A stretch of 64,000 nt of DNA, taken from the NCBI RefSeq assembly GCF_009834535.1, contig NC_045696.1:51400001-51464000 (forward strand). The letters are read 5' to 3'. Every line of letters begins with the position of its first letter. Position 1 is the first letter of the stretch. The notes beneath the pieces were generated by a model. That model was given only the letters and a program-made list of their open reading frames with translations, ran no database searches and was not told the origin of the DNA. The position numbers and the translations under genes are program-made. The DNA is from Camelus ferus. Lineage: Eukaryota. Shown one piece after another: positions 1 through 64,000 of this stretch.

Positions 1-1560
1 TATTCCCCAGATGAATGATATACTTCATAAAAGGGACGGAGGTAAGATATTTTAAGGGAGAGATCAACAAGACTTGATGAGGGGTTCAGAGGATGCTGCT
101 TAAGGCATGACTCAAGGAAGACTATCACCTGTCCTTCCCTCAACCCCTTCTTGCCCGATCTCTCCTTTAGTTGTACTAGTCACTGCTACCAGGCTAAGCT
201 GTCACAAATGTTATCTTCATTGAGATACTCCCTGGCTAAAAACCTGCAATGGCCCCCCAGTGCTATTGAGATCAACACTAAGGTGGCTGTATGAATTTCC
301 AGGCCCGTCATAATCTGATGCTATCCAATCACCATGGGCTTTCCCACTTTTCCCAATGGTCCTCTTAACCCTACCGTTCTTCAAGGTCCAGCCCCAGAAC
401 AAAATCTCCCATAAAAACTTGCTTGTCTAGAGCCCTAGACTCTCAGGATTGGAAGAGGAGGAGCTTCTATTCTGGCTTCCCCTTTTCATAAAGGCGCCAA
501 CAACCAGTGCTCTAGGATCTGGTTTGCTCCAACCTACAATTCTGTTAAGCCTCATCTCCCAACCAGAGCATCAGCTCTGTGAGGGAAGGGTAATTCCTCA
601 ATATTTTCCTTGTCTGCAGCCTGCCCCAGCCTGCAATAATTGAAGGGGGAACATGAGGCTAGTCTTCTTCCCACCACATGCCTCTGTAGTATGCCCTCTG
701 CTCCTTTGTCTTTCACGCATTGCTTGTCGCATTCCTCTTTTCATTGTGATTTGTTCAGTATTTCCTGTGTTCTAGCACATTGCCTTCTTTACTGTTCATG
801 GTAAACCTCTGAAGTCAATAATCTCCCATTTATAAAGGAGAAACTGGGGCTCAGGTTAAGTAACTTGCTCAAGGATACAAAACAGGAGATCTAGAATTTG
901 AACTGGGGCTCTGAAGCCCAGGATTTCCCACGTCATTCCCTGACCGCCCTAAATTGAGAGCATCTGCTCTCCTTTGGGAATGAAGGTCAGAGGTAAGTGA
1001 AGGCTTATGCCAAACCAAATGTCCTTGTGTCATCATCTCCTCTCCTGTTTGCCCTCTGGGCTACCCCCCATAATGACTCCCTGTTGCTCTAGGACACGTA
1101 AGTCAGGATTGACTTAGTAGCTGTTTTCTTTTCCCTTTCTGGTCCCAGAAATCTGCAGCTGCATTTTAATGATGAGAGGGCTGAGGAGTCACCTAGAGAT
1201 GGTAATTTTGTTTTGGTCAAAGTCTCATACATTTACATACAAATGAAACAAAGGGACATTTAAATTGTAGAAAGGGGGAAAAATTAGCTTAGCTTTTCTC
1301 CTTGTCAAAAAGAGGATTCTTTGGTGACACAGAGTATATAATAATAAAATAATTTATCAACCTCCCTCATTTTATACATAGAGATAGAACCCAGGCCCAG
1401 ACAGAGTATGACTAACCCAAGGTCCAATAGGAAATGAGGGGCAAGACTGGCACAGGAGTGTAGGTTTCCTATCTCAGCCCTTCTCCCTGCCCCATCTCTT
1501 GTTCTGCCTCTATGCAGCCTTAGTTCTCTTAAACAGCTCCTACGTCATATACTGGGTGCT

Positions 1561-1940
1561 TGTGAAGGTTAATTTTATGTGTCAACTTGACTGAGCGAAG
1601 GGATCAAGGGATGCCCACATAGGTGGTTAAACATTATTTCTGAGTGTGTCTGTGAGAGTGTTTCTGGAAGGGTTAGCATTTGAACCCACAGGCTGAGTAA
1701 AGATCTCCCTCACCAACGTGGTGCGCATCATTCAATTTCTTGGGGGCCTGAGTAGAACCAAAAGGTGGAGGAAGGATGAGTTAGCTCTATTGTTGAGCTG
1801 GGACATCCATCTTCTCCTGTTCCCCAGATATCGATGCTCCTGATTCTCGGCCCTTTGGATTCAGATTGGAACTTACACCATTTGTTCTCAGGACTTTGAG
1901 TTTGGACTGCAATTACACCACTAGCTTCTCTGGGCCACCG
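1561..1940 (+). mobile_element. MLT2-type ERVL LTR fragment
   Basis: Starts tgtgaaggttaattttatgtgtcaacttgactg, matching the MLT2 5' consensus, and has the typical body (gagctgggacatccatcttctcctg). Confidence 0.8.
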
Positions 1941-3849
1941 AATATATATGTATCTCCTTACCATCCCAATTCTTTCCAATACCTAGCATTTACTCATTCA
2001 TTCAGTCAAGAAAAACTTAACCACTTCCAACTAAGTGTCAAGTATTCTCTACACTTGGAATTCAATGGCAAACATCCCACAGAGAGCACCTGTTTTCTTG
2101 GACCTTACAGACCAGGAGTAAACTCAAAATTACATACATTCTATAGAATTAGAGAGCTTCACTTTGCTGAATAATCTATCAAATCATACCCTAACCACAA
2201 AAGAAGACTATTAAACTGTCCTAAGAAATGGGGGAATGTGGAAAATCACTAGATGACAATACCCACAGATAAAGAAAAATAAAAATGTTAAGAGGTGGGT
2301 TTTTGTTTTTTTTTTCACTACTCATTATTGAAGATGTAGAACTGCCAGCCAAATGAGTGAGCCAAGCTTGCCCCTTAGCTGGCTGCCTGGAGGGCTCACA
2401 CTAATTCAGTGTGAGTGGTCTTCGTTTTAAGGCTCCCAACAAATCTACAATCCCTCAAAAAATATGTTCCCATTTATATTTGAGAAAACATGGCTGGAAC
2501 AATCAAATAACTACTTACAACTGTGTACTTTTGTTCCAGGAATATCTGGTTTGGATCCTATGCTGTAATTCCAACCTCACCCCCTTCCCACTCACTGGCA
2601 CTTGGGGTCCAGAGTAAGACACTGCAATGGATTTATAGTCCATCTTCTCTTAATAAATGTGTCTCTACAGAGACATGCCATTGATTTTTTTAAACAGAAT
2701 TTTGAAACAAGTGATCTAATCTCGATGCCTAGAAGATAATCACAGGAGTAGAGACCTTTTTTAATGACCCTACAATTACTCAAAACCTTTTTGGAGCAAT
2801 ATTTGGAAACAGAGTTTGGGAAAGGAGTTTGGACTGGAAAGCACATCTAGTTGAGTGTTCATAACCATAGCATTGTACATGTGCTTTACATTTTAGAAAA
2901 TAACAAAAGGTCAGTTGAATCCATGCCTCATGAGAAGGTCAAGCTAAGTGATTCTGGTTATGATTTTTCTTTAAAGGCTGTGGGTATATGGGTCTGAGTA
3001 ACTGCAAAGTAATCTACAACTGGTTTTCATATGCGATTTTGAAGTCAGTAACAAGATCCTAGTTAGGAAGCCACATTTGGAGTGTTCATCTGGAAAATAA
3101 AAAATTAAAGAATGAAATGGCAACTACTAACCTGTTTGGATGCCCGGTAATGTTCGCTGACAGGCGATCTATTCATTCCACAAACATATATTGCCTGCTT
3201 ATATGTCCCGCATAAGCTGGGTGGTGGAGATTCAAAGCTGAACATGTCAGAGTTTTTTCTTTTGAAATCACAGCTTAATGAAGATAAACACTTCATTGCA
3301 AAACAACACAGTAGCCACTTTGCTGGTGGGATATACCAAGTGCCATGATATGAAAGGTTTTGTCACCATGTTTTTTGAACCAAAATAAGAACATATAGTT
3401 TGATGAATATAAATCTATTTGTGGGGGCAATAAGGGAAATAGTTGACTTTGTAATTTAAAAAAGGATGTGTAGAGTTTTAAGAAGGCAAGAGAATTCCAG
3501 GCTACTAACAGAGTGGTCTGGGACTTCCTCCCTGACTTGCCTGTGTTCTTTCCATGATGCCATGCTGTCTCTGATTACCCTTCTGTTATTCATCACTTAC
3601 TCAACCAACCAGTTTGCTGACCGACTACACAGGCAACGCAAGTGATACAAAAGAAAGGAGTGTTGTCTCCTTTGATAAAATAAAACCCAGAACCCCCGAA
3701 ATTTAGCAATCAATAAAGAAACAAACACAGCACTGCTATTCCACTTGAAAGGAATAATACCCTACTATAACCAAATAACCTAGACAGTATTCAAATTTCC
3801 TCCACCATCTCATTATTTTTTTAGAATTGGTGTGTTTGAATCAGCATCC

Positions 3850-3970
3850 ATGTAGCTAACTAGTGCTTGAAATGTGGCTCGTCTGAATTGTGAGACACTT
3901 AGAGTGTAAAATGTACAACAGATTTCAGAAATTAAGCACATAAAAAAGCTGCAAACAGTAATTTTTACAT
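3850..3970. mobile_element. MER3/MER33-like hAT DNA transposon fragment
   Basis: Motif cttgaaatgtggct...gtgtaaaat..aca..agattt. Confidence 0.55.
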
Positions 3971-4029
3971 TTGGAGACATATATATATATAGATATACCG
4001 GAATGTTGAATGATATATATATATCGTCA

Positions 4030-4203
4030 ATCTTCCCTTTTTTTATAAGGACACTGGTCCTATTGGGTTAGAGGCCTCTCTAATGGCCTCATTTAAACTC
4101 GATTACCCTTGTAAAGACCCCATCTCCAGAGGTCATGCTCTGAAGTATTGGGGTTTAGAACATCAACATATGTTTTTGGAGGGATATAATTCAACCCATA
4201 ACA
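4030..4203 (-). mobile_element. MLT1 (MaLR) LTR fragment
   Basis: ttataaggacact...gattaccct.gtaaagaccc...aattcaacccataaca terminus. Confidence 0.75.
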
Positions 4204-4316
4204 ATGATATAAGCTTCAATCTGTGTAAAACTGAAGGTTCAATTAGTAAATTGAAGATAGTATGCATTGAGAAATTCACCCAGAATGTAGCCCAGAGATA
4301 CACACATATACGTGTG

Positions 4317-4678
4317 TGTTATGTCCTGAATGTTTGTGTCCCCCCTCCAAACTCCTATACTGAAACCCTAAGCCCAGTGTGATGGAATTGGGAGGTGGGG
4401 CCTTCGGGAGTTAATTAAAATTAGATGAAGGCATGGGGGTGGAGGCCTCAGGAATAGGATTAGTGCCCTTGTAAGAGCCACTGAGTGCTTGCTTCCCTTC
4501 TCTGCTCGTTGCCACGTGAGGACACAAGAAGTCAGCAGGAGAGAACTCTCACCAGAACCCGACTATGCTGGCGGCCTGATCGAGGACTTCCAGCCCCCAG
4601 AACTGTGAGAAACAAATTTCTGTTGGTTCTAAGCCACTCAGTCTGTGCTATTTTTGTTATAACTGCCTGAATAAGACA
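4317..4678 (+). mobile_element. MLT1A-type MaLR solo LTR
   Basis: tgttatgtcctgaatgtttgtgtcccc ... ggacttccagcccccagaactgtgagaaacaaatttctgttg ... taagaca; TG..CA ends. Confidence 0.85.
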
Positions 4679-5109
4679 ATGTATGTGTATTTATTCAGAG
4701 TACATATGTGTGTTATGTGTATTTATTTATTTAATTGATTTGCTTCAGTTAAGAGACCTGAAGGATAGAGTCAAAGGTTCCAGCATTCCGGTATATCTAA
4801 TGGGATTTTTATTTCAGAAGGCATTGCTAGCAGCCTACCCAATCACCCTTGCCATTTCTCCATCCTTAATTGCAGTACCTTGATATTTTTCATGGAGGAA
4901 ATGTGCCTAGCTAAAAATACTTGACTTCCTACTCTCCCTTGCAACTCAGTTAGTCATGTGACCAGTTCTGGATGGTGAGATATCTGCAGGAATCCCTGGG
5001 TAGGCCATTCTTTCCTTAATACAAAATCAAAGCTCCATTAGGAGAAAGTTCTTCACCCTATAGCGTTTCTCCCATTGCCTCTTACCAATAGACGAAAGTC
5101 TCAGTAGAT

Positions 5110-6670
5110 TTTTTACAGAGTAATTTAACAAACTTGCAACAAACATAATCTCTACCTTTTGAAAAAGAAATAACCCTGACCAAGATGAACTGACCCCCAA
5201 AATGCAAAATGATTTCACATCGAGAAATCTATTAATATACTACACCACACAACCAACTAAAAGGGAAAAAACTGTATGATTAACTTAGTAGATACAGAAA
5301 AAAGAAAGCACATTTGATAAAATTAAACATTCATGCATTCTCTTATTTGTTCATTTAAAGGATAAAAGCAGCAGAGTAAGTTGGGGAGTTGAGAGTTGCT
5401 ATTATATATAAAGTGTGCCTTTTATGGGTGACCCTTGAGTAGAGACCTGAAGGAAGTGAGGCAGAGAGCCTTGCTGATGTCTGGGGGAGAATGTTAGGGA
5501 TATAGACTCTGAGAAGGGAACACATGTGCTTTTTAAGTCATAAAGACACAAACAACTAAACTTTAAGGGTAAAAGGAAACACCCTTAATTGGACAAAAGT
5601 TATCTATCAAAACCTTGCAGAAAGTTAATAATGAAACTAGTAAACTATATCACCACTTCTATTCCATATTTTTTCTGAACATCCTAGACAACGTAGTAAG
5701 ATGAGAAAAAGAGCAAGAGGTACAAAAATTACAAAGACGTTCCAAAACAGATCTCATCATCAGTCAGCTTATCTGATGACGTAGGAAACGGAGAGAATCT
5801 ATAAACTGTAAGAGTTAATCTGAGAGTCACTGAAGATTTCTGGATACAAGAGCAATATAAAATGATTAATTGTATTTCTATATTCCTGTAATAAGCAAAT
5901 TGCAATTGCAACAAATAATGATATTTCATCAACAGTAACAAGAAAACTAGAAAGTGTCTAAGAACAAATAATAACCATTAGATCAGCAACTGAAATAGTT
6001 AACAACTCAAAAGATTTGAAAGAATATGAATAAATGGGATCTCATACAATAAAGATGGGGAAGTAAATTAATACAATCACTTTGGAGAAAAAATTTGATA
6101 ATATCTACTAAAGTAGAAGCTGTGCAAAGCTTTCTACAATAATTTCTTTTATAGATTTATATCCTAGAGAAAATTCAGCAGGTACGCTCAAGGATATATG
6201 TATAAAAATATTCATGATAGCTTTTTAAAACAATGAAGACTTGGGAACAGATTGAATGATTATCAACAGGAAAATGGTATGTTTATACAGAGTTAAAATG
6301 AATGATTGAACTAAACCTACATGTATCAGCTTATGTGAAAAGAGAATTATCAGAGAATAGTACTTATATATGCTTCAAAAGCATAAAATACAGTACAATG
6401 TGGCTATATTCATATGTAGCAAAGCATAAACCATGATGAAAATGATAAACATTCAATGCCAAATAGTGATTCCTTCTGGGCATGGAAGGAGGAAAATGAT
6501 ATGAGGATGATTACTGAGTGTATTTGTAATGTAACCTTTCTTTTAAAAGATCTGAAATGAATATGACAAAATGTTATGGCAAAATTTTACGGAAAAATGT
6601 TAACATTTGATAAAGATAACAGGTGCACTATTATTCTCTAAAGTTTTCTGAGTGTTTGATACTTTTATAG
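5110..6670 (+). mobile_element. Old L1 (L1M-type) ORF2/3'UTR remnants
   Basis: A-rich decayed L1 phrases such as gatacagaaaaa..catatttgataaaatt, ccacttctattc, atacaatcactttggaga and aatgttaacattt. Confidence 0.65.
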
Positions 6671-7169
6671 TATTTTCAAAAGTGAAATAAATCATCTAAG
6701 AAGACATTTTTAATATCATGGACCACTTCCCAGGGTTGCAGAGTTTAGTGTTCCTACCATTTGGACGTTCCAACTCCCTTCTGCACTCCTTGTCTTCACT
6801 TTAAAAAGTTAGTATGAGGTCATGTCTGTGTAATCGCCAGGGCAGCCCGACAAGAATCAACTATTTATTTATTCTCTCTATTTTTTTCCCCCCTCTCCTG
6901 ACAGGAATTAAAACTCATGTTCTATCTCCAACCCCATGGTGTTGCTCATGGATTGATGTTATTAAATGAATAAGAATTTTGAAGTTTCTCCTACATTTTC
7001 TCAGATCAAAACCTGATAAAGGTTTGAAGGTGATGGTGGTGGGGAGTGGGAACACGGGTGGGACCGCATTACCTGACAAGCTTTGTTTTCTTCATTGAAA
7101 GTATTTACTCCTCTGCATTCGTAGCTTCTTTCTAGCTTCTCACTGAATTCTTTATTTCTTTTATTAAAA

Positions 7170-7465
7170 CTTTTCTTTTTAAATTGAAGTACTGTTAGTT
7201 ACAATGTGTCAATTTCTGGTGTACAGTGCAATGTCCCAACTGTGCATATACATACATATATTAGTTTTCATATTCTTTTTCATTTAAGGTTATTACAAGA
7301 TATTGAACATAGTTCCCTATGCTATACAGAAGAAACTTATTTTAAAATCTATTTTTATATATAGTGGCTAATATTTGTAAATCTCAAACTCCCAAATTTA
7401 TCCCTTCCCACCCCCTTTCCCCAGTAACCATAAGATAGTTTACTATGTCTGTGAGTCTGTTTCTA
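7170..7465 (-). mobile_element. L1 3'-end fragment (cetartiodactyl type)
   Basis: T-rich tail, then ttgaagta..gttacaatgtgtcaatttctggtgtacag ... ctatgtctgtgagtctg; near-copy of 30491-30767. Confidence 0.8.
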
Positions 7466-10030
7466 TAGAACATTTTTTACTGGTGTAGTTGATTTACAAT
7501 ATTAGTTTCAGATGTACTGCCAAGTGATTCAGTTATACATAGAAATCGAATATATTTCTTTGTGCTATATAATAAGTTCTTTATTTCTTACTAACATACC
7601 TTGCAACTTCTCTCTCTTTTTTCTAAACCATAATTTAATTTGTTTTCACTTGATAAAGCTGTTTTCCTACTTCCTTTCTATTTCTACTCTAGGCAGCACA
7701 ATATCCCTTATCTCCCAGAACCTTTGCTCCCTCACTTGACCTCTTTTTGCAAATCCTGAGCAAGCCTCACCCTTATCTCCCCTTTCCTCACTCCATCTCA
7801 GTCTTCTGGACGGCTTTGTCTTTATAATATTTTCAAAAGTGAAATGAATCACCTAAGAGGACAGTAACATTGTTATCTCCTGAAACACTCCTACTTCCTC
7901 AGCCTTTCTTTAATCCCCTTGTGTGTGAGAACAGGGTAATTTTTTATTAAAAACAAACAAATGAACAAACCCTTAGTTCTCAGTGTTCCTTGCTCAAAAT
8001 CCTCCCTAAAGATTGTTCATTTCTACCAGATGTACACTCAAAACTCTCATCTTTGCTATTTTCAGGCAACATATCCATGGTTAAGCACAAGTAGTAGACA
8101 TTCTTTTATAGATAGATAATGTTTTCCAGTTTATACTTTCTTACACATGATTTTTTTTTTCCTCCAACAACTCTGTAGACAGTACAGAGATCACTGCCCT
8201 CATTTTACCCCTGAAGAGGCTGAGGCATAGATTTACTCCTTAGAGTTAGTCAGCAGAAGAAGCTGGACTTTAATTGAAGTTGATAGAAGCAGAAAAGGTA
8301 GGAAATAGAAACCCCCACCTGTCAGGGGTTCCAGACAGAGACAGCCAACTCCCTGCAGAAGTGCTTCCTCCACTGGGCTCCACTCATGGGCTTTTTTGGA
8401 GGCAGGTGGTAGGTGAGTTTGCCTGGTACAACAAAGGCTCACTCCAATACAGGAACAGAAAGTATTTCAGTTCAACATAAGCAGAGTCTGGGAGAGAAGC
8501 CCAGGGACCTTGTGCAGATCCTGGAAGGAGGCAGGAAAACACCCAGAGGGGAAAAGGACAGGAGGAGAGTGGGAGGGGGACGGAGAGTAAGCAACGGAGA
8601 AGAAAAAAGGTGTGAAATAATTGCCCCTAACTTGGCTTTATGAAAATTTGATATATGAAAATTCCTGCTTGAAAATGAGATAAATAAAGAGGTAATTATT
8701 TGCATTACAAATCAACTCTTCACTTCAAAAGAGTATTTACCGCAGGTGTGATTCTGTGATGTGCAACTTTAGAAAGGAATGTGACTTGGGGGAGGTGAGA
8801 GATTTAAACAATAAAATCCTGATTATAATATAATAGGAAATAATCCAGTGGTAAAGGGGGAGACATCTAAAGAAGGGAGTGGTTGTACAGGGAGCTCTCT
8901 GCAGAGCTCAGGCTTTTAAAAGGACATGCACAAAAGACAGAGAAAAGGGATTATAGATAAGCTTGAACACAAAGACTGTCATGAACCTTCAAGAACAGAA
9001 TAAAGAAGACTAAAGTCAAGAATAAGCCTAGCCTTACAAAAAGTGGTAAAGACTGCTGTAAGGACCCTAAAATTTTTGTTAGGGTAAGGAGAACAAACAT
9101 GGAGTAAGTAAGGTGGTGTAATGTTTAACAGAAGTTAAGTAGTTCTTACTTTTTCCTATTGTTTATTTTGCTTCTGTCTTCACCAGTGTGCAAAAAGGTG
9201 GAACAAACTGTATTTCTCTCAGATAACGTGGAAAGAGCATATTGATATTATCCCACTTGGAAAAGGAATGAAGATTCCCAGGGTCTGGGCATCAAAGACA
9301 GAAGACTTAGGAGCCCCAAGGCCAAATTTGGGGGGGAAATGGTGAAGAGAAGAAAAAGGAGGGAGATCAAGCCAGGAAGATGTTGAACTGCCCCTCCCCC
9401 GCTTCCCCACTGTGCCCAGATCTTGAGTAAATTCTACTAATACTTGGTAATTGGTTAATGTGAGTGGATTTCTTATGGAAATAGGAGATGGAACTCAGCA
9501 CGGTTCCCTAGGGTACCTGGGGAAAATAAAAACCTACTTTCAGATGTAGGAGCCAGAGGAAGAGGACACCAGGATACATACCACATTCAGTTTTGAAAGG
9601 AAGGTGCAGGGAGAATGGAAGTCCCTGCATAAGCGAGCAATTAAGAAAACACAGACCCTCTCTAAGTGGATTTATGTTCCTAGAGCTGGAGAAATGAAAT
9701 GCCAGTAAACTGAAATAGTGTGCAGCACAGAGGGATTCTGAGAGCCTCTATCAGTAATCCTCTGGGGATTACAGCAATGGGAGAGGAGCCCAAAGGCTGA
9801 AGGCTTTTCACACAGAGGAACGGATTAGATTCTATCAACTGTGGATCAGGAAGCCTTGACATCCATGCCATTGCAGATGATTGGTTAAAGTCTAAACCAA
9901 TCATAGTATTCCATTCCCCTTACCAGGATGGATTTTAGAGTGCTACAGACTTAGTCCTGGTTAATAAGACACAAGGGGAAATGGACTGGGGGTAACAGGT
10001 AAGGAAATGACATGAGGAGAAGTGTGATTC

Positions 10031-10536
10031 TGTTAGTGGATAGAGGGACCCCTAAATTAGGAGTCCCACCAAAGTGTGGGTCCTTGCCGCCAGCTGGGAA
10101 AGAATTCACTTAGCAGAGGCAGAGGGATGAAGTGAACAGCAGCTTTATTGCTCAGAAGGGGAAATGGAAGGAAAGTGCTTGAGCAGGGAGAACGAAAGCA
10201 AAGTGCTCAAACAAGGAAAAGGCACTCCAGCTGGGAGCCGTCAGCCAAGATGCCTGAGACAGCTCCGGCTGCCAACTGGGCCTCGGGGTTTTTTATTAGA
10301 AGCCTCTGCCATTGTTATCTTCATTCTGGTGGTGGTGTTAATTATTTTCTGTTACAGACTCCTTCCTCCCTTGGAGAAACTTCAGCGGGAACAAAGGAAG
10401 AGCTACTGGGGTATGTCCTGGATTTTAAGGAGCCAGCTGTGGGATAAGAGAAACGTCCTGCCTTTCCATCAGCTGGGTACATCCTTCCCCTTGTTAATTA
10501 GCCAGGGTCAGTAAGCCTGCCTGATCACCTCTCTCA
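10031..10536 (-). mobile_element. ERV1-like solo LTR inserted in an older MaLR-like LTR
   Basis: TG...CA termini, imperfect 4-bp flanks attc/gttc, minus-strand AATAAA (gctttattg), and a gaaagaattca motif typical of ERV1 LTRs. Confidence 0.6.
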
Positions 10537-11290
10537 GTTCTGCTGATGCAGCTGGGCAATGTTGTATCAAATAGGATTCCTGGCATTGCTCCATCATAAC
10601 CTTGTGTTCATGGAGGTGGGGAGGGGGGGGAACCAGCTTGGGTGCCAGTACTCTGAGACATTAGCAGAGAGGTGATCTGGAAAGAGCTTGAATTCATGGT
10701 GACATTGCTAAACCACTGAATCTGCCAGCCTGAAGCTCATACTTCTTGTTGATGTCTTCATAAGTTGTCATAACAAACTTTCTCAATACTTAAGGCAATT
10801 TCGAGTGAGGGGCTTTTGATATTTGGGCAAAGAAATTCTGATACAAAGGTATATATTGAATTCAACATTTCATTGATATTTTTATAATATTCTGGTTACA
10901 AAAGTACCTTGTGGTCCAGATAATGATAACTGTAAGTACATTTGTGGATGGCTGAGAGTGGTGAGAACCGGTGCAAGTTCTACAAATATTGTCTGACTCT
11001 GAAGATCGAAGCCTCAATGTTTCATCTGTAATATGGCAACATTTGCTCTGATGTCTCCTTCCCATTTGAAGATAACTCAAATCTCAAAGAAAATCTAAGG
11101 CAGAAGATGGAATTAAAATTCAAAGTGACTTCCCAGGCTGGCATGCTAGGATGAAACCAATAAGTTGAATAGATGACAAATCCAACATCCAGCACTGGCT
11201 CCAAAAATCTACGTCAGAAGTTCAAGATGAGGGAGACTTGGTTTAGTAGAACTTTAGTGGGAAACACCTGGGAACTTTAGTTGAGCACAT

Positions 11291-14200
11291 ATAGTGGATG
11301 CTGTTGTCTACTGCCTAGATTGTTCCTTCAGAATAAGGCAGTAATTCCCCCAGCTAATAGCCAATGACTCTCTGCTGAGTTCCTCTTCAGGTATGGTCCT
11401 CAGCTGAAGGGAGCCAGGTTGGGCCACAATTTTGGAGACAACTGTTTTTAATCATTGATCAATATGAGTTTATGAAAACCTAGTCCCCATGCCCAAGGGC
11501 AGGAGGAGTCTAAAGGGCCACCCCAAATCCAGAGAACTCTGTGGGATCTGCTGAAGCCCTTGTTACAACTGAGTCAGTGTGACTTGAGTCATATGACCTG
11601 GTGGAGCCTATGGTATAGAAAAGACCACTGACAGGAAGAGTACTGTGAGGATTTTATAGCAAGCCTCAATAGGAAAACCCAAATAGACTCCAGGACTCAT
11701 AAGTGAGGCAAGTTATCTGTAGCCAAGAACTATACACGTTTCAAAAAACAGCTTCCTGCTGTGCTATGGCTTTTGGTGGAAGTAGAGCACCTGACCATGG
11801 TTACCAAGCATCCATGCAGCCAGAACCGTCCATCATACGTCATGCCAGACCCCCAGCAACAATCATAAGGGAAAAAGTTATACATCTGGGATCAGGCATG
11901 AGCAGAGCCAGAGAGCACAAGTAAGCTGCATGGTAGGTGCCCCAGACTTCTGTGTCGTTCACCGCTCTTGCACTGATGCTTCACCCAGTACTTCACACTT
12001 AAGGCTGCCTGGAGTGAGGGGAAAAGTTGAGTTTGGTTATGGACCAGTAAGATCAGTGGGTGACTGCAAGCCAAATATAGACTATTGTGGTCCTTCGTGG
12101 GTGTAGCCCCACTCAGGGGTGTCTCTGAGAGACAGAGATGAGGGGAATTCTTCTTAATGGACAAAGCCTCAGGCAGTATGACTCTCAAGAGAAATATTTT
12201 CAGTTATGAATATATGTCTTTCATGGGCAGCAGTGAATGACTTGGCCAGTCGACTCACCACAATTGAAGAAACAGAATGTCTTAGCTGGTCAATGTCAGC
12301 CAACTTCTACCAGTGCTGGTGCAAGAGGCACATGCATGTGCTAGAAGGTAAGAGATGGAGTCACCAGCCTAGCAAGGCAAACTGACTTTGATCACCAGGA
12401 GGAGGTAGTTCTGCTCTTACATAATGGAGACTGAAAAGAATACTCACTTGCCCATTTATGATGGTAATGGACGAGTACAACAACCATGGCCTGTGAAAGA
12501 GTGGCAAGGATAGGGTCTATGCATGGCCCCAAAACGTGGGCTCCCACTAGCTAAGTCTGATCTAATTATTGCGGCTGTTGAATATCCAGCCTGCCAGCAA
12601 AAGACACCAACATTGAGCTCCCAATGTGGCTCTAGCTCTCAAAGTGATCTATCAGCTTCTTAATGGCAAGTTTATTACAATAGGTCCTTCTATCTTGTGA
12701 TGCCTCCTGATAGGAATTGACTGAGTTGACACATATTCCAGTATACATTTACCTTTCCTACTCAGTCTCAGCTCCACAGTGCTTATGTAATATTTGATCC
12801 ACTGGAAATACAATCCTGTCAAACATTTCATCAGACCAAGGTAATTGGTTATATGATGGAAGTAAGGCTGTGTGCATGTGACCATGTGATCAGCTGCTTC
12901 TGTAACATATTATACCTCCAGAAGCTGCTAGCCTAACAGAATGTGCAATAGCTTTTTCGATGCACAGTAGAGGCATCAGCCTGGAGATGATACCTTCTGA
13001 TGATGGGGCAGCAGACTTCGGACAGAATATACACTCTAAATTGAAAACCGATATGTGGTGCTGATGCAATCAGTAGAATACGTGGATCTGGGAAACAAGA
13101 AGCAGAAGTACAAGCACCTCTGCTTGACATTATTCTCCCTGACGCACTGGAGGAATTTTGTACTTCTTGTCCCTGCAATTATGGACTCTGCAGATTTACA
13201 GGTCCTTGTTATTTTTTAATAATAATTTTATTGAGGCATACTGTACATAGAGTATAATTTACATATTTCAAGTGTATAATTCAGTGATTTTTAGCAAGTT
13301 TACCAAACTGTACAACCATCACAATAAATCAGTTTTGAAACATTGGTATTCTCCCAATAAGCTCCTCATGCCCATTACATCCCTGTTCCCAACCCCTGAA
13401 CCAGGCAACACTGATCTGCTCTCTGTCTCTGTAAATTTGCCTTTTTGGACATTTCATATAAAAAGAATCATACAACATACAGTCTCCTGTGGCTTGCTTA
13501 TTTCACTTATTAAAGTTTCTGACATTTGTCTGTGTCATAGCATATGTCACTAGTTGATTACTTCTCATTGTTGAATAATATTTTGTTGTACAGATACACT
13601 GCATTTTGTCTATCCATTCATCAATTGATGGACATTTGAGTTGTTTTTAACTTTTGGCTATTATGAATAACGTTGCAGAGAATAAGAATGTGCAAGTCTT
13701 TGTATGGATATTTGTTTTAATTTCTCCTGGGTCGATGCCCAGGAGCAGAATCACTGGATGATACAGTAAATTTGTTTAAGTTTTTAAGAGACTGCCAAAT
13801 TGTTCTCCAAAGTGATTGCACCATTTTACATTCCCATCAGCAATCTAGGAGGGTTCCCATTTCTCCACCTCCTAACATTTGTTATTGTCCGTCTCAAAGA
13901 TTTCTACCTACATTTTCTATTAGAAGTTGTATTGTTTAGCTCTTACATTTAATTCTATGATCCATTTTTAGTTAATTTTGGGGGATGACATGAGGTATGG
14001 GCCTAAATTAATGTTTATGCATATGAATATCCAACTGTCCTAACACCATTTGTTTAAAAGGCTCTCCTTTCCCCAACAAATTGCCTTTGTTGAAAATCAG
14101 TTAACAATAAATGTAAGAATTTCTTTCTAGACTTTTAATTCTGTTCAATTGATCTATGTATCTATCCTTATGCCAATCCTATACTGTCTTGATAATTGTA

Positions 14201-15960
14201 GCTTTATAGTGAGTTTTGAAATTGGGAAGTAAACATTCTCCAACTTAGTTCTTCTTTTCAAAATTATTTTGGCTACTCTGAATCTTTTGCATTTCTATAT
14301 AAATTTTATAGCCTGCTTATAAGTTTCTGGGAAAAAAGGAAGGTCGGTTTGACTTTTGGGAGGCATTGTATGAAATACATAGATCAATTTGGAGAAAATT
14401 GCCATCTTAATGATATTGAGTCTTCCAATCCAAGGCCATAGAATCTCTAATTCCTTGTTCTTTTAAATTTCTTTTTAAAATTTAAAAAAATTATTGAGAT
14501 GAAATTCACATAACATGAAATCAACTATTTTGAAGTGAGCAATTCAGTAGCATTTAGTACCTCTATCTATTATGCAACCACTACCTATATAGTTCCAAAA
14601 CATTTCCGTCACCCCTAAAGAAAACCATGTACCCATTAAGCAGTTACTTCCTATTCCCTCTCTTCCCACCCTTGGGAACCACCAGTCATCTTTCTGTCTC
14701 TATGGATTTACCTATTCTGGGTATTTCATATAAATGAAATCATAATATTTGACTTTTCTTGTCTGACTTCCTCCATTTATCATGTTTTTGAGGTTCACTC
14801 ACATTGTAACATGTATTGTTAATTTGTTCCTTTTTATGGCTGAATAATATTCATATATAGATATACCATAATTTATTTGTTGATTAATCAGTTGATGGAC
14901 ATTTGGCTTCTTTCTTAAATTTTGGCTATTATGAATAGTGCTACACTATGTACATTTCCATGCAAGTATTTGAACATTCATTTTCAATTTGGGGATATAT
15001 ACATAGGAATTGCTGGCTCATATAGCAATGCTATGCTTGACTTTTTGAGATAAAGATCTTTCTTCTTAAAGGAGGAACATGTCCACTATGGGATAAGAAT
15101 CCCATTAAGCTTTAAGTTATAGCTTCCACCTAGTCATCTGGAGCTCCTTGTGCCAGGAGGACCAACAGGTAAGTGATGGAGCATCCTGGCAATTATACTT
15201 GAATCATGATCATTAGAAGTTAGGGATGTTGTTACACAGTGGGAACAGGGAAGAATACACCTGCTATCTGGATAGAATCCATGGAGGTATCTCTTTGTAT
15301 TCCCTCACTTAATTTTAATGGTAATGGGGGAGTGCAGAACCTATAGCCTGAGAAAGTTACCATGTCCCTCAGGGTCATTGCAACAGGTAAGCCACCTAGA
15401 CCAGTAGGGTGTTAATCAATAGTGAAGGAAATGTAGAGTAGATAGTAGTAGGGGCGATGATGAGAATTGCTTTGGATTTGAAACCAGTTGCTGTGGCAGA
15501 AGTTATAGTCCATCCCCCTGAACTTCCATAGGAAGAGAGACCAACTAGAATCCTGAGGAAGCTGCTTCTAGAATTTATTATTATATGAAGAAAGTGAAGT
15601 GGAATGTCACAAAGGGTGAGCGGTAGTGGATGTTGTGGTGTGCCACTCAGATCCCTCTTCAGGACTGAGGAATGTGTTCCCCCAGTTGCTAGGAGTGTTA
15701 ACAGTCGAAAGCTTTCAACTGAAGAGCGAGTCCTTGCCTAAGTCCCGCCTCCTGCCCCAGAGGTAGCCCTCATCCAATTACTGGCTGGGGCTGTAAAGGC
15801 CCTGCCCTCTCCAGAACTCCCTGTAGTATCATCTGAGTTCTTTGTGTGACTGCATCACAGTTCAACTCCTCCCTCTGCTGATCCTGTCTTCAAGTATAGG
15901 TGTTGATCCTTAAGGCATGTCACATTAAACATAACCATTCAGGATGCAAATTTCTTTCTT
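11291..15960 (+). mobile_element. Degenerate ERVL-class provirus: LTR16-like LTRs (about 11291-11580 and 15622-15960) flanking internal pol/int remnants
   Basis: Both ends begin tagtggatg(c/t)tgt(t/g)g and share ccc-cttcag/cccccag motifs. A purine tract (aaagggtgag) precedes the 3' LTR, and ERVL-like internal phrases lie at 11590-13200 and 15065-15620. Confidence 0.6.
13210..15050 (-). mobile_element. Two L1 (L1MA/MB-like) 3' fragments nested in the ERVL internal region
   Basis: Antisense L1 3'UTR text (tttattgagg, gatggacatttg, ttttggctattatgaata, ccattttacattcccatcagcaa) occurs twice, with a second tail near 14465-14495. Confidence 0.85.
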
Positions 15961-17004
15961 AGAGTTTCAATATGGGTCATGAAAAATTGAATATTCCAAT
16001 CATGCAGAATAATGAGTCCACAGTTAAACAACATATAGAAGATTGAATTCCATTTTGGGGTCTCATATTTTAACAGAAATACTAATAACATGGCTACAAC
16101 CAGAGGAAAGCAACCAAGATGAACAGTGTAAGAACATGTAACTTGAAGTAGAGATACAGGGATTGAAACTTTGGAGAACTGTCTTAATCACACAAAGGCT
16201 GTCATTGAGAAGAAACAGAGGAGAGAATAGGGACCAAGAGGTAGATTTTATAAGAGGGTGAATTTTGGTTTGAAGGAGGGAGGAATTTTCTAAAGGATGA
16301 TTTGTCATATGTCTTGGGAAGAAGTGAGCTAACTCCTTATTACAGTTGGGTGATTGTAGATCAGAGATGTTAGAGAGAATTTCTACAATAACTAATGGAT
16401 TGGACTAAAGTCCCCTCCAACTCACAAACCCCATAATTATACATTGTGGTGAATTTCAAACTTTTTAAGGGTCTTTACTATGGAGTCTTCTGGAGTCTGC
16501 TCAGATCACAATGCAAGAATCAATTCTGTCAGTTTTTCTTAAAGGGACCCTCCCCTTCACCTTAGTCAGTCTGAAGTGGTGCTGCATGGAGGGGGAGAGC
16601 CACATGATAGTTCCTCAGCTCTATTCCTCAATCCAGGGAGTTTCCTTTTGAATTCCTTTCTTTCTTTCTTTCCTTTTTTTAAGACACAGAGAAGCAACTG
16701 AGAATTGTCTTTGGACAGTTTTGATTTTCATTAATAAGCATGTTTGTAAGACTTTAGGGCTCAGAAGATAATTTATATCCTTCTAGAATTGTGTCTTGTC
16801 AGAGCTTAGAAATTCAGACTTATCACTTTTACTGTTAAGAAAGTTGAGCTCCAGGAAGTTTGCAGACTTGACTTGGGCCACTGAGAGGACTATATGCCGA
16901 GGTTGGAAACTGACCTCTTACATACTGAATGCCAGAGCTTTTGTACACTTCCCCAAGTCATCCAAGTTCCAAGTCCTCTTGCCTTTGGCGATCATGTTCA
17001 CCAT

Positions 17005-17455
17005 ATTTTATGGATTTATTTGTATTCCCACAAAAAGATATGTTGAAGTCTTAATCCCCCCAGAACCTGTCAATGTGATCTTATTTAAAATAGGGTCACT
17101 GCAGACGTACTCAAGTTAACATGAGGTTATGCTGGATTGGGGTGAGACCTAACTCAGTGATTTATAAGAAGAGGGAAATTGGGCCTGGACACACAAGACA
17201 GAACCCCGTATGAAGATGGAAGCAGAGACTGGAGTTATGCTGTCAAGCTAAGAAACACCAAGGGTTGCTGGCAGCCACCAGAAACAAGGAAGAGGCAAAA
17301 AAAAGATTTTTCCTTACCGGCTTCAGAGATAGTATGGCCCTGCCAACACCTTGATTTTGGGCTCCAGCTCCTGGAACTGTGAAAAAATAGAGTTCTCTTG
17401 TTTTAAGTCACCCAGTTTGTGGTAATTTGTTACAGTAGCCCCATGAAACTAGAGC
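17005..17455 (+). mobile_element. MLT1B/C-type MaLR LTR
   Basis: aaaagatatgttgaagtc.taa.cccc ... ggccctgccaacaccttgattttgg ... cccagtttgtggtaatttgttacag. Confidence 0.85.
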
Positions 17456-18348
17456 ACCAGATCCAATGCTCTTGTCTCAGGCAGGAAAAGATGGAGTAAA
17501 GGCTCAGAGATCATGAGGAACGAAGATGGAGAGTCTTGAGGAATAGATGTGTTCTGCTCCTTTCTCCTAGCCCGGGGAGGAACAGAGGTCTGGAGGTCGC
17601 TTTAGCAAGCCAGCATCTGCCGTCAGTCTGGTGTTAGATCACGCCACACTCGGGCACTTGGCTGTGTGAGCAAGGAAGAGTGCCCTGTTAGGGACTCTCC
17701 AATTGCTTAACAATCTGACTACAAATTCAGCCAAGTATCCTGGGCACATGTAGGGAATAAAAAAGACAAGAGAAAAATCAGATTTCATGTGGGAGGCTGT
17801 ACAGACTGTGCCTAATAACTTAAGACAATTAGAGAATCAGCAAAGAGAGAGCAAGGTGGGCTGTGAACCAGTTAGTTGTTGCTTAGGGGGAAATAATAAT
17901 ATCAATGATAATAATCTCTTATATTTGTTAGAGCTATTATAGTTGACAAAACACTTCTAATATTAGCCATTTAATCTTTAAATGGTCTATGGGGAAGGCC
18001 TTCAGGTCACCATTATATTAATGAGGAAGTTGAGGCGCATGGAGGTTAAACACTTGCCCAAGGTCGCTTGTCCCTGCCTGCACTCCAGTCTTCGAATCAT
18101 TTCTGTCCGTCGTTTTTCCCAAAAGGGGGTCAGAGCCATCTTGGACGCAGCCCAGCTCTCTCTCTAGGGCACATCCTCAGAGGCCTACGGCCGTCTCTCC
18201 TCTCCTCCCAGTACCCAGCAAACTGCACCGCAGGCACTTGATGCACGACGGAGGAGGCTGGGCGATTAACTGAGGTGAGGGTAGGCGGAGCAAGAGGTCT
18301 TGCTCCTGGCGCACACTCCCAGGTTCCACCTCTTCCGGTGTGTGTGCT

Positions 18349-18387
<39 letters not shown>
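18349..18387. repeat. (CCGGAG)6.5 hexanucleotide microsatellite in a small CpG-rich patch
   Basis: Six perfect ccggag units plus ccg, read directly. Confidence 0.95.
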
Positions 18388-20269
18388 ACACTGGCATCAC
18401 CCTCGACTGAGTCTCTATGTCAGGAGGTAGTCATGGAAACTCACTCCCTTTCTAAGCTGATGAGGAGAGAATTAGGTAGAAAGGAGGAATCAAGTTAATT
18501 GCCTGTCATCTCCTCTCTGCTCTCTGTGTGTTGATTCAAATTAAGCTTTTTCAGTTTTCTGATGTCAGCAGGTACCATATGAACGGAGCGCAGGTCTTGG
18601 GAGTCAGGACCTCCAGGAAACAGCGAGTTCTCAGCGAATCCTTTAACCATTCTGCTTCTTTGTTTAGTTCTGACCCAAGCATTCAGGAAGACAAATCTCT
18701 TCACCTGACCTCTCTTGATTTCTGACCCAAACTCTCTGAACTGCCTTAATTTTAACAATCTTTAACTCTACAGCCGCTCAACTAGCCATTTCTCCTCTTG
18801 TAGAGAAAAGAGCAGAGACTTCAAATCGAATTCTGCGTCTGTTAAAATTCACTGTAGCTCAGAGAGAAGTAAAGTGAGTCAATAATAAATGTTCTGCCAT
18901 GTGTGTTGCCCACATGCAGGGAAGCAGAAGATCTTGAGATCTTCTGCCAGAGGTGTCACCACCAGCTCAGCTGCCACATGAGCAGAGCTGGAGGAGGTCT
19001 CCAAAGATAAGGCCCTTTCATTCCCTGTCCTGTCCTGTCCCTAGGGTCTCGTCTCTACAGCCAGATGGGGTTATTTGAGATTCCTTGCATATTCCTTGCT
19101 TGTTCTTTTCCTTAGCTTTTCAGAAGTTTTCTCTGCCTGGAACACTCTTCCTACTTTTTAATTATGTCTCAACTCTGACAATACATACCTGGGAAGCCTT
19201 CTCAAGGCTGAATACGGAATTCCAAACGTCATGAATCCCTTTATTGTAGACAACAAATAGGTCATCACTGCAACCAGGATTTCATCCTCCCCACTGGACT
19301 ATGAACTTCTCAAAGCAAGGACTATGTCTTCCTTGACCATGTTGCCCAGCACCAAGCACCATGCTTGGCGCATACAAAGTAATCAATCAACATTTATTGA
19401 GTAAGAGATTGATTTAGTTAATGAGTAATGAATAGAATATTTTTTTAGGATGGCGTCCTAGAAGAAGGAAATATTTACGTAAGGTCTTGAGTTGAATGTT
19501 GGTTGTAATCTACTTGAGTTTCCCTACTATTTGCATTTCACCCAAATAGTATGTGGGCTGCTGTGAGGTGTCTTTGGGCTCCAGACCTGGTTTGCCCCAA
19601 GAACTCTGCTCTGCTTTATTCAGGCCAACATCTCTCCTGGGATTTTTGGCCATACTGGCTCTCAATGTAGCACGCTCTGAGGTTAAGAATGTGGTTCATG
19701 GTGGGAAGTAGAGGTAGAGAGGACAGAATGCAGAATCCCAGGATGAAGAGGCCGAAGTGAGTGTTTGGGATTCCCCTAGGAGGATCTTCCAGGATCAGAA
19801 GGGAATTCTGGGAAGGAGATGTTGTCTAGGGGAAAAGTGCCTCTCAGTTTAATTATGAAGGTGACAATATGACTTTCTCCTTGTATCTGTATAGAGTGTA
19901 TAGTTTTCATGGGGCTCTCAGGGAGTGCGGTGAAGTAGAAAGAGCACTGAACTAGGATTCAGCAGATTTGAGTACTTGTCTGTCATTAAGCAGCTGTGGG
20001 ACAATTCTGGACCTCTGCTTCCTTTTCTGTAATTGAAGGAGAGGGTGGAATCAAATAGTCCCTCAGGTCTGTTCCATGATTCTGTGGAAGTAGACTTTGG
20101 GTGTTCCGTGTGACTGTTTCAGAAGTTGGACTTGGCAGTGGAGTGAGAGTAATGCCTTGGGCTGGGTTCTTCAGAAAGTCTAAGGTGGAGGTGGGTGGGG
20201 CAGGGTGAGGCTCTCTCAGGGATTTTTTTGTTCCATCTTTTTCTCACCACCCCTTTACCCCTCTGGTGG

Positions 20270-20445
20270 GAGGTGATGTGTCATAGTGTTTAATTTATGA
20301 GCTTGGGAATCAGGCAGATGCACACTTGACTCCCAGCTCTGCCACTTACTGACTGTGTGACCTGAGGCAAATTTCTTAACCTCACCCTGCCCCAGTTTCC
20401 TCATCTGTAAAATGATTATCTCCCTAAAGTTATCATAAGGGTTGA
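20270..20445. mobile_element. MIR SINE (one of many; others near 830-930, 40270-40460, 56400-56580, 60630-60800 and 63640-63870)
   Basis: MIR core cccagctctgccacttactgactgtgtgacct...cagtttcctcatctgtaaaatg. Confidence 0.85.
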
Positions 20446-22287
20446 ATTTGCTATCATTCTTCCTCACAAATATATTAATACCTATGCTGTTTATACCTCT
20501 CTCTTTGAAACTCTGATTTTGACATGAAATTCTGTAAGCTTTCACCCCACTGTCCCACCCGTTTGCTGTTTATTTTGCATGGAAAAACTTAGGTATCACG
20601 TACTTTTACTTCTTCTGATATTCAGTTGTCTCCATCTCCAGTTCTACTTGTACATTAAACCTATTAAGCTAGATGGTACCAGGTACAAAAACTAGTGGGC
20701 AGACAGCATTGTTATAGACAGTAACTTTTAAAAATTTTGGCATTGAAAGCGTTCAGGAGTAACAGTAGCTGACTCACTAAGGAGTATGTATTTCCTTCTA
20801 ATAAATACTTAAGGGTTAGAGGAATGGGGCAAGGGAAGCCTTGGATTCCATATAAAGTTCCTGTGCATTCTGAGATTTTCATAGCATTGCAGCAAGTATC
20901 TATCATGCCTATGCACTAACAGGTCTTCACAGTAAATTTACTGAAGTTCAGGATGATAACATTTCATAAATTATCCACAAATTGTATCTTGATTCTGCAA
21001 TCAATAAGAAATAGCTTCTATAGGTGAAAGGAAAAAAAAATGGTAAGAATATTCAAGTTCCTCACAGATGCAATTTTGAACGACATTAGCATGTTACTTC
21101 TATTATACCTTTCATCTCAGTTGTTGGAGTGATGATGTTTAGGATCTGTACTAGGACTTTACAAAGACTGTCCCAGTGATGGCTTTGGACTGCTACTCCG
21201 CCTGGTGTCCTTTGTTCTGAGGTCCCCTGGCCATCTAGGTGAGTCCCCACCACCTTTCAACAAGTAAATGGCCAAACACAGGAGAAGGTGGTGGGCTCCT
21301 TGCGGGCAGGAGCTGTGTTATTGATTGTCATATATTCAGAGCCTGGGAGGTGAAGAGCATTTTATAGACACTTAATACTCAATGGGCTTCAGGGTCTGAA
21401 AGTAATGGATCTCTGTTAAGCAGGAGACGGAGATGCCTGAGTAGGAAAACCTTACAGTGCTATGAAAAGCGTGTCTAAAGCACATCCTGAACCACAAGGT
21501 TCAACAGTGGTGCTACAGTGGGAATTGTCATTGCTTTTTCACTTCATATCCCCATATTGCATTACTGTGGAGTTTAAACTCTGAGAGTAAGGGGATGGAA
21601 TCAAAGGGGCTTCTTAGCTAGAGCTAAAATACAGGGGGAGTAAGGTTAGAAATGAAGCACAGGTCCTAATGTGGGACCATGTCTTCCTCAGGGTGACGAA
21701 TTTCTCTCACCAAAGGTAACCAATCAGATTCTATAGAAAGACAGAAGCCCTGGCCTTGCAGTTATATTTCAGGATAGAGTGAAGGAAAGCAATGACCAAA
21801 GGGAGTGAGCCCACGAAAATACAAGGTTAGCCTGACAGTTAATTAGAAGTTTGAAGGAAGAGAGACTGGCTGTTCTGCAAGATGGTTTACTGCCTGCGTT
21901 TTCAAGGACCCCTGGCAACTGGAGAGTTATGAGATCTGTTCCTTTTTCCTTCACTGCAATGAATCATGCCTCTGATGACAATCGTGTGTGTGTGTGTGGA
22001 GTCGTGTTCTATCAGCTTCTCTCTGAATTATTGCTTATCACTCAGGGGCCCCCCAACCACTTGAAGATTGCCAGGATGACATTCAGAGTTGAGCTGGGAA
22101 GGTAAGCCATTCTGTTCTGGAGGACGCGGTTGGTTACACCTGCCACTCAGGGATGTCCTGGCTCCAGGAATCTTCTCGCTGCCACATGCCAGAGGACATC
22201 GTATAGTCGTTCTGAGCAGGCCCTGGCAGTGGCCCAGTGGCCTGGCAGCGAGAGGTGGGCACAGGGAGTGTTCTGTCCTCTCCTCCT

Positions 22288-22484
22288 TCAGCAAGACAGG
22301 ATCTTGAGGAAGGCTTTGCGGAACTCGACATTGAAGGTGGTATAGATCACGGGGTTGAGGGCGCTGTTCACGTAGCCCAGCCACGTTGTGGCACTGTAAA
22401 GCTCCGGGGACACATGGCATGCTTGGCAATGCGTATTGAGAACGTGGGTCAAGAAGAAAGGCAGCCAGCAGACAATGAAGGTCC
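22288..22484 (-). CDS. DRD3: DRD3 last coding exon (197 nt, TM6-TM7-helix 8, stop TGA)
   Basis: Acceptor tttgcaacgtag|GG; encodes [64 protein letters not shown]. Confidence 0.98.
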
Positions 22485-25400
22485 CTACGTTGCAAAGGAC
22501 AAGAAAAACTGGGTAAGGGGTTTGCTTACTCCCTCTGTTGTAACATAAAAATGAGTCACAGCTGTCTCCTTTGTGGCAGCCACTATGCTGGAAGTTTTAA
22601 TACCCTTTTAATTTTCACACCAACTCTATGAAGTAGGTGTGATTAGTAACTTTTTTTTTTGGATGAGAAAACTACTTGCTAACGTCTTTGACTCTTCCCA
22701 GGCCTTTGCTCCTAAATCAATTTTCTAGTTTGATCTCTAGATAGTTCTTTACTAGTTTTTTTCTACTTCTCAATTCAATTCAAATATTTATTTAATGTCT
22801 GTCCGTACATGACATAAGCCTAGGCGCTCACGGGATAGAGAAGCAGACCTTAAAGGCACAATTGACACAGTTAGGTCTGCTGAGATTAACATAGGGGCTC
22901 CCTAGATGTGAGAAGTCCCTGAGATAGGAGAAGTTTGCAGCTCTTCAGTGACAATGAGCAGTGACAATGAAAGTCAGTGAACTGCCTTCACTAACTCCAT
23001 GGTACCTGTGACCTTCCAATTTTTTGTTTCTTTATTTAAATAAAGTTGGTATTTTTCTACTATAAAAACTAGCACTGATTTTATACATTATGGAAAACTT
23101 GGTAAATGTGGAAAAATAGAGAAAAGCAAAATAATCACCCACCACCCAAAGACAATCAATCACTTTGACATCTTAGTGAATTAATTTTCAGTCTTTTTTC
23201 CTCTGTATTTAAAATAATCTCGATGTTATAATGCCATATGACAGTAGTTTTTTGTACTCTCTGTTTTTTCACTTTATATTTGAAAATAGGTAAGCATTTA
23301 GTAAATATCCAATATGTGCCAGACACTTCTATTGAATCATTATTTATTGTTTGATTTATTCATTATAATTCCAAGTGATACACAAAATCTACAGCTCAAT
23401 TAGGTGATATGTTTGGTTTCATAAATTTCAGTTTAGGTCTTTTGAATTTCCATCAGAGTTAACATTTACACACAAACTCCTTTCATTTATATTATAAACA
23501 TTTATCATTAAGTACAATCATTGGATTTCCAATTTCTGTCAAAAATGGTTACCTTAGTATCCTCTGCCAGCTCCACTAAACTCAGTCTAACCCATCAAAA
23601 TCCAACCCATCCCAACTTCACCTGACTCAAACTCACCGAGTACGATGACCAGCATCTGGGTGGCCTTCTTCTCCCGAAGTGGCATTCCCCGAGGTTGTAA
23701 GGGCCCCAGCTTCAGGGATGTCGACAACCTGCCGTTACTGAGTTTTCGAACCTCTAAGCTGAGCTTGGGTGCCATGGTGGGGCTGAGGGAGTTCCGAGTC
23801 CTCCCCTCCCTTTTCAACTCTCCTTCCCCTTCTTGGAAGCCTGGTCTTCCCAAGGCAGTATCTTGGCAGATGCTGTAGTAACGTTTCAGCTCCATGTGTG
23901 TCCTGCCAGGGGAGAGGGGCTGCAGGTGTAACAAGAGAGAGTCCTGACATTTCTGGGGATATTGTTTGTCTTCTGACTGTTCCTGAAAGGGAAACAGAAT
24001 ACAAAGAAGGAAGAAAAAAACATCATTGTGTGAAACCTACCGACAGTACATCTGAGAGTGGTGGGCTCGTGGGAAGTTAAGGTGAAAAAAATCTGCTTCT
24101 GTCTTTACAGCTAAAAAGTGTCTACCACATATAGAACATTTGAGAATCACAACAATCCCTTGGGGAGGGTAGCACAGAATTATAGCCTGGCCTTTTTGAT
24201 TTGGAATGACCTGGGTAGACGGAGGAACATATTAAATGACACCCCTGGGATATAAACAGAAAAATCTGAATGTGGAAAACTACAAAACAAATTACTCAGC
24301 TTCTTCAACAAGTGAGTTGCAATGACAACACCACCACCATTTACCAGGTGCAAAGGGTGGGTCCTTTTTAAATTTGGTTCAAATAAACCAACTATAAAAA
24401 ATTTACAAGACAATTGGGGAAATCTGAACATTGGATATTCAGTGATACTAGGGAATTGTAATATTTTTGTGTGTGTGTGTGATATCTTGTGGTTAAGTGT
24501 TTTTATAAAAGAGCCTATATTCTTTAGAGGGTTTTACAGAAATATTTTTGGCTGAAATGTTATGTTTGAGATCTGCTTTATAACAATCCAATAGGGGTGT
24601 GTGACATAGGTGGGAGTGTCAGTTGAAGTAAGATGGGCCATGAGTTGACAATTGCTGAAGCTGGCTGATGGCTATTGAAGGATTAGTTATATTTATCTTT
24701 CTATTTTTTTATTTTTGAAATTTTCAATAATAAAAAATATAAAAAAGTAGGATTTTGGTCTCAGCTTCCTACTTAGTGGACACATCCTTGGGGAAGTTTA
24801 ATTAACTTTCAATTAACAGAGACATTTAATTAATGTCCCTGAGCCTCATTTGTAAAACAAAAAAGAAATGAAAATAAGTGGATTGGGATGAGTAGACTGA
24901 GAGTAGAAACTGAAGACATGCGGCTGTTTCCGGTGTTTTGGGAGGATGCATGTGTGCTCAGCCTCTGAACTTCATCCCGTGTTTGAAGAGTCAGATGCTG
25001 TGTCAATCTTGGGTAGAAGGTAGGATTCCCCAGCACCCTTACTGAAGCCATAAAAGCCAGATACTCGCTCTCCGCGACCTCCCCATCGGGCAGCTAGAAC
25101 TCTGGTACATGAACCAAGCCCAGCCAGTCGGAGACTTGCACCTACGACCATGAACTGGAGCACAGGAAGCAGGGAGACTTCAGAATTCACTGAGCAGTGG
25201 TGACAGTCAGTGTCCAGCGTCCCAGGTATTCTACGCAGAGTCTTCCCTGGGTGTGAACAGAATCTTGTGAAGCTGTCCTTCAGCCTTCTCACTGAGTCTG
25301 AGCGCCTTGATATCCTCCCAGTAAATTCCCTTTTTGCATAAGTTAGTCAGTGTCAGCAACCAAAACCCTCATTAGTCTCTCTTTAGTTCAAGGAACCATA

Positions 25401-28400
25401 GTTTTCCACTTACAGAGGGCCAAGTACACAGTACACACTCAGAAATATTGCTGAATAAATGAATGAATAAATGAATGCAAGTGGCCTTCAAGATGATTTA
25501 ATGTTTTAAAAACTGCTCCACAGAGGTATTTGTAGGGATTTTATCATAACATTTTTTTTTAAATTTGTTTTTCGTTTTGATGGGATTTTCTAATAACTAA
25601 TATAAGTATATTGTGTCTTACCTGAATGACCATTGTAACCAAGATTATATTTATGATTGAGCTGGTGTCTAGTGATCTTCTAAAAGTGACAATATTTAAC
25701 TTCAAATGCATTATATCTGAAACTAAAGGACTGGGGACACAGTTCTGAGAGTACTTAGGAAATCTCAGGTTTGAGAACTCTGATCTAGTACAGCTTGTCC
25801 CCATTTCTCAGATTTGGAAATTCATTCCTATAGAAGGAAAGTGATTCTTTCAAAACTGTGTATTAGTGAGTGTATTTTTCGGCTCTCTCTGCAAACTTTT
25901 ATCACGACCTCCATGACTGACATGAAAAACACTGGGTTCCTTTGGATCTGGCTGGCGGAGCCCTCCACTCCCAGATGGCAGGACAGAACCTAATTCTCCA
26001 CACACCGGGCAGTGCCAGCTTCTTGGTTCTCTAATCTCATTGTGGTCACCACTCTTCCTTCTTTTGTCCTTGGAGCCTTCTCAGAACTTGAATTTGCCAT
26101 AGGCAACTTTAAAGCTATTATCCATTAAAAAAAATCATTTACAGCAGGAATCTGTAACTGCTACATGAGGCCTGTGTAAGAGTGGTTAATTAATTATACA
26201 GAGATTAGACAAGGCTCAGACCTTCATCATTATGGGCTTTTGAAGTTTCATTCCTAATATTTACTTGGCTGTGGTGTTCAGGGAGAAGAATACTGGTCTT
26301 TTATTTAACACCTTCAGGCCCCACTCCACACATGGCTTGCTTGGGGAGGCAGGGCTGGCTTGAATTGGAAGAACAAGAGTCACAGATCATGAAATTGTCT
26401 TGGCTTTTCCCACACTTAGTGGCAAATAGGCACTTAAAAGTCTCCCATTAACCTCCCTTGGCTCTGCGCATACCTGTTACCATGATGCGCTCCCTGTTCC
26501 CTCTAATGCAGGTGGTTCTGGGTGGTATCTTTATAACACATACATCCAAGAGTCATTGGCTCCAATCATCGGGATCCAGCCAATAGTCATGTGCTTTCTG
26601 AATATCATTAGATAGTTCCTATTCTGAAGCTCAAATCAGATAGGATCTCAGATCTGTTGTTTAGTATAGATACAACTGTGGGACTGGGGATAGATTCCAT
26701 TTGAGGGTAGAAGTGAAATCAAGTCAAGCCAATGTCTTGAGAAAAGATCTCTTAATCTTTTCCTACAATCAGAGGTATGGCTTACTTACCATTTTCCCTG
26801 TGGCATCTGATGGAAATCTGGCCCTTATTGAAAACTGCCGAATGGGGTGCAGCCGCAGACAGGAGGACTAGGGTGGGTTGAATGGGAAACAGTTGTGGGT
26901 TAAGCTCTACGTAGTTGGGTCATTCAGATGACAATGCTTTGAATACAATATATTCATATCCTCAGCTTTGGGTCCTGACCTCCTGTTTCAGGGGGACCAA
27001 TATTCTTATTCTACACAAGCCTTGGGATTTGAGTTTAAGACACTGACTCTGACTCAAGTCATCATAGGTTGATCAAGACATCCAATTTGGACCTGCCTTC
27101 AAGATCAAACTCAGTTTTTACTCTGTCTATGAAGCCCTTGAACATATTGACTTCTATTATCTCATAACCTCACCAGAATTTAATATTTAGCTGCTTAATT
27201 GTCTTCATCTCACATTTGGCAAACATCCCATTCAGTTTTAGGCTGCTCATTAACCTTGGCTGGAGGTGTGTTTTATTTGTTTGTCTAGGATTCCAAGCTG
27301 TATAATATTCCTTCTGTTTCTTTCCTAGCAAATTTCAAGTGATTGGCAATCATCCATTCATGCTTCAAGTACATCTTAAAGTGTTTGCCAGGCACGGGAA
27401 TAAGCAGAATTTACAACCCAAGCAATTGGAAGATTTCCACGACCTTCCTTTTCAGAGTCTCGAAAGATCTAATAAAATCTGTCATCAGCACCCCATCCCA
27501 CCAGCTGGTTAGGGTTTTGGCACAGAGGCAGAGTAAGGAAAAGAAGTTTCAGTGGATACCCAGTGATTCTTGATATGAATGGTCTGGCCAAAAAGCCATT
27601 TCTGGGAACCCACCAGCAGTGAATGGTAAAGCTGCCGCACTAAAACTTCATACCTGTGTGACATCTGAACTGCGGGCCATTTGGGGGCCATGGAAGACTT
27701 TGGAGGGAAGTAGAACAAGCCCAGAAACTATCCTATCAATTTACCAAGTAAAGTGTGCTCTAGGCAAGACTATCAACGCACTTTTGAGATTGGATTTCCT
27801 ACTTCTAAAGCACAGCCAATGCCTGCAGATTAAAAGGTGGGTGTCAAACGTGTGTCCCCAGTGTAGCAGTACAGGCAAGGACATGCACTGCTGGACACAA
27901 GTCGGGGAGGCCTGGGGCTGGGTGCTGTCTTCCTTCCTGCCCCTCCAGGGTGCTTACCTGCTGGGGGAAGCCAGGCCTGACACTGAGGCACTGACTGTTC
28001 TGTCGAGTGAGGATCCGTTTCCGTCTCCTCTGTCTCAACACCACATAGATCCTGGCATAGACGAGGACAGTCACTCCAAAGGGCAAGTAGAAGGACACCA
28101 CTGACGAGTAGAGGACAAAGTCGGGGTTGGAGATGGAGCAGACGCTGGGGTCCCCTGTGAGTGAGAGAAGGGGAGAAAGCAAAGCCGTCGGCCAAGTAGG
28201 GACCTCAGCAGGGAGCACAAAACATGGCGTCTCCACCACCTAATCTACATGGAGCATTGAGAAGCACTGGGGGCCGGTCCCATCTACCCCATCTTCATGT
28301 CCCAGGTTATGTGCTGCCTCCTCCATGGAGGCTTCCTTGCTTGAGTTTCTCAGTCAGAAGCAACTCTCACTTCCTTTATGTCCCACAGCCCTTTACTTTT

Positions 28401-29276
28401 GCCACTTTTGTGTGTTTAAGTTGTGAGGGTGGGGGTAGGGGACAGTCTCAGACACCTACAATGTCAACTTGCTGAGGATACGAGGTCTCATTCATCATTG
28501 TGCAGCTCACAGGTCACTTAAAAAGAAAATTTACCAGTGATTATATGCCAGACACTGCTCTACACTGGGGCTGCAAAGATGAATAAGATATGGTGTCCGC
28601 CCTTGAAGGAGCTCACGGTCTAGACAGACAGATGATCCCTTCCGCATACTGTGCTAAGTGTCACAGAGGAACGTGGCCTGGGGCGCTGGGTGGAGGGCCA
28701 CAGAGCAGCTGACCAGAGGCTCCCTGGAGGGCTGGAGCTCCCAGTAAAGGGCCTGCTGGTGTGGAGGCATCAAAGGATGGGTGAATGCAATGAAAGAAAG
28801 GAGAAAGACTTCTTTGCTGAGAATGCCAGGTCTCCAATTGTGAATCCCAATTGTGGGGCAGGTGGTGGCTGAATGTAGGCAATTCTATTTTTCAGAGAAT
28901 CCCAGTTATGCTCAGGAGTGCGATGGGAAAAGAGCCAGTGAACATATTGTCATCGTGGACAATGTGAATTGAGTTGTGTCCTTGTCCTTGCTTTATGTCC
29001 TGAAATGCTCCTGCCACTCTTCCTGAGGAGGTCCCTGGAGCCTTTTCTTCTGAACTCTATATTTTACACACTAACTACTACTTTAAAAAAAAACAGGAGC
29101 AAAAGTAGGTATAGCATGCTTCCATCTGTGTAAAAATCGACACACACACACACACACACACTCACAGGTGTGCTGCATGAGTGTGTGTATGTACTTGTTT
29201 CAAGTGTTATCTTTTAAGAATATTGGTGTTTACTTTTAGGGAGGGAGACAGGGGAACTGGTAATCTACATGTAAGG

Positions 29277-29308
<32 letters not shown>

Positions 29309-32300
29309 CTCATTACACCTTATGTTTTATCATGTGCCAGTATTTATTTTTCCATTAAAAATATTGAAAGCATATGTCTGAAAAACGGAAAGTGAAGAGA
29401 GAACACAGAGCTATTTTGGGATCGCTGATCAAAGGAAGGCCCTCGATATACAATCACTGAACCCGCGCTGTCATCCCTTCCTTCCTCCCCTACATAAAAA
29501 ACTGCTGCTTGTCCTTAGACTGAGTTTTGCAGCCTCTCCTGTGCATCCCATGAGGCTTGTCAGTAGGCGGAGTGACACTGGGCAGTGAGTGGGGCCCTGC
29601 CCCAACCTTCAGTGACCTGGCCTGGCCTGGGTGTGTGTCCTGCGGGCAGGGCAGAGTGAAGCACCACACATGGCAATTCTGAAAGCTTCTCTCTGCTGAT
29701 TCCCCAGGGAAGTGGCAAGGGCAGTGAGGCACCCAGGAGCTATGCTTCTCCAGGAGATGAGGTACCTGGTCCTAATTATTTAACTGAAACAGCACAGTGC
29801 TGTCAGCACCATGGTCATTGAATGAATATATGAAAGATGAATAAATGAGCCAAGTGTACAGATGAGCATTTAGTTAAGCAGTCACTAGCTGATAATGGGG
29901 AAGGCCGGTAGGGGGACTCCCCATTCTCTGAGATTGGGATGTTTGTCCCAGTGAATCACAGCAGTTAAGGAGGAAAAAATGATGACGAGGACCCATCCAC
30001 GTACTCATTCAACACACGCTTACAGAGTACCTGCTGTATTCCAGGCACTGTGCTGGGTGGTAAAACACCAAATATCTTTTGTGGGCTAGCCTAGGAACTC
30101 AGGTCCTGCAGTGACGTGAACGGCAAGGCCACAAGCAAGTTAACTTGAGAGATTCATGAACTTCTGGCTCTTTGAAGGATTTGTCCTCAACTTGTTTCCA
30201 AGATAGGAGATCCTGATGAATTTGATTTTACAATAAGCCTTTTAACTTTGTGCTTCTCAACCAAGCCCCACCACACCCAGCTCCAGTGTTCTGAAAGCCA
30301 GGTGAGGCGTTCTGTTGCTAAAATCTAAAAAGCCATCCTCTGTTTCCTTGTTTCCAAGGAAAATTAAGGCAGTTGATAAGACTTTAAGTTTTCCTGTCCT
30401 TGAAAGTTTCTTAAACCCTCGTCACCAGCTATTGCTTATCCATTCTGGAATTTTTAATAACACAATAGCTACCTGATTTAGCAGAAATTTTTATTTTTAA
30501 ATTTTTTTATTGAAGTATAGTCAGTTACAATGTGTCAATTTCTGGTGTACAGCAGAATGTTTCAGTCATGCATATACATACATATATTTGTTTTCATATT
30601 CTTTTTTATTGTAGGTATTGAATATGGTTCCCTGAGCTATACAGAAAAACACTGTTTTATATCTATTTTACATATAGTAGTTAGTATCTGCAAATCTCGA
30701 ACTCTCAATTTATCCCTTCCTACCTCCTTTCCCCCAGTAACCATGTTTGTTTACTATGTCTGTGAGTCTGATTTAGCAGAAATTTAAATACTAGTTATTT
30801 TTCTTATCTGTGAAATGAAAGGGTCAGTGACCTTTAGGGTTTCCTCTAGTATTACCACTCCATCCTCCGCTGCCATGAGGGGCTCTTGATGTGATATTTG
30901 GCTCCTGATGGCTGGGCCTCTGCTGGGAGTGGGGGCAACACGGGTCAGCCAGACCCCAAGGCCTTGGAACTCTCTGTGACCCAAGATCCTGCCTTCTGTG
31001 TGTGCGCCCAGAAAGGCATGTCACTCTTTTCTTAGACAATAAGAGTGATTCCAAGTTGGAAGAAACTGAAGTTCAACTTTGCTCTGCCTCATGCGCTCTG
31101 ACAATTCACAATCCCCCTGGCAGCCCATTTCATAAAGAGAAGAGCTATGCCAGGAAGTTCTGTTTTGTGTCGCACTTAGTGAACATCCAGCCACTGGTGT
31201 TGTTGGCAGAATCCTGCCCTTTCCTCCTCTACTTTTCATGAAGGGAGTAGGAAAAAAATGGCTGAGAGAAGTCATTTATATTGGGCTTTCGAATGAAGTA
31301 GGGAACTTCCTTACAGATGCAAGAGGTGCTCGAGGAATCCACATCCATCAAGATAATGAAGCTATGCTGTGAAGGTCGGACTGAGGCAGAGCAGGACTGG
31401 GCTCACGAGTCCTGCTCGCAAATTCCCTGAACTGCATTCTGGGGTGGGACTACCAGGCTCCTTTCTGACCACCAGCAGAGCTACCACTGTTTAGATTGTC
31501 CTTGGAGCAGGGGCATAGTTAAATGTGGAGGCAGAGGAACCTTTTCTTATACATAATAATAACAACAATAACACTAGCTAATATCTATCGGGTTTTTTAC
31601 AATGGACCTGACACTTTAACACAGTATATGAATAAGTGGAGAGCTTAATCTAGTTAGTGCCTCTAAAAGTACTGGATTTGCAGATACTAACTACTATGCA
31701 TAAAATAGATAAACAACAAGGTCCTACTGTATAGCATAGGGGACTATATTCAATAACTTGTAATAACCTATAATGGAAAAGAATATGAAAAGGAATACAT
31801 ATATGTATATATGTATAACTAAATCACTGCTATGCACCAAAAATGAACACAACATTGTAAATCAACTATAATTCAATAAAAATTTTTTAATTAAAAAATA
31901 AATAAATAAATAAAAGTAAAGGAGAGAGAGATGAGAGAGAAGTGAGCCTGTATGTGCTAAGTCACAAGCCTTTTTTGCCTTCTCAATTCTATTTGAAAAT
32001 TCTTTTGGAAAGATTTTTCTGAATTTTGTTTCTGGAACAATGATCTCACTGGTGGCAACAACACTGCAAGTAGTTCATCATTCTCCTTCACTTTATATGT
32101 TGACATTAACTGGGAACCCTGTCTAACGTCAGATTTTGAGACTAAATGTTACCAGCATGTGTGTATGTCTGTGTCTGTGAGCATGAGTAAGGCCACCCCC
32201 GTCAGCCTCCAAGAATGAGTAAGAGGAATCACACAGCCCAGTGAACGTTGGTGGGGGTTTGCTGCTGGCCGGGGTGAGGACTGCCTCAGTCTATCAGTGG

Positions 32301-35300
32301 TAGTAAGTGCCCTGTACTACAAATTCTAACTTAGAATGCATTTTCTTCCAGAAACAAGGATATAGAAGGTGGCTTAGTTATCAGACTAACCCAAAAAGCC
32401 CATTTAGAGTCATCAAAATGGCATTTTAGTGCCAGAGTCAGCCTCTCTAGTGGTGTTTGAGAATGTTGCGTTGGTGTGATGCACACGCATGTTTGTGTGT
32501 ATAACGTGTCATTGCTGAGTGGTAATGGTAAGTGGCACTGAGTCATGCAAAGACAATAATGGCATATTTTAGGGACACTTTGAGTTAGCCAGGCAACTAT
32601 TTGTTGGATAACTTGGCTACTTAACCTCTAATGTGGCAGAGAAACAAGTCTGACCTTGAGCAGGTGGTATGTGCTTGGCACGTCTATGTGTGTTATCCCA
32701 AATTAATCCTCACTTAATTGTAAAAAAAAGCTCTGTGAAGGAGGCAGAGGGAAATTATACCCTATGTAGGCTTAGATTCTAAAGTCAATGATTAAAACGA
32801 AAATTATATAGAGTCAAAATTCAATTAGTAAGTCCCCTCAATCACATAAAGATTTACAGGGTTTGATTACAACCTTGAACAGTAACAAGTAAAGCTGTAT
32901 GACACATGCAGTAAGATGTCAAGTATTATAAAGAGTTAAAAACATGTAATTTCACTTTTTTTTAAAATTATTTTTTTTTTGGGGGGGTGGTAATCAGGTT
33001 TATTTATTTACTTAAATGGAGGTACTGGGGATCGAACCCAGGACCTCGTGCATGCTAGGCAGCCACTCTACCACCGAGCTATACCCTCCCCTCAAACATG
33101 TAATTTTAGAGATGAAGTTGCTGGACTTATTTGCAGGAAGCCATATATAAAAATAAATGTTGAAAACTTCCTAACTAAATACATAGACTGAATCTACATA
33201 CTCGATTTTGCTCAGGTTTCTGGCCCGCTGTATTATCATTCCACATTTAGCAGTAGGGAAGTGTAACTCAGAAGTCAAGTAACTTGTTCAAGGGAGACAC
33301 AGCTGTTAAGTGGTGGAACTGGAGTTCGAATCTAGGTTTTTCTGACTCCAGAACCTCTGTCTTCCAAAATGGATTTTGACTTCTAAATAATTGTCCAGCA
33401 AATGCCTCTTTGAAGACAATTTATAAGTTAAGATTTGCCTGTATTTATACGTAATGTGTTACAATATAATATATCTGTGTAAACACAAGTACACAGCTAT
33501 GTGACTTGTACATATATACTAGAAATTTATGAACTTGGAACATAGGAAATGAATAAGCCACTTCAAACGGACAGAACAAGAAATCTACATGAACACCAGA
33601 ACATGAGTCCATTGGTTCTCAGTGAACACTCAGAGCTTATTGTCAACACCTACAACTTTACTGTATGTGCTAATAGTTTTCATTCAACACATGAAATTCC
33701 TGAGGTTGGAAGATCATGGTCATGGAACAGACACTGAAGGCACTGACCCTTATGAGGTGCAAATCTGGATCAGTGTCATAGCTAAAAATCCCAGACGTCT
33801 AGGTATACACAGTGTTCATCCATGTGTTCGTCCATCCATCCATCCATCCATCCAAAAGAAGATTTACTATGTGCCAAGTATCATGGCCAGAACTTTCATA
33901 TATTAAAAAATATAAAATACATCTTGCAATAATTTAGGAATTTATTATGCTAGAAATGATTCTTACTGAGTAAAAAGTTAGAAATGGATATCCCACTCCA
34001 GGGCTTTTATGATGTTATTTTGCATTGTAAATCCATTATGAATTATTGTTTTTTCACTAGCAAAACCTCACCTGAATTATTCATATAGCATAGCTTTTTA
34101 ACTGGCACATTTCTTCAAATGAATACAATGGCATTTCTTTCAAAATAGGAATAAGTCAGACGTTTCATTAATTAGGGCAGAACTTTATTCCTATGCCATT
34201 AACTGAAGAGGCTTTGCTTTCTGTTTTATTTATAATCAGTAAAGGCCAAAGCCTTGCAGTCTATAGCAACCTCATTTGATTACAAAGTGCCTTGACCAGG
34301 GGCCAGACATTTCAGCGCTGAGCACCACTCACAGCCACTCAGATGTGCTGTGACTCAAGCAGGCGTTGGAAGTGGGGGCATCATTGTTACCTGTAGTGTT
34401 GAAGCCAAAGAGGAGAGGGCAGGACACAGCAAAAGCCAGTACCCAGACGGCTGTGATCATGAGGGCCACGCGCCGACAGGAGCCCTGGCCTGTGCCATGT
34501 TGGTAGTGCACTGGCATGACCACTGCAGTGTACCTAGAAAAGGAAGGGGAGAGAGGATAGACGTGATGAGAGAGATTCAAAAGACAGGCTGAAAGAGATC
34601 ACTGGAGAAACAATCGGGTTGATATGTGCGGCAGGAGAAAAATAAGTTGGTTGGAGAAACGTAGAGAGAGGATATTTGAGTGAATATGGAAGAAAGATTG
34701 AGATAAGACAGATGACGAACTCATTGGGAAAGGTGAGCAGAGAAAGGAAGAAAGAATAAAAAGGTTAGCAGAGCAACACGAGGCTGTCGGAGAGCTTCTC
34801 TCCCCAGTGCTGGTTGACAGCCCAGCAGATCCCAGCCTTGTATTCACACACCCTTGACCCTGAAGTCTCTGGGGATGGTTTTGGTGCCTTCAATTTCTCC
34901 CACAGTTTTTCAGATAATGATGGAACTGTGCCCAAAGAGGATGTTTATCTCTGCTTGTACCATAACATTAATTCTAACCCTCATAGTGACAACTATTCCA
35001 AGTAGCAGAGATTTTGTAAGTAGAGATGAGTAATATCTAAGGAAGGCTTATTTTAAAATCAAGTTTTCATGCTGTCTTAGTCAGTTCAGGCTGCTATTTC
35101 AAAAATACCATAGACTGGGTGGCTTAAACAACAAATACTTATTTTTCACAGACCAGGAGGCTGGGAAGTCCCAGAGCAACGTGCCGGCAGATCTGGTGTC
35201 TGGCGAAAGCCCACTGCTTGGTTTGTAGACGGCTGTCTTCTTGCTGTGTTTTCACATGGTGGGAGGGATGAGGGAGCTTTCTGGGGTCTCTTTTAGTAGG

Positions 35301-36789
35301 GGACTAATCCCATTCATGAGAGTGGAGCCCTAATCACCACCCATAGGTCCCATCTCCTACTCCCATCACACTGGGGGTTAGGATTTTGAGGGGACACAAA
35401 ATTCAGCCTACAGCACAGGCCTTTACCTGGTCAAAGCATGGTTCCTTATTCTTATTGGATCTTGTCTTTTCTGTGGTATCTCCTCACATACATTTCCAGC
35501 TGCTTACTGGACTTACCTGAACAACTGTTCCATGGTTGTCTCAAACTGAAATTGTCTGAAACAGATGTAATTCCTTACATCTCTAAATCTGACTTTACTT
35601 CCTGCCTTTCTTCAAGACATCCACATCCAATACTTAGGCTTTTTTACTTTTCTTTGGCCCTTCCATGTCATTTGATCACCCATTCCTTTAACCTTTCATT
35701 CATTCAGTATTTATTGACTTCTTACTATACATCAGGCTCTGTTCTGGAAATATAGAGATGTGCAAATGGGACATTGCCTCTGTCCTTATCGAGCTTGGAG
35801 CTGAGTGGAGTGGAGGGAAAAACATGTTAATATAAAATGAAGAGTATTATGAAAGAAATAAGCTGGGTGGCATGTTTAAGGATAAGGGAGGCCGTAAGAA
35901 GGAGCAAAGCAACATAAGTGGATAGAGGAATGAGTGAGGCCAGAAGGCGCCAGCCATGAGTTAAGGCAGAAGAGCATTTTGGACAGAAGGATAGCAGGTC
36001 CTGTGAATGTGCCCATTATGGTGTCTTCCCCATTTATCCCTGCATTTCTTTTCTACCACCGTTCTCTATGATGGCCACAGCCCCCTGGCTGGTCTCCTGC
36101 AGCCAGATCCCAAAATAGATTTCATTATTCCCCTCCCTTACCCCGTGGCCCCCCAGTTGAAAACGGAGACGGGCAGGATTCTAAGATGGCCTCCCAAATT
36201 TATGCCCTGTAGAGCTAGAGGAACTCTGTGGTTAGATCACATAGCAGTAGATGGAGTTCATCAAAAAGGAGATTATCAGCAACCGAAACATCCATCAACA
36301 GAAAGATGTGGTACAAATATACACAATGGAATACTACCCACCGTAAAAAAGAATGAAATAGTGCCACTTGTAGCAACATAGATGGACCTAGAGATTATCA
36401 TACTAAATAAAGTAAGTCAGACAGAGAAAGACAAATACCATATAATACCACTTAAACATAGAATCTAAAAAATGATACAAATGAACTAATTTACAAAACA
36501 GAAATAGACTCACAGACATAGAAAACAAACTTATGGGTAACAAAGGGGAAAGGAGGGGAGGGATAAATTGGGAGTTTGGGATTAGTGGATAGAAACTACT
36601 ATATATAAAACAGATAAACAACAAGATCTTACTGTACAGCACAGGGAACTATATTCAGTATCTTATAATAACCTAAAATAAAAAAGAATATGAAAACGAA
36701 TATATATGTATAACTGAAATACTCTGCTGTACATCGGTAACTAATGCAACATTGTAAAATGAACTATATATCCAAAACAACAACAACAA

Positions 36790-36822
<33 letters not shown>

Positions 36823-39800
36823 GAAAAGGGAGATTATCCTGGGTGGGCTTGACCTAATCAGGCAAGCCCTTAAAAGGGACTGGGCCCTCTTTAATCCAGA
36901 GAGATTCAAAACATGAGAAATAATCCTGCTGGTGTTGAAGGGGCAAATGGCCATGTTTTGGAAAAGATCATTTGGCAGAGAACTGCAAAAGGCCTATAGA
37001 AGCTGAGAACGGCCCCTGGTTGACAACAGCCAAGGAGGTGGGGACCTCAGTCCTGTAACTGCCAGGAACTGAATTCCACTGACAACCAGAATGAGTTTGG
37101 AAGATGAAAACCCAAGTCAGCCTACATCTCGTTTTCGCCCCGAGAGACCCTGAGCAGAGAAGCTACCTACACTGTGCACAGATTTCTAACCTGTGAGGTA
37201 AAAAAATGGATACAGTTTCTCACTGCATTTGTGATCATTAGTTACACAGCAACAGAAGACAAATACAATGTCAATTCTTAGCCTTTCCCAACATGACCTC
37301 AACTTGCCTTGCCAACCTGACCTCCTGTTGGTCCCTGACACTTACTTATAACTGCAGCCAAACTGTCTAAGTGATGGGGAAACTTCAACAGCCTTTGTTC
37401 AATCCATTATCCCTTTTCCTTCCCTGGATAGCTCATTCCTTCCTTCCTTTCATCCCACATCAGCTCTTCAGTAACTTGCCCAGTCCTCTCCATCTTACAG
37501 AGACCTCTAACTCTGAATGCAGAGCACTCCTATCTAATCAATCACGTTTCCCTTCTGCATGCAGTTGTCTTGCCTCATTACTGAACTTGCCTCATGGCTG
37601 CAGAGAGATAGCCCCTGATATGATTTAAATTACATGATGGCTCAAATCATCTTATAGCCTTGGTATTCCATGTAGGTCTTTGCACAAAGCAAGTCTTAAG
37701 AAGCTGTTGACTGACTGCCTCGTGGATCCTGAAGGCCTCCTTCCCCATAAGAGAACAATGTTAACCCTATGCCAGCTCAAAGGAGCTAATATGTACAGCT
37801 GGGTCTAAGCATGCTCGATTTTTCATGTCTTCTCAGCATCCAGGGAACCTGGAGGCCAGATGCAGAGCAGGAGCCTCCTTAATCCTCTTGTGCACCTCAA
37901 GGCTTGAGGCTGAGGAAGGAAAGGACAGACCCTGGGCTGGAGCATGTGGGGCACTGCTCCCTGATGCCCCTCCTGTATGTGCCAGCTGCCTGAATTTTCT
38001 GTGTCTGACATCTGAACATCTGGCCTTAGAGTTCATGTGTTAACATTTGTATTCCCAAAAGAACAGCTGGAGGGCTGAGATGGAGGCAGACTCTGTGGAA
38101 CTTACCCTTGGCACCCTGATGGGTGACAGAGGTGGCTTCTTTCTCAAAAGAGAGAAATAGAGGTTCTTATTTAATAAGGTCAAATGAAGATCCCACTACC
38201 AACCCCAAGGGAAGCCCATGAGCATCCAGTTCCCTTCCCCTGGTGCACATACACTACCACTCCTCCCCTGAAGCCCTGACTTGGCAATGAAGGAGCAGGG
38301 CAAGTAGCACCTGACATTCTTCCGGGCCTCTCACTCACCCCAGGACTTTAGACTCTGCTGGGGCAGTGAGTTGGGGCTTCAAGTCAAATATGCTGACCAG
38401 AGCCTAGCCCTCAGCTGTGATCCCCGAGGTACCTCGGAGGAGAGGCTGAGCCTTGAGCCTGCAGCTGTCATGGCCAAACAGCTGTTGATGGTCGGGAAGG
38501 AAAGGTATGACCCTTCCTCCTGTTCAGACCTGCAGTTGGGCCCAGGCCTTCATTTGCATAATGGCCTTTGATGCAAAAGAACCTGACCATCCCATACCTT
38601 CAGTGGCCTGCTGCTTGATGGCTAACAACTGGCTCTCCAAGTGAAAAAAGCCCTAATTTATACCATTTGTCAACTTCTGTGGTACCAACACTCCCACCGT
38701 TGTCCATTTCAAGTTACACCTCAGGTTTAATAACTGGCTCAAAAAGCTCCCAGAATTGTGCCAGTCATCTCTCACCAGCCGTTTCGAGCTGACACCAAGC
38801 CCATCATTGAGAGCTGTGCACTTCCCTGAATCTGCTTTAATGTTCAGCAAAGGCTTGGAGGCTCCCACTAATTCAATGAGTCAGTGAGTATAGGGAGCAT
38901 TGGCTCCATTTTATAAAGGAGGAATCAGCCACAGAGAGGTTACCTGATGACCCCAAGGTCTCACAGCAGGTGGTGGCAGAGCCCCGGAGGCTAGGTCTCT
39001 TCTGGGTGCCTCACTCCCTCTAAAGGGCACTGTTAAGTCTCTGAGGCCTTGTGGGGACAAGGGCGTCTCCAGGAAAGGTGGCGCTGAAGGGTGGTTTATA
39101 CTCTGAGACCACCCGCGGCTGCCCAGAACGGAGCTTCTCCAATTAGCTTGATTCTATTAATTACCTAGGGGGTCCTGTTAAAAACACATTTCAAGGCCAC
39201 GCCCTTGGGCATTTTGTTCCACTCCAGAAGTGTGTATTTCTAACAAGCAAGTACATCTTACGATTAGACAAGTTCCAGAAAGTGCATTAGGGAAAACCTG
39301 TATCAAAAGTTCTTGTTCACTTGGGTAAGAAGTGAGAGATGAGATTACATTTACATTAATCTTTTTTCTCCTTATTTTAAACACACAATTAAACTTTTAG
39401 CATACATGAGGCCCCTCAATCGGCTCCCAGGGTTTTTCCCCCGCTAGGAAGTTTGCCATAGGGGCTGAGACCGAGGCTGTTCCGCAATTGGCCACCGGAG
39501 GGCACCAGAATGCAGCAAGAACGGCGCCAGCTCGGCGGGGTGAGAAGTTCACTGCTCACCTGCGGGCTCTCCAGGCCCGGTGGGGAGGCTGGGAGGGAAA
39601 GCTCGGCACCCCCAGCTTCCTGCAGCCCTGCAGGGACCCTGAATTCCCACTCAAGCGGACCGCTCAGCCTCTGGTCTCCTCCCCATGACCGGCCTCAGGC
39701 GAGGGCAGGGCTGGGCGTGGGCCGCGTGCGCTCACGCCTCTCTTCTCGCTCCAGCGCGCGTGCATTGCGCGCCGTCCCGGCCGCTCCCTCGTCAGGCCCC

Positions 39801-42800
39801 CTCCCTTTGCGCTCCCAGCTTTCTGGGTCCTTCCTGGAGTGGCCCGCACACTGGCAGTGTGCACAGTGGGTAAGTCAATGGGCGTTGGAAACAGACTGAT
39901 TAGCGTCTGAATCCCACTTGGCCTGCCGCCTATATTCCGTGTGGCCGTGGACCAGAGATCTGACTCCTGGGAGACTCAGGTTCTTCACGTGCACGATGGG
40001 GATGATGATTCTGCCCAACAGGGCTGTTACGAATATTGAATGAGATGATCTCTGTGAAGATTTTTTTTTAGCACAATGCCTGGTACATAGTAAACATTAA
40101 AAAAACAGTATTATTATTATTACTACTACTATTGACATTATTATTGTGCTAGCCCAAGAAATCTGTGATTGTTCATACCAGTGAGAGTTTAGAGGTGTCT
40201 GCCCCTTATTCCTGATTAGCAGGAAACATTAAATGTATTTATTTATCAAACAAACAAGTATACAGCACTTTCTATGTGCCAGGCAACTATTTGAAGTGCT
40301 TTACAAATATTAACTCATTTAATCATAACAACACTTTTGCTATTATCTCTACTCAACAGATAAGGGAACTGAGGGCCAGAGAGGTTAACTGACTTGCTCA
40401 AGGTCACACTGCTATTCAGTGGCAGAGCCAGGATTTCCAGCCAGGCAGTGTGGCTCAGAGCTAGGGGGCCCAGAGGACGGCTAAGTGCCTCAGAAAGGCA
40501 GTGAGCTGGAGTAGAAAGAGGCTGACTGTGCCCTTACTCCTGCACCTACCAGCTGTGTGACCTGGGCAAGCTTACCTACACAGTCTAGCCTCAAGAGTCT
40601 TGCGAAATGCAGCTAATATACCTCCCTTGCTGCAGTGTTGGGAAGGTTAGCAAAAGTGAAACGCTCTTGGTGCCTGGCCCGTAGTACATGCTGAAGAAAC
40701 GGTAGCTATTGCTCCTGAGGTTGCTTTTAGACTTCCTCAAGTTAGGATTAGCACAGAGGAGCCAGGTCATTGCAGACAAAGGAAACGTGCCTGATTTTAC
40801 AGTCCCAGGAAATAGCACCTAGAGAGGTGGACTGCCGGCATGGCCAAGGCCCCTCCCTCGGAGTCCCATCCCCACCTCCACCAATGAAGGGCCGCTCGTT
40901 GGAACAGAATCCTGGTAGGGGCGTCAAAAGACGCCGGTTCTAATCCCAGACCTAAGAGGCTGCAGGACCCCACGTGTGCATGTAACATTTCCGCACGAAT
41001 GAGTTAAGCTCGAATGCTCCTTCTGATTCCTAGTTCTATGACTGGGGTTTGCGCGCTTGTCACTCTGCTAAAGGTCTCAGGATCCTCGCGGGATTCTGCC
41101 TCCACCTGGAGCCCTGTCCCCGGGAGGGAGGTGTGTGTGGGGAACTGCTGACTGCGCCTCAGAGGAAGCTGCAGTGGGGGAGGAAGGAGGCTGGGCTGGG
41201 TGGGAGGGCCTGAGTCTAACTCCCCGCCTGGGTTTAATGAGCCCCGAGCTTTGTGAGGGCTGCTTTTCACCACCTTTTATTTGGTCAGACAGGGGGCTCA
41301 ATAAAGCTTTAGTTCTGTGGACTCCCCTCATGGAATTGTTGAAGGAGAAAGCTTTTTGCAAATGACTGGAAAGCCCTTTGCAAATATAAAGTGCTTATTT
41401 AGATGCAAACGAAAAATCCAAGGTGCCTGTGACTCATCTGGTACCTATTGTGCTCGCTGCAAAGACGCGGAGGCTTGCCTGTGTGATGGGTGCCATTTGA
41501 GAGCCACTTAAAGAACTCCCTGGTGAATGAATTTGGTTGCATTATTCCTGGGCTCCTCGCGGAGGACTCGAATTCTCACTGCTCGCATGGTGTCCTCCTC
41601 CTCTGACACTTTCTCAGCCCTCTCCCCCAGTTAGTTCTGACCCAGATGCGGTGGGAGGGGGCTGGCCTACTGGGAGGCAGGAAGCCAAGGGGGGAGCGTG
41701 GGGGGTTGTCCTCACCCACTCTGCTTTTTAAAAAAGAAAAGGCGGCATTGATCCCAGCATCCAGAGCTCTGCCTGAGAATCTAATGACAATAGTATTACT
41801 TGCTTTCAAAACCCCTTTTATCATTTCCTTTTCTTTCCTATCTCTTACTACCCTGTTATTACAGATCAGGGCTTCATGACCAAAAACTGCTGAATCCATT
41901 TGGTCAAGTTTGTCAGCCGGGTGACTAGCATTGTGTGAAGACCAAAGGTCTGCGTGAGTGACTGCATTTTTAATGAATTGACCAGCTATTTGGCATCCCA
42001 TGAACAGAATTTAATGCTGTGTACTGCAAACTGCTGTGAAGGATAATGGAGACAGCTTTTCCAAGGCCTATTTTCTTTCCTAGAAGAGGGAGGAGGCTCC
42101 ATTTGGAAGTTTGGTGAGGACTGATTCCTATAGACTGCAAGCCAAGACGGAAGCATCCTTGTCCACTGGGGTCTAAGGCAGGACTTGTTCCTCGGGCTTC
42201 AGGTAGGTGAGTGCTGTGCATTCTGGGGGTTCTCCCCATATGGAACAGAAGCCAGTTCAAGGATTGTTCTTGTTGGTTGTGTCTTAAATGGTTCAAGTAG
42301 AAGTGACTATTAAGCATGACTGCTGCCAGCAGAATGGTGCTCTTGTGCAAGTTAGAATAAGATGCCCTCTCCTGGCTGACCAGTTGCAGAAAGGCACCCT
42401 CTCCTGATCCACTCCAGGCCTGGCAGTGGAGCCCTGGCCGAACTCGGTTCCCACAGCCCAGTGCAGGGAGCAGCCTGCAGTCTCCCCTGCCTGCCCGCCG
42501 TGTGTGAAGGTGTGAGGGTGGAGTGTCTAGGCACATTCTCAAAGATGGCAGAGAGCAGGGTCAGAACTGGGAGGCTGGGAGGGGGCTGTTCAGAGCGTCT
42601 CCTAGAAGCTGTCTTTATCCAGTTCCTCCCTCCCTCCTCCACAGCTGATCTTCTCCTCTCGCTCATGTCCTTTCTGAAGATGCATACTGTGATAGAAACC
42701 TTGACTACCTTCAGGCAGGGATCATGGAATTCAGTTTAATATTCTTTGTTCAAAGCTCTGTCCTGGGCACATCAGGGAGCCTCACAAGTGAGGAGGAGTA

Positions 42801-45800
42801 GGACTAGCATCATAGCTTGTGGTGGTGGAGGTGATGATGTAGTAAACCAGATGTAGTCCACGAGTTCTGTAAATAATATATTCCTGAAACTATCTACTGA
42901 TTGTCCAGAAATCACACAAAAGACATAGATATTATAAGAGGAGTTCTGTTCTCAGAGGGCTAAGAATATTATAAAATCCCTAGCGATCCCTTTGCTTTTG
43001 AACAGCTTTATCAAGATATAGTTCACACACCACACAATTCATCCAATTTAAAGTGTAAAAACCAGTGTTTTGGGGGTATATTTACAGCGTTATGCAACCA
43101 CGTCCCTTTATTTTTAAACACATTCTTTAACGGTTTTAGTTCCAACATTATGGACACATATTTAATGTTCCTTCTCAGGGTAGCTGATCAAGTAATGAAA
43201 GTCCAGTGATAGCCAATCAAATGCTGTAGGTCAAAAGGCCATCGAGTTGACTGGTTGGTTTGCAGTGCCACATTAGGATAGGGTTTTCAGGTACCTATCC
43301 TAATCCCTTTGGTTGCACACACGCAAGGATATTTAGGGCTGTTGATACAGAGGGCACAATGCTAGATCGTATGAATGTCACACTTGGGGAAGTGAGGAGG
43401 ACCTGCATTAGGACTCTTGGCAAAGGGCAGCCTGGAGATGCCGCAACACCATGACAGAGGAAGCAGGGGAGAGTTCAGGCGTGACTGAATTCCGTTGTGG
43501 ACATTTGGAAGGGCTTCACAGAAAAGGAGGCCGGTGTGATAAGAGTTGGAATGTGAGAGGGCTGGAGAGCAACCCAGACAGAGATGAGATGGGAAAGGTA
43601 GACTGAGGCCATAGAGTGGACAGCTCTGAATCTTAGGCTGTGAAGGTAACTTTAATTTTTATTCCAGGGACCAAGGAGACACTGAAGGGGTTAGAGTAAG
43701 GCAGTGGACATTTGGCCTTTACTTCTGGGGGAATAATTCTGAGAGTGGTTGAAGGGCCAGTTAGGGGGCTGTGGCAGAAGCCTGGGTGAGAGGACATAGG
43801 AACCTAAAATAAGCAGGTGCAGTAAGAAAGGATAGATGGGGCACTTTTAGAAAAAACTTCTGTAAGCACTAACTGCTAAGATGTGGGAGATGAGGGAGAG
43901 AAAGGAGTCAAACAAAATCCAAGATTCCAGGAAAATGACGTTGCCAGTAAGAGATAACCAAGTCCAGCTGGTTTGGTGCTTTGATGGTTTGAAGGTTTGG
44001 TTTTTAACATTTTGCCTTGTATGGAGCCAGAGATATATCCAGGCAGTGATGTGGTCTGGAAATCAGGGGAGAAATTAGAGGTGTAGCTGGAGATTTGAGA
44101 GGGCTTAGCACAAAGCCTAAATTATTCACTCACAGTCAGATAGACATGAATTCAAATCCTGGCACTGCTTCATACTAGCTATGTGACTTTGGGCAGATTC
44201 CTTAATTATTCTAAGAAGCTGGAAGTACCTAAGAGTTGTGAAGATGGAATGAGGAAGGCTTTGACTTGCCTTAGCACAAAGTGGTAAATTCTCAATAAAT
44301 GGCGGATCCTATGTGGGGTCACCCGTTAGAGCAATGGAGTGGATGGATACTAGTCCTGGGAGAAAGAGTGTCAGAAGAGAAGAGGTGGCCGGGGACTCAG
44401 AGAAGGGAAGATCGGAGACTCTTGACTGGCAACAGAGGCCATAGCTGGAAAGCGACCTCCCTTCCCCAGGCACGCAGGGGGCCTGGAGATGTCCATGGAG
44501 CCATGGCAAATCTAAGACTGGCAGGGGACATGGAAAGAGGAGAGGAAACAAAAGGAGGAGGGCAGTGAGGAGCACAGGGCCCCAGAGCCAGGGCAGGGCA
44601 TGCTGAGGGACAGAAAGCAATGTTATACTGGTGGAACGAACACATAGAGTCAAGTCAAAGATCATGGAAACCCACTCCAGCAACCAAAAGGCAGTTCTAA
44701 AAAACATCATTCTTTACTTGTTTTTCTTCAACTCTATGAAGGAAAGTAATAAATAGATCACGGAAGTAAATAACTAGATATGAAGATATCATTTATATCT
44801 TTCTGTAAGTAATAGTAAAGGACCCTTCTTCCCTACCCGCTCCTCTCCCCTTGCCCTCCTCCCAAAGACTCCCAAGATTTCCTGTCCCCTATCTCTGTCT
44901 TCCCTCCCTTTACCACAAACAAACAAAATGACAACAGGAGAATTTTCTCCCAACCGTGTCAGCTCACCTCAACTCCTTGTCCTCCTTCCCCCTTTCTCTG
45001 CACAAAAAATTATGAATCACAAAAGCCCCAAGGATAGTGGAAAAGCAAAACCAGGATCCTCTTTAGGGATCTGGGGGAAAGGGAAGCTTATATGATAGTT
45101 ATTTCTCTTGGGGGACAGGAGTTTCATCTCACCTACAGACCATAGTTGAAAAGAAAAAGAGAGGAAAGACAATGTCCCAGTGGTAAGTTGTGCTTGGCAG
45201 TGACCCCAGTGCCCTCAGGGGCAAAGCCCGTGTGTCGAATGCAGCAAGAGCAGCTTCCCCGGGTGGCTTCCCTCACCGCCTGACCTAGGCACCCCCTCCT
45301 AAGCTGGGAGGGGAAGCCCAGCCCTACCTGTCGATGCTGATGGCACAGAGGTTCAGGATGCTGGCTGTACACATCATGACATCCAGAGTGACAAAAACAT
45401 CGCAGCAAACTCGGCTGAAAGTCCAGACTCCGCCTGTCACCTGGGCATCAGAGACAAGGATGTTAGTGTTTCCCCCAGTGAAGGGACAACAACCCAATCA
45501 ACTCTGCTGCCTTCCCTAGGCTGCCTGGTGCAGACTCAGACACGCCCTCACTTTTGGTACATCATTACCAAGGGTAGGTAGACGCCGAAGGAATGTCAGG
45601 CTGCCTAAGGTTGATTGCCTAAGAAAGGACGAATTTACGGATTGGGAGTGCTGGAAGGGATCTTCCAAATCATTTAGTGCAGCGTTTCTCCAAGTGTGGT
45701 CCGCAGTGGGGTGCTCATGAAAGATGGAGATTTCCCTAGACCTACTGAGTGGGAGTCTCTGGATCTGAGGCCCATGAATCTTCATTTTTAAATAAACAAA

Positions 45801-48800
45801 CTCCCCTCTGTCCCGTCACACCAATGTTTGCGAATCACCAGTTGGGTTCAAACTCAGGAGGCAACTAAAGCTCGTTGTGGTTAAGTGATCCTCCCTTCGA
45901 TGCACAGCTGGTAGCAGGAGAGCTTGGGGACTGCCAGGTGCGTGCACTGTGCCAGAACCACCTCTCCGAGCTCTCCGCCCGGTGGAGAGCTCACCGTGTT
46001 CCAGGAAATAAGCTGAGAACACATTTTTCATAAAACTTAACTCCGAAATGGAAATCTCTCTGGCTGCTGGTTTTAAAGCTTGGAAGCTTTACCAACATCT
46101 GTAAGTGTCTATGTAAAATAAGTCAGTGTCAGTGGGCCTGCCTTCCACATCATGGTCCTAATCACTGAGAGTGGTGGGGAGGTGGTGGTGGGGGGCAGAA
46201 AGGTGTGTTCAGGGCATTGGAAAGGGGCCCAGATCCTCTTTGCCACTCACAGAATCAGTGAGATGGTTCTGACCTCCCGCATTTACACGTGTATTCCAAG
46301 TTCCATAACTCCTCTGAGTAGCACTCACAGGTAAGTCAGGAATTTAGGTAATTTATATTCTAGCACACTTCTGTTTTATTTGAAAAGATTTTGACGTAAA
46401 CTAATTGAGCCAGAGAGATGTGTCAGGGAGACTATGACTTTGGTCCACAGGTGCCACTCTTGGGGCCCTGAGGCTTTTCTGCTCTTGCCAGCTTCCTGTC
46501 CCTGGGGCTGCCATTCTAGGGGACCATAGTTCTCAGGGAGAAACGTGGGCAGCTTTGTGCTCCTGGCTGTAGCTGGGTGTTCATGATATCCCTGCTGGGC
46601 AGACCCACCGACTATGTAAGAGAAAGGGGAGTGAAGCAGAGGGACAGTAGCTTCTTAAGGAAAAAACAGTGCAAGTGACAGTGCATGAAGACGTTGTTCT
46701 CATCTAGGACGCTTGTTACATCACGAGGTCATGTACCGCACATCCTTGTTTTATGGCACTAACGCAAGGTCCTGAGAGGCTCTCTCCCTTTCCCCTTCCC
46801 TCATCACTTCTTTCCCCTTGGATTTATTTCCTTTTCAGCATCCAGTCTTCTCCCTATATTTGGCCCTCTCCAAACTCCATCATGAGAAACTCTACCAAAA
46901 ATACTTCGTTTAAAAGCAGCAATGAGAAGTTCAAACTAGTGATGAAGTCATCATTTTTGTTCATTTAGGTGTGGATTTACTTTTTCTCTTTTAGTCCAAC
47001 CATTTGACTATATAAATAAAGGCTTAGTAAGAATTTATGGAATTCTGAGAATGAAAAACTTTTTTAAAGGGACATGTATAGTCATAACATAATGATTTAA
47101 GGGGCCAGGAGAATAGAAGGTGGTTTTGCTCAGTCCATGGGACAGTTGTAAGCTGTAAAACTTCTTGCAAAAGGTGAATCTTGTATACTAAATCTCTCTT
47201 AACATATGTCTACTATGCAATTTGTGTCTTAAATTGGGGAAGAAAATCACTTTTTTGTGCAAAATTGTGAGTGCCTGTCTGTGAATGTGTGTTGGGGGAC
47301 TGTGTAGGCGAGAGAGGGTAGTTAGAACAATAGTGAACTCCAGTGCTTGCTCCGTGTCTGTTTGTTTATTGGCTCATTCATTCATAAAGTGAGAATTTGT
47401 GATACTCCTAATACTTAGTTCATAGAAGGAGGGTATGTTATGTGTTTTAAGAGGTTTTTGAAAAAGTTCTTCAGGCCCTGTCCTTGAAGAACTTACAACT
47501 GGAGAAGCAAGGCATTCTTAAATAGAATAATTAGATATGAGACCCTAATATTGTTAATACAAACTAAAATTTATTGAGAACTCAGTCTACATGGGTCACC
47601 GGCTCACATGACCCATTCCAGAAATTTCTATAACCTTGACACTTTAGATTCTGATAACTTGTTATCAGTCACATTATCAGACTTCACCCACCCGACAGGA
47701 ACAGGGACTTTTCCTTGTTGGTTGCTGCAGTCGGCCCCTAGAGCAGAGTCCTGCATGTAAATATATTCTGAAAGAATGAATGGTCTCTGACATAATCTGT
47801 GTTAATACTAAGAATTACCATTTATTGAATGCTTACTAAGTGCCCGATGTCTGCCATGCATTTTTTATGTACATGGCCTCTATTGCTGATCATTGTCCTG
47901 AAAGCACCATTGTTATCTTCATTGCAGAGAAAGAGGATAAAGCTTAGAAAGGTTCAGGGTGGCGTGGCTGGTAGAGGCAGCTGGAATGCAGGCTGTTACA
48001 CACCCTGCTGTAGGGGAGTGTCAGGTGAGGAGGGGCGGCTGTTGGAAAGGAATGGAGGTGGGTGGACACAAGGCGGGAAGGAGGAAACTGTATGCTCATC
48101 AAAGATTTTATGGGACAGACTGCACCATCTCCCTTCTAGGGAACCAGACACCATCTGATTGCCTGTATCGCAGGGTAGCAGAGAAACAGTGCAGAACAGT
48201 GGAGGCTGCTGACTCTGGGCCTAGTGAAAGTACACACCTGGCAGGTTTCTTTGGTCCCTGGTTTCCTGAGCCCCGCAAGCTGCCCTCTGGCTTCCAGCCC
48301 CCACTGTGCGAGCCCATTCTGGGTGTCTTCTCTTCCTGTCTTTGATTCTAACATCAAAATCCCCCTTCCCTCCGTGATCTCAGCTAAGTGTCAAGAAGAA
48401 AACAATCTGATTAGTAATTCCCGCTACGATGCCATCTCTTGGCCTTTCCTGGAGCTTACTCATCAAGATGAGTCTCTAATTGGTGGGATGAGTAATGGAA
48501 ATACTTTTTTTTTTTTTTAACTGGAATCCTCCACACCAAGTAAATAATAGTGAGTGATCAATAAAGAGCTGAAAGGGCCAGGAACAAGCTAAGCAACTCT
48601 CACAGCAAGCGAATGAGGTAAATATTATTTCCAATTTGTAGATAAAGAAATAGAGCCTGAGGGGGGTTGAATAATTTGCCTATGGGCACACAGCTAGTAA
48701 AAGTCGTGGGAATTTCAAGCCCTTAATATTAACCGTTACCGTGTTTCACGGCTCGGAGGTCAGCACCTTGACACGCTGCTTCTGGGAAATGTGCTGTTTA

Positions 48801-51800
48801 ACTCCATTCTGGTATCACAGGAGGGAGGGGAGTCCGCACGTCCGTCCACCCACCCACCCACATGCCCAGTGTTTACTGAGTGCCGTCTAGGGCTGCTCCT
48901 TCACTGGGCGGGTGTACTGACATGCATTAAACCGGTGTCTGTCCCCAAGGCCTCAGAACACAGTGTGTGCCTGTCAAGGGGAGTAATGTGTGAATGGGAA
49001 CGGGTGAACCGAGGGCCCGGGAGATGGACACCGAGAAACTGACTATGAGGCGATACAATGAATGCTGACAGTGAGATGAGTACAGAATTGGGAGAACGTG
49101 AAAAGTAAGGTGATTTTTGAAATTAAAGCTGAAGGAAAACAAACAAAAAAAGCCTGATTGATTGAAGGCTTTTTAGAGACATGATTCTACCTTCCTCCTA
49201 AATTTTAATGAATAACTCACTTCTGAATTATACAGCAGCCAGGTGGTGTTACTCTCAGTTGCTAATGAATATAACTAACTCCCTTTGGCAATACAGAAGG
49301 TGGGAGAAGCACTAGAGTGTCTTCAGGTACTAAAGTTGGCTATTGATTTTCAACAGACACAGCCTAAGGCAGCATTTCCCAAATTTACTGATAAGGCAAC
49401 ATTTCCCAAATCACCTGAGGCTCTTGTTAAAATGATTCTTAGTCCCCACACAGAATGATAAGTCCCTCCAGGGATTCCTGCTGCCTGGGAGGTTTAGGAA
49501 CCACTGGTCTAGGGGGTGTGGGGAGCATGACTTGATCTTCGGAGATGCTGGTCCCTAGGACTCCTTAAGCATCCTTTATTCCTTGGGTCCCTTTGGCCTC
49601 CTGGTTCCTTCGCAGAAGAATGTTTTTAAATGCGTAAATAGAAAACAATGGCTCACAAAAGATACGAGTTGTATTAAAATACAGTTACCAAAAATTTTTA
49701 AAAATATATGTGATTCTTTAATAATGCATTAAATGACAAGACCTAGGGGCAGGTTCAAAATTCCCGTAGTTTCAATGTACTGATGAATGGAAATGGTATT
49801 TCAGTGTCTGCAACAACTGTGATGCAATTTGAAAATATAAATATCTGCAGTTTCTACCTATGACACTAAGGATTTCTTCTGCTGTGGGTTGATACTTGCA
49901 TTCATAATTGAAGCAAGTGCTTAATTTCGGTTTAGTGAAAATAAAGAAGTGATTTTGTTTATATCCAAGTTGATGGACTCCCCAGATTAAGAACTCCTGC
50001 TCTAAGGGATGGATTTTTAGTTGTTTTGGGGAGATATCCAAGGCTCAAAGATGGAGTTATTTCTCTGATTAGCCTCTTCACTCCATTTTTGTTTGCCACA
50101 TTTTGGCATCTTTTCTTTCTTCTCTCTCTCTCTCTCTCTCTCTTCAGGAAAGGATGGCTATGGGACAAGATAGGGCAATTTGCAAGGATTTTTCACTTCT
50201 CTGAATCCTGATTTCCTCATCTGTGAAATGGGGGTTTTACAGATTAGTGGTTCCTACAAGTCAGTTTGTAGCACATGGCCAGCTGCCTGCGCAAATCAGC
50301 TGGAGTGGGAGTGGGCCAAGATGAGAGGCAGTTGCTATAAACTTCCAGGACCCCTCCCCTTGGACTTGCAGTTTGGTAGATCTGGGGTAGACCCAACAGT
50401 CTGTATTTTGAACAAGCATCTCCCTGTAGTGAAGGTTTAGCTGAGGTGCATAAGAATTATGAAGGAGCCCACTTACAGTACAGACTTTGAGGCCCATCCC
50501 CACAGAGAACCCCGTTCACTAGGATGTGGCCAGACATTTCTTGAGGTCAGATTACACTTTAGAAATGACAAGGGACATGATCTCCAAGCCCTCCAGCTTC
50601 AACAGTCTACAGCTTTCATCAAAATCCAGACTTTGGTGGAGAGACCATAAGAATCTCCTGTTTTTGTTTTCCAGTGGGGAGCTTTTAAATTGCTATCATC
50701 TGGGGTTTTTTGAACACTGGTACAAGTCTCCTTAAAAGAGTGTTGATTTTTAATAATTAATATGATTACAAGGTCCAAAGGCACCCAGAACAGTGTTTCT
50801 TTCCTGTCATCTCTATCTGACCAGGATCACTCTACGTGAGTTTCTCTACCTGAATCCACCTGGTACTTTTTGGATTGTCTGTATTACCTAACCCTCAAAT
50901 CTTTCCTCCGATCCACAGTGGGATGCAAGTCCTCTGAGTTTAGTATTCTAAATGGTCCCTGGCTGCTTACACTGCCTTTCTGCCCTGATACAAGTGCATT
51001 AAACATCACAAAAGGTGCTTAACCGAGTGGAACAAAATGGGATGTTTGTGCTTGGAGAGGGAGCTCCAAACAGACGGCAGCTTCTAAAGCAGGAAATTAA
51101 AAACTTGAGAGGGAATCTGAGACAGAACTGTTTGGTACAGCACAGTAAAGAGTTTTCATGAAAATGTTGCAAACTGGATTAAAGAGACAGCCAGGCCAGG
51201 GTGCTCTGGAATATAACTTCCTCTGAGGTCACCGGCACGGTTTTATCCTCAACTTCTCTGCTAGGCCTGAGGGCAGAGAAAACTGAAAAAGGTCGGTGAC
51301 TGGCTCCTGCTAGTCCTTTTTTATATATTGCTCAAGCCCAGGCTTCGTGTGCCCTATGTTGAAAATGGTACCAGTGAAAGCCACTGTGGTGCATATTTGC
51401 TGACTGTCTTCTTTTCCTCTTTCTAATAGTCCTTGGATTCCACTGGGAACCCATGAGATTCCTGAGCTGTTGGTGTGTTCTGTGGAAGGTACACATAACC
51501 TATGCTAAACCACTATTCTATTCAGTGATTAGTTCAGAGAAAATCGTGTACCATAAGCCAGTCCAATCAAAGGACATCTTGCCTCTTCTACTAGCACATG
51601 GATTTTCAATCTTGCTGTGAATGACGTGGTGTGTACACATGAGGTCTGTAGTTTACCCTTTACTTATGGATAAAGCCAATATATGGAAGAAGACGGAGCT
51701 GAGAGAATTGTACAGAAGTAGAACTGGAGCCCTGTTCAGACTCTGCCTGCAGTCCACCCTGCCACAGGACTTTTAAAGTTCTTGGTATGAGAGCCAATGC

Positions 51801-54800
51801 ATTTTGTTCATTGCTTAAGTCAATCGGAGTCAAGTTTTCTTTTACTTACAACTAAAATTGTCTTAACTGAGATATTTATAGATCGTACTTTTTAGTTATC
51901 AAAGCACTTTTTCAACTGATGACAGTTGAGCTTAAATCAACCCTGAGATAGGGAAAATGTAGTTGTCACACTCATTTTATTCATTTAATTCCATGCCTTC
52001 TGACTCCCAGTTCTGAGTCTTTCTCATAGCATGACCCTGCTATCAGAATAACATTCATCCCAGTGAATTCCAGCAGAAGCACAATGTTATGTGACATTTT
52101 ATTGTCTACCTCACCCTCGTATCTTCTTTTTTAATAAAACCCACCCTTTCGCTTTTTCTTTTCTGTCCTCCCTCATAGCTTAAAGTGGCCTTATGTTCCC
52201 GTTCTGGCCAGTTAAACTTAAATGAGGTCCCTTAGGGAGATGTTTCAAGCCAGCTCCAGGGAAAGGAATCTTTTTTTCTTTCTCTGCTGTTCCTGCCCAT
52301 CCTAGTTTTGAATAACTGCCATGATGCTGGGGGCTCTTGTGAGAAGCATGAGGAAGGGAACCAGTTTACCAAGGATGGTGAACAGGAAGAATGGGAGAGT
52401 CTGGTCCTTGATGACATCTGAGACAGCGGAACCAACACCAGCAGAACTTCCTCCAGAATTTTTGTGGTTATGTGAGAAAAGTAACTCCTATTTGTTTAAG
52501 CCACGGTGAGTCAGATTTTCCAATATTTACAGCCAAAACCTAGTTAACTCATATATACTGGTGTCTGGCATGATGAGCCATTTTTCCTTTGAAGAAAGAT
52601 GTCTGGCCAATGTGAGCTGGTATTCCTTTCAAACAAGATGGATATATTCAAGTCAAAGCACAGGAAGGTGTGAATTTGGCAGCTAATTTCCCTCCTTCGT
52701 GGTGTTCTTCTCATTTGTCTTTCCTCCTGGGGGCCCTCAAGCCTGTAGCAGTCTCTGTGGTCAACACCGCACCCTTTCCTCTTTTCAGGGGGGCCTTCGG
52801 GTATGATCATGTAATTACTAGACCTGCTACTCAAACCGCACCATCATTAGGACAAGTTAGTGAGAGTAACACTTTGCTCTTCTCCGAGACACAGAAATTT
52901 ATATATTCACAATCCCTTTGAGAGATTAAAGTGCTCTTTTTTCTCATTAAAGCACCCAGTCTGCTTCTGGGGTCTGCAGAAAGCAGGCAGGCATTTAAGA
53001 TTAAGGAAAATATGTAGACTGGGGTGGATGGGGGACCTGGTCCTTTGGAACAGAACCTTCTGTTATCTTGGCTAGCTGTCTGCTGATGATGGCTACTTAA
53101 CGTCATGCTCTAGTTGAGACAGACCCTTAGTTGACTGTTGGGGAAAGTGATGCAGAGATATTAAGTTGCATTTCCTGGAGCCTTGAGGCAAGCGGGATAG
53201 GACCAAAAAGATGTCCCAAAGCCTTTTTCCCAGGGGAGAGATGCCTCTGCTCCCTCAAATCTTTTTTGTATAATTGCAGACTTATGTGACCATACTCTTG
53301 ATTATTGAACACCTACCTGTTATAAATCACCTGTTGGACAGAGGTCATATTCGTTTTTATGAGGGGAAACAAGAGCTCCCCCAGAGCTCTTCTCACAGGG
53401 GGAAACCCACAGGTAGAACCCGTAGAGAGAGAGTCCACTTCACTAAGACCAGATTTCATGCTGGTCCTCTGCAGACTCAGGTGCTCTTCTGTGCTCATTA
53501 GTAGAGTGGGGCACCATCCATATTGGCAGGTGTGGCTCGAAAGGGATGCCATGGGAGTCTAGTGTGGGAAAGTCACTATGTCCGTCTCCTATTCCCGTAT
53601 CTGCAGATGTTTTCCAATGTGGTCCATCCAGGTCCCTGGAAGCAATCACAGGTGGACAGCCAAAGAGTGCCCCAAGTGGCTTTGTTACAGGCACCAAAAA
53701 CCTGGCTTTATTTCAGAGGCAATTAAAATGCTTATCAGAATAAAGGTCCTCTTCCTGCACTTCTTTCTGATATTCATCTTCCTGGAAGACTTAAGAATTC
53801 TTGTAGTATATAGGGATGGACAGGAATACTTTTGAGGGAGGTATGGTGATGTTGTGAATCATGGACTCATCCATCCCTACTGGGCTGTAGCACCTAAAAT
53901 CTGCCTCACTCTTGAACAGAAATATCATTTGCCTCTAACTCCTTTTCAGTGTCATTCTTAAAAGATAAAATAAAAGTAAATAGTTCATTGTAACAATAAA
54001 CGTAGCTGCAGATGAGAGAAGCAAGAGTTGCCCATCTAATGCATACACTGCAGAACAGATTCATTTACTCATTCATATATCAAGTATTTATTTGGCACAT
54101 ATTATGTGCCAGGTAGTGTGTTTGGACTACAGGAAAAAAAAAAAAAGAACAAAGACATAGCTTCTGGCTTCAAGGATGTCTCAGCCTAAGTGGGTTGACA
54201 GAAAAGTGAAGGTAATTACGAGACCCTTTGCTATCAGGATTATCCTAACTGGGAAAAATAAATGCATATTTTTTCCTCCAAAGTATTCCCTTGGCCTTTA
54301 GATCCATCCCAGTCAGCCTAGTTGTTTTTATTCTTTTCCTTTTCTTTTCTATCTTCTTGATTTCTTTCCTTTCTGTCTCCCCATTGAGATCATAAGTCTA
54401 ATTTTAGTTCCCAGTCATTCTTTAACGCGGGTACTCGCCTAAGCAGTCTATGTTCAAGGTTTTTGCTCTCCTGTGATATGTCATACTTAATTAACTGTCA
54501 TCTTTACTATTAATATTAACTGAGATATTAATTTGATGAATTTTAATTTCTCTTAATCATAGCATCATTTTGAGCCTTCATTGGATACCTCTTTAGAATG
54601 ATACACAGTGCAGAGGAGAAATATTAATAGTATGTTAAGGTGTTTTAAAAAAAAACCTCTTTAGTAATTGCGTGTTTTCCTGGTAGGAATATCTGTTCTT
54701 GAACAGGTGCAGGCATCTCGATTTCCTTGTTAGCAAGTGGATGTTTTGTCTTGATCACCTCCTGACTCTGTTTTGCACTTTCAAATGAAAATACTTTCAA

Positions 54801-55743
54801 ATTTAGGAAATGTTTCTCTCCAGAAGAATTCTCCAGGGTCTGCTGCATTATCTAACTGGTGAGGGCTCTGTACTATTAATGGAGGCATCAAAAATATAAA
54901 TTTGGTCTGTTCCTTTGGAAGCAGAATCTGTGGAGTGCTGGTACCCAGGAGGAAAATGCCGAGTCTGAGGGCAACTGAACCATCAGAAGAGGTCTGATCT
55001 ATTTGCAGACTGTTCTTTCTCTCTTTTCCTCTCATTAATTTTTTTTTTTTAATAATTGCTTTTGCCCCTGCGTGCCTCCTGCACATCCTCACCCCTGTAT
55101 ACATTGAAACACTGATGAAGATGGCCACTGGACTGCCTTCCCCAACCCCCCATGTCTTTGCGACATGAGTGGCACAGAAAGTAAACCTGGTGCATTTTTA
55201 GGAAGAGTCCCATCGCTCAAGTCCAGTCACCCAGATGCTGGAGGCCCAGGAACGGAATCATTCCCATCTCCCTGGTTTTGATGTGGTTAAGTGATAAAGG
55301 ATATTGGCTGCTCTCAAGACCTTCAGTTCCCTCATGAAAGGGAGAATGACAGGAGCTCTCCTGCCTCAGACTCTGATCATGGCTGGGAGAATTCTGAGCC
55401 CAGAAGGATAGGAGTTCAGGGAAGACAAAGACAAGCACGACATGTGGGCATCTTGCACTCGCAGCCTACTCACCTCCAGGTACACCACCCAGGGCATCAC
55501 CAAGGTGGCCACCAGCAGGTCTGCCACGGCCAGGCTCACCACCAGGTAGTTGGTGGTGGTCTGCAGGGCCCGTTCCCTCAGCACGGCCACACACACCAGA
55601 CCATTGCCGAAGACGATGGCCAGGATGAGCGCGCAGTAGGAGAGGGCATAGTAGGCGTGTGGGCGGGCCCGGCTGGCCCCTGTGGCGTTCTCTGCCGCAC
55701 AGGTGGAGTTGATGTGGCCACCCAGCTGGCTCAGAGATGCCAT
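22288..55743 (-). CDS. DRD3: Dopamine receptor D3 (class A GPCR), multi-exon CDS: join(55743-55474, 45440-45328, 34533-34391, 28154-27958, [26867-26790], 23982 or 23919-23637, 22484-22288); 400 aa short form, 447 aa long form
   Basis: The spliced translation runs [22 protein letters not shown]...[19 protein letters not shown]...[21 protein letters not shown]...[11 protein letters not shown]...[12 protein letters not shown]...[22 protein letters not shown]. It contains DRY, CWxP, NPxxY, Asp3.32 and the TM5 serines. All junctions are GT-AG and phase-compatible; 1203 nt = 400 aa + stop. Confidence 0.99.
23637..23982 (-). CDS. DRD3: DRD3 ICL3-TM6 exon with two in-frame acceptors: 23982 (346 nt, adds [21 protein letters not shown]) and 23919 (283 nt, human-type)
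   Basis: Acceptors ccctttcag|GAA and cacctgcag|CCC lie 63 nt apart; donor G|GTGAGT. Encodes ...[15 protein letters not shown]...[14 protein letters not shown]. Confidence 0.95.
24200..24748 (+). mobile_element. Old L1 3' end (L1MC/MD-like)
   Basis: gacaattggggaaatctgaac...gagatctgcttta..caatcc...ttgacaattgctgaagctgg...ttttcaataataaaaa. Confidence 0.7.
26790..26867 (-). CDS. DRD3: DRD3 78-nt ICL3 cassette exon ([26 protein letters not shown]), rodent long-form type
   Basis: Acceptor cccaccctag|TCC, consensus donor ATG|GTAAGT, phase 0/0, no stop. The peptide is near-identical to the recalled rat D3 segment [26 protein letters not shown]. Too short to appear in the ORF track. Confidence 0.9.
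27958..28154 (-). CDS. DRD3: DRD3 coding exon 4 (197 nt, ECL2-TM5-ICL3 start)
   Basis: Encodes [65 protein letters not shown]; acceptor ctcacag|GG, donor CAG|GTAAGC. Confidence 0.98.
29141..29161. repeat. (CA)n microsatellite; a (TA)n tract lies nearby at about 29287-29308
   Basis: Read directly. Confidence 0.9.
30491..30767 (-). mobile_element. 5'-truncated L1 3' end with 18-bp TSD
   Basis: TSD ctgatttagcagaaattt at 30473-30490 and 30768-30785; same family as 7170-7465. Confidence 0.85.
31672..31912 (+). mobile_element. 5'-truncated L1 3' end
   Basis: atagataaacaacaaggtcctactgtatagca...acattgtaaatcaactata, then an (AAAT)n tail; flanked by taaaagta. Confidence 0.85.
32953..33093 (-). mobile_element. 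tRNA-derived SINE, camelid Vic-1-like, with 13-bp TSD
   Basis: Minus strand reads GGGGAGGGTATAGCTCGGTGGTAGAG...GGGTTCGATCCCCAGTACCTCCA (A and B boxes), then an A-rich tail. TSD aaacatgtaattt at 32940-32952 and 33094-33106. Confidence 0.88.
34391..34533 (-). CDS. DRD3: DRD3 coding exon 3 (143 nt, ICL2-TM4)
   Basis: Encodes [47 protein letters not shown]; acceptor tttctag|G, donor G|GTAACA. Confidence 0.98.
35070..35415 (-). mobile_element. MLT1A-type MaLR LTR
   Basis: tgtcttagtcagttcaggctgctat..caaaataccatagactgggtggcttaaacaac ... attcagcctacagca. Confidence 0.85.
36165..37268 (+). mobile_element. MLT1 LTR interrupted by an L1 3' fragment (about 36278-36826) with a poly(A)/(GAAAA)n tail
   Basis: MLT1 text (ctaagatggcctcc ... 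gggtgggcttgacctaatca ... gttacacagcaacagaa) is split by L1 text (gatggacctagagattatcatacta). TSD is approximately aaaggagattatc on both sides. Confidence 0.8.
39400..39960. promoter_or_regulatory. Intronic CpG island with GC/GT boxes and a CTCF-like motif (39489-39506)
   Basis: High GC and CpG density (gccgcgtgcg, gcgcgtgcattgcgcgccg). TGGCCACCGGAGGGCAC has one mismatch to the CTCF core CCASYAGRKGGCRS. Confidence 0.7.
45328..45440 (-). CDS. DRD3: DRD3 coding exon 2 (113 nt, ECL1-TM3: [38 protein letters not shown])
   Basis: Manual translation; acceptor cccag|GTG, donor AG|GTAGGG. Confidence 0.98.
45678..45845. mobile_element. MER5-like hAT MITE
   Basis: cagcgtttctccaagtgtggtcc...gacctactgag...tctctg...aatcttcattttta. 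Confidence 0.65.
49565..50005. mobile_element. hAT-Charlie-like DNA transposon remnant, next to MER5-like pieces (49370-49510, 50285-50510)
   Basis: Terminal-like ccagattaagaactcctg with an AT-rich Charlie-type body. Confidence 0.5.
50121..50143. repeat. (CT)n microsatellite
   Basis: Read directly. Confidence 0.9.
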
Positions 55744-55778
55744 GGCCTCGAGGGAGAGGAGCAACCCCAACACGTTTC
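55474..55778 (-). CDS. DRD3: DRD3 first coding exon (35 nt of 5'UTR, then ATG at 55743 and 270 coding nt: N-terminus, TM1, TM2)
   Basis: Acceptor ctcctcccag|GAAACG, Kozak gccATGG, donor GAG|GTGAGT. ORF track 55366..55773. Confidence 0.98.
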
Positions 55779-55854
55779 CTGGGAGGAGATGGAGAACAGT
55801 GTCGGTAAAGTCAGACCTTTTGAGTTTGGCTGCTTGGATACGTTTTAGAATTTA

Positions 55855-56390
55855 TCGCTTCAACAAATATTTTATTGAGCACTTTTAATATGCCGGGCAA
55901 TATTCTAAGCACTGGATATACAGCAATGAAAAAAGCGATAAAAATCCCTGCCCTCATTAAGCCTCCATTCTAGAGAAGAAGACAGTAATAAACAAGATGA
56001 AAAAAAGATGTAGTTTATTCGATGATGATATGTGTTTTGGAGAACAATAAATTAGGGAAGGGAGTGAGGACAGGGTGAAGATGGTGTGTGTGTGAGTAGG
56101 GTGTCTGAGTGCAGTTCTTAACTGCGGTTATCAGGAAGCCCTCAGGGAGATGGTGACAACTGAGTCAGGACCTGGAGGACCTGAGGGAGCCGTCTGTGCA
56201 GATATCCAAGCAGGAGGAACAGCAGGTCCAAAGGCAGGGCAGCTGGCATGTGGAGAGCACAGCAGGGAGGCCAGTGTGGCTGGAGCCAGGCGAGGCAGGG
56301 GCAGAGGGGAAGGATGTGAGGTCGAGAGGTTGCACAGGGCCGCTGGAAGAACCATGCATGGACTCTGAGTGAGATGGGGAGTTGCTGCAG
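55855..56390 (-). mobile_element. L2 LINE 3' fragment
   Basis: caacaaatattttattgagcac...aaaatccctgccctca...ggaacagcag...gaggccagtgtggctggagc. Confidence 0.8.
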
Positions 56391-57088
56391 GATGGGAAGC
56401 CCAGCTCTGCCGCTTCCTAGCTCTGGGGCCTTGGGCATGTTACTCCACCTGTCTGAGCTTCATTTTACTTCTCTGTAAAATGGGGGAAGTAATGGGACTC
56501 ATCGCATAGGGATTTTGTAAAGATTAAATGAGCTATTATGTATGTAAGACATTGACAGATGTAGAAAGCTATGTGAGCATTAGCTCTTTTTCTCTTTTTG
56601 GTCTGTTTCTCTTAGCTTCCCATCCCTCTTTCCTTGTTTCCTCTCTCCCACCCTCTGTTGCCCCCATTTGCCTTTTCCCCTGCCTCTCTCTGTCTCTCTT
56701 CACTTCCTTCAATCTCCCACTTTCTCTTTTGGATCTTACGAGGTAGGACATGGTGGGTTTGGGAGACTGGGTTGTGGGAGAAAATCTCGAGAGTAATGGG
56801 GGTTAGAGGTAGCTCAGTGGTTTTTATATTTAGGGGAAAATCCACGTGTGATATTTTATTTGAAACATCCTAATTTTTAAAGATTCCTTACCAGTTTAAA
56901 AAATCTTTAAGCCTATGAAGTCTCCCATCTCTCCCCCAAATTCCACATCCATGGCCAATGACCCATGCATCACCAGGTTTTAACCTCTGACCTAGTCCAA
57001 TGCCCTCATTTTTCAAACAGGGAAACTAGACCCAGAGAGGTGAGTGACACACCTTAAGTCATACAGCTTCTTATGGGCAGAACCAGCA

Positions 57089-57229
57089 TGCAGGGCCTGT
57101 TCCCTCAGCACGGCCACAGACACCAGACTATTGCCAAAGATGATGGCCAGGATGAGCACGCAGTAGGAGAGGGCATAGTAGGCATGCAGGTGGTGGCCCG
57201 GCTGGCCCTGTGGAGTTCTCTGCTGCACA
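57089..57229 (-). pseudogene. Decayed partial duplicate of the DRD3 first coding exon (about codons 15-60, N-terminus and TM1)
   Basis: Aligns by eye to 55562-55701 with about 12 substitutions and 2 small indels. Retains [32 protein letters not shown]. Neither the DRD3 start codon nor its splice sites were copied. Confidence 0.95.
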
Positions 57230-59299
57230 ATGCTCTGCTTTGGCATCTGACAGCCATAGCAACTGTCATGCCACTATTGCAATGGGAAAAGCCAATCCGC
57301 CAACTGTGAGGACTTTGGACGCAGAGTGGGAAAGGCATCAGAGCCCATCAGCTGCCCCAAGACATGAGCCTGTTGGGGCCAGAAGGGGCCCTGGGCTCTT
57401 AAACTTAGGTTTGTGTGTGTCTGTGGGGGACAAAAGTGACCATGTCCTGAAGAAAAATAAAGAAATACCTGTGTGCCAAGGGTAGGAGTGCATCAAAGCC
57501 ATGCTTGGGGAAGCACAGGCTTATCGCCCATGGTGTGGCTCTGAGACCTGGGTAAGAGTGACTCCTGCCCCGGGCTCTGTGCTTCCGAGGACCCTACTCT
57601 GGACCCCATCTGGTTGTACCCTCCCCCCAGGATGAGGTCATGCCCTCCCATGGCACCAAGGAGCAGATCCACCAAAAGTCCACACCCATCCTAGACCACA
57701 CTCTGAGTACCATGATCACAGGATTCTCTGTCCAAACTCCTTGGAGCCTATTTCTAGGGTGACATGGGCTTTGTTTTAGATCTGTTGCCTCAAGGGTAGA
57801 CTGTGCCAATATGTGTGGGACCCCAGGGTTCAAGGCGTAGCTCATGGAGGAGCTCAGATGAATAGCTTGGATGTATCCTGAGGTGGAGGGTGAAGAGGAC
57901 AAAGTCCCTGAGATGGAGTCCCTGAGGGCTTCTTCTGCCCTCTCACATTTTGTGTGCAACTCTTGAAGGGCCTAGGAATCCTGAATTCAAACCTGGCCTT
58001 CCAGATTATTAAGAAGGTACCTTTATCAAGACAGGAGGATTAAATATCTCATTCAATGGTCTGTTGGTTATAACTAAAATATGTAGACACGGAGTATATG
58101 GGCCTCCATGGGAACTCTTGCTCCAGGCCCCTGGCAGAGGTAGAGGCTGGCTTGGTGGCCAGGATTTGCTCTCAGTTCTACTAACTGCAGCTCTCCTTTG
58201 ATTAGGAGATTGGCTTAATCGTGGCTGTCATTTTATACCTCATTTTGAATGTTTCAGCCTGGAATGTGAACCTGTTAAAATGAGCAAATAATTGTAAGGG
58301 GCGAGTGACTTGGAATGAATTCAGAGAATTGTTAAAAAAAATTGTTCTTTATCTTGGCACACTGTTTGCACTCAATATATTTTAAAGCATAATAATAATT
58401 TTTGATAATAATTATAATTTTCTCATTATTTGGAGAAGGGCAGCCACTACCCCAGAGATAGCACTGTTGCTGCCAAGAGCTTTCGGAAAAATGCGATGCT
58501 TTCTGATTGTTCAAGGATATTTTCACCTTTGAGGCAGGCTCAGTCCCAGAATGCCTTTCCCTCTGCAACTGGGCCACCTTGGAAAGCAGTGGCCAGAAAT
58601 CACTCTTTCCTGGGATCTGCAGTTGGCTAATGATGTCGTAGCCTCATCTCACCTGTCAGGTAGGAGGGAAGCATAAAACCTCAGGATATTTGTTACCATC
58701 TTGCTGGACATTTTACTCTGCTGAGGTTTGACAGCTACTTAAAAATAGTACAGCTGAGTGTCAATGACTAATTGTATGAAGGGAACCCCTCAGCTCTGAA
58801 AATCAATTCTGAGCCTGTTGTTGGAATTACACTCTCATGAATTTCTGATTGACTTATTTTTTGCATTGCATGGTCTCTGGTCTTAGATTCTTTATCATGG
58901 CAGGTGGGGGTTAAGCCTTGGTTGTCCAGGCAGTTCCTGATGCGTTGTGGGTGTGGGAGATGAAAGCAGAAAATGAGAGAGATGCTAGATTACTCTCTAC
59001 TCCTACTTCTCAGCTAATTATTTCAACTTCCTCCCTCCTTAGATCTATTTTTTTTTTAAACCGGCATTGGTTATATAACAAAGAACTGGGCTAGGTTTTC
59101 TCTTTTCTTTCTCCTTTTGATAGATATGCTAACAGAACTCAGGCAGGAGAAGTAAAGAGCCTAGAGAATGCATTCACTTAATAATCACTCCTTAAGTATT
59201 TCATGATAGCCTGGCTTCCTCATCATAAAATGAGGATAATCATATCCACTCTATAGGGTTATTGTGGCAGTTAAATAAAATTATATATGTAAATACTTG

Positions 59300-59493
59300 G
59301 CACTATTGACAGCCACGGCTGGATAGTTCTTTGCTGTGGGGGGCTGGCCTGTGCTTTGCAGGATATTTAGCACATCACTCACTGGATGCCAGTAGCGCTC
59401 CCCTTCTCCCAAATTGTGACAATAAAAAATGTCTCCAGACACCATCAAATGTTCCCTGTGGGCCAACATTGCTCTTCCCGTTGAGAATCATGG
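59300..59493. mobile_element. MER20 hAT DNA transposon
   Basis: ggctggatagttctttgctgtgggggg...gatgccagtagc...tgtgacaataaaaaatgtctccagac...gttgagaatca. Confidence 0.85.
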
Positions 59494-62409
59494 CTCAAAC
59501 AGAATGTCTGGCACAGAGCACTTGAAATGTAGCTTTTATTGTTAAAGGGCAAGTGGGGATAGGTGAAGGGGTCAAATAAACTACAACTGCAGACTGTCTA
59601 ATGGACTTGAAAATTAAAAGATTACTGATGACCTTGGCAAAGAGCATTAGTGAAGAGTGGGTGAGAGGTGAGAAAGTGGAGAAACTAAAGACTAGAAGAT
59701 TACTGCTGGTCTTACTCTTTTAAGAATCATTACATAGAACATTACTGACAAATTTTCATGAACCTTTGAGTTTCTTACAAAGTATTGACTTATCTTGGTC
59801 TTTACAGTTTATTCTAGCATCTCTTAAACTGAGTGCATGATCTAATAAAAAGCAGAGGGACAGAGTGTGGTCAGGCCCCCATCCTCTGTGACACACATCC
59901 TGCTTTGCTGATACTCAGTCCCTTGGTGTGGACCTAGAGTCTGCCTGGAACAGCTGTGAGTTGCCTTGTTTGGGCTTCTGGTTCCGTTTCAGGCTCCCAC
60001 TGAGTTTGTTGGGAAGATATTCATTATGACTTACAGGGTTTTAATTATTTGTTCTCTTTCCTTAAGGAAATTGAGTTAAGCCAAAAAAACAAACAAGAAA
60101 AACAAAAACACCTTGGGTTCTTCAAACTCCTTTTGAAGACACTAGTCACTCCCACTCCTGGCACTAATACTTTACAGACGTTACCTTGGGTTAATGTTTA
60201 TAGTAACTCTGAAGGTGGTTATTGATATCTTTCTTTTACAGATTAAAAAACTAAGACAGAAGGTCTGTAACTTTCCCAAGATTACACAGTATGCAGGGAG
60301 CTACATTGAGCCCAGCTTTGGTCTTGTGGCTCCCTAAATCCAAAGCTTGGGACTTATTTATTGTGTCTATGCTGGGGGTGGAAGTTGAGGTGGGCAGTCA
60401 TTTCTAGATAGAAATGATTTCTCCTAAACCCAGAACAAAACACCTTGATAGCAGAGTTGCAAGACCAGTTAGCTATATCATAGATCCCTGTCTTTTGCCT
60501 GTCTCTAGCTTTTCACTCAGTTATATCCTGACCTCTAGTCTCCAGAGCTTTTCTGGCTCTGGGCTTCAGTGCAGACTTGCTGTATTGCCTGAAAAAAATG
60601 GATGATTATAGCTAACATTTAAAAGCATTATCTTATTTAAACCTCACAAAAACCTGATGAAGGAAATAGGTGCTATTATCCCCATTTTTGCAGATGAAGA
60701 AAATAAGAAAGGTTAAGTATCCTGCTGAGGTCATACACTAGTAATTATGAAAGTGATTCAACCCAAGATCTGTCTGTTTCCAGAGCTCCATGTTCTTCAC
60801 TTCTCCATTATTGGGGTGAGGGAAAGAAACTTGAAATGGGGACTAATTTTAAAACCTTGCTTTTTCAGAATATCTTGTGCATGTCACCTGACCAAGCTCA
60901 ATGAAGTCAATGCAGGTGCACACTGCACATAGAAACAGTGGGAGTTACATTGTCATTATTATTAGAGGTAGTCTTTAGCATTTCTATGTCACTTTATTCT
61001 TGAAAATTGCTGTCTAGTTTATTTTCTGAGTGAAAATTCACAAGTGCATTGAAATACACAGCATATTTATATATTTGGGCACATTTATATTGGGCCAATG
61101 TATAGAGAAAAATTAGAGATGGTTACTGAGATCCAGTAGCTAAGTAATATAGTTTTTTTTTCCCTTAATTAAACTTGCCCAATAAAGTGGAGCATCCCCA
61201 CTTTCCATCACAAATTCTAATATCTGATCATCCTACCATTCTATTCAGAGATAAAATGGGGAGCTCAGCAGATTAGTCAATCAATCAATAAGCAAATATT
61301 AATTGATAACAAACTTCAACACATTAGAAATTGAATTTAATATTGGGTAAAATCTGCTTGATGTTTTCTTTAATTCATATTCCATAAAAAGCAACCTTCT
61401 GTATAGATGCTTTAATATCAGACATTCATTTGGAAACTGCCAATATTTTTCTTGCTCAACACCCCTATACAGTGCTAGCCAAGCAGACCCTTGAAAATGT
61501 TCAAACTATAAATAAACAAGTGTCTAAGTAAGAATCTTTTTCATATTGTATCTGCTTCTCTTTGGCTACAAAGGATCCAATGTTGTGTCAAGCAGCGATT
61601 TTTCACTCTTACCCAAGTACAGACATTTTACTGACCTTTTAGTGTCAGTTAGCAAAGGGCTTCACCTGTAAAGTGCAAACAGGCATGCAGAATGAGTTTA
61701 GAATCCAAGTTGCACTTTGCTATTGCTGCATTATTACTGTGCATTCATTCTGATAGTATTTGATTAAGCTAAAGGCATGAACTGGAACAAATGCCTAATT
61801 GCAACAACTTCCATTGACCCAATAAGCTACATTAAGTAATGAAAGTCCCCCAATTAAACAACAGTACCTTCAAAATCATATGCCATCATTAAAGAAAATA
61901 TACACAATCATCATCTCAAGTACTGTATATCTCTGTTGGGAACAATTGGATTCTGACTTGGAAACAGCCTGACTTAAAATAGACCATGGAAAACAGTGCC
62001 TCTCCAAACCCTCAGCCCTGGATTACCAGGGTGCTGAATTGGGGAGTTTAAAATAAGAGACCCTTTCAATTAAGTAAAACCCTTAAGAGGAAAACAATCA
62101 ACTTTTTTACAAATCCCAGGAATAGAAACAGCTTTTTGATTTTCCACCTTTTAATTCTGCCTAAATATAGATTCTAGAGCCCATGAGGATCTAATTTTGG
62201 GGAAAAAAAGAGAAAGAGAACAGGTTTCTACTGACCAGAAAATAAGGAGAAAATGAACACAGTTTCCTTAGGGGTTCAGGTTTTTAAATAAGAGAGGGTT
62301 CAGAGTTTTAATGCGTATTCTTAGAGAACCACGGAACCCCAAGCTGATTAAATAACCTGTCAGAAAAACACTGTGTTTTAAATTAGAAACAGAAAGAGAA
62401 ATTACTTAC

Positions 62410-62529
62410 CCTGGAAATTTCTTCTGGTTTCTGGAGACCGTGGGGTTTAGCACCTCAGGTCCTGCAGCCATTTACTGACAGCAGACATACCCAAGCAAAG
62501 CAAACTTTACCTTTCCCAGGACACAGAAG
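62410..62529 (-). other. DRD3: DRD3 non-coding 5'UTR exon (120 nt if internal; may extend to about 62800 as a first exon)
   Basis: Donor CAGG|GTAAGT at 62410 and acceptor ttattttcacag| at 62529. The sequence tgcttgggtatgtctgctgtcagtaaatggctgcagg matches the human DRD3 mRNA leader as I recall it. Confidence 0.8.
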
Positions 62530-64000
62530 CTGTGAAAATAAGCAGAAAGAAAATCACCCATTTTTGCCTCTAAGGTGAAATCACTTGTATGCTGCTCTTC
62601 CAGCTTCCCTATTAGACCTTACTGCATGTTTCATAGCTGCTTTTGAATGCATCGTTTTCTCTAGAGGATTTGGGAGGGACCCTAACTGAGTGTTGCTTGG
62701 GTCAGCCCTTCAGAGGCTCTGTCCTTGGTGCTGAAAGAGAGTTGTGGCAGGCAGAAGCAGGATCCGTTTTCTACCTCGCTCTCCTCTCTTCCCTCTGCCT
62801 CTATGTGCTCGGTGCTATGCTTTTTAGTACATGTGTGTTTCCCCTTCAGTGCTCTTTTGAATCCCAGTTTTTCCATTGTCTTTACTTCTATACTTTAATT
62901 TCTCTTGAATAATTTTCACCTTCCTCAGTTTAATTCTCATTCCGGCTTTTGGTGGGTGTAAAGATGATTGGTATAGAAGAAGGAACAGATCAACAAATTG
63001 ATACAAGTGGTTAATAGAAATCAGTACAATTTAAAACACAATTGACAGAGTAATTGAACTTGGAGGTGTAAGCCTGTCTTGGAAAGTAACGTTAAAGGAA
63101 ATATATTACAGTGGGTGCAAAACTGAGGCATGAAGTATAACTAGTGATAAAGATGAAATAAGCTTGATACTGTGAGAAATGTTAAAGGTTTATTTAACAG
63201 GACTCCTTGTTTTCAGAGAACTTTACAAAAATATTGGCCAATTCATTCTTACTGCTCCTCTGAGATACATGCGAGTATTATTTCTTCATTTAACTTTAGA
63301 CCTGGCTAAAGGGAGATGCAATGAAGGGCAATGTCTGTGAAAGTCAGTCTCTGAGGCAACAGTAGAATTTAGACAATCTTCATTCATGGGCACCTTCTCT
63401 TATAATATTTAACCATAGAATCCTAACTATTCCCTACTCTCTTGTTTTTGATTTCTTCTCCTTCCTTCAGAAAGTGTGGTAATTCTTTCACCACTTTCTC
63501 TGCCAGTAGTCCATTTGCTTGGCAGCTGCAGGGCAGACTGTCCTGGGGAAGCTAGTCCTAGTCTGACAATGATGGAGACCTCTTCTGGCTGAGAAAAGCA
63601 GCAGCAACATGGTCTAAATACTGCTATTAATAACAGCTATCATTTATTGAGCACATTCTATTAGCCAGTCATTTTAACGCATTCTCTCTTTTAATCTTTC
63701 AACAACCCTAAAAGGTAGGTACTGCTTTTACATCTATAATTTATATATAGGATAATAGAAGCTTAGAGAAGTTGAAATTATTTCTGAAAGTCACACAGCT
63801 AACAAGTAGTTAGCTAGAGCCAGAATTTGGATCTAGACATCTTAATTCTGGAGCATGTTCTCTTAACTGCTATGCTACATTTCTCCCAAAGGTGGAAAAC
63901 ATAGATTTCCTGGGAGACTGACAATATGTCATAGAGAGTAAGAGTTATGATGACAAAAATGATGATATCAATGATACAATATTGTTATGGTGACTTACAA

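Follow-up and report, generated by a model that had tools for sequence, protein, structure and literature searches.

The 64,000-nt window contains a complete DRD3 gene on the minus strand, and all coordinates that we checked agree. After splicing, the receptor open reading frame (ORF) encodes 400 aa, and AG/GT flanks are present at every exon junction. The first coding exon (exon 2, 55778-55474) matched human D(3) receptor chains with an E value of 1.5e-48, as compared to 3.7e-25 for D(2), and exon 3 (45440-45328, 113 nt) was likewise nearer to D(3) than to D(2). The gene was assigned to the D(3) dopamine receptors, being closer to D3 than to D2 or D4 and having a complete seven-helix ORF. Exon 2 begins at an acceptor that follows a pyrimidine tract and carries the main ATG (55743-55741) in the strong context GCCATGG; its codons 8 to 10, GGT GGC CAC, contain the hexamer TGGCCA (55720-55715). 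Downstream lie exon 4 (34533-34391, 143 nt) and exon 5 (28154-27958, 197 nt), both coding like exon 3, and a candidate cassette exon of 78 nt (26867-26790) with AG/GTAAGT flanks. Exon 6 (23637..23982) has two acceptors, 23919 for the short form and 23982, which adds 63 nt. The last exon, exon 7 (22028..22484), holds the receptor stop codon TGA at 22290-22288. All of these features are on the minus strand.

Geometry of the predicted leader and the overlapping frame

Upstream of exon 2 we predict a leader exon that ends at 62410, with a donor GT at 62409-62408. The splice from 62410 to 55778 is a prediction: the donor, AGG|GTAAGT, is good and short of perfect consensus, and a motif search for the perfect donor CAGGTAAGT found none at the leader. 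Within this exon, uATG1 (62488-62486; context GGGTATGT, with G at -3 and T at +4) opens a 13-codon frame, uORF1 (62488-62447), which ends in TAA at 62449-62447. The second upstream start codon, uATG2 (62471-62469), lies 17 nt downstream of uATG1 and is spanned by uORF1. Its context is TAAATGG, with T at -3, G at +4 and an in-frame TAA immediately 5'. The predicted splice places uATG2 97 nt 5' of the main ATG and therefore in the +2 frame, not the receptor frame; the uORF1 stop and the main ATG are then 72 nt apart (37 + 35 nt). A candidate uORF0 (62561-62472; ATG at 62561, context AAAATGG, 29 codons) ends in a TAA (62474-62472) that abuts uATG2. It would be part of the mRNA only if the leader begins 5' of its ATG, and it would drop out if the candidate AG acceptor at 62531-62530 is used. 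More uATGs (62561 itself, 62627, 62634 and 62652) are relevant only if the leader reaches them.

From uATG2 the +2 frame is open for 334 codons on the short splice form and for 355 or 381 on longer forms. It is open through exons 4 and 5 and through the candidate cassette exon, which is open in both the receptor and the +2 frames, and it closes in exon 6 at TAA 23737-23735. This stop is formed by AGT|AAC (Ser302|Asn303), 906 nt into the coding sequence (CDS); the last exon junction follows 98 nt further downstream, and the overlap with the CDS is about 900 nt. Given the predicted leader junction, this is the geometry of an out-of-frame overlapping uORF (uoORF). The TAA is the only +2 stop in the CDS, as compared to 17 stops in the +1 frame; past it, the +2 frame is open until the next stop (22030-22028) in the 3'UTR.

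Recomputation on the gene model upheld the preliminary description in the position and length of uORF1, the out-of-frame placement of uATG2 (with the predicted junction), the 72-nt spacing, and the sole +2 stop followed by an open frame to 22028; all four ORF-track pieces that it had assigned to this frame (45133..45408, 27830..28195, 23735..24004 and 22028..22495) were reproduced. The geometry also agrees with its claim that a start at uATG2 precludes the receptor, the main ATG being passed out of frame. Its lengths of 334 and 381 aa stood as well. The single 47-aa cassette behind the difference was replaced by two events, the 78-nt exon and the 63-nt extension from acceptor 23982, and because these are separate a 355-codon form is also possible.

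Exon 2 begins at a strong acceptor 35 nt 5' of the ATG, which requires at least one exon upstream. This argues against the view that nothing here is functional, in which the leader exon is absent from DRD3 mRNA or has AUGs that are barely used, and the +2 frame is a compositional accident with no start of its own. The human OpenProt altORF described below argues against it too, with its start in the 5'UTR and a length that fits an AUG at -97, as does a human DRD3 leader with a 36-codon uORF that is on record in the excerpted text of PMC3738444. We consider this view rather unlikely, even though the leader junction is predicted and its donor, good as it is, is not unique in kind. It further draws on the pyrimidine at -3 of uATG2 and on the scarcity of DRD3 mRNA, under which selection on a weak uAUG may be slight. 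Moreover, the short-form alternative frame has no Met besides uATG2, so without the predicted leader it would have no AUG.

Stop depletion in the +2 frame

The DRD3 CDS has a GC3 of 74%, with only 13.5% T at third codon positions (T3). Synonymous shuffles gave 6.8-7.1 expected +2 stops as compared to the one observed (P 0.002-0.003), and for the 447-codon form P was 0.0005-0.002. When codon-boundary dinucleotides were preserved, 4.0 stops were expected, with P 0.047 (0.04-0.05). In a context model based on 13 GC3-matched paralogues, 7.15 stops were expected (P 0.003); the model was restricted to these genes because the version using all 25 controls was miscalibrated at very high GC3 (leave-one-out P down to 0.0002). 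Controls came from 32 regions fetched from the same genome. Five were dropped, two for having no ORF of at least 280 aa (L016, L039), two for having no DRD3 match (L018, L022) and one that covered residues 40-92 only (L009), leaving 27; pooled counts also exclude the near-duplicates L028 and L031, leaving 25 paralogues. None of the 27 paralogous GPCR control genes reached P < 0.031, and DRD3 was the most stop-depleted among 28 aminergic GPCR genes of this genome. In two paralogous GPCR ORFs of this genome, a +2 run takes up 286 of 373 and 273 of 359 codons, respectively (~76% of the ORF).

At codon boundaries, T|A pairs were found in 6 of 105 cases as compared to 27 of 117 for T|G, and T preceded none of the 19 codons starting with GA (hypergeometric P 0.004). 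No such avoidance was seen in the pooled set of 25 paralogues, with T at 22.8% before GA and 22.2% before any G-starting codon. The length of the DRD3 frame is probably a by-product to which three things contribute: codons ending in T are scarce, T|A is avoided at codon boundaries, and T happens to be missing before Asp and Glu codons. The preliminary description had proposed the shuffling check and had cautioned that a long open frame may be a by-product of GC3-rich coding. The check, once run, found frames this long to be uncommon among synonymous shuffles (P 0.002-0.003). A by-product is still the likelier answer, but such length is harder to come by than the caution implied (P about 0.003, and 0.04-0.05 under the strictest null).

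Dual coding, as an ARF in the sense of Chung et al. 2007, calls for an overlap of at least 500 nt that chance is unlikely to produce; the overlap here is about 900 nt, with P 0.002-0.003 in the shuffles and the paralogue model, or 0.04-0.05 with boundary dinucleotides kept. True dual coding would mean that a +2 protein of 334-381 residues is made from uATG2 and has its own function in this lineage, as for XLalphas/ALEX or the A2A receptor and uORF5. The stop depletion (P about 0.003 in three nulls, and stronger in the long form), the rank of DRD3 among the 28 genes, and an overlap beyond the 500-nt limit for chance human-mouse conserved ARFs given in the excerpt of Chung et al. (PMC1868773) are what such a protein would lead one to expect. 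By our rough estimate, however, chance alone would bring something like a hundred genes in each genome to a P of 0.003. The predicted product also has the biased composition expected of an off-frame read of GC-rich DNA, with abundant Leu, Gly, Pro, Arg and His, a pI of 9.1 and a single Met, and none of its four pieces matched a Pfam family. The weak context of uATG2 behind another AUG also counts against a protein, as does the position of the stop, 98 nt short of the last junction, from which decay would be predicted, and DRD3 is absent from the main text of both conserved-ARF surveys (PMC1868773, PMC2329644). Together with the human data below, these points make true dual coding very improbable.

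The same depletion (in the shuffles, the GA-codon test and the paralogue model) would also be seen if selection held the frame open for a purpose other than a protein, for example if a far-downstream uORF end prevents reinitiation at internal receptor AUGs. A functional peptide would not be needed, which is consistent with the absence of domains. We regard this as extremely improbable: the strictest null gives only P 0.04-0.05, in human the frame ends after 40 or 135 codons with no known harm, and no such GPCR mechanism was found documented in the literature surveyed.

A probable human counterpart

OpenProt 1.3 lists a single human DRD3 altORF with a 5'UTR start, IP_107802, of 135 aa (Table S1, PMC7949122), with an MS score of 0 and a TE score of 0, hence neither proteomic nor ribosome-profiling support, and with orthologues in chimpanzee (98.5%) and sheep (66.7%) (PMC7949122). 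Its length is what 32 upstream codons followed by closure at Cys103|Asp104 would give, and this Cys-Asp pair is also present in human D3. In the window the pair is encoded by TGC|GAT (45404-45399), where a third-base T would close the alternative frame at 135 codons. The arithmetic suggests that the human altORF is homologous to the uATG2 frame; a chance match in length is not rare, because 70 of 400 codon pairs (about one in six) could close the frame.

The human Ser9Gly variant has been genotyped by MscI/BalI, and the Ser9 allele stood at 79% in one sample. Combined with human Ser8-Gly9-His10, this typing means that codon 8 must end in T, and with that base the Ser9 allele yields TAG in the +2 frame at codon 8/9. 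By this codon logic, the human +2 frame would close after ~40 codons with Ser9 (TAG) and would be open to 135 with Gly9 (TGG). Human Ser9Gly would necessarily toggle a stop codon in the overlapping frame, a testable idea that is apparently unaddressed in the DRD3 literature searched, as judged by titles and abstract openings. A literature search on the DRD3 promoter and exon 1 yielded nothing useful.

Scanning metagenome contigs with exon 2 returned 8 loci, 3 of which were D2/D3-like exons of distant species. The frame closes early in the D3-like exons on contigs L041 and L043, and also in the D2-like exon of the same genome as the window. Genome contigs scanned with exon 2 gave one match only, spurious and bacterial, and no matches with exon 6. 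When the alternative-frame peptide of exon 2 was compared with a protein database, 5 ORFs called in the same off-frame were found; these show only openness in some species, because closed frames go uncalled. Judged by these exons, the human altORF and the human Ser9 allele, the great length of the +2 frame appears not to be conserved. The preliminary description had looked to conservation of the open frame and had raised the idea of an alternative protein. The former is contradicted by the 135-aa human altORF, the TAG implied by Ser9 and the early closure on L041 and L043, and the latter is further weakened by the zero MS and TE scores and the lack of a Pfam family.

A broader view is that DRD3 has a two-frame message, with a -97 AUG common to this mammal and human and a second frame whose length varies by lineage (334-381 codons here). 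The much-studied Ser9Gly variant would set that length in human and could also act via translation or decay, and the long product here could be a young real protein. We consider this whole proposal improbable.

Discussion

The reading that we favor, and consider moderately probable, is that the uATG2 frame acts as an inhibitory uORF overlapping the receptor start out of frame, with partial shielding from uORF1, and that its length is a by-product specific to this lineage, not the mark of a conserved second protein. Its geometry and stop statistics were computed directly, whereas splicing of the leader, use of the uAUGs, repression and decay are inferred. A ribosome initiating at uATG2 would cross the main ATG in the +2 frame and be lost to receptor synthesis, so the uATG2 ORF would be inhibitory. 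Since uORF1 reads through uATG2, ribosomes choosing uATG1 would bypass uATG2, and they may reinitiate at the strong main AUG past the uORF1 stop. Messages translated in the +2 frame would be expected to undergo nonsense-mediated decay, because the stop of that frame precedes the last exon junction by 98 nt.

The D3 receptor is scarce and a drug target; uATG2, if used, would cap its yield per mRNA. The locus also serves as a calibrated case of how far an off-frame ORF can extend in a GC3-rich GPCR when it is not itself a gene, which helps in judging altORF catalogues.

Comparison with known systems

The product of rat Adora2a uORF5 is reportedly ~134 aa, far shorter than the DRD3 +2 ORF. There, too, a 5'UTR AUG opens a second ORF in a GPCR mRNA, and the papers that refer to uORF5 describe it as translated into an alternative protein with a link to receptor signalling (Lee et al. 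2014, as cited in the excerpts of PMC7949122 and PMC4705651). According to these excerpts uORF5 is experimentally supported, whereas the DRD3 +2 ORF is predicted only. The frame -1 'matreshkas' in GPR27, GPR135 and KCNK12 (Ribrioux et al. 2008, PMC2329644) share the frame relation, a GC-rich receptor gene setting and lengths of hundreds of codons, with 53-64 possible stop positions in GPR27/GPR135 as compared to 47 before the DRD3 stop by the same measure. Unlike the DRD3 frame, which is AUG-started and whose length is unconserved in human, they are conserved in human, mouse and rat and are mostly without a Met start (PMC2329644).

The human DRD3 36-codon uORF, with its -204 A>G Lys9Glu variant (Sivagnanasundaram et al. 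2000, via the excerpt of PMC3738444), is likewise a leader uORF thought to lower receptor translation. By its reported position in that excerpt, it ends 5' of the main ATG and so stays clear of the CDS, in contrast to the uATG2 frame. None of the uORFs in the window is its clear counterpart. Human IP_107802 is closer, in that it starts in the DRD3 5'UTR and its 135 aa fit a -97 AUG, the +2 frame and closure at Cys103|Asp104. It differs in length (135 aa as compared to 334-381), and its probable homology rests on length arithmetic instead of sequence.

In leaders of the ATF4/GCN4 type, a short uORF precedes an inhibitory uORF that overlaps the main AUG. DRD3 likewise has a short 5' uORF and an out-of-frame uORF over the main start codon. 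A delayed-reinitiation switch of that type does not fit, however, because uATG2 (62471) lies inside uORF1 (62488-62447), 17 nt after uATG1, and not past its stop; ribosomes reinitiating after uORF1 would never meet uATG2. As read from the arrangement of start and stop codons, the predicted DRD3 leader would work through shielding by leaky scanning rather than through delayed reinitiation.

[quoted passage not shown]

The minus strand of the window holds a complete dopamine D3 receptor gene, DRD3, which we assembled by reading the candidate exons and joining them by coordinates. The first coding exon (exon 2, 55778-55474, with the main ATG at 55743) is followed by exon 3 (45440-45328), exon 4 (34533-34391), exon 5 (28154-27958), exon 6 (23919-23637) and a last exon that begins at 22484 and contains the stop codon TGA at 22290-22288, all on the minus strand. 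The spliced open reading frame encodes 400 amino acids, with AG/GT at all junctions. Compared with solved human receptor chains, the first coding exon matched D(3) with an E value of 1.5e-48 and D(2) with 3.7e-25, and exon 3 was likewise closer to D(3) than to D(2) chains.

Two candidate optional segments on the same strand leave the receptor frame open. One is a cassette exon of 78 nt (26867-26790), with AG before it and GTAAGT after it; the other is a 63-nt extension (23982-23920) gained by using an alternative exon 6 acceptor at 23982. The splice signals are good, and the two segments together give a predicted 447-residue long isoform beside the 400-residue form. The peptide that they encode probably resembles the long form of D3 in rodents. 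The leader intron also contains a partial, degenerate duplicate of the first coding exon, at about 57088-57230 (minus strand), 1.4 kb upstream of the original. It retains ~90% nucleotide identity over ~140 nt and, across receptor residues 25-63, 69% identity at the amino-acid level; small indels break its frame, and its flanks are unrelated.

An upstream ATG in the predicted leader opens a long overlapping frame

The predicted leader exon, also on the minus strand, contains two ATGs. The first, uATG1 (62488), opens a 13-codon upstream ORF (uORF1) that ends with TAA at 62449-62447. The second, uATG2 (62471, context TAAATGG), lies 62 nt upstream of the donor predicted from sequence at 62410 (AGG/GTAAGT). 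Once the predicted leader is joined to 55778, uATG2 stands 97 nt 5' of the main ATG and is therefore in the +2 frame. Both the short uORF with its stop reaching 62447 and the out-of-frame placement of uATG2 had been put forward in the preliminary description, and both were recovered here, the latter by joining the exons at the predicted junction. This 62410-to-55778 junction is the sole element of the arrangement that is still a prediction.

The frame that starts at uATG2 meets no stop for 334 codons, until TAA 23737-23735. The +2 frame of the coding sequence has no other stop, compared with 17 in the +1 frame, and beyond this TAA it continues to 22030-22028. These features agree with the earlier account, as do the four ORF-track entries that it had counted as pieces of the frame. 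The 381-codon long form described there is correct in length, but it does not arise from a single cassette: it requires two separate events, inclusion of the 78-nt exon and use of the upstream acceptor, and the frame comprises 355 codons when only the 63-nt extension is used.

The 334-residue product would be basic, with a pI of 9.1, would be rich in Leu, Gly, Pro, Arg and His, and would lack Met beyond the first residue. Such a predicted composition is typical of GC-rich genes read out of frame. The four alt-frame pieces gave no Pfam family match at E values up to 0.1. Nonsense-mediated decay is commonly described by a 50-55-nt rule; because the alt-frame stop lies 98 nt 5' of the last exon junction, decay is predicted for this frame. 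Opposite the first coding exon, the other strand has a run of 185 open codons (55291-55848, plus strand), longer than either sense frame there, which illustrates how cheaply long ORFs arise in the GC-rich exon 2.

Is the open frame a by-product of codon usage?

The preliminary description had cautioned that the open frame might be a by-product of scarce T-ending codons. Such codons are indeed scarce in the DRD3 coding sequence (T3 13.5%, GC3 74%). A second codon beginning with AA, AG or GA occurs in 70 codon pairs, and in 61 of these the first residue can be encoded by a codon ending in T. T is actually the third base at 1 of these 61 stop-risk pairs; its share at other T-capable codons is 18.4%. 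Synonymous codon shuffling, which had been suggested as a check, showed the open frame to be rare: 7.1 stops were expected over 20,000 shuffles (P(<=1) = 0.0024), and 6.8 were expected when shuffling was confined to codon boxes (P = 0.0026). For the 447-codon form, these two shuffles gave P values of 0.0005-0.001.

When the null holds fixed each codon's box and amino acid together with the base that opens the following codon, the expectation drops to 3.96 stops (P = 0.047; long form 0.037). A breakdown by codon boundary accounts for this. T/A is rare there (6/105), and its rarity removes most TAA and TAG; T/G is common (27/117), yet T precedes none of the 19 GA-starting codons (hypergeometric P = 0.004).

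As controls we took 32 regions of the same genome that match DRD3 exon 2 within long open frames. Comparison with the D3 protein left 27 valid aminergic-receptor ORFs, five being dropped, and 25 were pooled for codon counts. In this pool T stood before GA-starting codons at 150 of 657 positions (22.8%) vs 621 of 2796 (22.2%) before any G-starting codon, so that no general avoidance of T before GA was seen across the 25 controls. In the box shuffle none of the 27 controls fell below P = 0.031, and DRD3, at 0.003, was more depleted than any other of the 28 genes. From the 13 controls whose GC3 lay between 0.65 and 0.85 we trained a context model; for DRD3 it predicted 7.15 stops (P = 0.003, and 0.001 for the long form), with a leave-one-out minimum of 0.03 among its own controls. 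Two controls had +2 runs of 286/373 and 273/359 codons, a share of the ORF equal to the 302/400 of DRD3. Two other exon 2-matching regions, L018 (C16) and L022 (C2), have longest central ORFs of 309 and 643 residues without a BLASTP match to the D3 protein; these appear not to be the receptor frame and would be a further instance of GC-rich receptor loci with long off-frames that stay open.

In our reading the open +2 frame does stand out, though modestly (P ranges from 0.003 to 0.05 with the choice of null), and we estimate that on the order of a hundred genes genome-wide would reach such a value by chance. The by-product explanation remains the likelier one, with one qualification: simple codon statistics would predict a shorter frame.

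The overlapping frame in human and other species

The evidence from other species is of an indirect kind. Table S1 of the AltB2R paper contains all OpenProt 1.3 altORFs of human GPCR genes (PMC7949122). For DRD3 it has one altORF starting in the 5'UTR, of 135 residues with an MS score of 0 and a TE score of 0, whose orthologues are 98.5% (chimpanzee) and 66.7% (sheep), and two others, both in a 3'UTR. A likely human counterpart of the overlapping uORF is already in OpenProt. A uATG2-type ORF has 32 codons upstream of the coding sequence, and closure at Cys103/Asp104 would bring it to 135. In the window this pair reads TGC/GAT, one synonymous change short of TGA, and the pair is present in human D3. 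The match in length suggests, without proving it, that the human altORF is a uATG2-type ORF closing at this pair, as roughly a sixth of the codon pairs would be able to end the frame. The alternative protein raised as a possibility in the preliminary description is unlikely in view of the short human altORF with its null scores, the lack of Pfam matches and the off-frame composition.

The A/G change behind the human Ser9Gly variant is typed with MscI/BalI, whose recognition site is TGGCCA. Human D3 residues 8-10 are Ser8-Gly9-His10, and the site must read T + GGC + CA; human codon 8 therefore ends in T. It can be deduced that the +2 frame reads TGG with Gly9 and TAG with Ser9. Since Ser9 made up 79% of the alleles in one sample, the overlapping frame must be closed ~40 codons after a -97 AUG in most human DRD3 mRNAs. 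TGGCCA is also present in the window, at 55720-55715. The most interesting spin-off of this analysis is that the Ser9Gly change must switch a stop codon on or off in the overlapping frame; judged by titles and abstract openings, none of the papers that our literature searches retrieved appears to deal with it. DRD3 is absent from the main text of two surveys of conserved mammalian overlapping frames (PMC1868773, PMC2329644).

Among metagenome contigs of more distant relatives, L041 carries a D3-like first coding exon in which the +2 frame closes 11 codons into the coding sequence, and the D3-like exon of L043 also closes early; the frame is open in the D2-like L042 and closed in the D2-like exon of the window's own genome. 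Five protein-database ORFs matched by the alt-frame exon 2 peptide (P0001-P0005) are off-frame calls of D3-like exons and indicate openness in some species, without a denominator. These 88-181-residue 'proteins' were deposited by gene callers from ENA and Logan contigs, and are spurious entries able to turn up in homology searches.

Leader architecture and a possible translational switch

The main ATG stands in a strong context (GCCATGG). Position -3 is a purine for uATG1 and T for uATG2, and uATG2 is followed by G at +4. Four further AUGs lie 5' of uATG1 (62652, 62634, 62627 and 62561) and would be relevant if the leader is longer. The AUG at 62561 has a strong context (AAAATGG) and opens a 29-codon uORF (62472-62561, minus strand) whose TAA adjoins uATG2 (TAAATG). 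A pyrimidine tract with AG at 62531-62530 is a candidate leader-exon acceptor that would exclude all four.

From the order of these elements we infer a leaky-scanning mechanism as a whole. Ribosomes translating uORF1 would bypass uATG2 and may reinitiate 72 nt downstream, and those that miss uATG1 may be caught by uATG2 and lost to receptor synthesis. A regulatory role of this kind is plausible, overlapping uORFs in GPCR leaders being a known type; a second protein is unlikely. ATF4-type leaders work by delayed reinitiation, which is ruled out here because uATG2 sits within uORF1; the DRD3 leader, in contrast, has the predicted layout of leaky scanning.
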